A stretch of DNA of 46,831 nt from Gemmatimonadota bacterium (GCA_036679545.1 JAZDDD010000466.1:1-46831), one strand, 5' to 3'. Positions 1-46,831 are shown, counted from the stretch's first letter. Made by a program: numbers and translations. The notes: a model not told the origin generated them from the sequence alone.

Positions 1-951
1 TACTGCCAACAGCGATCCGTAAAGATCCGGTGCAGTTTTGGAAATCTCGAGCCCTGCCCAACCGAATATGCCAAGACAAAACAGCAAGACAGACACGCCA
101 AAGAATCCAAGTTCTTCACCGATGGTACTGAAAATGAAATCGGAATATGCGTATGGCAGGTATCCAAGTTTTTGCATACCCACACCGAACCCCTGTCCAA
201 ATAACTGACCGGAGCCGAGCCCAATGACGGACTGGTTGACCTGCCAACCCGACTCCGCAAGATCCTTGCTCCGTGAGAAGAACTCGTAAAACCGGGTGAA
301 TTGATACGATTCCGTCAGCTCCCATAGCGAAACGAACGCTATGGCCATGACACCCAAGATCAAAAAGTGTCCGAGCTTGGCACCGGCGGCAAAGAGAATC
401 ACACCGACAAGTACACAGTATAAAAATGCGGTGGAGAGATCCGGCTCGAGCAGGATAAGCAAAGCGGTGGGTGCGACTACGACGGCGAATGGCAGCACGC
501 CGCGCCGAAAATCCCCCAACACTTCTTCATCCTTCTTTTTGGTGGCGAGCTTTGCGGCCCACATTACGATAGCTAGCTTCGCGATCTCAGACGGTTGAAA
601 GCTGATGTTTGCTAGCACCAACCAACGGGTGGCGCCGTTGCGTTGCAACGCAAAGTCGCTTGTTATGGGCATGATGAGCATCAGAAGCATTACCGTCACA
701 ACGGCCATGATCCACCACGCCCAGCGCTGCCATATGTGATAATCCAACCGCGACACGACCATCACGACGACGGCCCCAACCAACGCGCCCATGAGTTGCT
801 TGATGGCGAACGTCGATCCAGGATCACCCTGCCGGACCGCAACGATACCCGATGCGCCGTAAACGGCGGCGATGCCAAAGACGACCAGAATGGCCGTCAC
901 AACGATCAGCAGCCGTGTTTCATAATGTGGATAAATTCGCCCAGATGCCAT
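1..951 (-). CDS. ftsW: FtsW/RodA-type SEDS cell-division protein (C-terminal part lies beyond the window edge)
   Basis: Absent from the ORF track because it runs off the left edge. Hand translation of the minus strand from ATG 951..949 stays open for all 317 codons: MASGRIYPHYETRLLIVVTAILVVFGIAAVYGAS...NISFQPSEIAKLAIVMWAAKL...GWQVNQSVIGLGSGQLFGQGFGVG...YAYSDFIFSTIGEELGFFG. This shows SEDS motifs and many TM helices. It starts 3 nt after the murD stop, the canonical dcw position. Confidence 0.9.
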   Translation of the reverse strand, partial: MASGRIYPHYETRLLIVVTAILVVFGIAAVYGASGIVAVRQGDPGSTFAIKQLMGALVGAVVVMVVSRLDYHIWQRWAWWIMAVVTVMLLMLIMPITSDFALQRNGATRWLVLANISFQPSEIAKLAIVMWAAKLATKKKDEEVLGDFRRGVLPFAVVVAPTALLILLEPDLSTAFLYCVLVGVILFAAGAKLGHFLILGVMAIAFVSLWELTESYQFTRFYEFFSRSKDLAESGWQVNQSVIGLGSGQLFGQGFGVGMQKLGYLPYAYSDFIFSTIGEELGFFGVSVLLFCLGIFGWAGLEISKTAPDLYGSLLAV

Positions 952-953
952 GG

Positions 954-2330
954 TCACAGTTGCCGCGCGAGGGTGCGGAACGCCTTTCCCCGATGCATGT
1001 AATTCTCATACTGATCGAAACTTGCGCAAGCGGGCGAAAGCAAAACGGTGTCACCCGCCAACGCAAGCTGCCCGGCGCGTGCCACTGCATCGTCTAAGGT
1101 GTCAACTTGTGCGACGGACACACGCCGCAGTTGACGTGCAATTACCGGCGCGGCCTCGCCGTATGCCAACACGGCCCGAGCACGCGACCCCAAGACATCG
1201 GCGAGTATCCCGAAGTCTTCACCCTTGCCGCGGCCACCAAGGATGAGCACCACGTCTCCGGTGACGGCTTTCAACGCAGCGGTCGCGGAAGCCACATTGG
1301 TCGCTTTGGAGTCGTTCACCCACCGAACGTCATTGTGGATACATACCGTCTCCAAGCGGTGTGGTAACGCGGTCATGGTACGCAATCCATCCCCAATTTG
1401 CGATGTCGTGAGGCCGACACGTTTGGCGACGAGTGTCGCCGCAAGGGCGTTTGCAACGTTGTGATCACCCAAGAGTGAAAAGGAATCCCGATCGATGATT
1501 TCTTTGTCCATCGACACCAGGGCGTCCCGAGATCGGTCAAACCAGGCCTCCGCCTTCTTTTGGACGCTAAAACGTTCGACCGTTCCGTTGACCCCGGCAA
1601 CCATCTTTGCCACACGATCATCATCGTCGTTGACAACCCAATACGACGAAGGTTTGGCATGCATGAACATGCGTTGCTTGTCGGCATAGTATTCGGCAGC
1701 CGTTTCATACCAGTCCATATGATCCGGAGCCAAGTTGGTGAGCACTCCAATGGAGGGGTTTACACGTTGGGAATAGTGGAGTTGGAACGAAGACAGTTCT
1801 ATGACGAACCAGTCTGTGGCGGGATTCTGCGCCGCAACGATCAAGGGTGTGCCAATGTTGCCGGCCGCTACGGACGCAATACCCGAGTGGCGGAGAATGT
1901 GATCGATCAATGCCGTTGTCGTTGTCTTACCGTTGGTACCCGTGACCGCAACCATGTTGCGGTCGGTGAGGGAGAGGGTAGCAAGATCGATCTCCGACCA
2001 GACCTCTTTTCCGGCTGCTAAAGCGGCGCGCACCGGTGGCGTGTTGGGTGGGACACCGGGAGATACTACGACCGCCGTTGCACGCCCGATCCTTTCGATG
2101 TCATGTGTACCGCACTCGGTTGCCACACCCATGCCCTCGAGGTCTTTGGCCGCCGAGCGCACCGTGTCACTGGTACTTAGATCCGAGGCGTAAACCGACA
2201 GACTCGCCGATGCGAGTGCCTTGCCAACGGCGACACCGGTGGTTCCGATCCCGATGACGGCGATCTCACCAGTTTGCCAACCGGCCGGGATTACCGGATT
2301 TTGAGCGTTGCTAGCGCGACGAGCGCACAC
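954..2330 (-). CDS. murD: UDP-N-acetylmuramoylalanine--D-glutamate ligase
   Basis: 458-aa ORF with N-terminal Rossmann motif IAVIGIGTTGVAVGKAL and Mur-ligase P-loop VAVTGTNGKTTTT. Sits between mraY and ftsW. The GTG start at 2330 overlaps mraY by 40 nt and is the only canonical start that keeps the Rossmann motif. Confidence 0.93.
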   Translation of the reverse strand: MCARRASNAQNPVIPAGWQTGEIAVIGIGTTGVAVGKALASASLSVYASDLSTSDTVRSAAKDLEGMGVATECGTHDIERIGRATAVVVSPGVPPNTPPVRAALAAGKEVWSEIDLATLSLTDRNMVAVTGTNGKTTTTALIDHILRHSGIASVAAGNIGTPLIVAAQNPATDWFVIELSSFQLHYSQRVNPSIGVLTNLAPDHMDWYETAAEYYADKQRMFMHAKPSSYWVVNDDDDRVAKMVAGVNGTVERFSVQKKAEAWFDRSRDALVSMDKEIIDRDSFSLLGDHNVANALAATLVAKRVGLTTSQIGDGLRTMTALPHRLETVCIHNDVRWVNDSKATNVASATAALKAVTGDVVLILGGRGKGEDFGILADVLGSRARAVLAYGEAAPVIARQLRRVSVAQVDTLDDAVARAGQLALAGDTVLLSPACASFDQYENYMHRGKAFRTLARQL

Positions 2331-3415
2331 AGGAGACCGAGGATGTAAAACCGGATGACGATCTTCGACTCAGTCCAGCCGGAAAGTTCGAAGTGATGAT
2401 GAAGCGGTGCCATGCGGAAAAAGCGATTCTGACGCGCGTACTCTATGCCGTGCCGTCGTTTCCGCCATTTGAATACACTTGTTTGGATGAGGACCGACAT
2501 CGTTTCGGCGACAAACACACCGCCAATCAAAAGCAAGAGGAATTCTGACTTGAGGAGAATGGCCACCGTCCCAAGCGCGCCACCGATGGCCAAACTACCG
2601 GTATCGCCCATCATGATTTCCGCTGGGTGCGAATTGAACCAGAGAAATCCAATGGCTGCGCCCATCAAACTCGCACAAAACACCGACAGCTCGCCCGCAC
2701 CAGGAATATAGTAGATCAGTAAATACTCCGACGCGACGGTGTTACCGATCAGATACGCAAAGATGGCAAACGCGGCGGCCGCAATCACGGTCAAACCGGA
2801 CGCGAGTCCATCGAGGCCGTCTGTGAGGTTCACCGAGTTACTGGAAGCTGTCATGATGAACGTGACAAACATCATGAACAAGATTGGTGGCAGTGAGAAA
2901 GAGAAATATTTGAAGAAGGGAACCGTTGTCTCGTTGGGTGCCAAACTTCCGGTGTCCAGGGGTATGAACAACAGATAGGCCGCCAAGATCAGGCCAAATG
3001 TTACCTGCCCAATGAGTTTATAGCGTGCAACCAAACCACGGGGCTTTTTTTGTACGACCTTCAAGTAGTCGTCGAGAAACCCGATTGCCGCCATCCACAT
3101 GGTTGCCGCAACCGCCGTAAAAGTAAATCGCGTATCTAAGCGCGCCCACAACAATGTGGGGACAACCGTCGCCAAAAGAATGATCAGCCCACCCATCGTG
3201 GGCGTGCCCTGCTTCTCACGGTGCCCTGCCGGTGCATCCTCCCTGATGACTTGACTGACCTTGCGCGCACGTAGCGTGCGAATAACCCACGGTCCGGTAA
3301 CAAAAGAGAGAAACATGGCGGTGACCGTGGCACCGGCCGCGCGAAAAGAAATGTACGTGAAGACACCGAGCCCGGGGATTGCGTCAGCAAACGGCGGAAG
3401 GAGGTGATAGAACAA
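2291..3415 (-). CDS. mraY: phospho-N-acetylmuramoyl-pentapeptide transferase
   Basis: 374-aa polytopic membrane ORF with MraY motifs NSVNLTDGLDGLA, MGDTGSLAIGG and APLHHHFE. dcw position is correct. Confidence 0.95.
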   Translation of the reverse strand: MFYHLLPPFADAIPGLGVFTYISFRAAGATVTAMFLSFVTGPWVIRTLRARKVSQVIREDAPAGHREKQGTPTMGGLIILLATVVPTLLWARLDTRFTFTAVAATMWMAAIGFLDDYLKVVQKKPRGLVARYKLIGQVTFGLILAAYLLFIPLDTGSLAPNETTVPFFKYFSFSLPPILFMMFVTFIMTASSNSVNLTDGLDGLASGLTVIAAAAFAIFAYLIGNTVASEYLLIYYIPGAGELSVFCASLMGAAIGFLWFNSHPAEIMMGDTGSLAIGGALGTVAILLKSEFLLLLIGGVFVAETMSVLIQTSVFKWRKRRHGIEYARQNRFFRMAPLHHHFELSGWTESKIVIRFYILGLLCALVALATLKIR

Positions 3416-3421
3416 AGAGGC

Positions 3422-4756
3422 TCAGCTCGCTGCGAGAATGGGAATGACACGTTCGAGTCCAACACCTCGAGACGCTTTGAGCAATACAAGCTCGCCGCCA
3501 CCGAGGCGCCCCCGCAAGGCTCGGCCCAGGTCCTCAACGTGGTTGGCTGTTATGAGACGGTTGGCCGGTTGGATGTCCATGCTTGCAAAGGGCGCAGCAA
3601 AGTCACCAATCACTCCGATGATATGTGGTTCCATCTCCTCGATCGCCGCGGCCGCGGCGCGGTGCAAGCTGTCGCTTTCCTCACCCAGCTCAAGCATGGA
3701 CCCGACGACGATGACCAGCTGCCGACCAGCTCGGAGTGTCTGTACGAGTTGCAATGCCGCATGGAGCGATGCCGGATTGGCGTTGTACGTATCATTCACG
3801 ATAGTCAGCGAACCGCGTTGCATGACCTCACAGCGGCCCCGAGGCAAGACGACCTTCGACAACGCGGTGGCAAAGTCGCCATCCAGACGTACGAGACGCG
3901 CCACACCCAACGCCAACAACGCGTTGGCGACCTGGTGTTTGCCCGCAACACGGAGTTGGACATCTTCTCCCATGTATCTGACCCGCCCACACCCCTTCGA
4001 GTCTAGCTCCCAATGATCGGGCCTAACATCCGCTTGCCGTGACATCCCCGCGACGAGCACACGTGGACAGAGCTTGTTGGCTCGACCGGGTAGTTCAGGC
4101 GGGGATTCTCCTACGACCGCCGCGGGAGGACCACGTAGCAACGTCGTCTTTTCATCCAGCACCCCCGGCACAGATTGAAAACCCTCGAGATGACCTGCAG
4201 CGACGTTGGTAATCACAGCCACTGTTGGCTCGATGATATCTCGCAGCACACCAATTTCACCCGGTTCGTTGGCTCCGGCCTCCACAACCAACGCCTCGGT
4301 GTCATCGGGTGCTTCGAGAATCGTGAGGGGAACCCCAACACGATTGTTGTTATTCAACCTTGTGCCGTGCGTGTTCCACTTCGTTTGCATCAACGCGAGC
4401 ACCATTTCCTTTGTACTCGTTTTCCCGTTGGTTCCGGTGATTGCGACGACAGGACCATCCATCAGGCGACGGCGGTATCTGGCCAACATCCCATATGCGG
4501 TGAGCGTGTCCTCAACTTCGAACAGTGTCAACCCCGCAACCGGCGGTTGTCCCGATTGTACGACGGCACCCGTTGCACCACCATCGCGCGCCGCGTCGAG
4601 AAACGTATGTCCATCAAATCGTTCGCCGACCAACGCGACAAAAAGCGAACCGGGAGCCAACGTTCTGGTATCGGTCGTGACGCCGCTGAATGACTGCGTG
4701 GCCCCAGACGAAAGCCCCAGTGCGATGGCGACCGCTTCGCTGGTCCACAACGTCAT
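3422..4756 (-). CDS. murF: UDP-N-acetylmuramoyl-tripeptide--D-alanyl-D-alanine ligase
   Basis: 444-aa Mur ligase with P-loop VVAITGTNGKTSTKEM. Lies between murE and mraY. TAAATG junction with the murE stop at 4757. Confidence 0.92.
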   Translation of the reverse strand: MTLWTSEAVAIALGLSSGATQSFSGVTTDTRTLAPGSLFVALVGERFDGHTFLDAARDGGATGAVVQSGQPPVAGLTLFEVEDTLTAYGMLARYRRRLMDGPVVAITGTNGKTSTKEMVLALMQTKWNTHGTRLNNNNRVGVPLTILEAPDDTEALVVEAGANEPGEIGVLRDIIEPTVAVITNVAAGHLEGFQSVPGVLDEKTTLLRGPPAAVVGESPPELPGRANKLCPRVLVAGMSRQADVRPDHWELDSKGCGRVRYMGEDVQLRVAGKHQVANALLALGVARLVRLDGDFATALSKVVLPRGRCEVMQRGSLTIVNDTYNANPASLHAALQLVQTLRAGRQLVIVVGSMLELGEESDSLHRAAAAAIEEMEPHIIGVIGDFAAPFASMDIQPANRLITANHVEDLGRALRGRLGGGELVLLKASRGVGLERVIPILAAS

Positions 4757-6238
4757 TTACGATTTCCGTTCCTGCATCGCGTCCGCGACAATTTCACATT
4801 CATCGAATGGAACCCGCTCAGTTCCTATCACTTGATATGTCTCGTGGCCCTTGCCCGCAAGCAACAGGCAATCGTTGGGTTGCATCATCCCGACGGATCG
4901 ATGAATGGCCTCGCGACGGTCGACAATGCGGAGGTAGGCCTTTCCATCCATGCCCTCTTCCACGTCGTTGACGATTTTTTCGGGATCCTCCGTGCGGGGG
5001 TTGTCCGATGTCACAACCGCAACGTCGGCACCGCGTACGGCAATGCGCCCCATCGGCGCACGCTTTCCGGCATCACGGTCACCGCCACAACCAAACAAGA
5101 CGATGAGGCGCCCTGTTGTGATCTCGCGTGCCGCACCAATGGCCCGTTCTAACGCATCAGGTGTGTGCGCGTAGTCACGCAATACAAGAAGCCCATCAGA
5201 ACCAATCTGCTCCATCCGCCCGGGTACCTGTGGCACGTTAGCGAGCCGTCGTCGCAATATGTCGGGCGGCAGACCCAGCGCCAAAGCCGCCGAAGACGCA
5301 GCGACCGCGTTGCTCACGTTAAACACCCCTAAGAGCGGCGAGCGAAGTTCGAGTGTTTGTTCATCATCATTGGCAGCGAATAGCGTATAACGGAGATCGA
5401 ATAGAGCGCCGTCATGGGCTACGGTCTTGACGGTGGCCAACACGTCGGCGGCACCGCGTGTGCCGTATCGCAAGCGACGCTGCCCGCTGGGCAAAGGGAG
5501 CGCACTCCACGCAACATGGTCCACGTTGACCACTTGCCAACCCGCTTCGGAGATGTGACCGGCCAGACTCATCTTTGTGGCGAGATACGCCTCGAACGTG
5601 CCGTGATAGTCGAGATGATCTCGGGTGGCGTTGGTAAAAATGCCGGCGCTGAACGTTACGCCGTGAAGACGATTTTGATCCAGTGCGTGAGATGAAACCT
5701 CCATCACCACGGTGCGGGTTCCGCGACGTCGTAACATTGCCAACGTCTCGTGCAACGCCGCAGCACCGGGTGTGGTCAATTTCTCCTCGTAAATCGCCGT
5801 ACCGGTACCATCGAACGCACCCAACGTTCCCACCGCCGCTACATCTTGGTCTCCGTTCAGGAGGTGTTGCAGGATGCTGACGGTCGTAGACTTACCATTC
5901 GTGCCGGTCACGCCAATCATCAGTAAATCATCCACGGGGCGACCGTGGTATTCCGACGCGGCGATGGCGGTTGCGATGCGGACATCCGCCACGACGATTT
6001 CATCCGCCGCGTCTTGCGAATTAGTTACCAAAAACGCGCGGGCACCCCGTTCGCGCGCCTGCGCGATGTATGCGTGGCCGTCAGCGACCGTCCCCTTAAT
6101 CGCACAAAACAATGAACCGTCCACGACACGGTTGGTGTGATCAACGACACCGGAAAGTGATGTGGGAGGATTTTCGGGAGCCTTGAGAAGTTGACCCTCG
6201 CGCGCGAGGGCTGCGAGAACCTGGGAGAACTTAACCAC
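4757..6238 (-). CDS. murE: UDP-N-acetylmuramoyl-L-alanyl-D-glutamate--2,6-diaminopimelate ligase
   Basis: Mur ligase P-loop MIGVTGTNGKSTT and the DNPR motif (VVTSDNPRTEDP) typical of meso-DAP-adding MurE. The longest ORF starts at 6505, but its first 89 codons overlap ftsI and are Cys/Arg-rich junk. An in-frame GTG at 6238..6236 overlaps the ftsI stop (GTGGTTAA) and gives a normal-length protein of about 493 aa. Confidence 0.9.
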   Translation of the reverse strand: MVKFSQVLAALAREGQLLKAPENPPTSLSGVVDHTNRVVDGSLFCAIKGTVADGHAYIAQARERGARAFLVTNSQDAADEIVVADVRIATAIAASEYHGRPVDDLLMIGVTGTNGKSTTVSILQHLLNGDQDVAAVGTLGAFDGTGTAIYEEKLTTPGAAALHETLAMLRRRGTRTVVMEVSSHALDQNRLHGVTFSAGIFTNATRDHLDYHGTFEAYLATKMSLAGHISEAGWQVVNVDHVAWSALPLPSGQRRLRYGTRGAADVLATVKTVAHDGALFDLRYTLFAANDDEQTLELRSPLLGVFNVSNAVAASSAALALGLPPDILRRRLANVPQVPGRMEQIGSDGLLVLRDYAHTPDALERAIGAAREITTGRLIVLFGCGGDRDAGKRAPMGRIAVRGADVAVVTSDNPRTEDPEKIVNDVEEGMDGKAYLRIVDRREAIHRSVGMMQPNDCLLLAGKGHETYQVIGTERVPFDECEIVADAMQERKS

Positions 6239-8162
6239 CGCCGCGTGCCGCGGTGCACACCAACGTAACTGTTGAGCCCGATGGCAATGACGTTCCCGTA
6301 GCGGGTTGGGTGACACAAGACGGGCCCCAACCCTCAACCCGGACTTGGAACTCGAGATCGTGCAGCTTACGCGCTGCGAGACGAATTGGATCTCCAGTGA
6401 CATCGGGAATCTCTTTTTCGTACACGGCGATGTCCTCTGGCTTTCTTGGCAACCGCAGATGAAAAGGTGCCGTGCCGGGATCCACTGCACGTGGCGATTC
6501 TTCAATTGGATCTGACGACACTAACAAAGAAGCGCGGTCGAGTACCGGTGTTCGACCGGCCAACAGTTGTTCGAGCATCGAACGCGTCAGCGGTACCGCA
6601 CTCGCGGCGGCATAGGTGCCTGCCGGATCATCGAGTTTCACAACCATCACAAACTGCGGATCCGATGCAGGAAACAAGGAAATGAACGTAGCGGTGTGCG
6701 AACCAGGCACATAACGACCATCGATCACGCGTCTTGCCGTTCCGGTCTTTCCCGCCACCTCATAGGTCGCCAGCGCCGCCGCCTCGCCTGTACCACCGTC
6801 GTAAACCACAGCGCGTAGCATCCCACGTAACCTGTCCGCGTGCGCCGCCGAGATCACCCGTCTCACGGGTCGCGGTTCATGACGATAAATGACTTCCCCG
6901 GACACTGCGACGACACGCTTGATAAGTGTTGGCTGCACCATGACGCCGTCGTTGGCCAGCGCAGCATACGCCTGTGCCAGCTGTAGCATGGTGGTGGCAA
7001 CCTCATAACCCATGGCAAGACTGGCAGAACTTGTCATCGACCAAGCGTCCGGCCGCCGCAAGATTCCCGGGGACTCCGCAGGGAACTCGATCCCGGTTGG
7101 CGTTCCCAAACCGAAATCTCGGAGCATCGCGAATTGTTGCGGTCGTGTCAGCCTACTCGACAGTTTCGCGATTCCGATATTGCTCGAACGACGGACAACA
7201 TCGAACAGGGTCATCCAACCCTCGTTATGATCGTCCGTTATCGTCCGATGTGGTGTCTTGTATTCGCCGTCCTCTCCCCAAACGGAATCGCTTTGCGCGA
7301 CGAGACCCCTATCAAGCAACGCCGCGGCAGCAAAGATCTTGGCCGTTGACCCGGGCTCGAAGGCTGATGTGAACGAGCTAACGGTGGAACTCGACTCGCG
7401 TGAACGAGATGCCACCGCCAGAATCTCTCCCGAACGGGGGTCAATGATGACAACGTTGCCCGACAGCGCTTCGAGTTTCTCCATGGCATCGCTCAACGAG
7501 CGCTCAACAAGGTCTTGTAGGTCGATGTCGAGGGTCACGTGTACGTTGTGGCCCGGGGTGGGGAACGCATCCAACCGCCCAGGTGTTTGATAGGTGCCAC
7601 CGACGTGATCTCGAAGCACCACGGCACTGCCGGGAGTTCCCTGTAACAACGTGTCCATCACTCGCTCAATGCCGCTGGCCGCAATGCCGTTGCTCGCCGG
7701 TCGACCCAGAACCGCCGCCGCAAGATTACCGTGGGGATAGAAACGGTTCAAACTGGAGTTGACGTAAACGCCACGTAGCGAGCGAATGTCATGTACGCGG
7801 TTCGACGAATACGGACCGGCCAGATAGCCGAACCGTTTACGCAACTCCCGATTCAAACGAGCCGAGGAAATACCAAGAGCGGTCCGGATCTGTTTTGCGG
7901 TCTCGGCGGAGTCCACAAACTCACCGGGTGTCAAATCAATACTGTAACTCTCCTGCGACACGGCGAGCTGATTGCCCCAACGGTCGAGGATCGCACCCCG
8001 CGGCGCCGGGAGTTCCTCCCGTTCGGTACGAACCGCCGCGGCCGTGGCTGCGTGCTGTGCTCCATCTAACAGCTGTACCTGGGCGGCACGTAACAGCAGC
8101 ACACAAAGCCCCACCAAGGCGATTGCCCCCACTGCACGTATGCGAGAATCAGGTTCTGCCAT
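6231..8162 (-). CDS. ftsI: class B penicillin-binding protein / peptidoglycan D,D-transpeptidase FtsI with C-terminal PASTA domain
   Basis: 643 aa. N-terminal membrane anchor IALVGLCVLLL. Transpeptidase motifs STAK (FEPGSTAKIF), SSN (RRSSNIGI) and KTG (VAGKTGTAR). The last ~65 aa (IPDVTGDPIRLAARKLHDLEFQVRVEGWG..VTQPATGTSLPSGSTVTLV) match the PASTA pattern. Confidence 0.92.
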   Translation of the reverse strand: MAEPDSRIRAVGAIALVGLCVLLLRAAQVQLLDGAQHAATAAAVRTEREELPAPRGAILDRWGNQLAVSQESYSIDLTPGEFVDSAETAKQIRTALGISSARLNRELRKRFGYLAGPYSSNRVHDIRSLRGVYVNSSLNRFYPHGNLAAAVLGRPASNGIAASGIERVMDTLLQGTPGSAVVLRDHVGGTYQTPGRLDAFPTPGHNVHVTLDIDLQDLVERSLSDAMEKLEALSGNVVIIDPRSGEILAVASRSRESSSTVSSFTSAFEPGSTAKIFAAAALLDRGLVAQSDSVWGEDGEYKTPHRTITDDHNEGWMTLFDVVRRSSNIGIAKLSSRLTRPQQFAMLRDFGLGTPTGIEFPAESPGILRRPDAWSMTSSASLAMGYEVATTMLQLAQAYAALANDGVMVQPTLIKRVVAVSGEVIYRHEPRPVRRVISAAHADRLRGMLRAVVYDGGTGEAAALATYEVAGKTGTARRVIDGRYVPGSHTATFISLFPASDPQFVMVVKLDDPAGTYAAASAVPLTRSMLEQLLAGRTPVLDRASLLVSSDPIEESPRAVDPGTAPFHLRLPRKPEDIAVYEKEIPDVTGDPIRLAARKLHDLEFQVRVEGWGPSCVTQPATGTSLPSGSTVTLVCTAARGGG

Positions 8163-8451
8163 CAGTCAGCGCACTTTCCGAGTCCACAACAATATTGACG
8201 ACTTCCGTATCCGCCGGTAGACGCAGACCGAGCGACTCGGCACGCGGGATCAGCCGTTCTCGGCTCCTACTCAGACTGATACGTCGTAGAAGGTCATTTC
8301 GTGTTGATTGGAGCACACGACGTTCTTCCTGCAATGTGCGTAGTTCGGTTGCAGCAACCACGGAAGAAGTTTGACGCGCCGCCACAATCACCAACACGCC
8401 AAAGAAAAATACAAGCCACACGCTGACCCAAAACCGACCCCGAACCTTCAT
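8149..8451 (-). CDS. ftsL: FtsL-like cell-division protein (single TM plus coiled coil)
   Basis: 100-aa ORF with one TM helix (FWVSVWLVFFFGVLVIVAA) followed by a heptad-like region. Sits between rsmH and ftsI. ATGA overlap with the rsmH stop. Confidence 0.7.
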   Translation of the reverse strand: MKVRGRFWVSVWLVFFFGVLVIVAARQTSSVVAATELRTLQEERRVLQSTRNDLLRRISLSRSRERLIPRAESLGLRLPADTEVVNIVVDSESALTDGRT

Positions 8452-9380
8452 GCCTTTCGAAAGACTCGCATTTTGGCAGAGCGTGCGCGCGGGTTCGTGG
8501 CCAACTCATCCGACCCTGGCGTAACCGGTGACTTGGTCACCACCGTGCCCAGCGCCTTGCCACGACAGACGCATACCGGATGGGTGGGCGGACACACACA
8601 CGACCGAGCCCAATCGCGGAATGCGTGTTTGACGATACGATCCTCACCGGAATGGTAGGTCAACACGGCAAACGAGCCCCCCAGTGTGAGCGCATCCCGC
8701 ATTCGTGGCAGTCCGTCTTTTAATTGCTGCAACTCATCGTTAACCGCGATTCGCAAAGCCTGAAAAAGCCGCGCGAAATCAGAAGGGCCGGCTCGGGATC
8801 CCAGCACCGCCCGAATTGCATTGACCAAGTCATCACTTGTGACAAACATCTGCGTGGCACGACGGCGGCTAACCTCTGCCGCCAGACGTCGCGAACGACG
8901 TTCATCGCCATATTGATAAAAGATATCAGCTAGCTCGCCCTCTTCCGCTTCATTGAGAATATCCGCGGCCGTGGCACCGACACCGTCCATGCGCATGTCG
9001 AGTGCGGCACCGGAGCGAAACGTGAACCCGCGGTCGATTTCGTCGATTTGTTGCGAGGAAATACCGAGATCCAAAAATAAGAGATCCGGGTGGAATCCAT
9101 CGATGATGGCTAACGCCTGTTCGGATCCGAAGGACAGGAAGTGTAGGGCAACGCTTTCACCAAACCGAGCGGTCAGGTCCTCACGGACGTGTGGGTCACG
9201 ATCGAAGGCCACCACCTCAGCGCCCGTATCGACAAATATCTGCAGGTGTCCACCACCACCCGCCGTCCCATCGACAATGCGGGAGCAGTCACGGGCGAGG
9301 TCCGCCGCTTGGGCGAGCATAACGGGGATATGTCTAACAGCCAAGGTCACGATAGATAAACATAACGCCCCGCTTGGCAA
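8448..9380 (-). CDS. rsmH: 16S rRNA (cytosine1402-N4)-methyltransferase
   Basis: Motifs HIPVML, IVDGTAGGGGH, LDLGISSQQID and HSGEDRIVK. The longest ORF uses TTG at 9380, which lies inside a 13-bp hairpin. GTG at 9350 or TTG at 9344 are equally plausible starts and still retain the HIPVML motif. Confidence 0.9.
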   Translation of the reverse strand: MPSGALCLSIVTLAVRHIPVMLAQAADLARDCSRIVDGTAGGGGHLQIFVDTGAEVVAFDRDPHVREDLTARFGESVALHFLSFGSEQALAIIDGFHPDLLFLDLGISSQQIDEIDRGFTFRSGAALDMRMDGVGATAADILNEAEEGELADIFYQYGDERRSRRLAAEVSRRRATQMFVTSDDLVNAIRAVLGSRAGPSDFARLFQALRIAVNDELQQLKDGLPRMRDALTLGGSFAVLTYHSGEDRIVKHAFRDWARSCVCPPTHPVCVCRGKALGTVVTKSPVTPGSDELATNPRARSAKMRVFRKA

Positions 9381-9394
9381 TCAAGCGGGGCGTT
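9364..9394 (-). terminator. perfect 13-bp GC-rich hairpin (5-nt loop), candidate terminator or processing signal downstream of tRNA-Asp
   Basis: AACGCCCCGCTTG (9364-9376) pairs perfectly with CAAGCGGGGCGTT (9382-9394). On the minus-strand RNA it is followed by AUGUUUAUCUAU. On the plus strand it is followed by TTTTGG. It begins 14 nt after the tRNA-Asp 3' end. Confidence 0.35.
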
Positions 9395-9407
9395 TTGGAA
9401 CCCTAGA

Positions 9408-9482
9408 CGGGGCTGACGGGACTTGAACCCGCGGCCTCCGGTGTGACAGACCGGCACTCTAACCAAACTGAGCTACAGCCCC
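9408..9482 (-). tRNA. tRNA-Asp (anticodon GTC)
   Basis: Minus-strand read GGGGCTG TA GCTC AGTTTGGTTA GAGT G CCGGT CTGTCAC ACCGG AGGCC GCGGG TTCAAGT CCCGT CAGCCCC G folds as a cloverleaf of 75 nt. Anticodon loop is CT-GTC-AC. CCA is not encoded. Confidence 0.93.
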
Positions 9483-9496
9483 TCGCGTAGCCGCGA

Positions 9497-9526
9497 ATTA
9501 TACCGCCGGGGCTACTCGCGGATCAA
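9497..9526 (-). promoter_or_regulatory. candidate sigma70-type promoter for tRNA-Asp (TTGATC-18 nt-TATAAT)
   Basis: On the minus strand, TATAAT lies at 9502..9497, 14 nt upstream of the mature tRNA 5' end (9482). TTGATC lies at 9526..9521. Confidence 0.35.
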
Positions 9527-9538
9527 GGACCAGTCTTC

Positions 9539-11248
9539 TTAGTTCGCGCACGACAGCTGTTGGCGGACCTGGGGAATCACCTGCTCATACGCGGGATACT
9601 GTGTCCCGAGAAACTGCTCCGCGGTGACCTCGGATAACCCGCGACCAGCTTCCATGGCCGCTCTACCACGAGCAACATGACGCTCGTACATCGAGACCGC
9701 CTCACAGCTGTTGGCTTCCTGCACTTCGGAAAACAGATCTGAGAGATAGAAAATCGTGACGAAGCCGAGGAAGAATTGGGCCCGCTCGCGAATGGCCTGC
9801 CGCACCGGATATTCCAAGCCTTTTGACAACCAATCTGCCGCCCACCTCGGATTGCCGTTGGCCTGCAACTGCGCCATTCGCAAACCTGGGGTAACGTATA
9901 GACCGCCCACGCTGGCCGAGACACGCTCGTTAGACGACCTGCCCGCCACGGCGGTCAGGATCGAGTCAATCTCCATTGTGAGCGCGGTATCGAGCGGTAT
10001 TGTGGAATCAATGACTAGCTCGCCGATCAACACCTGGGCAACGGAAAGCCCTGCTTGCGTGTTTTCTGGTTCAATCGCAAGAATACGGCGGTTGATGATC
10101 ATCGCCGAATCGCTCAACCCAACACCGACCAATTGCAACGCGTGCGCGGTCAGATAGGAAACACGGTCGGAGAATTGGGAAACGGCGATGCCCGTCCATT
10201 TCAGCGAGCCCGTTGTATCTCCAGCGAAATCGGCCGCACCAATCACGCCAGCCAAGAACGTGGTATCACTCGCCAAGTCGGGATTTATCTCGTACCGGCG
10301 TTCGTACGCTTCAAACACGCAGTCGAACCGGTTATCCGCAACACAGATCCCGGTTTTGACCAGCATAAGTCTGTCTTCCGCCTCACCATCCAACAGGCCC
10401 TGCGCCTCGTCCAGTAAGACAATGGCGCTATCGACAAGGTTTGACTCAGCATACATCCGCGCCACCGTCTCGCGCTGTTCAACGTCGGTGGGATTGGCGT
10501 TCAGCTGAGCATGGAAGGTCCGGATTGCGCCTAACGTGTCACCTTTGGCAAGAAAAAGCTGGCTGGTACGTCTGGAACAACGATCATTCTGCGGGTCCCC
10601 GGCCGTACACGTTTGGTACGCCCAGATCAGACTGTCCTCAGGTTGGCCCGGGTGATTTGGGTAAAGTGTAAACGCCCGATTGGCCCGCTCGCGGGCACCA
10701 CGAAAGTCACTGCGGTCGCGCCGGTCGTTGCACTGCTGAACCTCACGGGCCGCCCGCACCTGACTTCTCAAGGTGTCGGCGACGAAATTCGCGAAATCAC
10801 TGGCATCAATCCCGGGCTCGCCAGTGAGTTCCATGACACCACCAAGACCGGAGCGCCCAAAATCCACCAACCGCATTTTCACCCGCGGGGCCGCGCCACC
10901 GTGAAATCGTCCGCTGATGTAGGAATCGGCAGAGACGAAACGTGCGAGCTGTTCAGTTGACGTTTCATCAAGGATCGTCGCACATCCAAAACCGGATGCC
11001 TCCAACGCCTCGCAATAGCGCTCATTGGTCACCACCCGCATTTGGTTGCGGACACGCCCGGCGAGACGGTCACGCAATTCCGCGGCAAACTCGATTACAA
11101 AGGCCGAGTCGGCAAGATTCTCCGGCCACGGCGGTGCGATGAGTATCTGCTTCAGATTTTGCTGGTTCCGGCGCCGCTGTGCCTCCGCCGCATGGGGCAG
11201 CAATGCCACTACAGTAGCCAAGACGACAGTTAACTTTAACAAAGACAT
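9539..11248 (-). CDS. secreted hypothetical protein with TPR-like helical repeats
   Basis: The long ORF is 9539..11299 with a TTG start. The internal ATG at 11248 gives a clean signal peptide MSLLKLTVVLATVVALLPHAAEA-Q. The rest is helical-repeat-like. No catalytic motif recognised. Confidence 0.55.
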   Translation of the reverse strand: MSLLKLTVVLATVVALLPHAAEAQRRRNQQNLKQILIAPPWPENLADSAFVIEFAAELRDRLAGRVRNQMRVVTNERYCEALEASGFGCATILDETSTEQLARFVSADSYISGRFHGGAAPRVKMRLVDFGRSGLGGVMELTGEPGIDASDFANFVADTLRSQVRAAREVQQCNDRRDRSDFRGARERANRAFTLYPNHPGQPEDSLIWAYQTCTAGDPQNDRCSRRTSQLFLAKGDTLGAIRTFHAQLNANPTDVEQRETVARMYAESNLVDSAIVLLDEAQGLLDGEAEDRLMLVKTGICVADNRFDCVFEAYERRYEINPDLASDTTFLAGVIGAADFAGDTTGSLKWTGIAVSQFSDRVSYLTAHALQLVGVGLSDSAMIINRRILAIEPENTQAGLSVAQVLIGELVIDSTIPLDTALTMEIDSILTAVAGRSSNERVSASVGGLYVTPGLRMAQLQANGNPRWAADWLSKGLEYPVRQAIRERAQFFLGFVTIFYLSDLFSEVQEANSCEAVSMYERHVARGRAAMEAGRGLSEVTAEQFLGTQYPAYEQVIPQVRQQLSCAN

Positions 11249-11336
11249 AAACTTACGCACGATCTGACCTCCAGCCTTTAGCTCTTGTGCAAAGCTCAAA
11301 GAGTGGGATGAAAAGCTTCATTATAAAGTACCCCAA

Positions 11337-11411
11337 TGGGCGAAGAGGGATTCGAACCCCCGACTTCCTGCTTGTAAGGCAGGCGCTCTAAACCAACTGA
11401 GCTATTCGCCC
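11337..11411 (-). tRNA. tRNA-Val (anticodon TAC)
   Basis: Minus-strand read GGGCGAA TA GCTC AGTTGGTTTA GAGC G CCTGC CTTACAA GCAGG AAGTC GGGGG TTCGAAT CCCTC TTCGCCC A is 75 nt. CCA is not encoded. The 76-aa ORF 11296..11526 overlapping it is spurious. Confidence 0.93.
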
Positions 11412-11422
11412 GCGCCGTCACC

Positions 11423-11602
11423 TTACAACGCCAAACCCACTGGGAATAGAACACAGTAGCCAAGCACCAGCAGCACAGGTGCCAGACCCGTCGATCCGGC
11501 CGCCAGTAGCAAGTATCCGGCGACAAGGGCTAGGACAGCGCCGCCCAAGAAGGCGTAGTTTTTTGGACCGAACTGCAAGCGGGCCGAGGAGTTTCCGGTC
11601 AT
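11423..11602 (-). CDS. 59-aa two-TM small membrane protein (DUF3098-like pattern)
   Basis: Below the ORF-track length cutoff. Hand translation: MTGNSSARLQFGPKNYAFLGGAVLALVAGYLLLAAGSTGLAPVLLVLGYCVLFPVGLAL*. It has two hydrophobic helices and G/C-rich third codon positions like neighbouring genes. The FG(P/K)KNY...G......G(Y/F).L motif recalls DUF3098. No clear SD. Confidence 0.45.
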   Translation of the reverse strand: MTGNSSARLQFGPKNYAFLGGAVLALVAGYLLLAAGSTGLAPVLLVLGYCVLFPVGLAL

Positions 11603-11636
11603 GGGTGTGAGAGCCTAATCGTCTACGCCGAAGTCG

Positions 11637-12431
11637 TCAAGAAGTCGCGCCCGGTTCTTTTGGAACGATCCAGCTTTCATCGAGAGCCTCCTTGCGCGCA
11701 CTGTTCGCCTTTCGCCGCCGAAACCACACCAGTACCACGGCGCCACCCACCACACTCCAAAACATGCTAAACGATGTTGCCATGACAAGCCAACCATAGC
11801 GGCTACGGACATCCTTCCGCCACATCTCCTCAAACCCCTCCAAGGTGACATGGTATGTCGCGCGGAGCGCCCCGTCAAAGTCACCGGTGCTGCCGAGTCG
11901 GGTCACGAGCGGTTCCAATCCGCGGTCTCCGCCAAGTCGCTCCAACATCAACACGGCCGACGTGGCAAACGCGTAAGCGGCGTCCGCACGCGCCGTCCCG
12001 AGTCGTAAATCTCGGCTAACCCCTTCCAGGAGGGGGGCCCTGCCCCGCACCAACGACCAATTGATGCGTAAGGCATCGAGACGCTTCCATTCCCCCGCAG
12101 CCCGACTGGCATACCCCTCGTCAAACCATCTCGGGACAAACCGGACGTGACGTCGCAACGCGAGATGCGCCAATTCGTGCACCAATACTTGACGCATATC
12201 AGGCCCGAAAACGAGAACGATCGTGTTGGTTGCCGGAAACGCCGCACCGGCACCCCATCCGGGCAGCCGGCCGCCTGTGATCGAATCGAAGACATGGGCA
12301 CTGGGCGCGAGGATAAGCCGAATTCGGTAGTCCGAGGGGTCGGTGAGACCGGGCCATTGGTGCTCTGCGTCGGCCATCCGGGCCAAAGCCGCCGCTGGAC
12401 CGGCATGTTGCGGCCAGTAGACCGCTGTCAC
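11637..12431 (-). CDS. putative zinc metallopeptidase (HExxH, peptidase-MA-like) with C-terminal TM helix
   Basis: VHELAHLAL plus the downstream WFDEGYA (gluzincin-like third ligand). C-terminal TM YGWLVMATSFSMFWSVVGGAVVLVWF. The reading frame is open and hydrophobic for 22 more codons upstream (to 12497) but holds no canonical start there. Confidence 0.6.
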   Translation of the reverse strand: MTAVYWPQHAGPAAALARMADAEHQWPGLTDPSDYRIRLILAPSAHVFDSITGGRLPGWGAGAAFPATNTIVLVFGPDMRQVLVHELAHLALRRHVRFVPRWFDEGYASRAAGEWKRLDALRINWSLVRGRAPLLEGVSRDLRLGTARADAAYAFATSAVLMLERLGGDRGLEPLVTRLGSTGDFDGALRATYHVTLEGFEEMWRKDVRSRYGWLVMATSFSMFWSVVGGAVVLVWFRRRKANSARKEALDESWIVPKEPGATS

Positions 12432-12487
12432 TCGCCCGACTTGAACGGTCTGCGGTCCCTGTATGAGAAGGGCGACAAAAAGGGCGG

Positions 12488-13345
12488 TTACGACAGGTCA
12501 GGCTCCTGGCCATCGGAGATTGATTGGAGCGTTTCTTTGCATCGTTCTCCCCACGGGCTAAACGCGTTTGCGCTGACACCGCGTTGCCAGGCGTCCAGTG
12601 CGCCTTCGCGGTTGTTGGCAAGCCATTTCGCTTTGCCCAAGTGGTAAAAGGCTTCGATCATCATGGGTGCACGTTCAATAGCCTTGTCGAAGAACGTCTC
12701 CGCATCTTCGAACATCTCGCGTTCGAAATACACCAACCCAAGATAAAAGTGCGCATACAACGTTGCCTTCTGATCGTTGTCGAGTCGGATGGCCTTTGAC
12801 AGATGTTCGATCGCTTCGCCAAAAATTCGTTTCTTGAGGCAAATGTATCCCACGTTCACACGAGCCATCGAGTTGGCAGGTTCCTTCAACAACACTTGTT
12901 GAAATGTGGCGAGTGCTTCGTCGTGGTCACCGTTTTTCATTTGCGCAGAACCGAGTTGCGTTTCGGCCTTCACGTCGCCGGGTGACAACTCGAGCGCCTT
13001 TGTGGTTGCTTGAATCGCGCCCACAAAATCACCGAGGTTCATCAGGTTCCAACCCTTCTCGATGAACGTGGATGCGCCGAGGTGATCGGCAACCATGGGA
13101 CTGGCAGCCGGCGGTTGTGCATCACCGTTGTCCGTTTCTGCCAACTCCTTGTATTCATCCACCAACACACGGATGTGTTCCTTGAATTCCGTGAGGTCGT
13201 CAATGCGTTGATCGACGCTTTTGAAGAGTGCAACGATATCTTGTTTGACTTCCGCGCGTTCGGTGCCTTTTGGCTTGGCTTTTAGCCGTCCGGCAATTCG
13301 TTTGTATTGACTGCGGAGTTCCGCGATCTCCGATTGTTCACTCAT
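12488..13345 (-). CDS. TPR-repeat protein with N-terminal coiled coil (last gene of the Che/Mgl operon)
   Basis: 285 aa. The N-terminal ~80 aa are charged and helical, followed by TPR-like repeats (ALELSPGDVKAETQLGSAQMKNGDHDEALATFQQVL...). Overlaps the upstream cheW stop by 8 nt. Confidence 0.8.
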   Translation of the reverse strand: MSEQSEIAELRSQYKRIAGRLKAKPKGTERAEVKQDIVALFKSVDQRIDDLTEFKEHIRVLVDEYKELAETDNGDAQPPAASPMVADHLGASTFIEKGWNLMNLGDFVGAIQATTKALELSPGDVKAETQLGSAQMKNGDHDEALATFQQVLLKEPANSMARVNVGYICLKKRIFGEAIEHLSKAIRLDNDQKATLYAHFYLGLVYFEREMFEDAETFFDKAIERAPMMIEAFYHLGKAKWLANNREGALDAWQRGVSANAFSPWGERCKETLQSISDGQEPDLS

Positions 13346-13829
13346 CCAAGACTCCGATCTCGACTGAACGCAATGACAGCGGTTCGGTGGACGTAATCAG
13401 TTTCGAGATTGCCAACACAATAATCGGTGCGGTCTGCTTTGCCACGATACCGGCCACGTAGTCGGCGGCCAGGCCACGCACGACCGGTGGCGGCACAGCA
13501 ATGGCGCTTGCCGACACGGTTTGCAACGACAACGCTGCATCGACAATCAAGCCTACGTTACCAAAACCGCCGGTGACAACGATGATACGCAAATCGTCTC
13601 CCGACAGCGCCGATACGGCAAACCGTTTGCGCAGATCCAACACGGGGATCATTTCGTCCCCGAAGGGCATCATGCCCTCGAAATAATCCGATGATTTGGG
13701 AAGGGCCGTGACGGGTTGGTACCGTATTACACGTTCGACATCCAAGACGTTGAGTGCAAAAATCTGATCCGCCACCCGGAACGTCACAAGCTGGATCCTG
13801 TCCGCACCCGTGTCACCCAACGCGTTCAT
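13338..13829 (-). CDS. cheW: CheW-like coupling protein
   Basis: 163 aa. CheW-domain pattern IQLVTFRVADQIFALNVLDVERVIRYQPVTALP...EGMMPFGDEMIPVLDLRKRF...IIVV...GLIVDAA. ATGA overlap with the upstream cheW. Confidence 0.85.
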   Translation of the reverse strand: MNALGDTGADRIQLVTFRVADQIFALNVLDVERVIRYQPVTALPKSSDYFEGMMPFGDEMIPVLDLRKRFAVSALSGDDLRIIVVTGGFGNVGLIVDAALSLQTVSASAIAVPPPVVRGLAADYVAGIVAKQTAPIIVLAISKLITSTEPLSLRSVEIGVLDE

Positions 13830-14266
13830 GACGCCACCGCTTGCGTATCATCGAGTTGCGCCACGACCGAATGGGTATCCAGGACGGGCAGCGCATGTTC
13901 TTCGTAGGCACCGGTTCCCAGCAACCAACGGCTCCGTGCATCGTTGCGCAACTCGCCAACAAGGACAATGACCTCCACCACATCATCCACCTCGAGCGCC
14001 ACAGGCGTGTTGGCGGATCGTATGACAACTACGGTCGTACTGCCGGCGTTTTCGGCTCCATCGGATGCAACGATACGCGACAACGGGACGACCGCCACCA
14101 CACCGCGTTCGTAACGCACCACGCCTCGGACAGACGGGGCAACACCTGGAACAGGTGTGATTACCACATTGTCAAGCACTTCGATCACGTCGCGCACCGG
14201 CAATCCGTACGGACGACCGCCCACCAAGACGACGAGCACACTCGCACCGTCTAACGTTTGTTGCAA
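13826..14266 (-). CDS. cheW: CheW-like coupling protein (divergent)
   Basis: 146 aa. VLVVLVGGRPYGLPVRDVIEVLDNVVITPVPGVAPSVRGVVRYERGVVAVVPL...VALEVDDV matches the CheW fold pattern. TTG start 1 nt after the upstream stop. Confidence 0.75.
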   Translation of the reverse strand: MQQTLDGASVLVVLVGGRPYGLPVRDVIEVLDNVVITPVPGVAPSVRGVVRYERGVVAVVPLSRIVASDGAENAGSTTVVVIRSANTPVALEVDDVVEVIVLVGELRNDARSRWLLGTGAYEEHALPVLDTHSVVAQLDDTQAVAS

Positions 14267-14267
14267 T

Positions 14268-15890
14268 TCAACCCCGTAACGCGTTCATGGTTTCGAGATT
14301 TGTTCTGGCGAGTTGATGTTGGGGATTTCGACGCAACGCCTGCTCCCACATATATGCTGCCCGGTCTTGATCCCGATTCTTATACGCGATGTTGCCGAGT
14401 TTGAAGTATACGTCATCGCCCAACTCCGGATCGATCTCAACGGCGCGTTCGTAGGACTCCCACGCGTCTTCGAACCGCCCGTGGCGATAAAGAATATCCC
14501 CCAAATTTTTTGAAAGCTGTGGCAGGACCAAACCCTCAGAAATTGCGGCTCGCAACTCGTTTTCCGCTTGTTCCAGCTCCCCACGCAGCTCGAGAATCAC
14601 CGCAAAATTGTTTCGTAACACGGCACTGCGCGGATACAATTTCAGACCTTCGTTGGCGTACCCTTCCGCCGTAACGAGATCATTGCGGGCAGCGTGTGAC
14701 AAACACATGGCCCAATACCAAATCTCACTGAGCCGTCGTTCGCCCGCGGTTTCTTTGGCCGACTGCAAGCGGGTCTCGGCGACTTCGAATTTGCGTTGCC
14801 GTAACGCGATGGCACCCCAACCCGTCAGGAACCGGTGGTCGGTGCCACCGTTGGATGCCGCTTCGCCGTAGGTAGTTTCCGCCTCATCAAATTTGCCGAG
14901 CTGTTCTAAACAAAAGGCGACATTGTACTTCACCGCCGGTGAGTCACCGCCAAGCGTTAACACACGTTGAAAAACTTCCAGCGCTTCATGCCACTCTTGC
15001 CGTTGCAGGCTGACCAGGCCGAGGTGAAAATGGGCTTCGGCGGCTTTGGGATCGAGATCGACGACGCGACGAAACTCACGGGCCGCTTCATCGAGCATAC
15101 CGGTCCGGTAAAACGCTACACCAAGATTTCGGTGCTCCTCGATCTTGGCGTCTGTGGCCACCGTTTTGGTTGCGGTCTCACTCACGCGAGAACGATGAAC
15201 GAACCCCGCCGTGATCAGGCCGTAAAGCGCCTTGCCGACGTCAAATTCGCTCAAACCCGCGCGCTCGACCACCGTGGCGACTGACCGATCTCCATCAATG
15301 AGTGGGATGATGATCCGCTGAGGTTCTGTCAGTTCCACATCAGAGTTGTCCAAGCGCGACCGATCAAGAGTAAACACCAAATCGAACGATGTGATCTTTT
15401 TCTCAATGAGACTCCACTCGTCAATCCGGCGTGCGCCTTCCAGCAGTAACGTCTCCGGGTTAATCGACAACAGAAAATCCTGTCGTTCCGGCCGAATATC
15501 GACTTCAAAATGAAAACTGCCACGTGTCCACGTGAAGAGGTGGTAGATCGCCTCCTCGACTTGTACACGCATGTAACGTTGCAGCTCTTCGGATGAAATA
15601 GCGTCCAACTCAACAAGGATTTCACCGAGCTTCTTGTCACGATCAGAATCTTGTTGTGCGACGGCGTCATCGAGCTGCTCTTTGTTGACCTTGCCGCTGT
15701 TGAGCAGGATATCACCGAGGCGGTCACGTCTGTTGACGATGGCGGCGTACGTAATGCGACCTTGGTCAAAGTAGACGTATCCAAGATTTGTTCGGTCAGT
15801 CAACGAAAGGCAACCGGTCTTTTGCCCCAACGAAAGGAGTTGGAGCACGTCGGGCAGCGAAGCTTCCTTAAGACTTCCTTTGATGGCCAT
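14268..15890 (-). CDS. PATAN (DUF4388) domain protein with C-terminal TPR array
   Basis: 540 aa. N-terminus [30 protein letters not shown]...YVYFDQGRITYA...LGDILL..G.V is the DUF4388/PATAN signature. A helical insertion, a middle region (EGARRIDEWS...LIDGDRSV..SEFDVGKALYGLI) and ~6 TPRs follow. It is a paralogue of 20036..21178. Confidence 0.85.
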   Translation of the reverse strand: MAIKGSLKEASLPDVLQLLSLGQKTGCLSLTDRTNLGYVYFDQGRITYAAIVNRRDRLGDILLNSGKVNKEQLDDAVAQQDSDRDKKLGEILVELDAISSEELQRYMRVQVEEAIYHLFTWTRGSFHFEVDIRPERQDFLLSINPETLLLEGARRIDEWSLIEKKITSFDLVFTLDRSRLDNSDVELTEPQRIIIPLIDGDRSVATVVERAGLSEFDVGKALYGLITAGFVHRSRVSETATKTVATDAKIEEHRNLGVAFYRTGMLDEAAREFRRVVDLDPKAAEAHFHLGLVSLQRQEWHEALEVFQRVLTLGGDSPAVKYNVAFCLEQLGKFDEAETTYGEAASNGGTDHRFLTGWGAIALRQRKFEVAETRLQSAKETAGERRLSEIWYWAMCLSHAARNDLVTAEGYANEGLKLYPRSAVLRNNFAVILELRGELEQAENELRAAISEGLVLPQLSKNLGDILYRHGRFEDAWESYERAVEIDPELGDDVYFKLGNIAYKNRDQDRAAYMWEQALRRNPQHQLARTNLETMNALRG

Positions 15891-17845
15891 CAGCCCATTT
15901 CCCCAATGATGTAATCAACCGGATCGGGCCATTTCCACACGACTTTTTCTGCGGTTTCAATACCACCTGACGGAGACATCACCACACCACTCGGCCGACC
16001 ACGCGCAACGGCCGCAGACTCCCGCAATGCCGTTGCACCCACAACGTCCTTGGCAGACTCTAACGTGGGTGTCTGACCACGTGCGTCGGCGGACGTGATC
16101 ACCCGTTGCCCGAGGGCTAAGACCGACCGGACCGATTCGGCACGTTGATCTGCCAGATAGTCGACCACGGCTTCCTCCACCGCGTCGGTGATACGTTCCT
16201 CAAACTGACGCGTTAGGACCATCTTGCGAAGTTCGTAATCGGGCGGTTTGAGCGTTGCAAGCAACCCTCCCTCCAACCTGGAAACCAGACGATCGTCCAG
16301 ACCTCGAATCTCGCGTGGACGACGAGAAGACGTGAACACGAGTTGTCGTTCGGATTCCAACAATACGTTGAACAAGAAGAAAATCTCTTCTTGTATTCGG
16401 TCTTGACCTCCGATGAGGTCGATATTGTCGAGCAAGAACGCAGACGCGCGGCGATAGCGTGCTCGCCATGAGGGGACCCGATTCTCGTCAATGGCCGTGA
16501 CAAGCTCGTCCATGAACACTTGGGCCGAAGTACACGCAATCCAACCGCGGTCCGGAAGCTCCAAGCCCCGGCCAATCCCGTGTAGTAGATGTGTTTTCCC
16601 CACACCCGACGGACCGATAATCACGAGTGGGTTGTACTGCGTCCCCGGTGCGGCCAAAACCGATTCTGCCGCACTCAAGGCCATCTTTGTCGATCGACTT
16701 CTGAGAAACGTATCGATCGAAAAAGACTTTGATGGCCCGGGCGGCGGTTCAAAGTCTTCCTGCGCGCGCTCGACCACAAGACGGGCCTCTTCGACACGCT
16801 CCGGGTCACGAAAGACCGGATCACCGGCCCGCTCCGGGTTACACTCAGCCACGGCGGCTTGCAACGTGAGTAACTCCGTCACGGCGTCTTCGTAGCGACT
16901 CACGGCATCGGCTGCCTCGGCGGCGACACCACCGTCCAGAGCACGCTCTAGCCGTGCCGTGTTGTAACCACGCCGTGACCAACGATCGACCACATCACGC
17001 AGATTTTGTTGCCACACATCGACCTGTTCGGTCACGGCGGCGGTCACGCCACTCAAAAAAGCGCCGAACTCATCCGCCGACCCAAACACGCCACTGGACC
17101 GACTGAGCGCCAACGCTTCGTCCGCATCGCCGCCACTCAAAACGGCCCTTCCCGCAGCGAGGGTCAAGGGGACATCACTCACCGTTTGAAACGCAATGAT
17201 GCGATTCAGATTGCCCAGCAATTCTCGGACATTTTCCGCGTCGCGTTCAGCGATCATCGCAAGAAGCTCGGCTCCCAGTTCCGCACCTCGCTCGTAGGCA
17301 CGTTGGCGCAGAATAGCTAATCGGTTGTCGAAATCAGGCGGTGCGATATCCACCACGAGACCGCCATCGATCTTCTGCAACATACGATCGTCGAGTTCGG
17401 ATAATTCGGGAGGCGGTTGGTCGCTTGTGAGCACGACCTGTACGCCGGAATCTGCCAGATCTGCAACGAACCGCAAAAGTTCATCCTGCACCTCCGGCCG
17501 CCGGGCAACGAACTGAACGTCGTCGATCAAAACGAGATCGGACGTCAGATACCGCTCGCGGAACGATTCGAGCAATTGCTGACTTGCCGCGGCGCGGTAC
17601 GCCTCCACGAAGTCATCGAGTGTCAGATAGTGCACCACACGGTTCGGATCCACCGATAACGTTTCGTGACCAACGGCCATCAACAGATGTGTTTTGCCAA
17701 GTCCGGTGCCACTGTGTAGAAACAGCGGGTTGTGTACCGACCCGGGTTCTTCGGCGACGGCATGGGCGGCGGTGACGGCAACACGGTTGCCATCTCCGAT
17801 CACAAACGTTTCAAACGTATAGCGTGGATTGAACTCCGAACTCAT
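15890..17845 (-). CDS. tandem DnaA/Hda-type AAA+ ATPase (two domain-III modules, no DNA-binding domain IV)
   Basis: 651 aa. Module 1: [74 protein letters not shown]. Module 2: [80 protein letters not shown]. No DnaA domain I or IV. ATGA overlap with the mglA stop. Confidence 0.85.
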
Positions 17846-18441
17846 CCGGGCGGCGCCTCGCTCAACTTCCTCAATACCATTTCTGAAATCGCCTTCAGTG
17901 TCTCAAAAACGCCGGTGCCATCCAACGCATCCGCGCCTATGTGTGGCACCCCGCGAAAATTTAATGCCTCATTCAGCTCGTCCGCCGTGAGGATCAATTC
18001 CTTTGGCAGACCCTGTTTGTTGTACTGGAAAACAATCGGCAATGTCCGCACGTCAACACCTTGCGCCAACAAATTCTCCTGAAGATTCTGCAAGCTTGTA
18101 AGATTTTCATCTAGCTGTCTAGCCTGGCTGTCCGCGACGAACACCACACCGTCGGCCCCCTGAAGCACCAGCTTTCGAGTCGCATTGTAGTATACCTGCC
18201 CTGGCACGGTGTATAACTGAAACCGTGTCGTGAAACCAGAAATTTTACCGAGTTCCAAGGGGAGGAAATCAAAAAACAACGTCCGATCTGATTGTGTTGC
18301 CAAAGAGACCATGCGTCCCCGCCGAGCCTCGGGCACTTTTTCGTATATGTACTGTAAATTCGTCGTTTTGCCGGAACGACCGGGCCCGTAGTACACAATC
18401 TTACACGTGATTTCACGCGTCGTGAAATTGATTAGCGACAT
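17842..18441 (-). CDS. mglA: MglA-family Ras-like small GTPase
   Basis: From ATG 18441: [33 protein letters not shown]...[14 protein letters not shown]...[13 protein letters not shown]...VFVADSQ...QYNKQ. It is colinear with Myxococcus xanthus MglA as I recall it (P-loop, switch regions, NKxD-like QYNK). The longer ORF to 18540 overlaps mglB and is Arg/Cys-rich junk. Confidence 0.93.
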
Positions 18442-18442
18442 A

Positions 18443-18913
18443 TCAACCCTGAAAGAGCGACGCGAGACTCTCGTTGAGTTCGCGCTCAAAGTCAGCCGCC
18501 AACACGGGCTCGGATGACACCGGCGCCGGATTGGCTTCATTCAACTCGTTAACGAACTCCTCGAAAAACAGGTTAACCAAGCCTAAAGAGGATTCGCGTC
18601 CGTAAATGACGAGCAACACCATCGGTCCGGAAGGGCTCTCGAACGCCGATAAGAATACGCCGTGGGTTGGCCCCTGATGGTTTAACGTCGCGAATGACGG
18701 TTCGCGAAGCATCTTCGTGATTTCCGCCGTGGACGACACAATGGCCGCGCCGAGCGCAGCCGCCGCCATGACGTCCACCGCCCGTGTGAAACCATGCTGC
18801 GCAATTACTTGGCCCGTTGGGTTCATCAAGAGAGCCAACCGCGCCCCGGATTCGGATATGAACATCTCCATGGGTTTCTCAGCCCACGGATGCACCGCCC
18901 GGACCCCGCTCAC
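18443..18913 (-). CDS. mglB: MglB-like Roadblock/LC7 protein (putative MglA GAP)
   Basis: 156 aa with the Roadblock fold pattern. ...[26 protein letters not shown]... and the C-terminal tail [12 protein letters not shown] resemble M. xanthus MglB (...RTSLGLVRL..., ...DNLFSE). Lies directly upstream of mglA, as in mglBA. GTGA overlap with the upstream gene. Confidence 0.8.
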
Positions 18914-19260
18914 GAAAAAACCTCACCGGCGCGCAGCATCTCCAACCTAACCAAACCCACGTTCGCATTGGTGTCCGTCACAATGACCACAAGAACATCT
19001 TGATTGGTGGCCAAGACCAAGACCGCGCCCTCAGAGCACTGCATATGAAGAAACCTGGGTTCGCCAGCCTGTGCGGTTCCCGAGACCCAAGTGAATTTAC
19101 CAAACACACTGGCAGCCAGGGCAGCGAGAGCCTTTCCACGGACACCCTCCATCAACGTCTCGGCGATGATCAACCCGTCGTCCCGGGCTACAAACATTGC
19201 CCCCTGGACACCACGAACCCGCGTCAAAACATCGAGCACTCCCTGTAACTGGTGTGTCAC
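18910..19260 (-). CDS. Roadblock/LC7 domain protein (MglB paralogue, MglC-like size)
   Basis: 116 aa: VLDVLTRVRGVQGAMFVARDDGLIIAE......ALAALAASVFG......FLHMQCSEGAVLVLATNQDVLVVIVTDTNANVGLVRLEM is a typical Robl_LC7 pattern. Confidence 0.8.
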   Translation of the reverse strand: MTHQLQGVLDVLTRVRGVQGAMFVARDDGLIIAETLMEGVRGKALAALAASVFGKFTWVSGTAQAGEPRFLHMQCSEGAVLVLATNQDVLVVIVTDTNANVGLVRLEMLRAGEVFS

Positions 19261-20027
19261 GGGCGTTGCCCTTCCAACCAGCCGCGGGCCGCGTCATTTG
19301 CTTTTTGCGCGAGAAAGGCCAGCCTCCCCGGCGGGACACTCCGATCTCGCATGGTTACAAGACATGTTTCACTGGTTGGTTGCGTGAGATGAACATTTTG
19401 ACTGGCCGACTCCGCGATGAGCCACTCCCATTCGCCCAAATCCAGGAGACGGGCCGTTCGTTCGGCCTCTCGCACGAGAGCGGCCACCCGCGCGGCCATT
19501 TCATCTGTGTTCGCGTCACCACCCAGCCGACCCGCCAGGACACGACCCGCGTCATCGACAAGCAACAGCCCGTGCTCGGCTCCCTCCAAACCTGCAAAGA
19601 TATTCGGTTCTTCATCACCTTCTTCGATCGTGCGCGCCGCGGTGCGGACCAGCTGAAGCGCCTGCAACACGCTTTGATCGGTAGGATCAACGGCCAACGC
19701 CGTCTCGAGATGCTCTAGCGCGGCATCGAGGTCACCGCGCGAATAATAAAGGAAACCCAATCCCTTATGGGCGCCCTGATGCCGTGCGTCGCGCTGCAAG
19801 ACCGTCTCCCAGACATGACGAGCTTCATCGGGGCGAGACGCATCGAGTAAGAGTCGTGCGTACAGATCTCTGGCGGCCGGCAGGTCGGGGTAACGCTCAA
19901 GACCGGACAATGCGACCGCAGTGGCAGATTCCAGATCACCCTTGCGCCGCAACCCCTCACTCAATCTGAGAAATACAAGGCTGTCCGGATCACGCGCAAA
20001 CTCCCGCGCCAGTGCTTGGATGTCCAC
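19257..20027 (-). CDS. TPR - Roadblock/LC7-like fusion protein
   Basis: 256 aa. N-terminal ~130 aa are TPR (GDLESATAVALSGLERYPDLPAARDLYARLLL..., GDLDAALEHLETALAVDP). The C-terminal ~110 aa (GLLLVDDAGRVLAG..EMAARVAALVREAERTARLLDLGEWEWLIAESASQNVHLTQPTSETCLVTMRDRSVPPGRLAFLAQKA) have the Roadblock alpha-beta pattern. GTG start. Confidence 0.7.
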   Translation of the reverse strand: MDIQALAREFARDPDSLVFLRLSEGLRRKGDLESATAVALSGLERYPDLPAARDLYARLLLDASRPDEARHVWETVLQRDARHQGAHKGLGFLYYSRGDLDAALEHLETALAVDPTDQSVLQALQLVRTAARTIEEGDEEPNIFAGLEGAEHGLLLVDDAGRVLAGRLGGDANTDEMAARVAALVREAERTARLLDLGEWEWLIAESASQNVHLTQPTSETCLVTMRDRSVPPGRLAFLAQKANDAARGWLEGQRP

Positions 20028-20035
20028 GATCGAAA

Positions 20036-21178
20036 TCAGGCCTTGAGAAATGCGTCTAGCGTCTGCGCAGCCTTGATAGCGCCTTGCACATGCTCAGTCG
20101 TGACGTCTTCTGCATCAGTTTCTTCATTGAGTTGCAACCAATGACCCCACCACGCGCTGGCCTCTTTCAACCGGCCCTGACGGGCGAGGGCGTCACCCAG
20201 GAGTCGATGACCGAGCGCCAAGGAGGAATCCAATCTGAGGGCGCGGCGCAACGTCTCCTCGGCGTCTTCGGCGCGTTCGGCAGCAAGATGCACCCGCCCC
20301 ATGGTCAACAGTAGTCGTGCGTCGTGTGGCTGATCGGAGAGCGCCATTTCGATCACCGAACGCGCGCCCTCGAGGTCTCTTTCACGCAGGGCTCCCTCTG
20401 CCTCGGCAATTCTTTGATCGGTGGTGTCTTCTTCGATGACAACGGGGTGGCTACTCGAGCGCCGTGCAAGGATGGTGACGATGCCGGCACTCTCCATGCC
20501 GAAGATCGTTCGCGCCACATCGAATTCCGACTTACTCAACGACTTTGCAATCCCTCTCACGTCACGTAACCCATCGATCATCGCAAGTAGCTCCCACTCT
20601 GTCGGCAATAGATCGAGTTCGCCTTCTTCGCCGGCAACCGCCGCCGTCAGTGCCGGCACGACACCAACGTGTGGAATTTTGCGTTCCATCCGCGACCACT
20701 CGTCGATCCGGCGCGCACCCTCCATAAGCAATGCTTCGGTCCTGATGCGTGTCGATGCGTCCCCCGGGACCGATTGATCGTCTTCTTCGAAGGAGAAATA
20801 ACCCTCGTGCCAACTCATCATTTCGAAGATTACTTCTTCCACTTGAAAGCGAACTTGCCGCTCCAGCTCGCCCGCGGTGATCGCACCAACGGAGATCAAG
20901 ATTTCTCCGATCTTTCGAGCGTCACCCTGTTCTTGTTGGGACCGCGCCAGCCGCAAATCGGCTTCGGCGACCTTCCCCGAGCGGACAAGAAGCTCTCCTA
21001 ACGGATGGGGGTTGCTGCGGATCTCGGCATATATCACCGACCCCGATTGTAGCCACACCGCACCCTGGTTGCGTCGGAGTTGGGAGGTTACGCGGAGGAC
21101 ACCCGTTTTCTTGCTCAAATCGAGCAATTGAAAAACATCGTGAATCCCGAGTTCCTTGAGCGGCCCCTCGATAGCCAT
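20036..21178 (-). CDS. PATAN (DUF4388) domain protein with C-terminal TPRs (paralogue of 14268..15890)
   Basis: From ATG 21178, 1 nt after the upstream TAG: MAIEGPLKELGIHDVFQLLDLSKKTGVLRVTS...VWLQSGSVIYAE...LGELLVRSGKV...EGARRIDEWSRMERKIP...MIDGLRDV..SEFDVARTIFGM, then TPRs. The longer ORF to 21373 overlaps the upstream TPR gene. Confidence 0.85.
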   Translation of the reverse strand: MAIEGPLKELGIHDVFQLLDLSKKTGVLRVTSQLRRNQGAVWLQSGSVIYAEIRSNPHPLGELLVRSGKVAEADLRLARSQQEQGDARKIGEILISVGAITAGELERQVRFQVEEVIFEMMSWHEGYFSFEEDDQSVPGDASTRIRTEALLMEGARRIDEWSRMERKIPHVGVVPALTAAVAGEEGELDLLPTEWELLAMIDGLRDVRGIAKSLSKSEFDVARTIFGMESAGIVTILARRSSSHPVVIEEDTTDQRIAEAEGALRERDLEGARSVIEMALSDQPHDARLLLTMGRVHLAAERAEDAEETLRRALRLDSSLALGHRLLGDALARQGRLKEASAWWGHWLQLNEETDAEDVTTEHVQGAIKAAQTLDAFLKA

Positions 21179-21179
21179 C

Positions 21180-23861
21180 CTACGCTGCCTCGGTCCGGAA
21201 AATGTGACTGAGTTCGTCAGCGGAGCGCAGGTGCCGGCGAGCCGAAACCGCCCGCGGACCGGCCGGATCAAGACCCACGACACGCTTCCACGCGGCCGCC
21301 GCTTCACTGTATCTTCGCAACTTAGCCTGCGCCAAGCCCAGAAAATAATAGGCATCCACCTGACCGACCTCAAATACTAGCACGCGTTGAAACGCACTGA
21401 TCGCTTCGACGAATCTGCCATCGGCCAACAGAGCCTCACCCAACGCCAACAGGGCTTGAATGTTCGTGGGGTTTCCGCGTACTAAATCTGCCAGCAGGTT
21501 TACCGCACTCCGCGCAGACCCCTGGCGGACACAGAGCCTCGCGAGCGGTAGTGCCGCCTTGGACGACCCGGGCTCGGCGTCTAACGCCGCACGGTAGGCA
21601 GCCTCGGCGGCGTCCACGTCGTTACGTGCCTCATGTAGTTCGCCGAGTTCTACGAGCAACGTCAATAACTTCGGGTCGAGTGTTAGCGCGCCCTCGAAGG
21701 CCTTGAGAGCCCGCTCGTAGTTGCCAAGGTCCACGGCGATGGCTCCCTCGACCTTCAAGATGTCGGCCCGTTGCGGCGCGCGCTTGTGCGCACGTTCAAG
21801 GACCTCCAACGCGCTTGCGGGATCCTTATTGGCAAGGAGCGTCTCGGCGAAAACAAGGAGCACGTCCGCGTCATCGGCGTGCTTGTCCGCCCACTCTCTC
21901 GCCATGTCGAGCGCTTCGCGATTCTTGTCAGTGGCCAAGAGTGCTCGGATTTCACTAATTCCCAACGGAAGGCGTTCTGGCCGTGACCGGCGGGCCTCGC
22001 GGAAACGTTCGAGGGCTTCGCCGTGCAGACCGCGACGCATAAAGATGCCTCCCAACAGGGCCTGGCCCTCACCGGGATCCGCACCCCGCGCCAACGCGCG
22101 GTTTGCCTCGGCAGCGGCCAGTTCATAAAGACCCTTGCTGACATAATCACGGGCCAATCCGAAGGCATCGTCGATGGGTTTAGACACCGTTGCTTCCGTT
22201 GACGCGCTGAGTTCCGAAAAAACGTCCTCCAAAACCTTAGGATCGAAATCGAACTCCGCTGTGCCCTCGGTTGATATATCTGCCGAAATTTCCGGAACGA
22301 CTGTTATGGAGGGATCCTCCAATTGCAGTTCGATCGCAAGTTGGAATTTTTGCGGGACGTAGTACGGGTCAATGTTTTGTGCGCGTGTCACGGCGCGTAA
22401 TGCCGCGTCGTAGTCGCCAAGGGCGGACAATGAGAAACTGAGGTTGTAATGCGCCTCCGCTGAGTTCGGCTCGCTTTCGACGGCGCGGACAAACGCATTA
22501 CGGGCGTCTTCATGTTGGCCAAGCTCGGCCATCACCAACCCAAGACCGTTCCACGCCGGAGCGCTGGAAGCGTTGCGTTCGATAACTTGCCGATAGGTCT
22601 GGGCGGCCACCTTCAAACGCCCGGCACTCAACAACAACTTCCCCAAATTGAGCACGGGCCGTTCCAGTTCCGGTTGCGAAAGCATGGCCTGGCGAAACGC
22701 GGCTAGCGCATCGCCATTGTTTCCATTATGTGCCAACGTCACCGCGAGATTATTACTGGCCAGCCCGTAGTGCTCGTCATGATGCAACGCCTCTCGGTAC
22801 GACTGCACCGCATCCGCGTAACGACCGAGTTGATGCAACACGACGCCTCGTTCGTTCCAGAGTTTTGGCCGATCCGGCATTTCACGAAGCAAGGAATCGT
22901 ACAGGTCGAGTGCGGCAGCATAATCTCGTTTGAGCGAGCTAACCTCCGCTATGGCTTCGAGCACGTGTTGGCGATCCTCACCATGATCGAGTGCTAAGCG
23001 AAATTCCCGCAACGCATCCGTCAGATAACCTTGGGAACGGAACGCAACGCCCAGATTGTAGTGAGCCATGGGATCAGGGTCCGATGGCACGCCCTCATCG
23101 CCGCCTGAAATCTCGTATGCCGCATTGGACCGATCCCCCACGTAGGGTTCCAACGAGAGGTTGGTTTGGACACGGCCAAATGACGGATTCAGACGGATGG
23201 CCTTGTTTGTGGCTTCACGTGCTTCCTCGTGGCGCCCCAAGTCGCCCAAGAGAAACGCAATCAAATAATGTGCTTCGGCATTGTCGGGATTCAGCGTGAC
23301 CGACCGCTCGAGCGAGCGCAGTGCCTCTTTTTTCGCGCCTTGATTGTACAGCACCTCACCGCGATAAAAATGTCCAACGGTACTTTCCGGGTCGATCTCC
23401 ACCGCACGGCCGAACCACTCAACGGCATCGTCCAGATTTCCCCGCCGTTTTTCGGCGAGCCCAATCTGCGTGACCGCGGCAACGTCATCAGGATTGAGTT
23501 CCAAGATGGATTGGAATTGCGCAATTGCGAGGTCAAACTGATTGAGGGAGGCGTACGCGCGCCCAAGTTCCCATTGGGATTCACGTTCTACCGGATCGTC
23601 ACGGAGACGCTCTTGCAGTTGCGCTACCCGTCGGTCGTAGAAACCCGTTTCTTCATACGCAATTTCGAGGTTGCGTTGCGCCACGCGCATTTTGGGATCC
23701 AACTCGATGGCGCTGCTAAATTCTTCGATGGCCTCATCAATCAGACCCTTCCGAAAATACAACACGCCCAAATTGTTGTGGGCGCCGGGATCGGACGGAT
23801 CGATTCGTCTCGCGAAGGAGCGGAGAGTTTCTTTCTCAGCTTCAGATAGTGCTGCAGGCAC
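21180..23861 (-). CDS. large TPR-repeat scaffold protein (893 aa)
   Basis: TPR consensus repeats run along the whole length (e.g. AHNNLGVLYFRKGLIDEAIEEFSSAIELDP, AEAHYLIAFLLGDLGRHEEAREATNKAIRLNP). GTG start 2 nt after the cheC stop. Confidence 0.88.
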   Translation of the reverse strand: MPAALSEAEKETLRSFARRIDPSDPGAHNNLGVLYFRKGLIDEAIEEFSSAIELDPKMRVAQRNLEIAYEETGFYDRRVAQLQERLRDDPVERESQWELGRAYASLNQFDLAIAQFQSILELNPDDVAAVTQIGLAEKRRGNLDDAVEWFGRAVEIDPESTVGHFYRGEVLYNQGAKKEALRSLERSVTLNPDNAEAHYLIAFLLGDLGRHEEAREATNKAIRLNPSFGRVQTNLSLEPYVGDRSNAAYEISGGDEGVPSDPDPMAHYNLGVAFRSQGYLTDALREFRLALDHGEDRQHVLEAIAEVSSLKRDYAAALDLYDSLLREMPDRPKLWNERGVVLHQLGRYADAVQSYREALHHDEHYGLASNNLAVTLAHNGNNGDALAAFRQAMLSQPELERPVLNLGKLLLSAGRLKVAAQTYRQVIERNASSAPAWNGLGLVMAELGQHEDARNAFVRAVESEPNSAEAHYNLSFSLSALGDYDAALRAVTRAQNIDPYYVPQKFQLAIELQLEDPSITVVPEISADISTEGTAEFDFDPKVLEDVFSELSASTEATVSKPIDDAFGLARDYVSKGLYELAAAEANRALARGADPGEGQALLGGIFMRRGLHGEALERFREARRSRPERLPLGISEIRALLATDKNREALDMAREWADKHADDADVLLVFAETLLANKDPASALEVLERAHKRAPQRADILKVEGAIAVDLGNYERALKAFEGALTLDPKLLTLLVELGELHEARNDVDAAEAAYRAALDAEPGSSKAALPLARLCVRQGSARSAVNLLADLVRGNPTNIQALLALGEALLADGRFVEAISAFQRVLVFEVGQVDAYYFLGLAQAKLRRYSEAAAAWKRVVGLDPAGPRAVSARRHLRSADELSHIFRTEAA

Positions 23862-23863
23862 GG

Positions 23864-24487
23864 TCAGTTCACGCGTATTGCATCAAAGATCGCTTGTAAC
23901 GATGGCCCATCCGGCAAGAGGAGGAAGTGTCCCAAAAGACGTTGCTCCGCCTCTCGAAAGAAAAACTCCGTCTCGACACACAGGATCGTGTCGTGCTCGT
24001 CGGTGGGTTCCGCCAATGCCGACTTCAACACCACCGCCGCTTCGTCTGCCACCAACGTCGGTACGGACGGAAGCAACATCATTCCCATGAAATCGGATAG
24101 CGCATTGAGGTACGCCCCACCCAGGATATTTCCCGCTTCCTTGAGACTGGACTCCTCCAGTTCATTGAACGATGTGGTGGAGCCCGGTTCTTTTCGCATC
24201 AGCAGATCGCACAGAAGTCGCGCATCGGCGTCCGGTAGCAAGAGAAGTGTCCTTCCGGTCAGGTCGCCCAGCATATGCATGAAAACGGCGATGACTCGTC
24301 CCGACGGGTCACCGAGCAAACCGGCAGCGTCTTCGTATCGCGTCACGTTGATCTCGGGAATCGAAATCATGATGCTGCGGTCGGTCATTTGTGACAATGC
24401 CGTCGCCGCATGGCCGGCGCCAATGTTTGCTACCTCACGCAGCGCATCGAGCTGCAGTGCCTTGAGACTTCGCACAGCGGACATCAT
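23864..24487 (-). CDS. cheC: CheC-family CheY-P phosphatase
   Basis: 207 aa with both CheC active-site repeats of the (D/S)xxxExxN type: DALREVANIGAGHAATALSQM and ESSLKEAGNILGGAYLNALSDF. Strong SD (GAGGAGGAAGA) directly upstream. Confidence 0.88.
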   Translation of the reverse strand: MMSAVRSLKALQLDALREVANIGAGHAATALSQMTDRSIMISIPEINVTRYEDAAGLLGDPSGRVIAVFMHMLGDLTGRTLLLLPDADARLLCDLLMRKEPGSTTSFNELEESSLKEAGNILGGAYLNALSDFMGMMLLPSVPTLVADEAAVVLKSALAEPTDEHDTILCVETEFFFREAEQRLLGHFLLLPDGPSLQAIFDAIRVN

Positions 24488-24547
24488 GTCTTCCTCCTCA
24501 GACCTCAGTCGTGTCGCTCCCGTAGCGACCGAAAACTCTACGACAAA

Positions 24548-26296
24548 TCAAACCAGGCGAGCAGCGTCCAGAATGAGGACGGGTTCTCCCTCTCCAAGTA
24601 CGGTGGCTCCGGCAAAAAATGGCGCCGTCCCACGCGGCATATCGAACGCCCGAGCGACGATGTCCTGTTGCCCAACGACGCGATCCACCACAAGTCCGGT
24701 CCGCCGATCACCTACCTGCACGATGATAACCGGCTGGCGGGTTGGGCCCGTCCCACCCAACTGCACAAGATCGCGCAACCGCGAGAGCGGAACCGTGCCA
24801 TGCCTCACGGTTAGACGGTCGGTCTCCCCATCGCGTGTTGTCGAACACGCGTCGAGATCAACCGTTTCGGCCACATGTGTGAGCGGAATGGCATACCGTT
24901 CGTTTTCTACCTCCGCTACCAACGCAGGCAAGATTGCCAGTGTCGGCACTCCGCGACCGGAAAGATCCGAAACACTTGAGGCGGTGGAGAAGCCAGGCTG
25001 GGCCAAAAGCTCTAAAAGCTCTTCGGTCTTCAAGTTATCGGCATTTTGGCCTGGGATCTGGCGTTCCTTGGCTTTTCTCAGAATACGGTCCCGATCGACA
25101 CCGCGGCCATCGTCGCGAACCCGAATCACGATCATGGCCCGCTCCCGGTGTGCTGAAAGCGTAATCCGACCGACCGCCGGTTTTCCGCTGGCCACCCGTT
25201 CTTCGGGTGCTTCGATGCCGTGGTCTATGGCATTCCGCAATAGGTGAAGCAGTGGATCGCTCAGCTCATCCAGGATAGCGCGGTCCAACTCGATCTCACG
25301 GCCTTCAATGGCCAGAACCACCTGTTTCCCGTGCTCACGTGCGGCATCCCTGACACCACGAGGGAACCTGTCAAAAACCTGAGACACAGGCGCCATGCGA
25401 GCTTGAATGACCTCGTGTTGGAGCCCCTCGACCAGGTGGGAAACCTTCCGAGTCATGGTCTCGAACGTGGGATCAGCGCTTCCCGCCGCCAACTCCATCA
25501 ACCCGGCTTTGGCGGTGGTGAGTTCTCCCACGAGATTCATAATCGCGTCCAACCGCCGCAGATCGACCCGCACGTGACGAGCGGCGGTCGACTCCTTGGT
25601 GTCCGTTCCCACTTCGGCGATGGTCACCGACTCAACGTCGCCGGCTCCCTTGATCAACTCCTCGATTTCAAGGTCTGACTGATCGGTCTGCAATCCAAAG
25701 CTGAACCGACCGTCAAACGCCTGTGTCTCCATGGATGCCTGTGGCGGAGAAACAGCCAGAACGTTTCCGAGCGCAGCCACACGCTGCAGCACCAACGCCG
25801 CACGGGCACCCCGCAACAGCGCTTCCCTTCGGATCCGGACTTCCACACGACGGGTGCCGGCTGGGGCCGCAGATGGCGATTCCGGCGGCTGCACTTCCGT
25901 TTCCGCGTCCGCGGGTTCGAAGGAGCCGGCCAATTCGTCGAGCACGGCGATGGCTTGGTTTACATCAGTGGACTCGCGACCGTTGACCGCGTCATCGATG
26001 CACTGCTCGAGTCGGTCCGACGATTGGAACAAAAGCTGAAGCAATTCCTGATCTGGCGGATCGGGAGACGCGCGCACCAGATCGAGCACATTCTCAATGG
26101 CATGAGATAAACGCGCAACGTCACTGAACCCCATCGTGGCGGACATGCCTTTGAGGTTGTGGACTGCACGGAAGATGGCATCGACTGACCCCGTGGCGTC
26201 AGGTCGCCCTTCCAGCACGAGCAGCTGATTGTTGATGACCGTAAGATGTTCGCGGCTCTCGTCGAGAAAAAGATCCGCGTACTTCGCGGGGTCCAT
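24548..26296 (-). CDS. cheA: chemotaxis histidine kinase CheA (Hpt-P2-like-dimerisation-HATPase-CheW domains) with a shortened HATPase domain
   Basis: 582 aa. Hpt site FRAVHNLKGMSATMGF. P3 VRVDLRRLDAIMNLVGEL. N-box LLHLLRNAIDHGIE. G1 DDGRGVD. F-box QPGFST. G2 begins SGRGV but runs straight into PTLAILPALV, the P4-P5 linker. C-terminal CheW-like P5 (YAIPLTHV...GLVVDRVVGQQDIV...). Confidence 0.9.
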   Translation of the reverse strand: MDPAKYADLFLDESREHLTVINNQLLVLEGRPDATGSVDAIFRAVHNLKGMSATMGFSDVARLSHAIENVLDLVRASPDPPDQELLQLLFQSSDRLEQCIDDAVNGRESTDVNQAIAVLDELAGSFEPADAETEVQPPESPSAAPAGTRRVEVRIRREALLRGARAALVLQRVAALGNVLAVSPPQASMETQAFDGRFSFGLQTDQSDLEIEELIKGAGDVESVTIAEVGTDTKESTAARHVRVDLRRLDAIMNLVGELTTAKAGLMELAAGSADPTFETMTRKVSHLVEGLQHEVIQARMAPVSQVFDRFPRGVRDAAREHGKQVVLAIEGREIELDRAILDELSDPLLHLLRNAIDHGIEAPEERVASGKPAVGRITLSAHRERAMIVIRVRDDGRGVDRDRILRKAKERQIPGQNADNLKTEELLELLAQPGFSTASSVSDLSGRGVPTLAILPALVAEVENERYAIPLTHVAETVDLDACSTTRDGETDRLTVRHGTVPLSRLRDLVQLGGTGPTRQPVIIVQVGDRRTGLVVDRVVGQQDIVARAFDMPRGTAPFFAGATVLGEGEPVLILDAARLV

Positions 26297-26298
26297 CG

Positions 26299-26661
26299 TT
26301 ACGCGAGAACTCGCTGCACTGCTTCGAGCACGCGCGAGGGTTGGAACGGCTTGACCACGAAATCTTTCGCGCCAGCCTGGATGGCCTCAACCACAAGCGC
26401 CTGTTGACCCATCGCGCTGCACATGAGCACCCGGGCGGACGGATCGATTTTCACGATCTCACGGACCGCATCGATCCCACCCATATCGGGCATCACAATG
26501 TCCATCGTCACCAGGTCGGGCTTCAGCTCCTTGAATCGGTCGACGGCCTCCACGCCGGTCTCGGCCTCTCCAATCACATCGTAATCCGCCTGCCTCAGAA
26601 TGTCGCCAATCATGGTTCGCATGAAAATAGCGTCGTCACACACAAGAACGGTTTGGCTCAC
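26299..26661 (-). CDS. cheY: CheY response regulator
   Basis: 120 aa, closely colinear with Thermotoga/Bacillus-type CheY: VLVCDDAIFMR, DLVTMDIVMPDMGGIDA, VLMCSAMGQ, KDFVVKPFQPSRV. GTG start with GTGA overlap and a strong SD (GAGGAGGTG). Confidence 0.95.
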   Translation of the reverse strand: MSQTVLVCDDAIFMRTMIGDILRQADYDVIGEAETGVEAVDRFKELKPDLVTMDIVMPDMGGIDAVREIVKIDPSARVLMCSAMGQQALVVEAIQAGAKDFVVKPFQPSRVLEAVQRVLA

Positions 26662-27038
26662 ACCACCTCCTCAGATGGCATCACGGCTGATGACAATACT
26701 GCTGGGTCCAAAACGGCGAAGGAGACCTCGTGATGGACGCCGATCCCACTTACAAACGGCGACCGGATTCCCGGCAATGCCGCTCGCGGCGAAAAATCAC
26801 CCTCACCGACCACCACCATATCGAGCACCTCATCTACAGCCAGCGCAAAACGGTGTCGGTCCGCTTCCAGTAGCACAATGGAGTATCGGCCGGTGCTAGT
26901 GTTCTGCTGAAGAGCGGCACGGGCGTCGACCAGTGTCACGAGTTCGCCGCGGACGCTGACCAATCCACTCACGGGGGGTGCGGCCCCCGGAATACGGGTC
27001 ACGGGCAGCGCCGGCAAGACCTCCCGGACGCAGCTCAC
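26658..27038 (-). CDS. cheW: CheW-like coupling protein (first gene of the operon; true start probably upstream of 27038)
   Basis: 126 aa from GTG 27038: VREVLPALPVTRIPGAAPPVSGLVSVRGELVTLVD...FALAVDEVLDMV. The frame stays open to 27101 and encodes ..IARFLVFKVDELTCAVPV, the conserved first CheW strand, with no ATG/GTG/TTG in that stretch. Confidence 0.8.
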   Translation of the reverse strand: MSCVREVLPALPVTRIPGAAPPVSGLVSVRGELVTLVDARAALQQNTSTGRYSIVLLEADRHRFALAVDEVLDMVVVGEGDFSPRAALPGIRSPFVSGIGVHHEVSFAVLDPAVLSSAVMPSEEVV

Positions 27039-27105
27039 CGGTACCGCGCACGTCAGTTCATCAACTTTGAAGACAAGAAACCGCGCGATGGAAAACGCTG
27101 CCTAT

Positions 27106-28113
27106 TTACTGGAAAAAGCCAAGATACTCGAGGGCCGAGCGGCCAGCAACGACGTGGTCCTGACCCATCACATCCGTAAGGGCCGGTTTGAGGTCCTCCG
27201 GCCAATCGGCGCGGCAGTCAATCACCTCACCGGATACCGGATGATTGAATCGGAGCGCTGCGGCGTGGAGGGCCTGACGTGGCGTTTTGGCTTCCATGCG
27301 CGTGGCAGCGACTCGTCGCGCCGGTCCGACACGGCGGGCGCCACCACCCCCGTAAACCGGATCGCCCACAACGGGATGACCCACATGCGCGAGGTGGACA
27401 CGGATTTGATGGGTACGACCTGTCTCCAACGTCACGCGGAGTAGGTCACAGTCCTCAAATCGTGCGAGCCGATGAATGATGGTCCGGGCCCGCCGACCGG
27501 TCGCGAGGACGGTCATACGTTTTCGATCCGTGGGATGACGCGCAACCGGAGCATCAATCGTTGCCTCGTCATGTTTGAGATGCCCCCAACTCAGGGCCGC
27601 ATAGATGCGTTGGACGTCATGTTTGGCAAGATCCCGGGCCAACCGCTGGTGTGCCTGAGTTGTTTTTGCCACAAGGATGAGGCCGGAGGTATCGCGATCC
27701 AAACGATGAACGATCCCGGGACGTTCAGTTGAGAACTTCGAAAGCTCCGTGCCTCGCGCAACCAGTGCGTTGACAAGTGTGTCATCCCAATGTCCGGGAG
27801 CAGGGTGTACAACCAACCCGGCGGGTTTGTCAATCACCATCAAATGCTCATCTTCGTAAACTACGTCGAGGTCGATTTGCTTGGGTCGCAACTGTCGCAA
27901 GGATGTGGTTTGCGGTGTTGCCACGGACACGGTGTCACCGCGTACCAAACGGCGGCTCGCCCGCCCGACTTCGCCATTAACCGTGACGACGCCTTCCGCG
28001 ACAAGACGACCGGTCTGACTTCGGGAATATTCGAGTTGATCCGCAAGAAACCGATCGAGACGTTCCGTACGGTCAACGGTGACTTGGAACGTCCGTTCCA
28101 CCCCCGTCGACAC
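27106..28113 (-). CDS. rluD: 23S rRNA pseudouridine synthase, RluD/RluA family
   Basis: 335 aa. N-terminal S4 domain (RLDRFLADQL..SRSQTGRLV..G.V.VNG) and catalytic motif HRLDRDTSGLILVAK. Confidence 0.9.
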   Translation of the reverse strand: MSTGVERTFQVTVDRTERLDRFLADQLEYSRSQTGRLVAEGVVTVNGEVGRASRRLVRGDTVSVATPQTTSLRQLRPKQIDLDVVYEDEHLMVIDKPAGLVVHPAPGHWDDTLVNALVARGTELSKFSTERPGIVHRLDRDTSGLILVAKTTQAHQRLARDLAKHDVQRIYAALSWGHLKHDEATIDAPVARHPTDRKRMTVLATGRRARTIIHRLARFEDCDLLRVTLETGRTHQIRVHLAHVGHPVVGDPVYGGGGARRVGPARRVAATRMEAKTPRQALHAAALRFNHPVSGEVIDCRADWPEDLKPALTDVMGQDHVVAGRSALEYLGFFQ

Positions 28114-28119
28114 GTTTAC

Positions 28120-28629
28120 CTAACGCGCCGCGCGTGCGGTGTCCGAAACCCCGTGGCTGTCGTCATTCCAAAGGATGACGGCAAGGGTGACTGCGCCGCA
28201 ACTCACGGCAACATCGGCGACGTTGAACGTCGGCCACCGATACGCACCAACACCGACGTCGATGAAATCCACGACACCACGAGCACTGCGAACACGATCG
28301 ACAAGATTGCCCACAGCACCGCCACACACCAGTCCAAGGGAGAACAAACGCAGTTTTTCTACAGGTGGGGTCTGTACCATCATGGCACCAAGCACAACAA
28401 GCGCCACAACCGCCAACACACCAAATACCAATCGTGACTGCGGACCTATGTGAATACCAAAGGCCGCGCCGGTGTTGTAAACCAGCTGGAGCGTCACCCA
28501 ATCACCTACCACGGGGATCGGGAAACGAGTGAGTTTGGCAACGGCAATTGCCTTGGTCACGAAATCAACAGCAACGACGGTGGCCAAGACATACCAGAAG
28601 ATGCGTCGGTTACCGACGCTGTTTGGCAT
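28120..28629 (-). CDS. lspA: lipoprotein signal peptidase II
   Basis: From ATG 28629 (169 aa): 4 TM helices, motifs NTGAAFG, GGAVGNLVDR, VVDFIDV and FNVADV. The longer ORF to 28767 overlaps the upstream zinc-finger gene. Confidence 0.9.
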   Translation of the reverse strand: MPNSVGNRRIFWYVLATVVAVDFVTKAIAVAKLTRFPIPVVGDWVTLQLVYNTGAAFGIHIGPQSRLVFGVLAVVALVVLGAMMVQTPPVEKLRLFSLGLVCGGAVGNLVDRVRSARGVVDFIDVGVGAYRWPTFNVADVAVSCGAVTLAVILWNDDSHGVSDTARAAR

Positions 28630-28996
28630 CTTCTTCCTTGGCCTTGCACTTAATGCAAAGACGGGCGTGAGGCAGCGCGTCCAGCCGATCGAAATCGATG
28701 GCATCCTCACACTCGTGACATTTTCCGAAGTCTTTGGGTTTTTTGTACAAGCGACGCAAGGCTTCATTCACATGCCAGAGGTATCGGCCCTCTTGCGACG
28801 CAAACAGGAACTGTTTTTCCCGTTCCATGGCGTCCGTGCCCTGGTCGGCCATATGAAATGAGTATGACGACAGGTCGCCATCGGCGCCCTGCAACGTGGA
28901 CGCGAACTGTTTGTCGTAATGACCGAGTTCTTTCATGACCCGAGCACGCTCCTCGAGCAATCTCTTTTCAAGGTGGGTCAGTTGCTTTTTGTTCAT
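28610..28996 (-). CDS. DksA/TraR-family C4 zinc-finger protein (YlyA-like position)
   Basis: 128 aa with CHECEDAIDFDRLDALPHARLCIKCK (CxxC-17-CxxC) after a coiled-coil region. Sits between ileS and lspA, like B. subtilis ylyA. Confidence 0.8.
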   Translation of the reverse strand: MNKKQLTHLEKRLLEERARVMKELGHYDKQFASTLQGADGDLSSYSFHMADQGTDAMEREKQFLFASQEGRYLWHVNEALRRLYKKPKDFGKCHECEDAIDFDRLDALPHARLCIKCKAKEEDAKQRR

Positions 28997-29045
28997 TCGT
29001 CGTCATCCCTGATCGAAGGTCCCATGAGGCCGTCGCGGTTCGTGC

Positions 29046-32000
29046 TCAAAAACGCGCCATCGACACGACGACGGCTTCCCCATCTATCTCCACCGGCCGG
29101 GACACGTCCGCCGCCGGCGCTTCCGTGCCGATATGCAACTGGCGCGCCAATGTCTCACCGGAGATGTAGTCCCTGTGCGCCTCCGCCGCTTCCAACACCA
29201 CGGCCGAGCCCGTCAGTCCCAGTGTGATACGTGTCGTGAACGTGTACCCCGCTTCTTTGCGGAGTTTTTGCACTCGGTTCACGACCTCTCTTGCCAAGCC
29301 TTCCATCCGGAGGCCAGTCGAAATGGCCGGATTGAGGGCGATGACAAAAGGCCCTTCGCTTTGCACGACCCAATCCGTCTTTACGTGCCGCACCACCACA
29401 ATATCCTCAGGCCTGTATGCAATCCGCGTTCCGTCAAGTTCAACTGTCGTGGATTGGCCTTCTTCTAACCCGCGCAACTGCTCTGCCGTGAGGTTTTTGG
29501 CCGCGGCCGCCACAGCAGGAGTCTTCGACCCGTACACCTTGCCCAGGGATCGGAAGTTTGGCTTTGCGGCAAGCGAGACAAGATCGGCATCGGACTCGAC
29601 GACTTCGATCTCTTTGACGTTTACCTCACGTCGCAGCAGGTCGAGACACGCGTCCAGATCCCGCCCGCGATACGAGGCTGGAACCGCAACACGCATGGCT
29701 GCCAAAGGCTGGCGACCGCGGATACTGGCCGACTCTCTGGCGGTTCGCGCCAAACCAACGAGCTTGCGCGCAACGGCCATGGAATCGTTCAACACCGGGT
29801 CCAAACGTCCTGTGGTTGTCGGAAAACCAGCCAAATGGACAGACTTCCCCGTGAGGCGACGGTGGATCACATCAGCCATGAACGGCGCCACCGGCGCCAA
29901 GAGACGAGCGAAGGTAACCAGCGTTTCGAACAGGGTGTCCAGGGCTTCGGGATCCGCGCTACTGTCGGGCGCCCAGAACCGGGTTCGATTCAAACGCACG
30001 TACCAGTTCGAAAGATCTACATCGCAGAACTCAATCAGCTTGCGGACACCAGTCCGCACATCATAACCGGCCCATGCTTCATGCACGTCGCCAACCAGTT
30101 GGTCCAACCGGCTGAGTAACCATCGATCGACAAACTGCGAGCGTGTGGCGCGCTCTCCGGCTATGGGTTCCCAATCCTGCGCGTAGTTGGCAAAGAAGTT
30201 GAAGACGTTCTTCAACTGGTTCAGGAAACCGACAGCCACCTCGGGAATTGCATTTTTGTCAAAACGCTTCGGTAGCCCCACCTGACCCGACCCCACCAGA
30301 TACAATCGCAAGGCATCAGCACCAAACTCTTCAATTGCACCCCATGGATCGACGACGTTGCCCACGTGTTTCGACATTTTCTGGCCGGCGGCATCGAGCA
30401 GCAAGCCGTTCACGATCACGTTGCGATACGCGGATCGATCGAGGACACCGGCTGCGATGGCAATCAGCGAATAAAACCAACCCCGCGTCTGATCGAGCGC
30501 CTCGCATATGTAATCTGCGGGGAAATGTGTGTTGAATTCATCTTTGTTTTCGAATGGGTAATGCCATTGTGCAAACGGCATGGCGCCGGAGTCGAACCAT
30601 GCGTCAATGACTTCAGGCACCCGCCGCATTTTTCCGGAGCATTGATCGCAGTCTAACAATACGTCGTCAATGAACGGGCGGTGTGGGTCGAATTCCTTGT
30701 CGATCTGCTGACCGGACTTCTCCGCAAGCATTTCGAAGGAACCGATAACGGTTTTGTGTTCGTGATCTTCCTGGCACACCCAAACGGGAAGGGGTGTCCC
30801 CCAATACCGGTCCCTCGACAACGCCCAATCAACATTGTTCTCGAGCCATTCACCAAACCGCCCTTCGCCCACTTCGGGCGGTTGCCAATGCACCTCTTTG
30901 TTGAAGGCAACCATCTGCTCACGGAACGCGGTGGTCCGAACGAACCATGACCGACGAGCATAGTAGATGAGTGGCGAATGACAACGCCAACAAAAGGGGT
31001 AGGTGTGCTCGTACCCTTTTGGTTGATACTTCCCAAAGAGTTTACCCTCGTGTTCCAAACGCTCGGCAATGACTGGGTTGGCTTCAAAAACGGTCTTACC
31101 GTTAATCTTGTCCCAAGCCGTCTTGGCAAACCGACCATCCTCATCCACAGGATTGACAAAGGCCATACCTTCGCGTCGAATCACATCATAATCATCCGCG
31201 CCAAATGCCGGTGCCAGGTGTACGAGTCCGGTGCCGTCCTCGCGTGTCACAAAGTCGCCGGCCACAACGCGAAACGCAGAATCCTTCGGTACATCGACGG
31301 CGTCGAGTAACTGCGCGTACTTCCAACCAATCAACTCACGGCCGGACCAGACTCGAACGACCGGACGACTTCCCAGCGGTTCACCATCCAGCACACCCGG
31401 TACCGTTTTCGATTCCGCAATGGTGCGCTCGACGATGAGTCCCGTACCGTCAACATCGAGTTCCACGTATTCGAAATCGGGATTGACCGCAATAGCAATG
31501 TTTGACGGAAGGGTCCAAGGCGTCGTGGTCCAGACCAACAGTGCACGACTGACATTTTCCCCAACCGGAGAGATGATCGGAAATTTTACATGAATTGAAG
31601 GGCTGCGGTGATCTGCGTAACCCTGCGCAAGTTCATGGCTCGACAACGCGGTGCCGCACCGCGAGCAGTACGGCAGGACTTTGCGCCCTTCGTACAGGAA
31701 ACCTTTTTTCCACAGTTCCGCTAACAACCACCAGACAGACTCGATGTAGTCGTTGGTATAGGTGACGTACGGACGATCGTAATCGAGCCAATACGCAGTA
31801 CGGTTCGAAAGCGCCTCCCAATCTGCCTTGTACCGAAGAACACTTTCGCGACACCGTCTGTTGAATTCGGCAATGCCCAGCGCTTCGATATCGGCCTTGC
31901 CACTGATGCCGAGTTCCTTCTCGACCGAGATCTCCACCGGCAGGCCGTGGGTATCCCAACCAGCGATACGCGTAACCTGTCGCCCGCACATAGTCCGATA

Positions 32001-32210
32001 CCGGCAAATGAGATCCTTGATGGTTCGGGAAAACACATGGTGAATACCGGGTTTCCCATTTGCCGTTGGAGGGCCTTCGTAAAACACAAAAGGCTCTCCA
32101 TCGGCCGTTGCGCGCACGGTCTGATGGAACAGACCCTCGTCCTCCCACTGTTGCAATGTCTCCTTTTCGAGTGAGTTTGCGTCGATCAAAGGAATAGGTT
32201 CGTATGTCAT
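29046..32210 (-). CDS. ileS: isoleucine--tRNA ligase, type 2 (eukaryote-like) form
   Basis: 1054 aa. FYEGPPTANGKPGIHHVFSRTIKD (type-2 HIGH region), KMSKHVGNVV and a CP1 editing insert. No C-terminal zinc-finger of type 1. Confidence 0.95.
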   Translation of the reverse strand: MTYEPIPLIDANSLEKETLQQWEDEGLFHQTVRATADGEPFVFYEGPPTANGKPGIHHVFSRTIKDLICRYRTMCGRQVTRIAGWDTHGLPVEISVEKELGISGKADIEALGIAEFNRRCRESVLRYKADWEALSNRTAYWLDYDRPYVTYTNDYIESVWWLLAELWKKGFLYEGRKVLPYCSRCGTALSSHELAQGYADHRSPSIHVKFPIISPVGENVSRALLVWTTTPWTLPSNIAIAVNPDFEYVELDVDGTGLIVERTIAESKTVPGVLDGEPLGSRPVVRVWSGRELIGWKYAQLLDAVDVPKDSAFRVVAGDFVTREDGTGLVHLAPAFGADDYDVIRREGMAFVNPVDEDGRFAKTAWDKINGKTVFEANPVIAERLEHEGKLFGKYQPKGYEHTYPFCWRCHSPLIYYARRSWFVRTTAFREQMVAFNKEVHWQPPEVGEGRFGEWLENNVDWALSRDRYWGTPLPVWVCQEDHEHKTVIGSFEMLAEKSGQQIDKEFDPHRPFIDDVLLDCDQCSGKMRRVPEVIDAWFDSGAMPFAQWHYPFENKDEFNTHFPADYICEALDQTRGWFYSLIAIAAGVLDRSAYRNVIVNGLLLDAAGQKMSKHVGNVVDPWGAIEEFGADALRLYLVGSGQVGLPKRFDKNAIPEVAVGFLNQLKNVFNFFANYAQDWEPIAGERATRSQFVDRWLLSRLDQLVGDVHEAWAGYDVRTGVRKLIEFCDVDLSNWYVRLNRTRFWAPDSSADPEALDTLFETLVTFARLLAPVAPFMADVIHRRLTGKSVHLAGFPTTTGRLDPVLNDSMAVARKLVGLARTARESASIRGRQPLAAMRVAVPASYRGRDLDACLDLLRREVNVKEIEVVESDADLVSLAAKPNFRSLGKVYGSKTPAVAAAAKNLTAEQLRGLEEGQSTTVELDGTRIAYRPEDIVVVRHVKTDWVVQSEGPFVIALNPAISTGLRMEGLAREVVNRVQKLRKEAGYTFTTRITLGLTGSAVVLEAAEAHRDYISGETLARQLHIGTEAPAADVSRPVEIDGEAVVVSMARF

Positions 32211-33032
32211 TCAGGGAAGCTGCTCTAACACTGACGCTATCAAGGACGTGAGTTGTGGCTCCGCTTTGGCCGCGGTGGCAATGATTCTCTCAATGTCCAC
32301 CGGTTCGAGCGCATCCGGCAGGCAAGCGTCCGTGATAAGAGAAATACCAAGCACACGCATGCCCGCATGTATTGCAGCGATGACTTCCGGAACGGTTGAC
32401 ATGCCAACCACGTCCGCCCCTATGCCACGCAGAAATCTGTATTCGGCGGGGGTTTCTAAGTTGGGACCGGTGACCGCTACGTACACACCCTCGTGCAGGA
32501 CGATGGCATCTCGACGGGCGGTGGCTTTGGCCACGGACCGCAGTTCGACATCATACGGTTCGGACATATCAGGGAAACGTGGACCGATGGTTTCGTCATT
32601 GGGGCCGATCAACGGACTGTCGCCAAGCAAATTGATGTGGTCAGCAATGAGCATCAACTCACCCGGTTGCCACAACGGATTCATACCACCACAGGCATTG
32701 GACACGATGAGGGTCTTTGCACCGAGCGCGCGCATGACACGAATGGGAAACACGATCTGTTGCATCGAATAACCTTCGTATCGATGGAACCGACCCTGCA
32801 TGGCCACAACTTTTTTCCCACCCAACAAACCAAACAAAAGCCTACCGGCGTGACTTTCGACGGTCGAGAGCGGGAAACCTGGCACTTGGTCGTACGGAAT
32901 TTCCGCGACCGTATCAATCTCATCGACGAGCCCACCCAGTCCGGTCCCCAGCACAATGCCGAAGTGAGGAACCCAATCTGTTTGACTTCGTATGGCGTCT
33001 GTTGCGTTTTTGATTTCTTCGGCGAGTGTCAT
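32211..33032 (-). CDS. punA: purine nucleoside phosphorylase (trimeric PunA type)
   Basis: 273 aa: GIVLGTGLGGL, GRFHRYEGY, NACGG, VGMSTVPE motifs. Abuts the ileS start. Confidence 0.88.
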   Translation of the reverse strand: MTLAEEIKNATDAIRSQTDWVPHFGIVLGTGLGGLVDEIDTVAEIPYDQVPGFPLSTVESHAGRLLFGLLGGKKVVAMQGRFHRYEGYSMQQIVFPIRVMRALGAKTLIVSNACGGMNPLWQPGELMLIADHINLLGDSPLIGPNDETIGPRFPDMSEPYDVELRSVAKATARRDAIVLHEGVYVAVTGPNLETPAEYRFLRGIGADVVGMSTVPEVIAAIHAGMRVLGISLITDACLPDALEPVDIERIIATAAKAEPQLTSLIASVLEQLP

Positions 33033-33035
33033 CCG

Positions 33036-33536
33036 TCAGCCACGGTTCTCGGCGTCCGGTTTACCATCATGCTCCTGGGACGCCAACGCATCGATCTCGG
33101 CAAGATTCCGTTCCAGTAGCGATCGAAACGCCACCAGATACCCATCGAATTGACGTTTTGCGTTGGCATGATCACGCCTTACGTTCAACTCCTGTTGACT
33201 CGCTTCGCTCAAAAGACGTTCCGCCTCAGCACGCGCATTGCGCACAATCTCCTCACCCTGCTTAGAGGCGTCCGCCTTCGCATCTTGGCGCAGCTGCTGC
33301 GCAGTCACAAGCGCTTCGTTCATTGCCTTGTCGCGCTCCCGAAACGCCTTGAGTTGCTCTCGCAGGTTGAACACCCGTTCGTCGAGCGTCGCGCGATCAC
33401 GCAACAAGCGCTCCATTTCATCCGCGATCTGATTGCGAAACTCCTCCACCGTCGCTGGCTCGTAGCCACGAAACATCACTCGGAACTCATGGTTCCGAAT
33501 GTCAACGGGGGTCAACCTAAATTCATCATCCGTCAT
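33036..33536 (-). CDS. divIVA: DivIVA-domain protein
   Basis: 166 aa. N-terminus LTPVDIRNHEFRVMFRGYEPATVEEFRNQIADEMERL is the DivIVA lipid-binding/coiled-coil signature. The rest is coiled coil. Confidence 0.88.
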   Translation of the reverse strand: MTDDEFRLTPVDIRNHEFRVMFRGYEPATVEEFRNQIADEMERLLRDRATLDERVFNLREQLKAFRERDKAMNEALVTAQQLRQDAKADASKQGEEIVRNARAEAERLLSEASQQELNVRRDHANAKRQFDGYLVAFRSLLERNLAEIDALASQEHDGKPDAENRG

Positions 33537-34237
33537 GATCGACGCTCTCCAAACAACACGGTCCCCAGTCGGACCATGGTTGCACCCTCGGCCACCGCCG
33601 CTTCGTAATCACCCGACATACCCATCGACAGTTCGGGCACCCGAAAACCCTTTGACTGCAAACCGTCTCGTAAATCGCGTAGCCTCGAAAAAACCGAACG
33701 CTGCGCACTTTCATCTTGAGTCTGTGGCGCCATTGTCATCAGTCCGTCCAGTTGAAGATGTTGGCTTTGGTTGACATCATCAGCTAACGCCACGAGGTCG
33801 TCCGGGCTGCAACCGCTCTTCTGCTGCTCGCCGGCAACGTTGACCTGAATCAGGACTCGCAACGTGTTGTCATCGCCCGCCGTCTTCCGTGTTCCCCAAG
33901 CACCGTCCAATGCACGAACCAATTTTCCGGAATCTACCGAATGTACTATGCTGAACGTGCCCGGAATGTACTTGGCTTTGTTCGTTTGTAAGTGACCAAT
34001 CAGATGCCATTTGACGGGTTGGTCCCCCACTTCCGCTTTCTTGGACACACCCTCCTGCACCCGATTTTCACCAACATCGGTCGCTCCAGCATGTACGGCT
34101 GCGGCAACCGCGGCGGCGGTGTGACCTTTGGTCACCGCAATGACCGTAACACGATCAACCAATCCCTCACGGGCCTGGATGCGGGCAATGCCCTCTTGTA
34201 CGTGTGCGAGGTTGTCTCGCACCGTCTCAAAGTCCAT
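33533..34237 (-). CDS. yggS: YggS/YlmE-family pyridoxal-phosphate homeostasis protein
   Basis: 234 aa: VTVIAVTKGH (PLP lysine), GENRVQE, WHLIGHLQTNK, LSMGMSGDYE, G.TMVRLGT.LFG. Confidence 0.9.
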   Translation of the reverse strand: MDFETVRDNLAHVQEGIARIQAREGLVDRVTVIAVTKGHTAAAVAAAVHAGATDVGENRVQEGVSKKAEVGDQPVKWHLIGHLQTNKAKYIPGTFSIVHSVDSGKLVRALDGAWGTRKTAGDDNTLRVLIQVNVAGEQQKSGCSPDDLVALADDVNQSQHLQLDGLMTMAPQTQDESAQRSVFSRLRDLRDGLQSKGFRVPELSMGMSGDYEAAVAEGATMVRLGTVLFGERRS

Positions 34238-34286
34238 AGCCCTGGAAAGTAAATGTGGGCCGACAGGCGTTCAACCAGAGGTTGTG

Positions 34287-36707
34287 TTACGGACTCCCGT
34301 TTCCATCCGTTGTGGAGTCGGGCAATACCTCGGGCACGTCCCCGATCAGCACGGCCGTCTCTGCCTGATCGAGTAAGCGGCGCACCTCAGCGCTTGGGGT
34401 GAGCTGATACACCATTCGGAGGTTTCGCAACGCGTTCTCGTCATCGCCCAAGGCGTCGTAGGCGCGAAAGAGGGTGAGATAGGGAAGACTGAGGTTGGAT
34501 GTGATGTTTCGATTGGTTGGATCAAGTTCCAACGTATCCGCATCCAATAGCCCGGCATACCGGTAAATATTCCAAACCAGCGAATCGGTACGTGGTAAGT
34601 CCACGGGTATACCCAAAATACCCTGGCCCAACCGAGACAACGGCGGGGGTTCATTTGGATAGAGCTTCACCGCAAGCCCTTCCTGCACGAGGTACTGATC
34701 CATGTTGAGCCAGTTGCCACTACCGGCCGTCGTCGAGAAGTAGATCGGCCGATTGTGCGCGTTTTCTGCGATCAACCGTAGGATCAAGAAGTCCTTCACA
34801 TAAATGGGTTGTCCAGCCGGAATGACGAGGTCGATCTGTGTTCCGGCCGGGGCAAATCGTAGATCTTGGCCCAGCACCTGCGGCCGAACCTGTGCGATGT
34901 CTTCATCAGGCAACGTATGCAGCGGTGGTGGCGGCGTTTCCGGCGCCAAATGGGCGTACCACGGCGCCTGTTCGGGATCGAACGGCCGCACAGGGTTGTC
35001 TCTCAATTGTCTGATGTACCAATCAGTATTGCCCAACGAGAGATTCACCACGGCTACGTCCTGGCGAATTTCTTCGACTTCCTGAAGATACCAGAGCGGA
35101 AACGTATCGTTATCGCCGTTGGTGAACACGATACCGTACGGTTCGATTGTCTGCAGCAAATCGTAGGAAAAATCGAGCGCAAGACCCGTTTCCGGGCCGT
35201 GCCCACGACTGGCTGCCTTGAAGTTCAACACAAAGGGCATCAACGCAATCACAAACACCGGTGACGCCATACGGGTTGCGCGTTGCACGGCTCCCCCGGT
35301 CGCGGTCACGTAGTCACGAACGATCCGATACAAACCCGCGAGGCCAATACCGCAAAACAGTCCCCAGGTTTGAAACGAGATGAGGAAGAAATAATCACGT
35401 TCGCGTACTTCGTGTTGTGAGATGTCAGGAAATTTATCGAACCCGAGCGAAAATCCAGGTCTAAAATTCATGTACGCCACAAGCCCGGGACCAGTGATCA
35501 GAAAAGTCAGCGCCAACAACCAGAAAACCGACCGATCTTTGTTGTACAGGACCCTCAGACCTAGAATGCCGAGTGAAGTAAACAGTAAGGTGAACGGCAA
35601 GCGGATGAAATCAAAAATGGGCTTGGTTGGTGCAAGACCATTTGACCATTGCCAGTCGAAATACTGGAGATAGTTGAGTACCTGAAGCCCAATGATGGTA
35701 AGTGATCGACCCGGATTGTCGAATCCGGATGGGAAGATCGGATTGTCAAGCGGCGATCGCGGCGGATATTGCTCCCGTCTGATTACGGCAAGGAGAGACT
35801 CCCACGTCGATGGATCCGCCTCATTGATAATGGGGTTCAAACCCGCGCGGATGTAGAGAAAGAGGTAGGTGGAAACACCAACGACGGAGATCAACAAAAC
35901 GGCGACTGGAAACCGAACATGACCAGTTGCGACGGAGTAGATCGCCGCCGCGGCAAAAGCCAAACCTCCCATGACCAAGATGGTCTGGCTGCCCAGGCCC
36001 GAGCCAATCAACAGGGCCCATATGCCAGCCACCACCGCCCATTGCGTCCACTCGATGCTTGCTTCCTTTGGATCCTGCTGCGGCTCTGACCTCATCACGT
36101 GCCACATGTAACCCACCAATGCAGGTCCCACGAGCAACGTTAACAAATGATTGCCGATGGAAAACGCAGCCACGTAGACCATGAGCAGAAGCATGTGCGC
36201 AGCACGCGAAGTCCCACGGTAAGATCTCCAAAGCCACGCCAGCCAACAGCACGCAGCGATACTAAACGCCGAGACCATGTAAACCTCGGCCTCGTTGGAG
36301 TTCTGCCACACGGTGAACGCGAACGCCGAGCAAAGGGCCGCCGCCACAGCACCGCCATAGGCGAAGAGGTGATCGCCTTCCTCGGTGACTTTGCTCTTGA
36401 GCGTGTGTAGCACGACCAGAAAGAAAAATGTTGCGGCCGTGGCGCTGAAGACGGCAGACATCAAATTCACGCGATACGAGTACGAGCCAAACGGAATAAT
36501 CTTGGCCCACACGTTTGCCACGAATGTGAAGACGGGTGTTCCCGGTGGATGCGGTATGCCGAGAGTCTTGGACGCAGCGAGGAATTCCCCCGCGTCCCAA
36601 AACGTGACCGTTGGCGCGAGTGTCACGAGATATCCCACGAACACGACGACAAACATGGCCACCGCGGCACGATACTCGGGTTTTTTCCAGAAAGAAACTG
36701 TGTCCAT
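34287..36707 (-). CDS. DUF2723 (TMEM260-like, GT-C fold) polytopic membrane protein, putative glycosyl/mannosyltransferase
   Basis: 806 aa. About 11 N-terminal TM helices with the TFWDAGEFLAASKTLGIPHPPGTP motif characteristic of DUF2723. Large C-terminal soluble domain. Confidence 0.75.
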   Translation of the reverse strand: MDTVSFWKKPEYRAAVAMFVVVFVGYLVTLAPTVTFWDAGEFLAASKTLGIPHPPGTPVFTFVANVWAKIIPFGSYSYRVNLMSAVFSATAATFFFLVVLHTLKSKVTEEGDHLFAYGGAVAAALCSAFAFTVWQNSNEAEVYMVSAFSIAACCWLAWLWRSYRGTSRAAHMLLLMVYVAAFSIGNHLLTLLVGPALVGYMWHVMRSEPQQDPKEASIEWTQWAVVAGIWALLIGSGLGSQTILVMGGLAFAAAAIYSVATGHVRFPVAVLLISVVGVSTYLFLYIRAGLNPIINEADPSTWESLLAVIRREQYPPRSPLDNPIFPSGFDNPGRSLTIIGLQVLNYLQYFDWQWSNGLAPTKPIFDFIRLPFTLLFTSLGILGLRVLYNKDRSVFWLLALTFLITGPGLVAYMNFRPGFSLGFDKFPDISQHEVRERDYFFLISFQTWGLFCGIGLAGLYRIVRDYVTATGGAVQRATRMASPVFVIALMPFVLNFKAASRGHGPETGLALDFSYDLLQTIEPYGIVFTNGDNDTFPLWYLQEVEEIRQDVAVVNLSLGNTDWYIRQLRDNPVRPFDPEQAPWYAHLAPETPPPPLHTLPDEDIAQVRPQVLGQDLRFAPAGTQIDLVIPAGQPIYVKDFLILRLIAENAHNRPIYFSTTAGSGNWLNMDQYLVQEGLAVKLYPNEPPPLSRLGQGILGIPVDLPRTDSLVWNIYRYAGLLDADTLELDPTNRNITSNLSLPYLTLFRAYDALGDDENALRNLRMVYQLTPSAEVRRLLDQAETAVLIGDVPEVLPDSTTDGNGSP

Positions 36708-36741
36708 ACTCGCTTTTGCTTTGGGCGGGCGACTAACAATG

Positions 36742-36848
36742 AACGATTAACGATTTTTGATTTACGATTGGCGAGCGATCAGTGGTGCTGTCTACATATT
36801 ATCACCCTACATCAAATCTGAAATCAAAAGTCGTTAAACATGAATCGC
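36742..36848. promoter_or_regulatory. AT-rich intergenic region with AACGATT repeats and a 13-nt inverted repeat (likely promoter/operator of the DUF2723 gene and/or cdaA terminator region)
   Basis: Tandem AACGATT AACGATT (36742-36755). A third copy, TACGATT, at 36763-36769. AATCG on the other strand at 36843-36847. CGATTTTTGATTT (36751-36763) is the inverted repeat of AAATCAAAAGTCG (36821-36833), with 12 of 13 positions complementary. GC content is visibly far below the flanks. Confidence 0.3.
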
Positions 36849-36860
36849 AAATCACCCCGG

Positions 36861-37676
36861 TTAATCCGATACACTCGATTCCATGGCAGCTGCACTTGGC
36901 CAGCTGCGCCCACCCAACACTTCTCGAACCTGCTTGGGCGTGACACCGCGATGCAACAGACCCCGCATCGCAATGGATATCTTTGACGTCTCCTCGGAAA
37001 CGACTATCACAATGGCGTCCGTCTCTTCGGACAATCCAAGCGCCGCTCGGTGCCTGGTGCCAAGGGTTTTATCCTCTACCGGGAATTGCGTCAACGGTAG
37101 AACACAACCTGCGGCGATAATTCGGTCTCCACGCACTATCACCGCCCCATCGTGTAGCGGCGAATACGGTGTGAATATAGTCGTCAGGAGATCGGCCGAT
37201 GCACCCGCATTCATCTCCTTACCGTTCTCCAAGTAATCGTTGAGGGATACGTCCCCCTCCACGGCGATGATGGCGCCAGCTCCGGTGCGCGACAGGTTGG
37301 AGGCAGCTTCTGCGATCTCGTCCGTAATGGTCTCCGAACCCGCCTGGCCAATGAACTGTATCGTGCGTGTACGGCCCAGCCGCGCCAATGCATGCCGCAG
37401 TTCGGGTTGAAAAAGGACCAATGCGCCGAAGGCTCCGTAGGTGGCCACTACTCCCAGCATCGTGGTGATCATGCTGAATTTGAGAATCAGTGCAGCAAAA
37501 TACACCACACCCAGTACAACGAGCCCCAACAAAATGGGCAACGCCCTGGTCCCCACGAGAAATAGCAGTACCCGATAGATGACCCACGCCACAATCAGGA
37601 TCTCGAGGACATCCGCGAACCCCGGGAGGAGGAACCGAAATCGCTCGAGATCCACGATTAGATACCGATCGCGCAC
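36861..37676 (-). CDS. cdaA: diadenylate cyclase CdaA (c-di-AMP synthase)
   Basis: 271 aa with 3 N-terminal TM helices, then a DAC domain: GAGAIIAVEGD, PLHDGAVIVRGDRIIAAGC.LPL, LGTRHRAALGLSEETDAIVIVVSEETSKIS. Confidence 0.92.
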   Translation of the reverse strand: MRDRYLIVDLERFRFLLPGFADVLEILIVAWVIYRVLLFLVGTRALPILLGLVVLGVVYFAALILKFSMITTMLGVVATYGAFGALVLFQPELRHALARLGRTRTIQFIGQAGSETITDEIAEAASNLSRTGAGAIIAVEGDVSLNDYLENGKEMNAGASADLLTTIFTPYSPLHDGAVIVRGDRIIAAGCVLPLTQFPVEDKTLGTRHRAALGLSEETDAIVIVVSEETSKISIAMRGLLHRGVTPKQVREVLGGRSWPSAAAMESSVSD

Positions 37677-38827
37677 GCGACGGCGAGTGCGGCGACGGTT
37701 TTTCGAACGTCGTGAACCCTAAAAAGCCGTGCGCCGCGGTGATACGCGGACACGCATACGGCTGCCGTCAAGTCATCCACTAGTTCTTCTCCATTATCCA
37801 CGACTTCTCGCACGAACCGTTTGCGAGACGGTCCCACCATCACAGGACACCCCAACGAGTCGAGCGTCGTAAGACGCCGAAGCACCGTGTAGTTGTCATC
37901 GCGGCGTTTCGAGAACCCCAAGCCAGGGTCAACGACGACGGCGTCCGGACGGACACCTGCCTGGCGGGCATAATCCACCTGTGACTTTAACTCCTGGCAC
38001 ACCTCACTTGTGACGTCTTGGTAATCGGCATGATCATACGTGGCCATATCCCGAACCGTACCGCGCGAGTGCATGAGTACGACACCGGCTTTACCGGCCG
38101 CACACACGGATGCCATCTCGGTGTCGAGTCGAAAACTTGAAACGTCGTTAATGATCCAAGCCCCATGCTCCAGTGCGTGTTTGGCTATTTCCGCTTTGAC
38201 GGTATCGACACTAATGGCAACCTCAGGGAAATGTCGAACGAGTGCACTCAGAACAGGTTCGAGTCGTTCCCATTCCACGGCAGGCGCAACCGGTTCCGGC
38301 CTCCCTGGACGGGTGGATTCGGCACCCACGTCTATCACCGCGGCACCCGCGTGCAACATCGCCTCCGCGTGCCGGAGCGCATTGTCGGCCTTGAGGAATT
38401 GTCCGCCGTCGCTAAACGAGTCCGGAGTCACGTTCAGGATACCCGCGACGAGGGGACGATCCAAGTCTAAAACCCCTCCTGCCGTTCGCCACGTGGTGGG
38501 CCGTTCCACAAACCCACGCAGTTGCGACCCAAGCAGCACGGCTATCTCATCGGGTAGCAAAGTGTGTCCCGGTCTGGTCAAGCCGGCCACCCGGGAAAGA
38601 CCACCCGCGAGCAACGCCCACCCGTCACCGGTCAGACATTCAACGCCAACGGTTCGCGAGGCGTCGGCAACCCGCTCGCGGGCATCTGCAGCGATGCCGT
38701 CGATGAGAAAGGAAACTGATTCTAAACCACGGGCCGCGGCATCTGCGCGGCCCGGATCCCACCCCCGTTGTACGAGAGCATCACTGAGGACTGAAGGTTG
38801 TTGCGGAACGAGAGGGAAAACCCTCAC
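37658..38827 (-). CDS. folP: dihydropteroate synthase with ~115-aa N-terminal extension
   Basis: 389 aa. The DHPS core starts at VAGILNVTPDSFSDGG, then IIDVGAESTRPG, ISVDT, INDVS, VLMH, DPGLGF.K. The N-terminal 115 aa have no motif I recognise. Confidence 0.9.
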   Translation of the reverse strand: MRVFPLVPQQPSVLSDALVQRGWDPGRADAAARGLESVSFLIDGIAADARERVADASRTVGVECLTGDGWALLAGGLSRVAGLTRPGHTLLPDEIAVLLGSQLRGFVERPTTWRTAGGVLDLDRPLVAGILNVTPDSFSDGGQFLKADNALRHAEAMLHAGAAVIDVGAESTRPGRPEPVAPAVEWERLEPVLSALVRHFPEVAISVDTVKAEIAKHALEHGAWIINDVSSFRLDTEMASVCAAGKAGVVLMHSRGTVRDMATYDHADYQDVTSEVCQELKSQVDYARQAGVRPDAVVVDPGLGFSKRRDDNYTVLRRLTTLDSLGCPVMVGPSRKRFVREVVDNGEELVDDLTAAVCVSAYHRGARLFRVHDVRKTVAALAVACAIGI

Positions 38828-40803
38828 GCGCCGGCAGGCTCCGCGCCAGGGGAACCGAGGACAGGGCCGGTAGATTCTTTCCGTGGCGCCGGTGTCTTGG
38901 GCACGACCGGCGGAAGTTCCGGTTCCGGCGGAGGCCGATCGGGAAGTTTTTCGCCACGACCGAGAGCCTCAACTTCGGCCCGGTCGATAGTCTCACGCTC
39001 GAGCAGCGCGTTGGCCATTGCGTGAAGCACACTCGTTTGCTCGTTGAGGATGTCTGTGGCCCTCTGGTAGGCGTTGTCCAGAATACGTTTGATCTCGGTA
39101 TCGACGATTTCGGCCGTTTTCTCCGACACCTCACGATGTTGCCCGAATTCCCGACCGAGAAAGATCTGCTGTTCCTTTTCACCAATGGCAACTGGCCCGA
39201 CAACGTCACTCATGCCAAACTGTGTCACCATCCGACGAGCCAACTCCGTGGCGTGTTCGATATCTTGGGCAGCACCGGTCGTGACTTTTTCCGCACCAAA
39301 GATGATCTGCTCGGCCACGCGTCCACCATATGCCATGGCCAGTTTCCCGTGCATGTACTCCTTCGTAAGGTTGTGCCGGTCTTCTTCAGGGAGCGAGAAG
39401 GTCAAACCCAACGCGCGACCCCGAGGTACAATGGTCACCTTGTGTACGGGGTCGAGTCCCGGGACAAACAAACTCACGACGGCATGACCCGCCTCGTGGT
39501 AGGCAGTCAACCGAAGTTCTTCTTCGGATATCTGGAGACTCCTCCGCTCGATGCCGAGCATCACCTTATCCTTGGCATCTTCCAGGTCGATCATCATGAC
39601 ACGCTGACGGTTGCGTCGAGCGGCCAACAGTGCGCCTTCGTTCACAAGGTTCGCCAAGTCGGCACCGGCCATGCCCGGTGTGCCCTTGGCGATCACACCC
39701 AGATCGACGCCATCATCCAGCGGAACCTTTCGCGCATGTACCTTGAGGATCATCTCGCGCCCGCGAATGTCAGGCATATCGACAACGATTTGCCGATCGA
39801 AACGACCGGGGCGGAGTAAGGCCGGGTCGAGTACGTCTGGACGGTTGGTAGCAGCAAGCAGAATCACACCCTCGTTCGACTCAAAACCATCCATTTCCAC
39901 AAGCAATTGATTCAGTGTTTGCTCGCGTTCATCATGTCCACCGCCTAGTCCCGCACCTCGATGACGACCGACGGCATCGATCTCGTCGATGAAAATTAGA
40001 CACGGTGCGTGTGCTTTTCCCTGCTCAAACAAATCGCGGACTCGAGACGCGCCAACACCAACAAACATTTCTACGAAATCGGACCCGGACATGGAAAAGA
40101 AGGGTCGCCCCGCTTCACCGGCGACCGCCTTTGCCAGCAACGTCTTGCCGGTCCCGGGTGGACCAATCAACAAAGCCCCTTTGGGAAGACGCCCACCCAA
40201 TCGTTGGAATTTCTGTGGATCCTTGAGGAACTCGATGATCTCCTGCAGTTCGACCTTAGCTTCATCCGCACCGGCCACATCACCGAAAGAGATCTTTGGC
40301 GTGTCCCCAGTCAGGAGCTTGGCTTTGGACCGGCCAAACTGGAAGGCTCGGTTGCCACCTTGTTGCACTTGCCGGAAGAAAAACACCCACAAGCCGATGA
40401 GAATGACCCATGGCAACATTTGGAGAAAGATGGCCCCGAACGACGGTTTGGGTTCTTTGCCTCGGATAGTGATGCTTTTGTCTTCCAGACGTCCCAAGAT
40501 TACTTCGGAATCCTGGATGGGCAGGATCACGCGAAAGGACTGTACCGTCCTGCCATCCTCCATAATCTGCCGGTTGAATTCACCCTCCACGAACTTTCCA
40601 CCGGTGATCTCCACTTCGCTGATGTTGTCAGCCTCCAGCTGGACGCGGAACGTGGAGTAGGAGATCTCGGCGTAATCTTGATCGTCTGACGCCAGCATTC
40701 GGTAAAACGCGAACGGCAACAAAATAACCAACAGCCAGAAGACCATGTTTTTACTGATAGTATTCCAATTCATCTTTCGATTCGGCGATTGCATATCAGC
40801 CAC
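38824..40803 (-). CDS. ftsH: ATP-dependent zinc metalloprotease FtsH
   Basis: 659 aa. Two TM helices, Walker [19 protein letters not shown], Walker [12 protein letters not shown] region, and zinc site HEAGHAV. Confidence 0.96.
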
Positions 40804-40806
40804 GCA

Positions 40807-41361
40807 CTATTCCTTAATACTCGCAATGAAAGGTAAGTGTCTGAAATTCTCTGCGTGATCCAGACCGTACCCGACGAGAAAAGCATGTGGTGCGTCGAAG
40901 CCAACAAAGCGGACGTCCGACGCAGTACCGTTGGCGATTCGCTTGTGCAATAAGGTGCAAATCTCCAAACTCTCTGGCTCCCGACCCATCAATAACTGGA
41001 CCAGACGGGCCATCGTGTTTCCTGAATCAACTATGTCCTCCACTAATAATATGTGCTTACCCCGTAGATTAGTTTCCGGATCGTACAAAAGCCGAACATC
41101 GCCCGAGGATTTTGTCCCCGCCCCATAAGAGGCGACCCTCAAGAAATCGATCTGGAGCGGTCGCAAGATCCGTCGAACCAGATCCGCCTGGAAGACAAAA
41201 CTGCCCTTCAGGAGACCGAGCACCAGGAGATCGCCGTCAGGGTAAAATTCAGTTATCTCCGCACCGAGCTGTTCCACGCGCTTTGCAATGGTGTCCTCGT
41301 CGAAAATGACTGAGTCGATGGCGTAACCGCCGACACGCCTCAGATCAGCAGCGGCAGGCAT
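40807..41361 (-). CDS. hpt: hypoxanthine phosphoribosyltransferase
   Basis: From ATG 41361: PRPP-binding motif ILLVEDIVDSGNT. The tilS-hpt-ftsH order is conserved. The longer ORF runs to 41397. Confidence 0.9.
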   Translation of the reverse strand: MPAAADLRRVGGYAIDSVIFDEDTIAKRVEQLGAEITEFYPDGDLLVLGLLKGSFVFQADLVRRILRPLQIDFLRVASYGAGTKSSGDVRLLYDPETNLRGKHILLVEDIVDSGNTMARLVQLLMGREPESLEICTLLHKRIANGTASDVRFVGFDAPHAFLVGYGLDHAENFRHLPFIASIKE

Positions 41362-42712
41362 CAATACGAATAGCCTTCTCGCCGGCCTGTGGCACATCTA
41401 GATCCGACCGACAGATACCGGGTAACCAAAGGACCTCGTTTCCCCTCGTGAGGACAGGATGATTTGACCTGTCGGGCCACGGAACTCTGCCTTCCATTAA
41501 TACGCGACTCACCTTCCGTCTTCCCTGGCCGTCAAGGGGCCGAATCCTGTCACCGGGATGGGGAACACGAATTTCACCAGAACCGCATGTCACCCAAGTG
41601 ACCATCGATGCTCGCTGGGTGGCCGTTGCCGCCGCCGGACACCATGACATGAGCCATCCCCCCCAACGAACCTCGCCCTCCTCAGTTTCACCCCACTCTT
41701 GCGGTTGGCAATCTGTTTTGGTGCCAATGTCGCCCGGTCTTCGGATTCGCAGGTCGTCAAAGACCGTTTCGAGTACCCATCCGTGACCCAATTCAAAAGT
41801 CCGTCCGCTCGGCGCGTGACGGGCAGACGACCAGACGCGCCGAGCCCTGTCAGGACCCAACACACAGCCGACCTCTCGCGCTGCAGCCCGGAGAAGCGCC
41901 TGGGAAAGCCTTGGATCATACTGATGGAGGGTATCCCGAGCAACCTGAATACAGTCATCGGAAACTTGCATGCGAAGCGAGGGCATTTCTCGTAGCACCA
42001 CACCCCACGCATTTCGATCGTCCGAGGCGTTGCTGGCCACCTCCAGCAGCGCGGTATCTACTCGACCTTCAAACCGGGCATTTGCCAATGGCAGCAGAAC
42101 AGCACGGACCCACGAACGGTCGTGTGCGTGATCGACATTGCTCGGGTCCTCGTGAATGGCTAACTCGATATCCGCAATGTGTTCGCTGCGCCGAAGCCAT
42201 CCACCAATTTCACCTTTGTGAAAACCAAGCAACGGTCGAACGAGCCCGCACGGACCCATTGCGGGGATTCCCGAAAGACCCGCCAAACCGGACCCTCGCA
42301 AGAACCGAAGCATGACCGTCTCAATCTGATCATCGGCATGGTGTGCGGTAACAAGGTAGTGGCAATCGGCTTTTTGCTGCATCGTACGGAGTGCGTCATA
42401 GCGCGCCTGACGCGCCTTTGTCTCAGATGTGTTGGGACCGAGGTGGACCGCTTGGCAAAGCACAGGAACACCGATGTGATCCGCCAACTTTTTGACCTGC
42501 GCCGCCACCGTCGCGCTCCCCGGCTGAATACCATGATCCACATGACCGATCACGATCTCGAGCCGCAGCTTGGACGCTATCCGACGTACCAGGAGCGCCA
42601 ATGCGACCGAATCCGGACCTCCACTGACGGCGACTAGGGCACGGCCAGGCTGGGTGAAAAGGCCGGCAGTGCGAATATGGTTCAGTAGGCGGCGGTGTAG
42701 CGGCAGGTCCAT
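41345..42712 (-). CDS. tilS: tRNA(Ile)-lysidine synthase
   Basis: From ATG 42712: PP-loop VAVSGGPDSVAL, then HHADDQIETV. Has the C-terminal TilS domain. The longer ORF runs to 42772. Confidence 0.9.
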   Translation of the reverse strand: MDLPLHRRLLNHIRTAGLFTQPGRALVAVSGGPDSVALALLVRRIASKLRLEIVIGHVDHGIQPGSATVAAQVKKLADHIGVPVLCQAVHLGPNTSETKARQARYDALRTMQQKADCHYLVTAHHADDQIETVMLRFLRGSGLAGLSGIPAMGPCGLVRPLLGFHKGEIGGWLRRSEHIADIELAIHEDPSNVDHAHDRSWVRAVLLPLANARFEGRVDTALLEVASNASDDRNAWGVVLREMPSLRMQVSDDCIQVARDTLHQYDPRLSQALLRAAAREVGCVLGPDRARRVWSSARHAPSGRTFELGHGWVLETVFDDLRIRRPGDIGTKTDCQPQEWGETEEGEVRWGGWLMSWCPAAATATQRASMVTWVTCGSGEIRVPHPGDRIRPLDGQGRRKVSRVLMEGRVPWPDRSNHPVLTRGNEVLWLPGICRSDLDVPQAGEKAIRIDACRC

Positions 42713-42731
42713 GCGTGAAGATTCTGCGATT

Positions 42732-42759
42732 TTGGAATATGATTCAATCAAAGTACAAT
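42732..42759 (+). promoter_or_regulatory. candidate sigma70-type promoter (TTGGAA-16 nt-TACAAT) for the flavin reductase gene
   Basis: TTGGAA at 42732-42737 and TACAAT at 42754-42759, in the AT-rich 76-nt divergent intergenic region between tilS and the plus-strand gene starting at 42789. Confidence 0.35.
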
Positions 42760-42788
42760 CAACTAATACCACAATTCTCAGATTTCAT

Positions 42789-43379
42789 ATGACGAATCTC
42801 ATGGACCAAACCTACGACCTTCTACGCCACCTCACCTCCCCGATCGTCGCCATTACGTCTCGCCGCGGTAACGAAGTAAACGGTATGATTGCAAATAGCG
42901 CGTCCCGAGCGTCCCTGTCAAAAGAAAAACCTCGCGTGTCAGCCTACATCCACAAGTTCAACTACTCGCACGACATGATCTTCGAATCGGGCCGGTTTGT
43001 TATGCATGTCCTCGGTGAAGAAGACCTAGTGACCGTGGATCGGTTGGGGTTCGCCTCGCGACGCGACGGACCAAAGATGCAGGACATCACCTATTCAACC
43101 GGCGAACTCGGCCTGCCCGTACTGGACAATTGTTACTGCTATTTCGAATGCGACGTGGTCAACGTGATGGATACCGGCGGGTCCACCTTATTTCTGGGCG
43201 CCGTACGACACACCGCACGCGGGAACCGTGAGCGCCCCATGACACCTACGTACATGCGCGATGCCATTTCTGATGAACGGAGGCGGGAGTATGTTGAAAA
43301 TCTCGCCATTGCGCAGCGACAGGCCACCGAGCGTGCCGATGAGATGCGGGCGGTGGTGTGGCGCGGGTTACCCCGTTAA
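42789..43379 (+). CDS. flavin reductase-like FMN-binding domain protein
   Basis: 196 aa from ATG 42789 (MTNLMDQTYDLLRHLTSPIVAITSRRGNEVNGMIANSASRASL...), matching the flavin-reductase-like split-barrel pattern. The ORF-track start at 42570 would overlap tilS. Confidence 0.65.
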   Translation: MTNLMDQTYDLLRHLTSPIVAITSRRGNEVNGMIANSASRASLSKEKPRVSAYIHKFNYSHDMIFESGRFVMHVLGEEDLVTVDRLGFASRRDGPKMQDITYSTGELGLPVLDNCYCYFECDVVNVMDTGGSTLFLGAVRHTARGNRERPMTPTYMRDAISDERRREYVENLAIAQRQATERADEMRAVVWRGLPR

Positions 43380-43837
43380 GCGCTGGCCCTTTTTTTTGCT
43401 TGAGCCAGAAAACCCGGTCGCACGTCCAGCAACTTTGATACACGTCGCATGAGGGACGTTTCGTGTTTCGCGACGACACCATCGGCAAAGACCAACCCCC
43501 ACATGGCCTCCAACAGAACCATCTTTTGCCCGTCATCGTAGTCACGCGCAATCAATGAGGTAAACTGAAATAGGTCGATTGCCTGAACACGCTCCGAGTT
43601 GGCCAGTGCGATGAGATCTCGCGTGGTCTCTTCGTCTAGATTGAAATGGCGTTGGATGGTCGTTTCGAGATGCGCTCGCTCCGAATCGGAAAATTCATCG
43701 TCGGCATACGCCAGTTCCAACAACAACGCGCAGGCCGCGACGTGGATCTTTGGCGGACCTTGCTGCACAGGTTGTGTCTGTGCATCCGGTGGTTCGGACA
43801 TCTTGTTCGTGAAGAACGACTTGATGGCGTCCAGCAT
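43376..43837 (-). CDS. TerB-family (tellurite-resistance TerB-like) protein
   Basis: 153 aa: AACALLLELAYADDEFSDSERAHLETTIQRHFNLDEETTRDLIALA.. is a typical TerB helical-bundle pattern. Its stop overlaps the convergent flavin reductase stop (TTAA). Confidence 0.6.
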   Translation of the reverse strand: MLDAIKSFFTNKMSEPPDAQTQPVQQGPPKIHVAACALLLELAYADDEFSDSERAHLETTIQRHFNLDEETTRDLIALANSERVQAIDLFQFTSLIARDYDDGQKMVLLEAMWGLVFADGVVAKHETSLMRRVSKLLDVRPGFLAQAKKRASA

Positions 43838-43887
43838 GGTGACTCACCATTCCCAAAAAGTTTAGACTCCGCATTGAATTTACAACG

Positions 43888-44565
43888 TCACCCCGCATTT
43901 AGCTGAGTGATGTCTTCCAACGACTTGCGTTTGAGGTCGGGAACACGCGCGTCCGCCGCCGCGTAACCCACGGGAAAAAGAATAAATGGCTTCTCGTTGG
44001 ACGGCCGCTTGAGAAGACGGGACAGAAACCCCATCGGGCTGGGCGTGTGCGTCACCGTGGCCAAGCCCATGTGATGGAGCGCCGCGATAAAAAACCCGCA
44101 CGCTATGCCCACGCTCTCGTTGACGTAGTAGTTGGTGATCTTTCGATTCTGATCGTCTCGACCGGTGGACTCTTTGAAAACTATCACCAAATACGGGGCG
44201 ACATCGAGGAACGGTTTGCGCCAATCAGTACCGAGCGGTGCGAGGGCGTCGAGCCATTCTTGCGGGAAGCGGCCCTCGTAGCCCTCGCGCTCTTCTTTCT
44301 CCGCTTCGACCCGGATTTGAGATTTGAGATCGGCGTCATCCACCACCACGAACTTCCACGGTTGGCGGTGCGCACCCGAAGGCGCAGTGCCGGCTGTCTT
44401 GATCGCCAGATCGATGCACTCACGTGGCGGGACTTCGCTGGTGAACTCCCGGACGGTACGTCTGCGGTTCATGGTCTCATAAAATGCACGGCCCCTGGGC
44501 ACCATCTCGGCCGTCGGCAACCGCGTGAATTCGAGTGGTGCAAACTTCGGTTGATTTCCCTTCAT
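43888..44565 (-). CDS. nitroreductase-superfamily flavoprotein, iodotyrosine deiodinase (IYD)-like
   Basis: 225 aa, colinear with mammalian IYD as I recall it: AFYETMNRRRTVREF, TAGTAPSGAHRQPWKFVVV, EAEKEEREGYEGR, DWRKPFLDVAPYLVIVFK, YYVNESVGIACG, LATVTHTP, LFPVGY..ADARVPDLKRK. Confidence 0.75.
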   Translation of the reverse strand: MKGNQPKFAPLEFTRLPTAEMVPRGRAFYETMNRRRTVREFTSEVPPRECIDLAIKTAGTAPSGAHRQPWKFVVVDDADLKSQIRVEAEKEEREGYEGRFPQEWLDALAPLGTDWRKPFLDVAPYLVIVFKESTGRDDQNRKITNYYVNESVGIACGFFIAALHHMGLATVTHTPSPMGFLSRLLKRPSNEKPFILFPVGYAAADARVPDLKRKSLEDITQLNAG

Positions 44566-44657
44566 CGTCGCTCCTCACGGGACGTCGCACTTTAGCACCA
44601 GGTCTGGAACGGTACCAGTGAGGAGCACAGATCGATCCCCGGGCCTCACCGCGTAGG

Positions 44658-45122
44658 TTAGGAGCCGACGCGTTGTTTGGTCAGGATTCGATCCACGGAA
44701 TACGCGCCACTGCCACGCATTGCCAGGACCGCCACGATCGCAAATACGAGCAAGTGGTATTCGAATCCCTCTCCGGCCTGCGCTCCCGACCAGTTCATGA
44801 AGAAGCCATTGCCAAAGTGAACGGTGGATACGGCACCAAACATGACGACACCCACGCCGAGCGCGGCAAGCCGACCAAAGGCCCCCGCCAACAACGCGAG
44901 TGAACCAAAAAATTCGATGGCGATGACGAGGTAACTGACCACCGACGGAATACCGATCGATCCGAGGAACTGAACCGTTCCGGCAACGCCGCCACCACCG
45001 AACCATCCCAACAGTTTTTGCGCCCCGTGCGGAAACATGACTAACCCAAGCACAACACGCAGAATCAACGAAGTCCAATTGTCATCCGTACGGGTGATTT
45101 TGTCCAATATCATCTCTACCAT
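44658..45122 (-). CDS. DoxX-family membrane protein
   Basis: 154 aa with 4 TM helices: ILRVVLGLVMFPHGAQKLLGWFGG.G... Confidence 0.8.
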   Translation of the reverse strand: MVEMILDKITRTDDNWTSLILRVVLGLVMFPHGAQKLLGWFGGGGVAGTVQFLGSIGIPSVVSYLVIAIEFFGSLALLAGAFGRLAALGVGVVMFGAVSTVHFGNGFFMNWSGAQAGEGFEYHLLVFAIVAVLAMRGSGAYSVDRILTKQRVGS

Positions 45123-45204
45123 CCTTTGTTCGTGGAGGGTTTTAAATGAGGATATTTCCGTGGATCCATGTGCAACGTAGAATCTGATCTACGGTGGATG
45201 TCAG

Positions 45205-45651
45205 TCATCGTGATCCAGGGAACTGCACGCCGAACTCCGCTCCGATCTCGATATAACGCTCGGGATCGGCCGCCATTTTCGAAAACATGGGCGCGATTGC
45301 TCCCGGCGCAAACAACATCAGCATGCGTGCAGGGACGTCGGTACGGTTTTGGAAATTATGTTTCGCCCCGCGCGGAATGTGAAGAAATGTCCCGGGGCCC
45401 GCTTCGATCTCGCCCTCATCGGACCAAAACGTGACATGCCCTTCTAGGATATAAAAGCCCTCTTCTTCGCGTGTTTGAATGTGGGGCGGTGGTCCCCCGC
45501 CGGGTGGCACGATTGCATCAATCAGGGCATAACTGCCGTTCGTGTCGGAGTCCGTAGCCAGCATCCGATAGACATCGCCGGCGCCGTGCACGACTGTCGC
45601 ATCGTCCTCGGGACGCAAAACGCTCACCTTGCTCATGTTTCTCATCCTCAT
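45205..45651 (-). CDS. cupin-domain protein
   Basis: 148 aa. Cupin motifs PPGGGPPPHIQTREEEGFYILEG and GTFLHIPRGAKHNFQN. Confidence 0.75.
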   Translation of the reverse strand: MRMRNMSKVSVLRPEDDATVVHGAGDVYRMLATDSDTNGSYALIDAIVPPGGGPPPHIQTREEEGFYILEGHVTFWSDEGEIEAGPGTFLHIPRGAKHNFQNRTDVPARMLMLFAPGAIAPMFSKMAADPERYIEIGAEFGVQFPGSR

Positions 45652-45703
45652 TAGTTGGCGTGATCATATTTTGCATGCTGACCTTTTGTCCAAAGAAACT
45701 GAA

Positions 45704-46165
45704 TTACTCGTCAAATCCGACCTTCTCCAAAAGCGTGGTCAGCGTCCGCAATTCCCGCACGTTGAGCCTACTCATCAATTCCCGGTCCATTCGATCCGTT
45801 GGTTCGTCGAGCGAATTGACAACGGCCAACCCTGACGTGGTCAGCGTGCAATCCACTCGTCGCCGATCTTCTTTGGATGGTCGCCGTTCGACAAGTTTCT
45901 GTTTTTCGAGCCGATCGATCAGGCGGGTAATCGAGGGTTCGCGAAAAATCATTCGATCCCGAATAGTCATGATTGGTAAACTTCCGGCAGCCCCTCGGAG
46001 AATCCGAAGCACGTTATACTGGGCCGCACTCAGCCCCTCTTCGTGGAAAATTCCGCCCGCCTGCCGTCTGAGACGAGCCGCCGCCTGGAACACAGCGACC
46101 AATGCCTTTTGTTGTTTCGAGATCTTCGGGGTAGCCACCAAATCCTTTAACTCCAATTTGCTCAT
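45704..46165 (-). CDS. MarR-family transcriptional regulator
   Basis: 153 aa winged-HTH: GLSAAQYNVLRILRGA....MTIRDRMIFREPSITRLIDRLEKQKLVERRPSKEDRRRV. Confidence 0.88.
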   Translation of the reverse strand: MSKLELKDLVATPKISKQQKALVAVFQAAARLRRQAGGIFHEEGLSAAQYNVLRILRGAAGSLPIMTIRDRMIFREPSITRLIDRLEKQKLVERRPSKEDRRRVDCTLTTSGLAVVNSLDEPTDRMDRELMSRLNVRELRTLTTLLEKVGFDE

Positions 46166-46184
46166 TTGAATCCCTTGGCAATTA

Positions 46185-46214
46185 ACTTAGCATGCAAACA
46201 ATTAGCATGTCAAC
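46185..46214. promoter_or_regulatory. tandem 15-bp repeat, candidate MarR operator
   Basis: ACTTAGCATGCAAAC (46185-46199) is immediately followed by AATTAGCATGTCAAC (46200-46214), with 12 of 15 positions identical. The first copy contains the palindrome GCATGC. It lies 20-50 nt upstream of the marR start codon (46165). Confidence 0.35.
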
Positions 46215-46245
46215 GATTATGGCTTTCGCAAAGATGGAAAGCCCC

Positions 46246-46284
46246 TTGACTCACATTCAATCATACTTTAGTGTATCGTAACAC
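46246..46284 (+). promoter_or_regulatory. candidate promoter (TTGACT-17 nt-TAGTGT) overlapping a GTGT-N6-ACAC palindrome (GntR/YtrA-type operator candidate)
   Basis: TTGACT at 46246-46251 and TAGTGT at 46269-46274. GTGTATCGTAACAC at 46271-46284 fits the GT-N-AC core typical of GntR operators. It is 28 nt upstream of the TTG start of the GntR gene. Confidence 0.3.
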
Positions 46285-46311
46285 CAATACAGTTGAATAG
46301 ACGAGCAACCA

Positions 46312-46692
46312 TTGTTCGAACATGTCGATCCGCGCAGCCCCATACCACTCTACGAGCAAATCGCATCGCGTATTCGCGTTGCCGTGGCCGCGGAGGAGTT
46401 GGCAGCGGGACAAGCCTTACCGTCGGTGCGTCAACTCGCCACAAGTCTGCGAATCAACCCAGCGACCGTGGTGCAGGCGTACCGGGAATTAGAAGCTGAC
46501 GGTTTCGTGGAGCGTAAGCACGGCGCCGGCACGTTTGTCTGCGATGTGCCATCTGAGACAAAACGTCGGGAGCGTATCCGCAAGGCCGAGGCCTTGGTGC
46601 GCAATCTCATGGACGAAGCCGGGCGGCTGGGTGTCAATGGTAACGATTTGCAGGAAGCACTCCAGAGGCAGCTCTCAAGGAGACGGAAGTGA
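46312..46692 (+). CDS. GntR-family transcriptional regulator, YtrA subfamily (short C-terminal domain)
   Basis: 126 aa: [65 protein letters not shown], then a short helical tail. TTG start. Confidence 0.88.
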
Positions 46693-46831
46693 GCAATTGT
46701 ATCGAACTCCAGGATGTTTCCTATTCGCCCGACAAAGACTTTGAGATCAGTGGGCTCACACTCACCGTGCCGACCGGAGCGGTGTACGGTTTTCTCGGAC
46801 CAAATGGCTCCGGCAAGACGACAACGATCCG
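46689..46831 (+). CDS. ABC transporter ATP-binding protein (N-terminal fragment, runs off the window)
   Basis: Hand translation from GTG 46689 (GTGA overlap with the GntR stop): [47 protein letters not shown]... includes the Walker A motif. Typical ytrA-ytrB arrangement. Confidence 0.85.

Follow-up and report, generated by a model that had tools for sequence, protein, structure and literature searches.

A translationally packed chemosensory and MglA/MglB gene block of the Gemmatimonadota in an apparently reduced form

The 46,831-nt stretch of DNA from a Gemmatimonadota bacterium analyzed here (GCA_036679545.1 JAZDDD010000466.1:1-46831; hereafter the window) carries fifteen tightly packed genes between positions 12488 and 27101, all on the minus strand (Table 1). 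A preliminary description of the sequence had assigned their products to CheW, CheA, CheY, CheC, TPR, PATAN, Roadblock, MglA/B and DnaA-like families, and Pfam profile searches together with PDB matches confirmed all 15 assignments. At 13 of the 14 junctions the neighboring genes overlap or lie no more than 8 nt apart, and our junction-by-junction reading agrees in this respect with the earlier one. GTGA overlaps join cheW1/cheY, TPR-Roadblock/Roadblock and Roadblock/mglB, ATGA overlaps join mglA/AAA+ and cheW2/cheW3, a TGATG junction joins AAA+/PATAN2, and cheW3 overlaps TPR285 by 8 nt. Gaps of 1-2 nt separate cheY/cheA, cheC/TPR893, TPR893/PATAN1, mglB/mglA and PATAN2/cheW2, and a gap of 8 nt separates PATAN1 from the TPR-Roadblock gene. 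The single exception is the 60-nt gap between cheA and cheC, which carries GAGGAGG upstream of the cheC ATG. The arrangement comprises a 10-gene core (TPR893, PATAN-TPR, TPR-Roadblock, Roadblock, MglB, MglA, tandem AAA+, PATAN-TPR, TPR285 and an MA-family metalloprotease) and two che blocks that are interleaved with it in two different places. The 5′ block reads cheW-cheY-cheA-cheC, while the 3′ block is cheW-cheW here and cheR-cheD-cheB-cheW-cheW in relatives.

Table 1. Genes of the packed block and its immediate neighbors, in 5′ to 3′ order on the minus strand.
Feature	Coordinates	Strand	Supporting match
rluD, pseudouridine synthase	27106..28113	-	Pfam PseudoU_synth_2, E 4.7e-33
cheW1	26658..27101	-	Pfam CheW, E 1.9e-19
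cheY, single-domain response regulator	26299..26661	-	Pfam Response_reg, E 4e-30
cheA, P1 (Hpt), P2, P3, P4, P5	24548..26296	-	Pfam Hpt, P2, H-kinase_dim, HATPase_c, CheW
cheC, CheY-P phosphatase	23864..24487	-	Pfam CheC, E 6e-19, 2 stretches
TPR893, all-TPR, 893 aa	21180..23861	-	Pfam TPR families
PATAN (DUF4388)-TPR protein 1 (PATAN1)	20036..21178	-	Pfam DUF4388, 109.5 bits
TPR-Roadblock/LC7 fusion	19257..20027	-	Pfam TPR + Robl_LC7, E 2.5e-9
Roadblock/LC7, stand-alone, 116 aa	18910..19260	-	Pfam Robl_LC7, E 4.7e-11
mglB, predicted Roadblock-type GAP of MglA	18443..18913	-	PDB MglB 6izw and 6h5b, E 4.8e-9
mglA, Group-1 small GTPase	17842..18441	-	PDB 6hjh and 5ymx, E 5e-73, full length
Tandem DnaA-domain-III AAA+, 651 aa	15890..17845	-	Pfam Bac_DnaA x2, 297 bits
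PATAN (DUF4388)-TPR protein 2 (PATAN2)	14268..15890	-	Pfam DUF4388, 130.4 bits
cheW2	13826..14266	-	Pfam CheW, E 1.9e-16
cheW3	13338..13829	-	Pfam CheW, E 3.1e-25
TPR285, 285 aa	12488..13345	-	Pfam TPR
Peptidase_MA_2 metalloprotease	11637..12431	-	Pfam, E 5.2e-10
tRNA-Val	11337..11411	-	ARAGORN + Rfam

The co-directional orientation, the overlapping or near-abutting junctions and the conservation of the block across genomes point to an operon. The preliminary description had placed its limits at 12488 and 27101; the packing it reported was borne out, but the limits were not, as the run extends in both directions. Upstream, equally tight packing continues through rluD, lspA, a dksA-like gene and ileS. 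Only 4 nt separate the rluD stop codon from the opening of the cheW1 frame, and the Che-Mgl genes are therefore probably read through from the ileS-dksA-lspA-rluD unit. rluD is the upstream neighbor in every relative, where its stop codon adjoins or overlaps the ATG of cheW1. Downstream, the Peptidase_MA_2 gene follows after at most 56 nt. Its product, read directly from the sequence, has an HExxH motif and a C-terminal membrane helix, and it is the conserved final gene of the block, with its position kept in all relatives. The packed protein-coding run ends before the tRNA-Val gene. A scan for consensus promoters and terminators returned nothing above shuffled expectation.

The preliminary description had characterized the Che proteins as a Thermotoga/Bacillus-type core, and the matches of CheY and CheC support this. 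CheY is approximately 73% identical to T. maritima CheY by alignment count (PDB 1tmy, E 2e-50) and shares 82-90% of its residues with orthologues from Gemmatimonadales; its phospho-acceptor pocket is intact (D9, D10, D54, S82, K104). CheC matches the NCBIfam model CheC_Thtogales (E 1.8e-45), and direct reading of the sequence found both D/S-x3-E-x2-N-x22-P motifs intact. The Thermotoga/Bacillus F1-like class is marked by CheC, CheD and a CheA with a P2 domain; the window has CheC and P2, CheD is missing in the window but present in relatives, and the system may belong to this class. Three CheW adaptors are encoded in the window. The frame of cheW1 is open from 27101 to 27038 and encodes a conserved CheW-like N-terminus over this interval, which contains no ATG, GTG or TTG; frame analysis and comparison with relatives placed the first canonical start at a GTG at 27038. 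The window's lineage no longer has the canonical start codon of cheW1.

CheA carries a 33-aa (99-nt) in-frame deletion at about position 24947, after the G2 box, which was evident both in the protein alignment and at the DNA junction and which takes away the end of the P4 ATP-binding domain. The HATPase_c match spans profile positions 4-85 of 111 (33.9 bits) in the window, compared with positions 4-109 of 111 (63.1 bits) in an independent sister assembly, L085; P4 is intact in L085 and in all other relatives. P1 (VHNLKG), P2, P3 and P5 are retained. The kinase is probably damaged in this genome's copy. Alternatively, the deletion could be an artifact of the MAG consensus.

MglA was assessed with the Group 1 test of Wuichet and Sogaard-Andersen (2015), which considers full-length similarity, the P-loop, an intrinsic Arg (R53 equivalent) and TVPGQ, a switch-II motif having Thr in place of Asp and the catalytic Gln. 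The window protein aligns with M. xanthus MglA over residues 1-192 (PDB 6hjh, E 5e-73) and has the P-loop, the R53 equivalent and TVPGQ, with YTVPGQ visible in the alignment. The true start of mglA is the ATG at 18441, and the cognate, adjacent mglB ends 1 nt upstream of it. The mglB product matched PDB MglB chains with E-values from 4.8e-9 to 3e-4, the best being M. xanthus 6izw, and scored 22.4 bits against Pfam Robl_LC7, just under the 23-bit cut-off. The best PDB matches of the stand-alone Roadblock protein are Roadblock proteins, and MglB matches it weakly.

Both PATAN-TPR proteins have an alpha-clip insert with two MshEN-like motifs, a pair that the alignment showed to be conserved in both paralogues, and their C-terminal parts consist of TPR repeats. 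PATAN-TPR protein 1 scored 33.4 bits against NCBIfam NF053729, below the model cut-off. Pfam found no Response_reg match, and hence no PatA-type receiver domain, in either protein. The AAA+ protein matches B. subtilis DnaA (PDB 8bv3, E 3e-55), and its AF2 model (pLDDT 82.9) has two AAA+ modules joined by long helices, with a target-normalised TM-score of 0.92 to B. subtilis DnaA domain III. DnaA domains I, II and IV were found neither by Pfam nor in the AF2 model, and the protein exceeds the NCBIfam DnaA cut-off solely through domain duplication. One composite ATP site is degenerate in the window's clade according to the motif table. The protein does not have the make-up of a DnaA replication initiator, as it consists of two domain III stretches without domain IV.

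Comparison with relatives indicates that the block is vertically inherited synteny of the Gemmatimonadota and is not peculiar to this genome. In relatives it is always located between ileS-lspA-rluD and the cell-division (dcw) cluster. Gene order and packing are kept in the Gemmatimonadota genome loci L001, L004, L006, L011 and L012, and the cheA/cheC block is present in 18 of 18 assessable metagenome loci. Because order and packing recur in independent genomes, the arrangement is far beyond chance, and both the junctions and the relatives confirm the earlier claim that che genes and mglBA share one translationally packed unit. Linkage of mglA to cheA recurs across Gemmatimonadota. The arrangement is maintained down to MglA identities of about 58-65% (L130, L151). 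The linkage is particular to clusters of this type, as none of seven long loci with MglA identity of 62% or less carries che genes; simpler PATAN/TPR-Robl/Robl/MglA/MglB clusters without che genes occur in L133, L141 and L162. We found no description of this cluster in the published literature searched, in keeping with the earlier statement that its composition was not known to have been characterized; in the most comprehensive survey of small GTPases in prokaryotes, the Gemmatimonas aurantiaca locus is given only as 'MglB>MglA>'. The cluster is apparently undescribed. With respect to the sister assembly, dN/dS values were 0.012 for cheY, 0.011 for cheC, 0.118 for cheA, 0.33 for cheW1, 0.24 for cheW2, 0.105 for cheW3 and 0.026-0.070 for core genes (TPR893 0.070, mglA 0.029, PATAN2 0.026). 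The whole block is under purifying selection.

The relatives differ chiefly in their che genes. In nearly all of them cheR-cheD-cheB separate the second PATAN-TPR gene from cheW. At this junction every metagenome locus that reaches the position has cheR, and among all covering relatives only the window's own clade and a single che-less lineage are without it. Most relatives have cheR-cheD-cheB, two lineages stop at cheR-cheD, and cheB and both cheW genes are missing from L010 and L101. In the window PATAN2 is followed by cheW2 across the 1-nt gap, with cheR, cheD and cheB cleanly missing, and the sister assembly has the identical layout. L002 and L003 have the whole core, TPR893 and TPR285 included, and zero che genes. 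TPR893, with which the core begins, occurs in every relative. The che-less relative that keeps the 10-gene core is the closest recovered outside the window's own clade; there, with all che genes lost, the core must run without Che input.

Pfam searches of the ORFs found no MCP, CheR, CheB or CheD encoded in the window; no window ORF has an MCPsignal domain, and tblastn with an MCP hairpin sequence returned nothing within the window. CheR and CheB are missing from both the window and the sister assembly. CheR, CheD and CheB act on MCPs. The preliminary description had taken the operon for a self-contained, receptor-less kinase-to-GTPase switch whose input scaffold is formed by TPR and CheW-only proteins in place of MCPs. 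Its inventory holds for the window (no MCP, CheR, CheB or CheD, three CheW proteins, five TPR-bearing proteins), and the sister assembly shares the layout. As a design principle, however, it is not supported, as orthologous clusters have cheR-cheD-cheB exactly where the window has a 1-nt gap, the distant homologous cluster L130 has a HAMP + MCPsignal gene as its last gene, and at least three MCP genes are dispersed over the chromosome of a cultured Gemmatimonas. Furthermore, the TPR proteins are also present where che genes are absent and are therefore not CheA input devices, the window CheA lacks part of its ATP-binding domain, and only 46.8 kb of the genome is covered. We regard a receptor-less switch as very improbable. 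Since relatives carry cheR-cheD-cheB and L130 ends with an MCP gene, the system is receptor-dependent by ancestry, and for the same reason the layout in the window is a derived, reduced form and not a distinct design principle.

Our preferred interpretation, which we hold with slightly better than even confidence, is that the locus is the Gemmatimonadota version of a conserved chemosensory and MglA/MglB supra-operon in which CheY~P acts on a polarity module, here reduced and probably partly disabled. MCP arrays encoded elsewhere would couple via the CheW proteins to CheA, which would phosphorylate CheY, with CheC resetting it. The likeliest targets of CheY~P would be the PATAN-TPR proteins, given that PatA-type regulators combine a PATAN and a receiver domain in one chain. 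PATAN is an output domain binding PilB1 and PilC, PatA-type regulators have their origin in chemosensory systems (bioRxiv 10.1101/2021.06.11.447907), and a PATAN-MglA/MglB neighborhood link has been noted earlier (PMC4316618). We infer that CheY~P signals to MglA in this way, shifting the balance of MglA-GTP versus MglB GAP; the two additional Roadblock proteins would serve as adaptors resembling MglC or Ragulator. The outcome would be to set or switch the pole where a polar machine works, which may be a single polar flagellum or, through PATAN-PilB/PilC contacts of the cyanobacterial kind, type IV pili. The tandem DnaA-III ATPase could serve as an ATP-dependent assembly switch or scaffold, and the MshEN-like motifs of both PATAN proteins may add c-di-GMP input. 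In the window's lineage the methylation/adaptation genes are gone, and in this genome the CheA ATP-binding domain is truncated; here the core probably receives little or no Che input.

Some observations stand against signaling from CheY to the core. No FliM-N-like CheY-docking motif was found in the cluster proteins, and the che genes are separable from the core, which L002 and L003 keep without them. In addition, CheY is T. maritima-like, resembling a flagellar CheY, and cultured Gemmatimonas has a polar flagellum, so the che genes could simply be a flagellar chemotaxis pathway. In a rival reading the information runs in the opposite direction: the MglA/MglB-AAA+-TPR module would act as a polar landmark or positioning system for the polar flagellum and/or the chemoreceptor array, with CheY signaling to the flagellar motor. 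An NTPase-based positioning pair, ParC/ParP, is embedded in Vibrio and Pseudomonas che operons and offers a precedent, and in the window the extra CheW proteins adjoin TPR285. All three of CheY, CheC and CheA belong to the flagellar type of Thermotoga/Bacillus, and Gemmatimonas cells have a single polar flagellum (PMC9862903). However, L002 and L003 keep a complete core after loss of every che gene, and placing a Che array therefore cannot be what the core mainly does; the simpler che-less clusters also speak against this role, and the known targets of MglA systems are type IV pili and gliding machinery rather than arrays. We consider such a positioning role unlikely.

Rather unlikely, too, is co-regulation alone, in which one transcription unit would house two motility-related pathways, Che and MglA, that do not signal to each other directly. 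Loss of che blocks without disturbance of the core, complete in L002 and partial in the window, L010 and L101, speaks for this reading, as does the lack of a docking motif in core proteins, and the unit is also packed with the unrelated housekeeping genes ileS, lspA and rluD. Against this, the che blocks are interleaved with the core at two positions, the arrangement persists to the MglA identities of L130 and L151, gene order and overlaps kept for so long usually indicate that functions are coupled, and che linkage is absent from the other MglA lineages sampled.

The conserved supra-operon proposed here resembles several known systems in part. With the Frz-MglA/MglB/RomR system of Myxococcus xanthus it shares a Che-type kinase pathway, a Group-1 MglA with its Roadblock GAP MglB, and extra Roadblock proteins such as MglC. 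Myxococcus also has a TPR-rich partner, SgmX, to which the TPR proteins here may be likened. The window differs from Frz in having no CheA-REC fusion like FrzE, dual-receiver FrzZ or RomR (FrzE-type fusions, dual-REC proteins and MCPs such as FrzCD were not found among its ORFs), and in its Thermotoga-type Che proteins with P2 and CheC. None of the polarity-module proteins named in the Myxococcus literature searched corresponds to the tandem AAA+ or the PATAN-TPR proteins. Moreover, Myxococcus mglBA is not near the genes of its signaling partners (PMC4316618), whereas here they form one packed unit. Cyanobacterial Tax/Pix operons likewise have che genes beside PATAN proteins with an alpha-clip, PATAN being the likely output adaptor; here, in contrast, PATAN is fused to TPR, the receiver is the separate CheY, MglA, MglB, Roadblock and AAA+ belong to the unit, and the operon has no MCP or photoreceptor gene.

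The Thermotoga/Bacillus core (CheA-CheW-CheY-CheC-CheD-CheR-CheB) is matched by CheY, by CheC and by the CheA P2 domain, with CheD, CheR and CheB added in relatives, but the cluster here is interrupted by ten non-Che genes, and the window lacks CheD, CheR and CheB, has a truncated P4 and has no flagellar genes nearby. Each AAA+ module shares the domain III fold and motifs of the DnaA/Hda family; unlike DnaA, the protein has two modules in one chain, no domains I, II or DNA-binding IV and, in this clade, one degenerate composite ATP site, and its gene adjoins mglA and not a replication origin. Finally, the actinobacterial conservon (CvnA kinase, CvnB Roadblock, CvnC, CvnD MglA-like) also combines a histidine kinase, a Roadblock protein and an MglA-family GTPase in an operon (PMC4316618). 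The conservon has a membrane sensor kinase, a Group-2 MglA and no response regulator, whereas here the kinase is a CheA with CheW, CheY and CheC, and the GTPase is a Group 1 member with a bona fide MglB.

Profile searches bore out each of the fifteen gene assignments of the preliminary description. On the minus strand, on which all long ORFs of the block region lie, the order is CheW, CheY, CheA, CheC, an 893-aa all-TPR protein, a DUF4388/PATAN-TPR protein, a TPR-Roadblock protein, a Roadblock protein, MglB, MglA, a two-module Bac_DnaA AAA+ protein, a second PATAN-TPR protein, CheW, CheW and a 285-aa TPR protein. Hpt, P2, dimerisation, HATPase_c and CheW-like domains were detected in CheA. For MglA and MglB the Pfam signal alone was weak. 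Against solved structures, MglA matched M. xanthus MglA (E 5e-73) with its entire length covered, which fixes the true mglA start, and MglB matched M. xanthus and Thermus MglB (E 5e-9 to 3e-4); the 116-aa Roadblock protein was closer to generic Roadblock structures than to MglB. The Che proteins had been described as being of the Thermotoga/Bacillus kind, and the comparisons agree: CheY and its T. maritima counterpart share about 73% identity (counted from the alignment; E 2e-50), CheC matches the Thermotogales CheC model, and the closest structural relatives of CheA are T. maritima CheA chains.

The tight packing proposed for 12488-27101 was confirmed when the junctions were read directly, as 13 of 14 are a GTGA/ATGA overlap, TGATG or a 1-8 nt gap, and the sole wide one is a 60-nt gap 5′ of cheC that carries a GAGGAGG Shine-Dalgarno sequence. 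The proposed limits did not stand, however, as the packed run extends further both upstream and downstream. The upstream genes ileS, a DksA-like zinc-finger gene, lspA and rluD are equally tightly packed, and the cheW1 frame opens 4 nt past the rluD stop codon. Downstream, at a distance of at most 56 nt, lies a Peptidase_MA_2 metalloprotease gene, which is the conserved final block gene in all relatives, including one that lacks che genes; 3′ of it a tRNA-Val gene closes the protein-coding run. A scan for promoter and terminator consensus sequences gave nothing exceeding shuffled expectation, and the only Rfam matches were the two tRNAs that flank the gene of a 586-aa protein. Homologues of this protein in relatives sit at the same place, ahead of mraW, and TPR signals in them were faint. 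The block lies within ancient housekeeping synteny, and the genes on its two sides are therefore those that border the end and the start of the division/cell-wall cluster in Bacillus.

Positions of the features discussed, in window coordinates
Feature	Position	Strand	Remarks
Region downstream of the block	1-9380		mraW, ftsI (PASTA domain), murE, murF, mraY, murD
tRNA-Asp	9408-9482	minus
586-aa protein	9539-11299		signal-peptide-like N-terminus, no Pfam match, conserved
tRNA-Val	11337-11411	minus
Peptidase_MA_2 metalloprotease	11637-12431		VHELAH (HExxH) motif, C-terminal hydrophobic membrane helix, weak flagellinolysin match
PATAN-TPR 2, N-terminal part	15381-15890	minus	alpha-clip insertion
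Tandem DnaA-like AAA+ protein	15890-17845	minus
mglA start codon	18441	minus	ATG
PATAN-TPR 1, N-terminal part	20669-21178	minus	alpha-clip insertion
cheA	24548-26296	minus	99-nt in-frame deletion at ~24947
GTG in the cheW1 frame	27038	minus
TAG ahead of the cheW1 frame	27104-27102	minus
rluD stop codon	27108-27106	minus	TAA
Region upstream of the block	28120-42772		tilS, hpt, ftsH, folP, cdaA, then ylmE-like, divIVA, PNP, ileS, dksA-like, lspA, rluD

We found the block to be conserved and vertically inherited in Gemmatimonadota. At least 120 full-length relatives of the tandem AAA+ protein were recovered, each standing for one 90%-identity cluster, and all named ones are labelled Gemmatimonadetes or Gemmatimonadales. 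By comparison of IleS, the window lies on a deep, poorly sampled Gemmatimonadota branch, with named matches 63-66% identical and only three relatives closer. Relatives share one gene order, overlaps included: rluD, cheW, cheY, cheA, cheC, TPR (~893 aa), PATAN-TPR, TPR-Roadblock, Roadblock, mglB, mglA, the double DnaA-like AAA+ gene, PATAN-TPR, cheR, cheD, cheB, cheW, cheW, TPR (~286 aa), Peptidase_MA_2, the ~585-aa protein and mraW. When mglA neighbourhoods were surveyed in a sample of 80 metagenomic MglA loci, every locus with an MglA at least 69% identical proved to be this same cluster. The cheA/cheC block was present in 18/18 of the loci extending far enough upstream, and cheR followed the second PATAN gene in every locus covering that position; the layout of the window occurred in none of the 80. 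Among seven long loci from other lineages, with MglA at most 62% identical, none had che genes within 10 kb. The linkage of che genes with mglA is thus specific to this cluster family. In a separate scan of genome contigs with the tandem AAA+ alignment, only 8 of 80 loci were informative, as true DnaA, which has the same Walker A pattern, dominated the matches.

Several natural variants were recovered. One divergent cluster (L130:1-20576, MglA 65% identical) keeps the same order, with a 455-aa DnaA-like AAA+ protein that has one module only, and ends in cheB, TPR, cheW and, as the last gene, an MCP with HAMP and MCPsignal domains. It also has an extra 253-aa ORF, assigned to no family, between cheD and cheB. 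Another (L151, MglA 58% identical) keeps mglA, AAA+, PATAN-TPR, cheR, cheD, cheB and TPR. Two loci (L010, L101) keep cheR-cheD, with cheB and the two 3′ cheW genes gone. The nearest relative recovered beyond the window's own clade (L002, and L003 from an independent assembly) has zero che genes, and its ten core (non-che) genes are intact. Clusters without the AAA+ gene (L119, L120) were seen as well, as were three minimal ones (L133, L141, L162) with PATAN, TPR-Roadblock, Roadblock, mglA and mglB, no che genes, and the mglA-mglB order reversed. The che genes of L166:7220-12610 (IleS 80% identical) and its TPR gene seem to be broken into fragments. This locus is left out of the evidence for decay, since the contig is from a 2.6x long-read assembly and the TPR gene is split too; the fragments are probably sequencing errors.

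Profile and sequence searches found no MCP, CheR, CheB or CheD encoded within the 46.8-kb window, as had been noted from the sequence. The design read from this absence, a self-contained receptor-less switch from kinase to GTPase, is contradicted by the relatives, as orthologous clusters carry the genes for the MCP-modifying enzymes (cheR, cheD, cheB) and one, L130, carries the MCP itself. The "receptor-less" state of the window is a lineage-specific reduction. PATAN-TPR 2 and cheW2 are separated by a 1-nt gap here, versus cheR-cheD-cheB in relatives. The identical junction in a sister assembly (L085, GCA_036679565.1), which is independent, rules out an assembly artefact, and the absence of these three genes is therefore real.

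Further losses were found in the remaining che genes. In relatives, the ATG of cheW1 overlaps the rluD stop codon. In the window and in L085, no ATG, GTG or TTG precedes the conserved CheW N-terminus AAFSIARFLVFKVDELTCAVPV. Within 27038-27108 of the window, a TAG stands one nt after the rluD TAA and the cheW1 frame opens behind it, with ATC and CTG as the only near-cognate starts before the GTG; L085 has one A fewer, which brings cheW1 in frame with rluD, behind TAA-TAG. A clean in-frame deletion of 99 nt is present in the CheA of the window and absent from that of L085 (94% identical); no flanking repeat at the junction explains it. The deletion takes out GIDVVMTRLRSIGGSLDMESEVGRGTVFTLRLP, directly behind the G2-box sequence SGRGV and up to the P5 linker, and the HATPase_c match falls from profile positions 4-109/111 (63 bits) in L085 to 4-85/111 (34 bits) in the window. 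What the window's CheA has lost here is the C-terminal core of the Bergerat ATP-binding fold, at the end of P4, and as a consequence the kinase is probably crippled or inactivated, although the deletion itself may be a consensus artefact of the MAG.

We computed dN/dS between the window and L085 (dS 0.14-0.40). Values were 0.026-0.070 for core genes, 0.012 for cheY, 0.011 for cheC, 0.118 for cheA, 0.105 for cheW3, 0.24 for cheW2 and 0.33 for cheW1. The Che part was thus functional in the window's clade until recently. Wholesale pseudogenisation of the che genes in the clade was considered and is only partly supported, as purifying selection on cheY and cheC is very strong, cheW1 and cheW2 are the only genes that look relaxed, and the P4 deletion occurs in the window alone. 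As judged from these sequence comparisons, erosion is concentrated on the receptor-coupling side.

The N-terminal AAA+ module of the tandem protein is about 50% identical to domain III of B. subtilis DnaA (counted from the alignment; E 3e-55). Its AlphaFold model (mean pLDDT 82.9) has two DnaA-III folds linked by long helices (residues 261-364), with a target-normalised TM-score of 0.92 against PDB 8bv3. The DNA-binding domain IV is absent from the model, which rules out that the protein is DnaA. The NCBIfam DnaA equivalog model nevertheless scores it above the cut-off, and PGAP-style models may name it DnaA. Each module has kept its Walker A, sensor and box VIII motifs. Members of the window's clade have D-N in place of D-D in the module 2 Walker B and have lost the module 1 box VII arginine; Gemmatimonadales retain both. 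Because the two losses correlate, they suggest a single composite ATP site shared between the modules.

The alpha-clip insertions of the two PATAN-TPR proteins each hold two tandem 24-residue MshEN-like motifs of the form (R/K)-L-G-x-x-L-V-x-x-G-x-I-...-Q, whose Gly and Gln residues do not vary within the family. The match to the NCBIfam "c-di-GMP-binding, MshE-related" model was below threshold, and the motifs suggest a lead for c-di-GMP binding or input. The proteins have no receiver domain and hence are not PatA-type regulators. In PatA-type regulators, which derive from chemosensory systems, PATAN and receiver domains are fused, and PATAN is the output domain, binding PilB1 and PilC (bioRxiv 10.1101/2021.06.11.447907). 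This fusion, descent and output role support a link between CheY and PATAN, and a neighbourhood link between MglA/MglB and PATAN was noted earlier (PMC4316618). No FliM-N-type CheY-docking peptide was found in the core proteins.

How might these parts work together? Gene content, conserved order, purifying selection, genes for MCP-modifying enzymes (and once for an MCP) in orthologous clusters, and the independence of the core from che genes are what we observed. In the model that we consider most likely, receptors encoded elsewhere would control CheA via the CheW proteins; the cultured Gemmatimonas phototrophica has at least three dispersed MCP genes (transcriptome supplement). CheA would phosphorylate CheY and CheC would reset it, CheY~P would shift the MglA-GTP/MglB balance via the PATAN-TPR, TPR and Roadblock proteins, and MglA-GTP would then mark the active pole for a polar machine. 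We give this chain from MCP through CheA and CheY to MglA/MglB polarity, taken as a whole, about an even chance of being correct. Alternatively, the MglA/MglB module may position the array or flagellum in the manner of ParC/ParP, a reading weakened by the che-less relative, which retains the core. Mere co-regulation of the che genes and the MglA module is another candidate explanation.

The polarity model can be extended into a wider scenario, which we put forward tentatively, as rather less likely than not. A polarity circuit hard-wired from chemoreceptor to small GTPase would be present in Gemmatimonadota and in at least two lineages of greater divergence (those of L130 and L151), with an origin independent of the myxobacterial Frz-MglAB connection. 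In this circuit, CheY~P would act on MglA/MglB via PATAN-TPR/Roadblock adaptors, the DnaA-derived tandem AAA+ protein would be a new ATP-driven component of the polarity switch, the PATAN alpha-clips would read c-di-GMP, and the window's clade would represent stepwise uncoupling from chemosensing. The coupling is directly testable, given cultured, genetically approachable Gemmatimonas and the natural variants (complete, cheRDB-less and che-less). The DnaA-domain-III tandem ATPase, the PATAN-TPR proteins with c-di-GMP-like motifs and the TPR-Roadblock fusion are new polarity candidates.

The block is a genuine gene architecture, found across the phylum and not described before, and several of its components are new. 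Its composition had been thought not to be previously characterised, and full-text literature searches found no description of this cluster. A survey of small GTPases reported variable neighbourhoods for Group-1 MglA, with occasional PATAN genes; for Gemmatimonas aurantiaca it lists only "MglB>MglA>" (GAU_1115) and "PATAN>MglA>-PATAN>" (GAU_1409), and it makes no mention of Che genes (PMC4316618). Recruitment of MglAB to a Che system was put forward as a hypothesis, with no physical linkage reported (Guzzo et al., 2015; PMC4546325). That a Che pathway and MglA/MglB are functionally paired is already known from Myxococcus, the only organism in which it has so far been studied how a chemosensory pathway came to drive this switch. 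The block is not a Frz system, as it has no CheA-REC fusion, no FrzZ and no FrzCD. In Myxococcus the Frz and MglA/MglB genes are not genetically linked, many proteins connect the two systems, and the link from kinase to GTPase is still debated, whereas here the whole candidate circuit is encoded in one conserved putative operon.

Follow-up and report, generated by a model that had tools for sequence, protein, structure and literature searches.

A tandem DnaA-domain-III ATPase without DNA-targeting domains in an MglA/PATAN-TPR gene cluster of Gemmatimonadota

What role does a DnaA-type ATPase have in a cluster of cell-polarity and chemosensory genes? To our knowledge, domain III of DnaA is viewed as a machine devoted to replication origins, every known paralog (Hda, with DnaC and IstB as more distant members) functions in DNA transactions, and bacterial polarity modules have so far been described only in terms of a GTPase, GAP, GEF and response regulators. 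The question arises from a window of 46,831 nucleotides from a Gemmatimonadota bacterium (the whole stretch of DNA that was analysed), in which a gene encoding two DnaA domain-III modules is flanked by mglA and a PATAN-TPR gene, with no linkage to dnaA or dnaN (Table 1). Nothing was found in the literature on a tandem DnaA-domain-III protein, and the papers found on MglA describe no AAA+ partner.

Table 1. Coordinates of the tandem gene, its protein regions and the surrounding cluster, numbered from the first letter of the window.
Feature	Position	Strand	Basis or description
2xDnaA-III gene	15890..17845	(-)	ORF, ATG start; 651-aa tandem DnaA-domain-III protein
Module 1 (aa 5-231)	17153..17833	(-)	AAA+ core and lid, two-helix ISM insert
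Linker (aa 232-372)	16730..17152	(-)	Disordered aa ~240-258, conserved three-helix bundle aa 259-364, PPPGPS hinge (AF2)
Module 2 (aa 373-598)	16052..16729	(-)	AAA+ core and lid with ISM
C-terminal tail (aa 599-651)	15890..16051	(-)	Conserved S-R-E-K-[MV]-V-W-x-W-P-D...R-V-I-E-E, predicted disordered
CheW, 126 aa, first cluster gene	26658..27038	(-)	ORF; syntenic gene in L001 is CheW
CheY-like receiver, 120 aa	26299..26661	(-)	ORF; syntenic gene in L001 annotated Response_reg
CheA histidine kinase	24548..26296	(-)	Pfam Hpt, P2, H-kinase_dim, HATPase_c, CheW
CheC/CheX-type phosphatase	23864..24487	(-)	Pfam CheC, E = 6e-19
Large TPR protein, 893 aa	21180..23861	(-)	ORF; syntenic in related loci, 38-58% identity
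Upstream PATAN-TPR, ~381 aa	20036..21181	(-)	Pfam DUF4388, E = 1.4e-31; listed ORF over-extended to 21373
TPR-Roadblock fusion, 256 aa	19257..20027	(-)	Pfam TPR and Robl_LC7, E = 2.5e-9
Roadblock/LC7 (MglB-like), 116 aa	18910..19260	(-)	Pfam Robl_LC7, E = 4.7e-11
Roadblock/LC7 (MglB-like), 156 aa	18443..18913	(-)	Pfam Robl_LC7, E = 1e-4; syntenic in all loci
mglA, 199 aa	17842..18441	(-)	249 bits, full length, to M. xanthus MglA 6hjh
PATAN(DUF4388)-TPR, 540 aa, downstream neighbour	14268..15890	(-)	Pfam DUF4388, E = 4.7e-38
Two CheW genes	13826..14266 and 13338..13829	(-)	Pfam CheW, E = 1.9e-16 and 3.1e-25
TPR protein, 285 aa	12488..13345	(-)	Pfam TPR; syntenic at 54-60% identity
Peptidase_MA_2-family protein	11637..12431	(-)	Pfam, E = 5e-10; located after the cluster in every relative, also in the minimal L088

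The claim of the first-pass annotation that the product holds two copies of DnaA domain III, and neither domain I nor domain IV, was borne out by Pfam, TIGR00362, PDB and hhalign comparisons. Pfam Bac_DnaA (PF00308) matched the protein twice (E = 5e-89), as did NCBIfam TIGR00362, each of whose matches was confined to profile positions 102-335, corresponding to domain III. In a PDB search, B. subtilis DnaA domain III was matched by module 1 (aa 5-229) with 192 bits and 39% identity and by module 2 (aa 373-583) with 134 bits, compared with approximately 30 bits for Hda and 23 bits for IstB. Hhalign analysis of the two modules against each other gave a probability of 100% (E = 1.4e-57). The AF2 model of the protein (mean pLDDT 83.8, pTM 0.51) had B. 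subtilis DnaA domain III (8bv3) as its best Foldseek match (TMt 0.93, rmsd 1.7 A). Both modules carried the hallmark of the initiator clade, an ISM insertion of two helices that separates beta2 from beta3 in the AAA+ core, with AF2 secondary structure of strand 71-75, helices 76-88 and 92-100 and strand 104-108 in module 1, and strand 436-440, helices 441-453 and 457-465 and strand 469-473 in module 2. The modules are far nearer to DnaA than to Hda, IstB or DnaC. Of the original label of "DnaA/Hda-type", the DnaA half is supported; the tandem protein scored below the cut-off of the Hda profile TIGR03420 (153 against 194.8).

The N-terminus comprises four residues ahead of domain III. No Pfam match to domain IV (Bac_DnaA_C, PF08299) or domain I (DnaA_N, PF11638) was present in the tandem protein at E <= 0.01. 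A DNA-binding domain was also sought in the linker and tail; hhalign of their profiles against those of true-DnaA domain IV (67 sequences) and the N-terminal domain I gave probabilities of <1%. An Hda-type clamp motif (QL[SP]LPL-like) was seen in the first 40 aa of 0/120 homologs. As domain IV, domain I and the clamp motif are all absent, the tandem protein does not qualify as a DnaA-like replication initiator. The linker had no Pfam or PDB sequence match and a best fold-search E of 3.8; its invariant residues are E259, F260, F263, W289, G293, L325, F345 and P348. In the tail, of which aa 614-631 have a pLDDT <50 in the AF2 model, E633, K634 and W639 are invariant in 120/120 close homologs, and the tail motif is still recognisable in P0160, a relative without MglA. 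Matches to PADLOC defence models were at the P-loop level only (E >= 1e-6), with no qualifying stretches. The gene product is a DnaA paralog reduced to its ATPase parts: two initiator-clade AAA+ modules, a helical-bundle linker without a structural neighbour and a Trp-rich tail.

The protein shares the fold and sequence of DnaA domain III, with its Walker A and B motifs, box VII, sensor II and ISM. It differs from DnaA in having two modules per chain and no domain I, II or IV, in not being encoded beside dnaN, in lacking the sensor-I Asp in module 2, and in lacking the ssDNA-contact residues of the H-motif and B-motif in module 1. Hda and HdaA likewise consist of DnaA domain III alone and rely on an arginine finger; however, Hda has just one module and carries a clamp-binding motif at its N-terminus.

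More than 150 full-length relatives of 640-690 aa were identified, with the same architecture and a conserved linker and tail. There were 120 full-length homologs at 46-58% identity and about 50 more down to ~32%, and every named relative is from Gemmatimonadota. Module 1 averages 38% identity to true DnaA domain III versus 31% to module 2. A genuine dnaA was found in another Gemmatimonadota MAG (L049), in a canonical dnaA-dnaN locus with DnaA_N, Bac_DnaA and Bac_DnaA_C followed by dnaN, which identifies the tandem protein as a paralog.

The cluster runs in the order CheW-CheY-CheA-CheC/X, large TPR, PATAN-TPR, TPR-Roadblock, Roadblock, Roadblock, MglA, 2xDnaA-III, PATAN-TPR, CheW, CheW, TPR. 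The mglA gene was called at 199 aa in place of a 232-aa maximal ORF; its product is 74-82% identical across loci and is a genuine group-1-type MglA. The hallmarks of an MglA/MglB module are present, namely a full-length MglA GTPase and Robl_LC7 domains in three adjacent genes. The MglA-MglB module of Myxococcus and Thermus (with RomR/RomX, SgmX, FrzS and the Frz Che system) similarly combines MglA, a Roadblock/MglB-like protein, a large TPR protein and Che proteins, whereas here a single cluster holds all of the components together with PATAN proteins and the tandem DnaA-type ATPase. Neither the window nor the examined Gemmatimonadota loci contain type IV pilus genes.

Linkage of the tandem gene to mglA was kept in 16/17 related loci. 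Synteny was assessed in 12 Gemmatimonadota loci from a species-genome scan (L003-L014) and in L001, all of which were syntenic. The PATAN-TPR gene lay directly downstream of the tandem gene in 13/13 family loci with a visible downstream gene, and the junction between the tandem stop and the PATAN-TPR start was 0-1 nt in 12/12 loci checked. The cluster core persists without CheA and CheW in L086, and in L084 the PATAN and tandem genes lie in a Che cluster without mglA. In L088, the pair of tandem gene and PATAN-TPR gene is kept, with no mglA, Roadblock or Che genes. The tandem gene is a fixed component of an operon-like Gemmatimonadota cluster, and its invariant partner is the downstream PATAN-TPR gene rather than mglA. 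The cluster was always beside the dcw division cluster, and DivIVA is encoded nearby in L088.

The overlaps of the mglA stop with the tandem start (ATGA, 17842..17845) and of the tandem stop with the PATAN-TPR start (TGATG, 15888..15892) were found as initially described. The reading that these overlaps imply stoichiometric co-production with MglA is not proved by overlap alone, as the tandem gene has an ATGA overlap with rluD in L088 as well. Adjacency to and overlap with PATAN-TPR or MglA are circumstantial as regards a physical link.

The PATAN domain of the downstream neighbour carries a helical insert with a tandem MshEN-type c-di-GMP motif (aa 57-110). The assignment was made on tandem 24-residue RLGxx(L/V/I)(L/V/I)xxG...Q motifs and a score above the NF053729 cut-off (50.4 bits against 38). 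The PATAN-TPR protein of L088 also scored above this cut-off, and the upstream PATAN-TPR of the window fell under it (33.4 bits). A response of the downstream PATAN-TPR to c-di-GMP, mediated by the MshEN-like insert, is probable. PATAN is an output domain that binds PilB1 and PilC in cyanobacteria (bioRxiv 10.1101/2021.06.11.447907). Cyanobacterial PatA-type PATAN regulators of the Tax systems are likewise encoded in chemotaxis-like clusters (PATAN being DUF4388); in contrast, the domain here is fused to TPR and not to a receiver, and a pairing with a DnaA-type ATPase is not reported for cyanobacteria.

A second association of DnaA domain III with c-di-GMP was observed in L083, where MshEN-DnaA-III fusions are encoded within a type IV pilus cluster. 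These Candidatus Fermentibacteria-type fusions combine a DnaA domain III lacking domain IV with an MshEN module, whose c-di-GMP motif is also that of the PATAN insert in the window, but the link is in cis, by fusion, rather than in trans, through a neighbouring gene. Their ATPase modules are 37-51% identical to true DnaA versus 29-37% to the tandem family; being closer to true DnaA, they represent an independent recruitment and not orthologs.

The Walker and box VII motifs quoted in the first-pass annotation were all found as written: Walker A GTGLGKTH (aa 46-53), Walker B LVLIDD (104-109) and box VII LDDRMLQKI (151-159) in module 1, and GPSGVGKTH (411-419), FLLDN (470-474) and LDDRLVSRL (516-524) in module 2. 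Module 1 has all of the DnaA domain-III hallmarks, including sensor I D142, box VII R154 and sensor II R207, except at K158, which aligns with the second Arg of box VII in B. subtilis DnaA (LEDRLRSRF), the residue corresponding to R285 of E. coli. In module 2, two hallmarks are missing: the second Walker B Asp, which is Asn in the D473-N474 pair (AAT, 16426..16424), and the sensor-I Asp, replaced by S507; both box VII arginines (R519, R523) and the sensor II R573 are intact. The K158 and N474 changes are not shared by the family at large: Arg occupies position 158 in 100/120 close homologs and Lys occurs there in the window protein only, and position 474 is Asp in 113/120. Changes at both positions are essentially limited to the subclade of the window protein (P0001-P0008), in which loss of the module-1 finger and the Walker B D>N change in module 2 occur together.

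Across the family, the module-1 pocket was intact in 167/169 proteins and the module-2 finger in 157/169, compared with 131/169 for the module-1 finger and 148/169 for the module-2 pocket; the module-2 sensor-I Asp was retained in 1/120 homologs versus 34/34 true DnaA proteins. Conservation throughout the family is strongest for the ATP pocket of module 1 and the arginine finger of module 2, and the module-1 finger and the module-2 pocket decay repeatedly. Of the complementary degeneracy previously proposed, the part that stands is one dominant and one relaxed site, which as a reading of the sequences does fit the family conservation pattern. The module-1 pocket and the module-2 finger may form one composite site.

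Initiator-clade AAA+ proteins (DnaA, DnaC, IstB, ORC/Cdc6) are ATP-gated assembly switches or matchmakers and not unfoldases. Our preferred reading, to which we assign a probability of about 0.5 as a whole, is that the tandem protein would be such a switch or matchmaker, acting on PATAN-TPR in an MglA/PATAN polarity pathway. It would share this proposed logic with IstB, DnaC and DnaI, although similarity to these is weak (NF038214, 79.9 against a cut-off of 200) and no transposase or helicase context is present. ATP in the module-1 pocket would be sensed or hydrolysed with the module-2 arginine finger, and the ATP state would close the two modules on each other or join protomers head to tail. 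The second site, consisting of the module-2 pocket and the module-1 finger and lacking the sensor-I Asp, would bind nucleotide with little or no turnover and have a regulatory role; in the lineage of the window it would be disabled further (N474, K158). The ATP-dependent state would govern PATAN-TPR assembly at a step below MglA-GTP/MglB and the Che kinase in the pathway, and would set the cell polarity of a machine for surface motility, with type IV pili as the most plausible candidate. The MshEN-DnaA-III fusions within a type IV pilus cluster speak for this reading as a parallel recruitment. Several observations count against the assembly switch: the MshEN fusions are not orthologs, the examined Gemmatimonadota loci have no type IV pilus genes, and a Gemmatimonadota tandem relative, P0156 (L091), has an unrelated gene context.

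The family is large and conserved, and sets two DnaA modules without DNA-targeting domains in a Ras-like GTPase/Roadblock/PATAN/Che cluster. An assembly switch of this kind would add an ATP-driven component to polarity modules and would connect MglA, c-di-GMP and PATAN output in a testable way. In a more extended and less probable form of the proposal, a DnaA-derived tandem AAA+ protein freed from DNA would polymerise or clamp ATP-dependently with a c-di-GMP-sensing PATAN-TPR, integrate MglA-GTP, Che phosphorylation and c-di-GMP to position the motility machine, and represent a previously unrecognised class of polarity nucleotide switch. If this were true, the initiator ATPase fold would have been co-opted at least twice in the FCB group to control pili or polarity, in the Gemmatimonadota tandem proteins and in the MshEN fusions of the Fermentibacteria type.

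The foremost alternative is a nucleic-acid-dependent scaffold, in which module 2 would bind ssDNA, RNA or the nucleoid, and short DnaA-like ATP-dependent filaments would anchor the polarity/chemosensory complex to the chromosome or set its position there. The analogy is to ParA-type ATPases encoded in che operons (PpfA/ParC), which use the nucleoid as a matrix. The H-motif and B-motif positions of module 2 are DnaA-like (L448 in 119/120, K481 in 104/120 and R483 in 112/120 homologs; I/V, K and R in true DnaA), both modules of the AF2 model keep the ISM helices along which ssDNA runs in DnaA, and the Foldseek matches include ssDNA-bound DnaA (3r8f). This retention of ssDNA-contact residues is unexplained by the preferred assembly switch and counts against it. 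However, the corresponding positions are replaced in module 1 (H/R at 84, invariant E118); with His/Asn and an invariant Glu there, every second filament subunit would be without contacts. Furthermore, the K481 position is Gln in the window protein, these positions drift in distant relatives, and domain IV, which would target the protein to an origin, is missing. We consider the scaffold unlikely.

Less probable still is a regulator of the replication cycle, which would form a hetero-oligomer with genuine DnaA through domain III and, by an Hda-like arginine finger, inactivate or sequester DnaA-ATP, coupling polarity or division signals to initiation. The closeness of module 1 to true DnaA domain III, the conserved box VII arginines of module 2, and the constant dcw neighbourhood with DivIVA in L088 are consistent with this role, but proximity to dcw may simply reflect synteny across the phylum. 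The absence of the clamp-binding motif and of dnaA/dnaN linkage argues against it, as does the tight, ancient co-inheritance of the gene with PATAN-TPR, MglA and Roadblock rather than with replication genes.

That the protein is the real DnaA of the organism, or two genes fused by an assembly or frameshift error, can be practically dismissed: the score against TIGR00362 (DnaA equivalog), 443.8, lies above the cut-off of 343.9 because two domain-III matches are summed, neither domain I nor domain IV is present, the phylum has a canonical dnaA-dnaN, and a fusion artefact is refuted by the conservation of architecture, linker and tail in more than 150 independent full-length relatives. JGI nevertheless names many of the homologs "chromosomal replication initiator protein DnaA". 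Such public names, together with the summed score, can be misleading when origins are predicted or gene content is analysed in Gemmatimonadota.

The 651-aa product of the gene next to mglA (hereafter 2xDnaA-III) contains the Pfam DnaA ATPase domain (Bac_DnaA) in two separate stretches, with a whole-protein E-value of 5e-89: module 1 (aa 5-231) and module 2 (aa 373-598), joined by a linker (aa 232-372) and followed by a tail (aa 599-651). The NCBIfam DnaA model TIGR00362 also matched twice, covering profile positions 102-335 only, which correspond to domain III, the AAA+ ATPase domain. Comparison with PDB sequences gave 192 bits for module 1 (aa 5-229) and 134 bits for module 2 (aa 373-583) against domain III of B. 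subtilis DnaA (8bv3/8btg), and the two modules matched each other in a profile-profile alignment (probability 100%, E = 1.4e-57). The first-pass annotation had read a set of ATPase motifs in each module, and every one was confirmed letter for letter in the translation. K158 of module 1 aligns with the second arginine in the box VII of B. subtilis DnaA (LEDRLRSRF), which corresponds to E. coli R285, and the codon of N474 in module 2 is AAT (16426..16424). The overlaps that had been reported with mglA (ATGA) and with the downstream gene (TGATG) are both present.

An AlphaFold2 model built with 120 homologs is confident for the individual domains but not for how they are placed relative to each other (mean pLDDT 83.8, pTM 0.51). 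In both modules the AAA+ core was modelled with two extra helices inserted between beta2 and beta3; this initiator-specific motif is the hallmark of the DnaA/DnaC/ORC clade. The top Foldseek match in the PDB was domain III of B. subtilis DnaA (TMt 0.93, rmsd 1.7 A, 39% identity). The linker was modelled as a disordered, poorly conserved part that leads into conserved long helices forming a bundle (aa 259-364). In a model of the linker by itself the pLDDT was 81.7; Foldseek gave no significant structural neighbour (best E = 3.8), and no match was obtained among PDB sequences. The final ~40 residues are predicted to be disordered, yet a motif within them (S-R-E-K-[MV]-V-W-x-W-P-D...R-V-I-E-E) is strongly conserved, with E633, K634 and W639 invariant in 120/120 close homologs.

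DnaA domains I and IV had been described as missing, and this description held. Pfam detected neither DnaA_N (domain I) nor Bac_DnaA_C (domain IV), and the N-terminus comprises four residues ahead of domain III. Profiles were prepared from the genuine DnaA proteins of a scan of one genome per GTDB species (domain IV, 67 sequences; N-terminal region, 54 sequences), and the linker and tail resembled neither (hhalign probability <1%). A cryptic domain I or IV in the linker or tail was rejected on Pfam, hhalign, a PDB profile search, and AlphaFold2 with Foldseek on the linker alone. A defence-system identity was likewise rejected, the PADLOC matches being P-loop noise only.

Coordinates of the genes and clusters discussed
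Feature	Location	Strand	Remark
dcw flank	954..11299	-	rsmH-ftsI-murE-murF-mraY-murD
Che genes	13338..27038	-	CheW, CheY, CheA, CheC/X, two more CheW
Downstream PATAN-TPR	14268..15890	-	540 aa
2xDnaA-III	15890..17845	-	ATG start, 651-aa ORF
mglA, maximal ORF	17842..18540	-	232 aa; over-extended, overlaps upstream Roadblock gene
Upstream PATAN	20036..21181	-	
TPR protein	21180..23861	-	893 aa
ileS-lspA-rluD flank	27106..32210	-	
CdaA-type diadenylate cyclase	36861..37676	-	c-di-AMP synthase
AAA_22/nSTAND-like P-loop protein	L084, 4035..4853		272 aa
MshEN genes	L083, 4309..15923		MAG GCA_030620115.1; four consecutive, three fused to DnaA-III (983, 398, 1990 aa)
P0156	L091, 10001..12094		Gemmatimonadetes MAG GCA_003697105.1; 697 aa

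The genes lie on the minus strand in the transcription order ileS, lspA, rluD; CheW, CheY, CheA, CheC/X; TPR (893 aa), PATAN-TPR, TPR-Roadblock, Roadblock, Roadblock; MglA, 2xDnaA-III, PATAN-TPR (540 aa), CheW, CheW, TPR (285 aa), Peptidase_MA and a 586-aa protein, after which come rsmH, ftsI, murE, murF, mraY and murD. MglA is genuine, matching M. xanthus MglA over its full length with 249 bits. Its actual start is the Met at 18441, from which homologs and PDB MglA sequences align, giving a protein of 199 aa. The Che set of the window lacks MCP, CheR, CheB and CheD; in the related loci L001 and L002, CheR-CheD-CheB separates PATAN-TPR from the CheW pair, so the window's lineage has lost or relocated the adaptation genes.

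The gene order is shared by L001 and by all 12 Gemmatimonadota loci of the species-genome scan, across which MglA is 74-82% identical and the tandem protein only 32-48%. The linkage to mglA proposed earlier was borne out in relatives, with mglA upstream of the tandem gene in 16/17 main-family loci. More distant loci are reduced to different degrees. L086 and L087 (33% identity) keep CheY, CheC, TPR, PATAN, Roadblocks, MglA, 2xDnaA and PATAN-TPR without CheA or CheW; L084 and L085 (32% identity) have CheW, CheY, CheA, CheW, CheC, TPR, a 248-aa PATAN and 2xDnaA, and no MglA; L088 has only rluD, 2xDnaA, PATAN-TPR and Peptidase_MA, with no MglA, Roadblock or Che gene. PATAN-TPR lies directly downstream in 13/13 loci with a visible downstream region, and its start overlaps or abuts the 2xDnaA stop (TGATG, TAATG, TAGATG, TAAATG) in 12/12. 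Judged by gene order, the invariant partner of the tandem gene is PATAN-TPR. The position of the cluster between ileS-lspA-rluD and the dcw division and cell-wall cluster is conserved in the window, L001, L086 and L088; L088 also has a DivIVA gene immediately upstream. The fixed position may be plain synteny or may mark a link to division.

At least 120 full-length homologs (645-684 aa, 46-58% identity) were found by word-indexed search, and those with organism-bearing names are all Gemmatimonadetes, Gemmatimonadales or Gemmatimonadaceae. An exhaustive search of representatives extended the full-length tandem architecture to ~32% identity. The best 12 matches among those listed in the species-genome scan (L003-L014) are all from Gemmatimonadota; 10/12 align over essentially the whole protein, and the other two, L011 and L014, end at contig edges and have the same upstream gene order as other tandem loci. 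Other phyla, among the matches listed, contributed only matches of ~700 bp to a single module, and these are ordinary dnaA genes. As far as the matches listed go, the tandem family thus appears restricted to Gemmatimonadota. In a neighbour-joining tree, unbootstrapped and read qualitatively, the module 1 sequences of the main family group together and the module 2 sequences likewise; mean identity is 38% between module 1 and true DnaA, 33% between module 2 and true DnaA, and 31% between the modules. The tandem arrangement is therefore probably old and inherited as a unit.

K158 and N474 had been interpreted as complementary degeneracy of the two ATPase sites. As family characters the two residues do not stand: among the 120 close homologs, 100 have Arg at position 158, 11 have Gly and four have Gln, with Lys only in the window, and position 474 is Asp in 113. 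The deviations are concentrated in the window's subclade (P0001-P0008), with N474 in 7/8 and a non-Arg residue at 158 in 6/8; the joint loss in this clade counts as one evolutionary event and by itself carries little weight. The asymmetry itself does hold at the level of the family. Across 169 full-length relatives (120 close and 49 distant), the module-1 pocket (Walker A and B) is intact in 167, the module-2 finger (R523) in 157, the module-2 pocket in 148 and the module-1 finger (R158) in 131. This is the pattern expected if the essential site is formed by the module-1 pocket with the module-2 finger, the opposite pairing being regulatory or dispensable. One distant subgroup, that of L088, has wholly lost Walker A and B of module 2, yet keeps a perfect DDRLRSRFEGGL box VII there, and other distant subgroups have lost the box VII arginines of module 1. 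The DnaA-specific sensor-I Asp is present in module 1 of 120/120 close homologs and in 34/34 true DnaA proteins, and in module 2 of 1/120.

The downstream PATAN-TPR protein has an alpha-helical insert (aa 57-110; RLGDILLNSGKVNKEQLDDAVAQQ...KLGEILVELDAISSEELQRYMRVQ) with tandem MshEN-type motifs. It matches NF053729, an MshE-related c-di-GMP-binding motif in NCBIfam, at 50.4 bits, where the cut-off is 38; the L088 ortholog scored 47.6 bits. The upstream PATAN protein likewise has tandem MshEN-type motifs in its alpha-helical insert, at aa 60-112, which scored 33.4 bits, below that cut-off. The PATAN-TPR proteins may thus be c-di-GMP receptors.

Domain composition, motif states, paralogy, synteny and the c-di-GMP motif of the partner are direct observations. 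Initiator-clade AAA+ proteins are ATP-dependent assembly switches or loaders, and because of this we infer an ATP-switch mechanism for 2xDnaA-III. ATP in the module-1 pocket, with the module-2 arginine finger completing the site, would drive clamping or head-to-tail association; the module-2 pocket would be a slow or non-hydrolysing regulatory site, further disabled in the window's lineage. The nucleotide state would gate assembly with PATAN-TPR, MglA-GTP/MglB and the Che kinase would control that step, and the output would be the polarity of a motility apparatus. We put the probability at about one in two (0.5) that 2xDnaA-III is an ATP-gated switch assembling with PATAN-TPR under MglA/Che control for motility polarity. 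So far, the proposed role is drawn from comparative genomics alone, in a little-studied phylum.

Giant proteins of 1876 and 1990 aa also came up in the representative search; they combine an MshEN domain at the N-terminus with two DnaA-III modules. One of these is encoded in a type IV pilus cluster (L083), together with a prepilin peptidase and three further MshEN or MshEN-DnaA-III proteins; the four MshEN genes adjoin PilB, PilT, PilC and PilS/PilR. MshEN-DnaA-III proteins of ~400 aa form a further ~15 clusters, of which one carries the name Candidatus Fermentibacteria. The ATPase modules of these fusions are 37-51% identical to true DnaA and 29-37% to the main tandem family. As they are no closer to the tandem family than to true DnaA, the fusions were rejected as 'Rosetta-stone' proof of a physical link and kept as an analogy; on these identities they are parallel recruitments, not orthologs. 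The analogy shows that DnaA modules without domain IV have been joined to c-di-GMP receptor modules on more than one occasion, in settings related to motility. In Synechocystis, PATAN is an output module that binds PilB1 and PilC (bioRxiv 10.1101/2021.06.11.447907).

The main rival to the polarity switch is nucleic-acid tethering via module 2. DNA-contact positions were compared in E. coli numbering: the Walker B aspartates D235/D236 served as the anchor, K243, R245, D269, R281 and R285 were placed on the E. coli sequence, and the numbering is consistent with the alignment. In module 1, the hydrophobic H-motif residue is replaced by His in 99/120 and the B-motif Arg by Glu in 120/120. Module 2 resembles true DnaA at L448 (119/120), K481 (104/120; Gln in the window) and R483 (112/120), and retention of these H-motif and B-motif positions may point to a residual nucleic-acid-binding role. 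A nucleic-acid role therefore stays as the main rival, and we consider it unlikely.

An Hda-like regulator of DnaA is less probable again, and part of the probability is allotted to none of these readings. Database entries label the family 'DnaA/Hda family protein' or 'AAA family ATPase', and some mislabel it as DnaA. Against the modules, the PDB sequence of Hda scored ~30 bits, and IstB and DnaI scored ~22-24 bits. It had been suggested to locate the genuine dnaA elsewhere in the window's genome; a canonical one was located in another Gemmatimonadota MAG, at locus L049, where DnaA_N, Bac_DnaA and Bac_DnaA_C are followed by dnaN; the tandem protein is therefore an additional paralog and not the initiator, and we dismiss the idea that it is an artefact or a true DnaA. 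Many JGI family members carry the name 'chromosomal replication initiator protein DnaA', and the two TIGR00362 hits on 2xDnaA-III sum to 443.8 bits, above the equivalog cut-off of 343.9; summed domain-III scores and these names create a risk of systematic misannotation.

No description of a DnaA-type ATPase tied to MglA, Roadblock, PATAN, MshEN or Che was found in the literature searched; an MglA survey notes PATAN neighbours and mentions neither an AAA+ nor a DnaA protein (PMC4316618). The fold and clade are already known, and the tandem architecture, linker, tail and signalling context are new. The finding should surprise specialists in replication and motility alike and is directly testable.

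Several minor observations were made. P0156 represents a second kind of tandem DnaA-III protein, with both modules fully DnaA-like; its neighbours are two bactofilins, tsaD, gatCA and several proteins without a Pfam match, and neither PATAN nor MglA. Membership of such proteins in the same family was rejected on this different context and on their position nearer true DnaA in the neighbour-joining tree. The MglA-less cluster L084 has an extra P-loop protein between CheA and CheW. A PADLOC 'PrimPol' match to the 893-aa TPR protein (46 bits, aa 403-472) is almost certainly a TPR-repeat artefact of the model. The diadenylate cyclase gene follows folP and ftsH upstream of the cluster and belongs to an ordinary housekeeping context.
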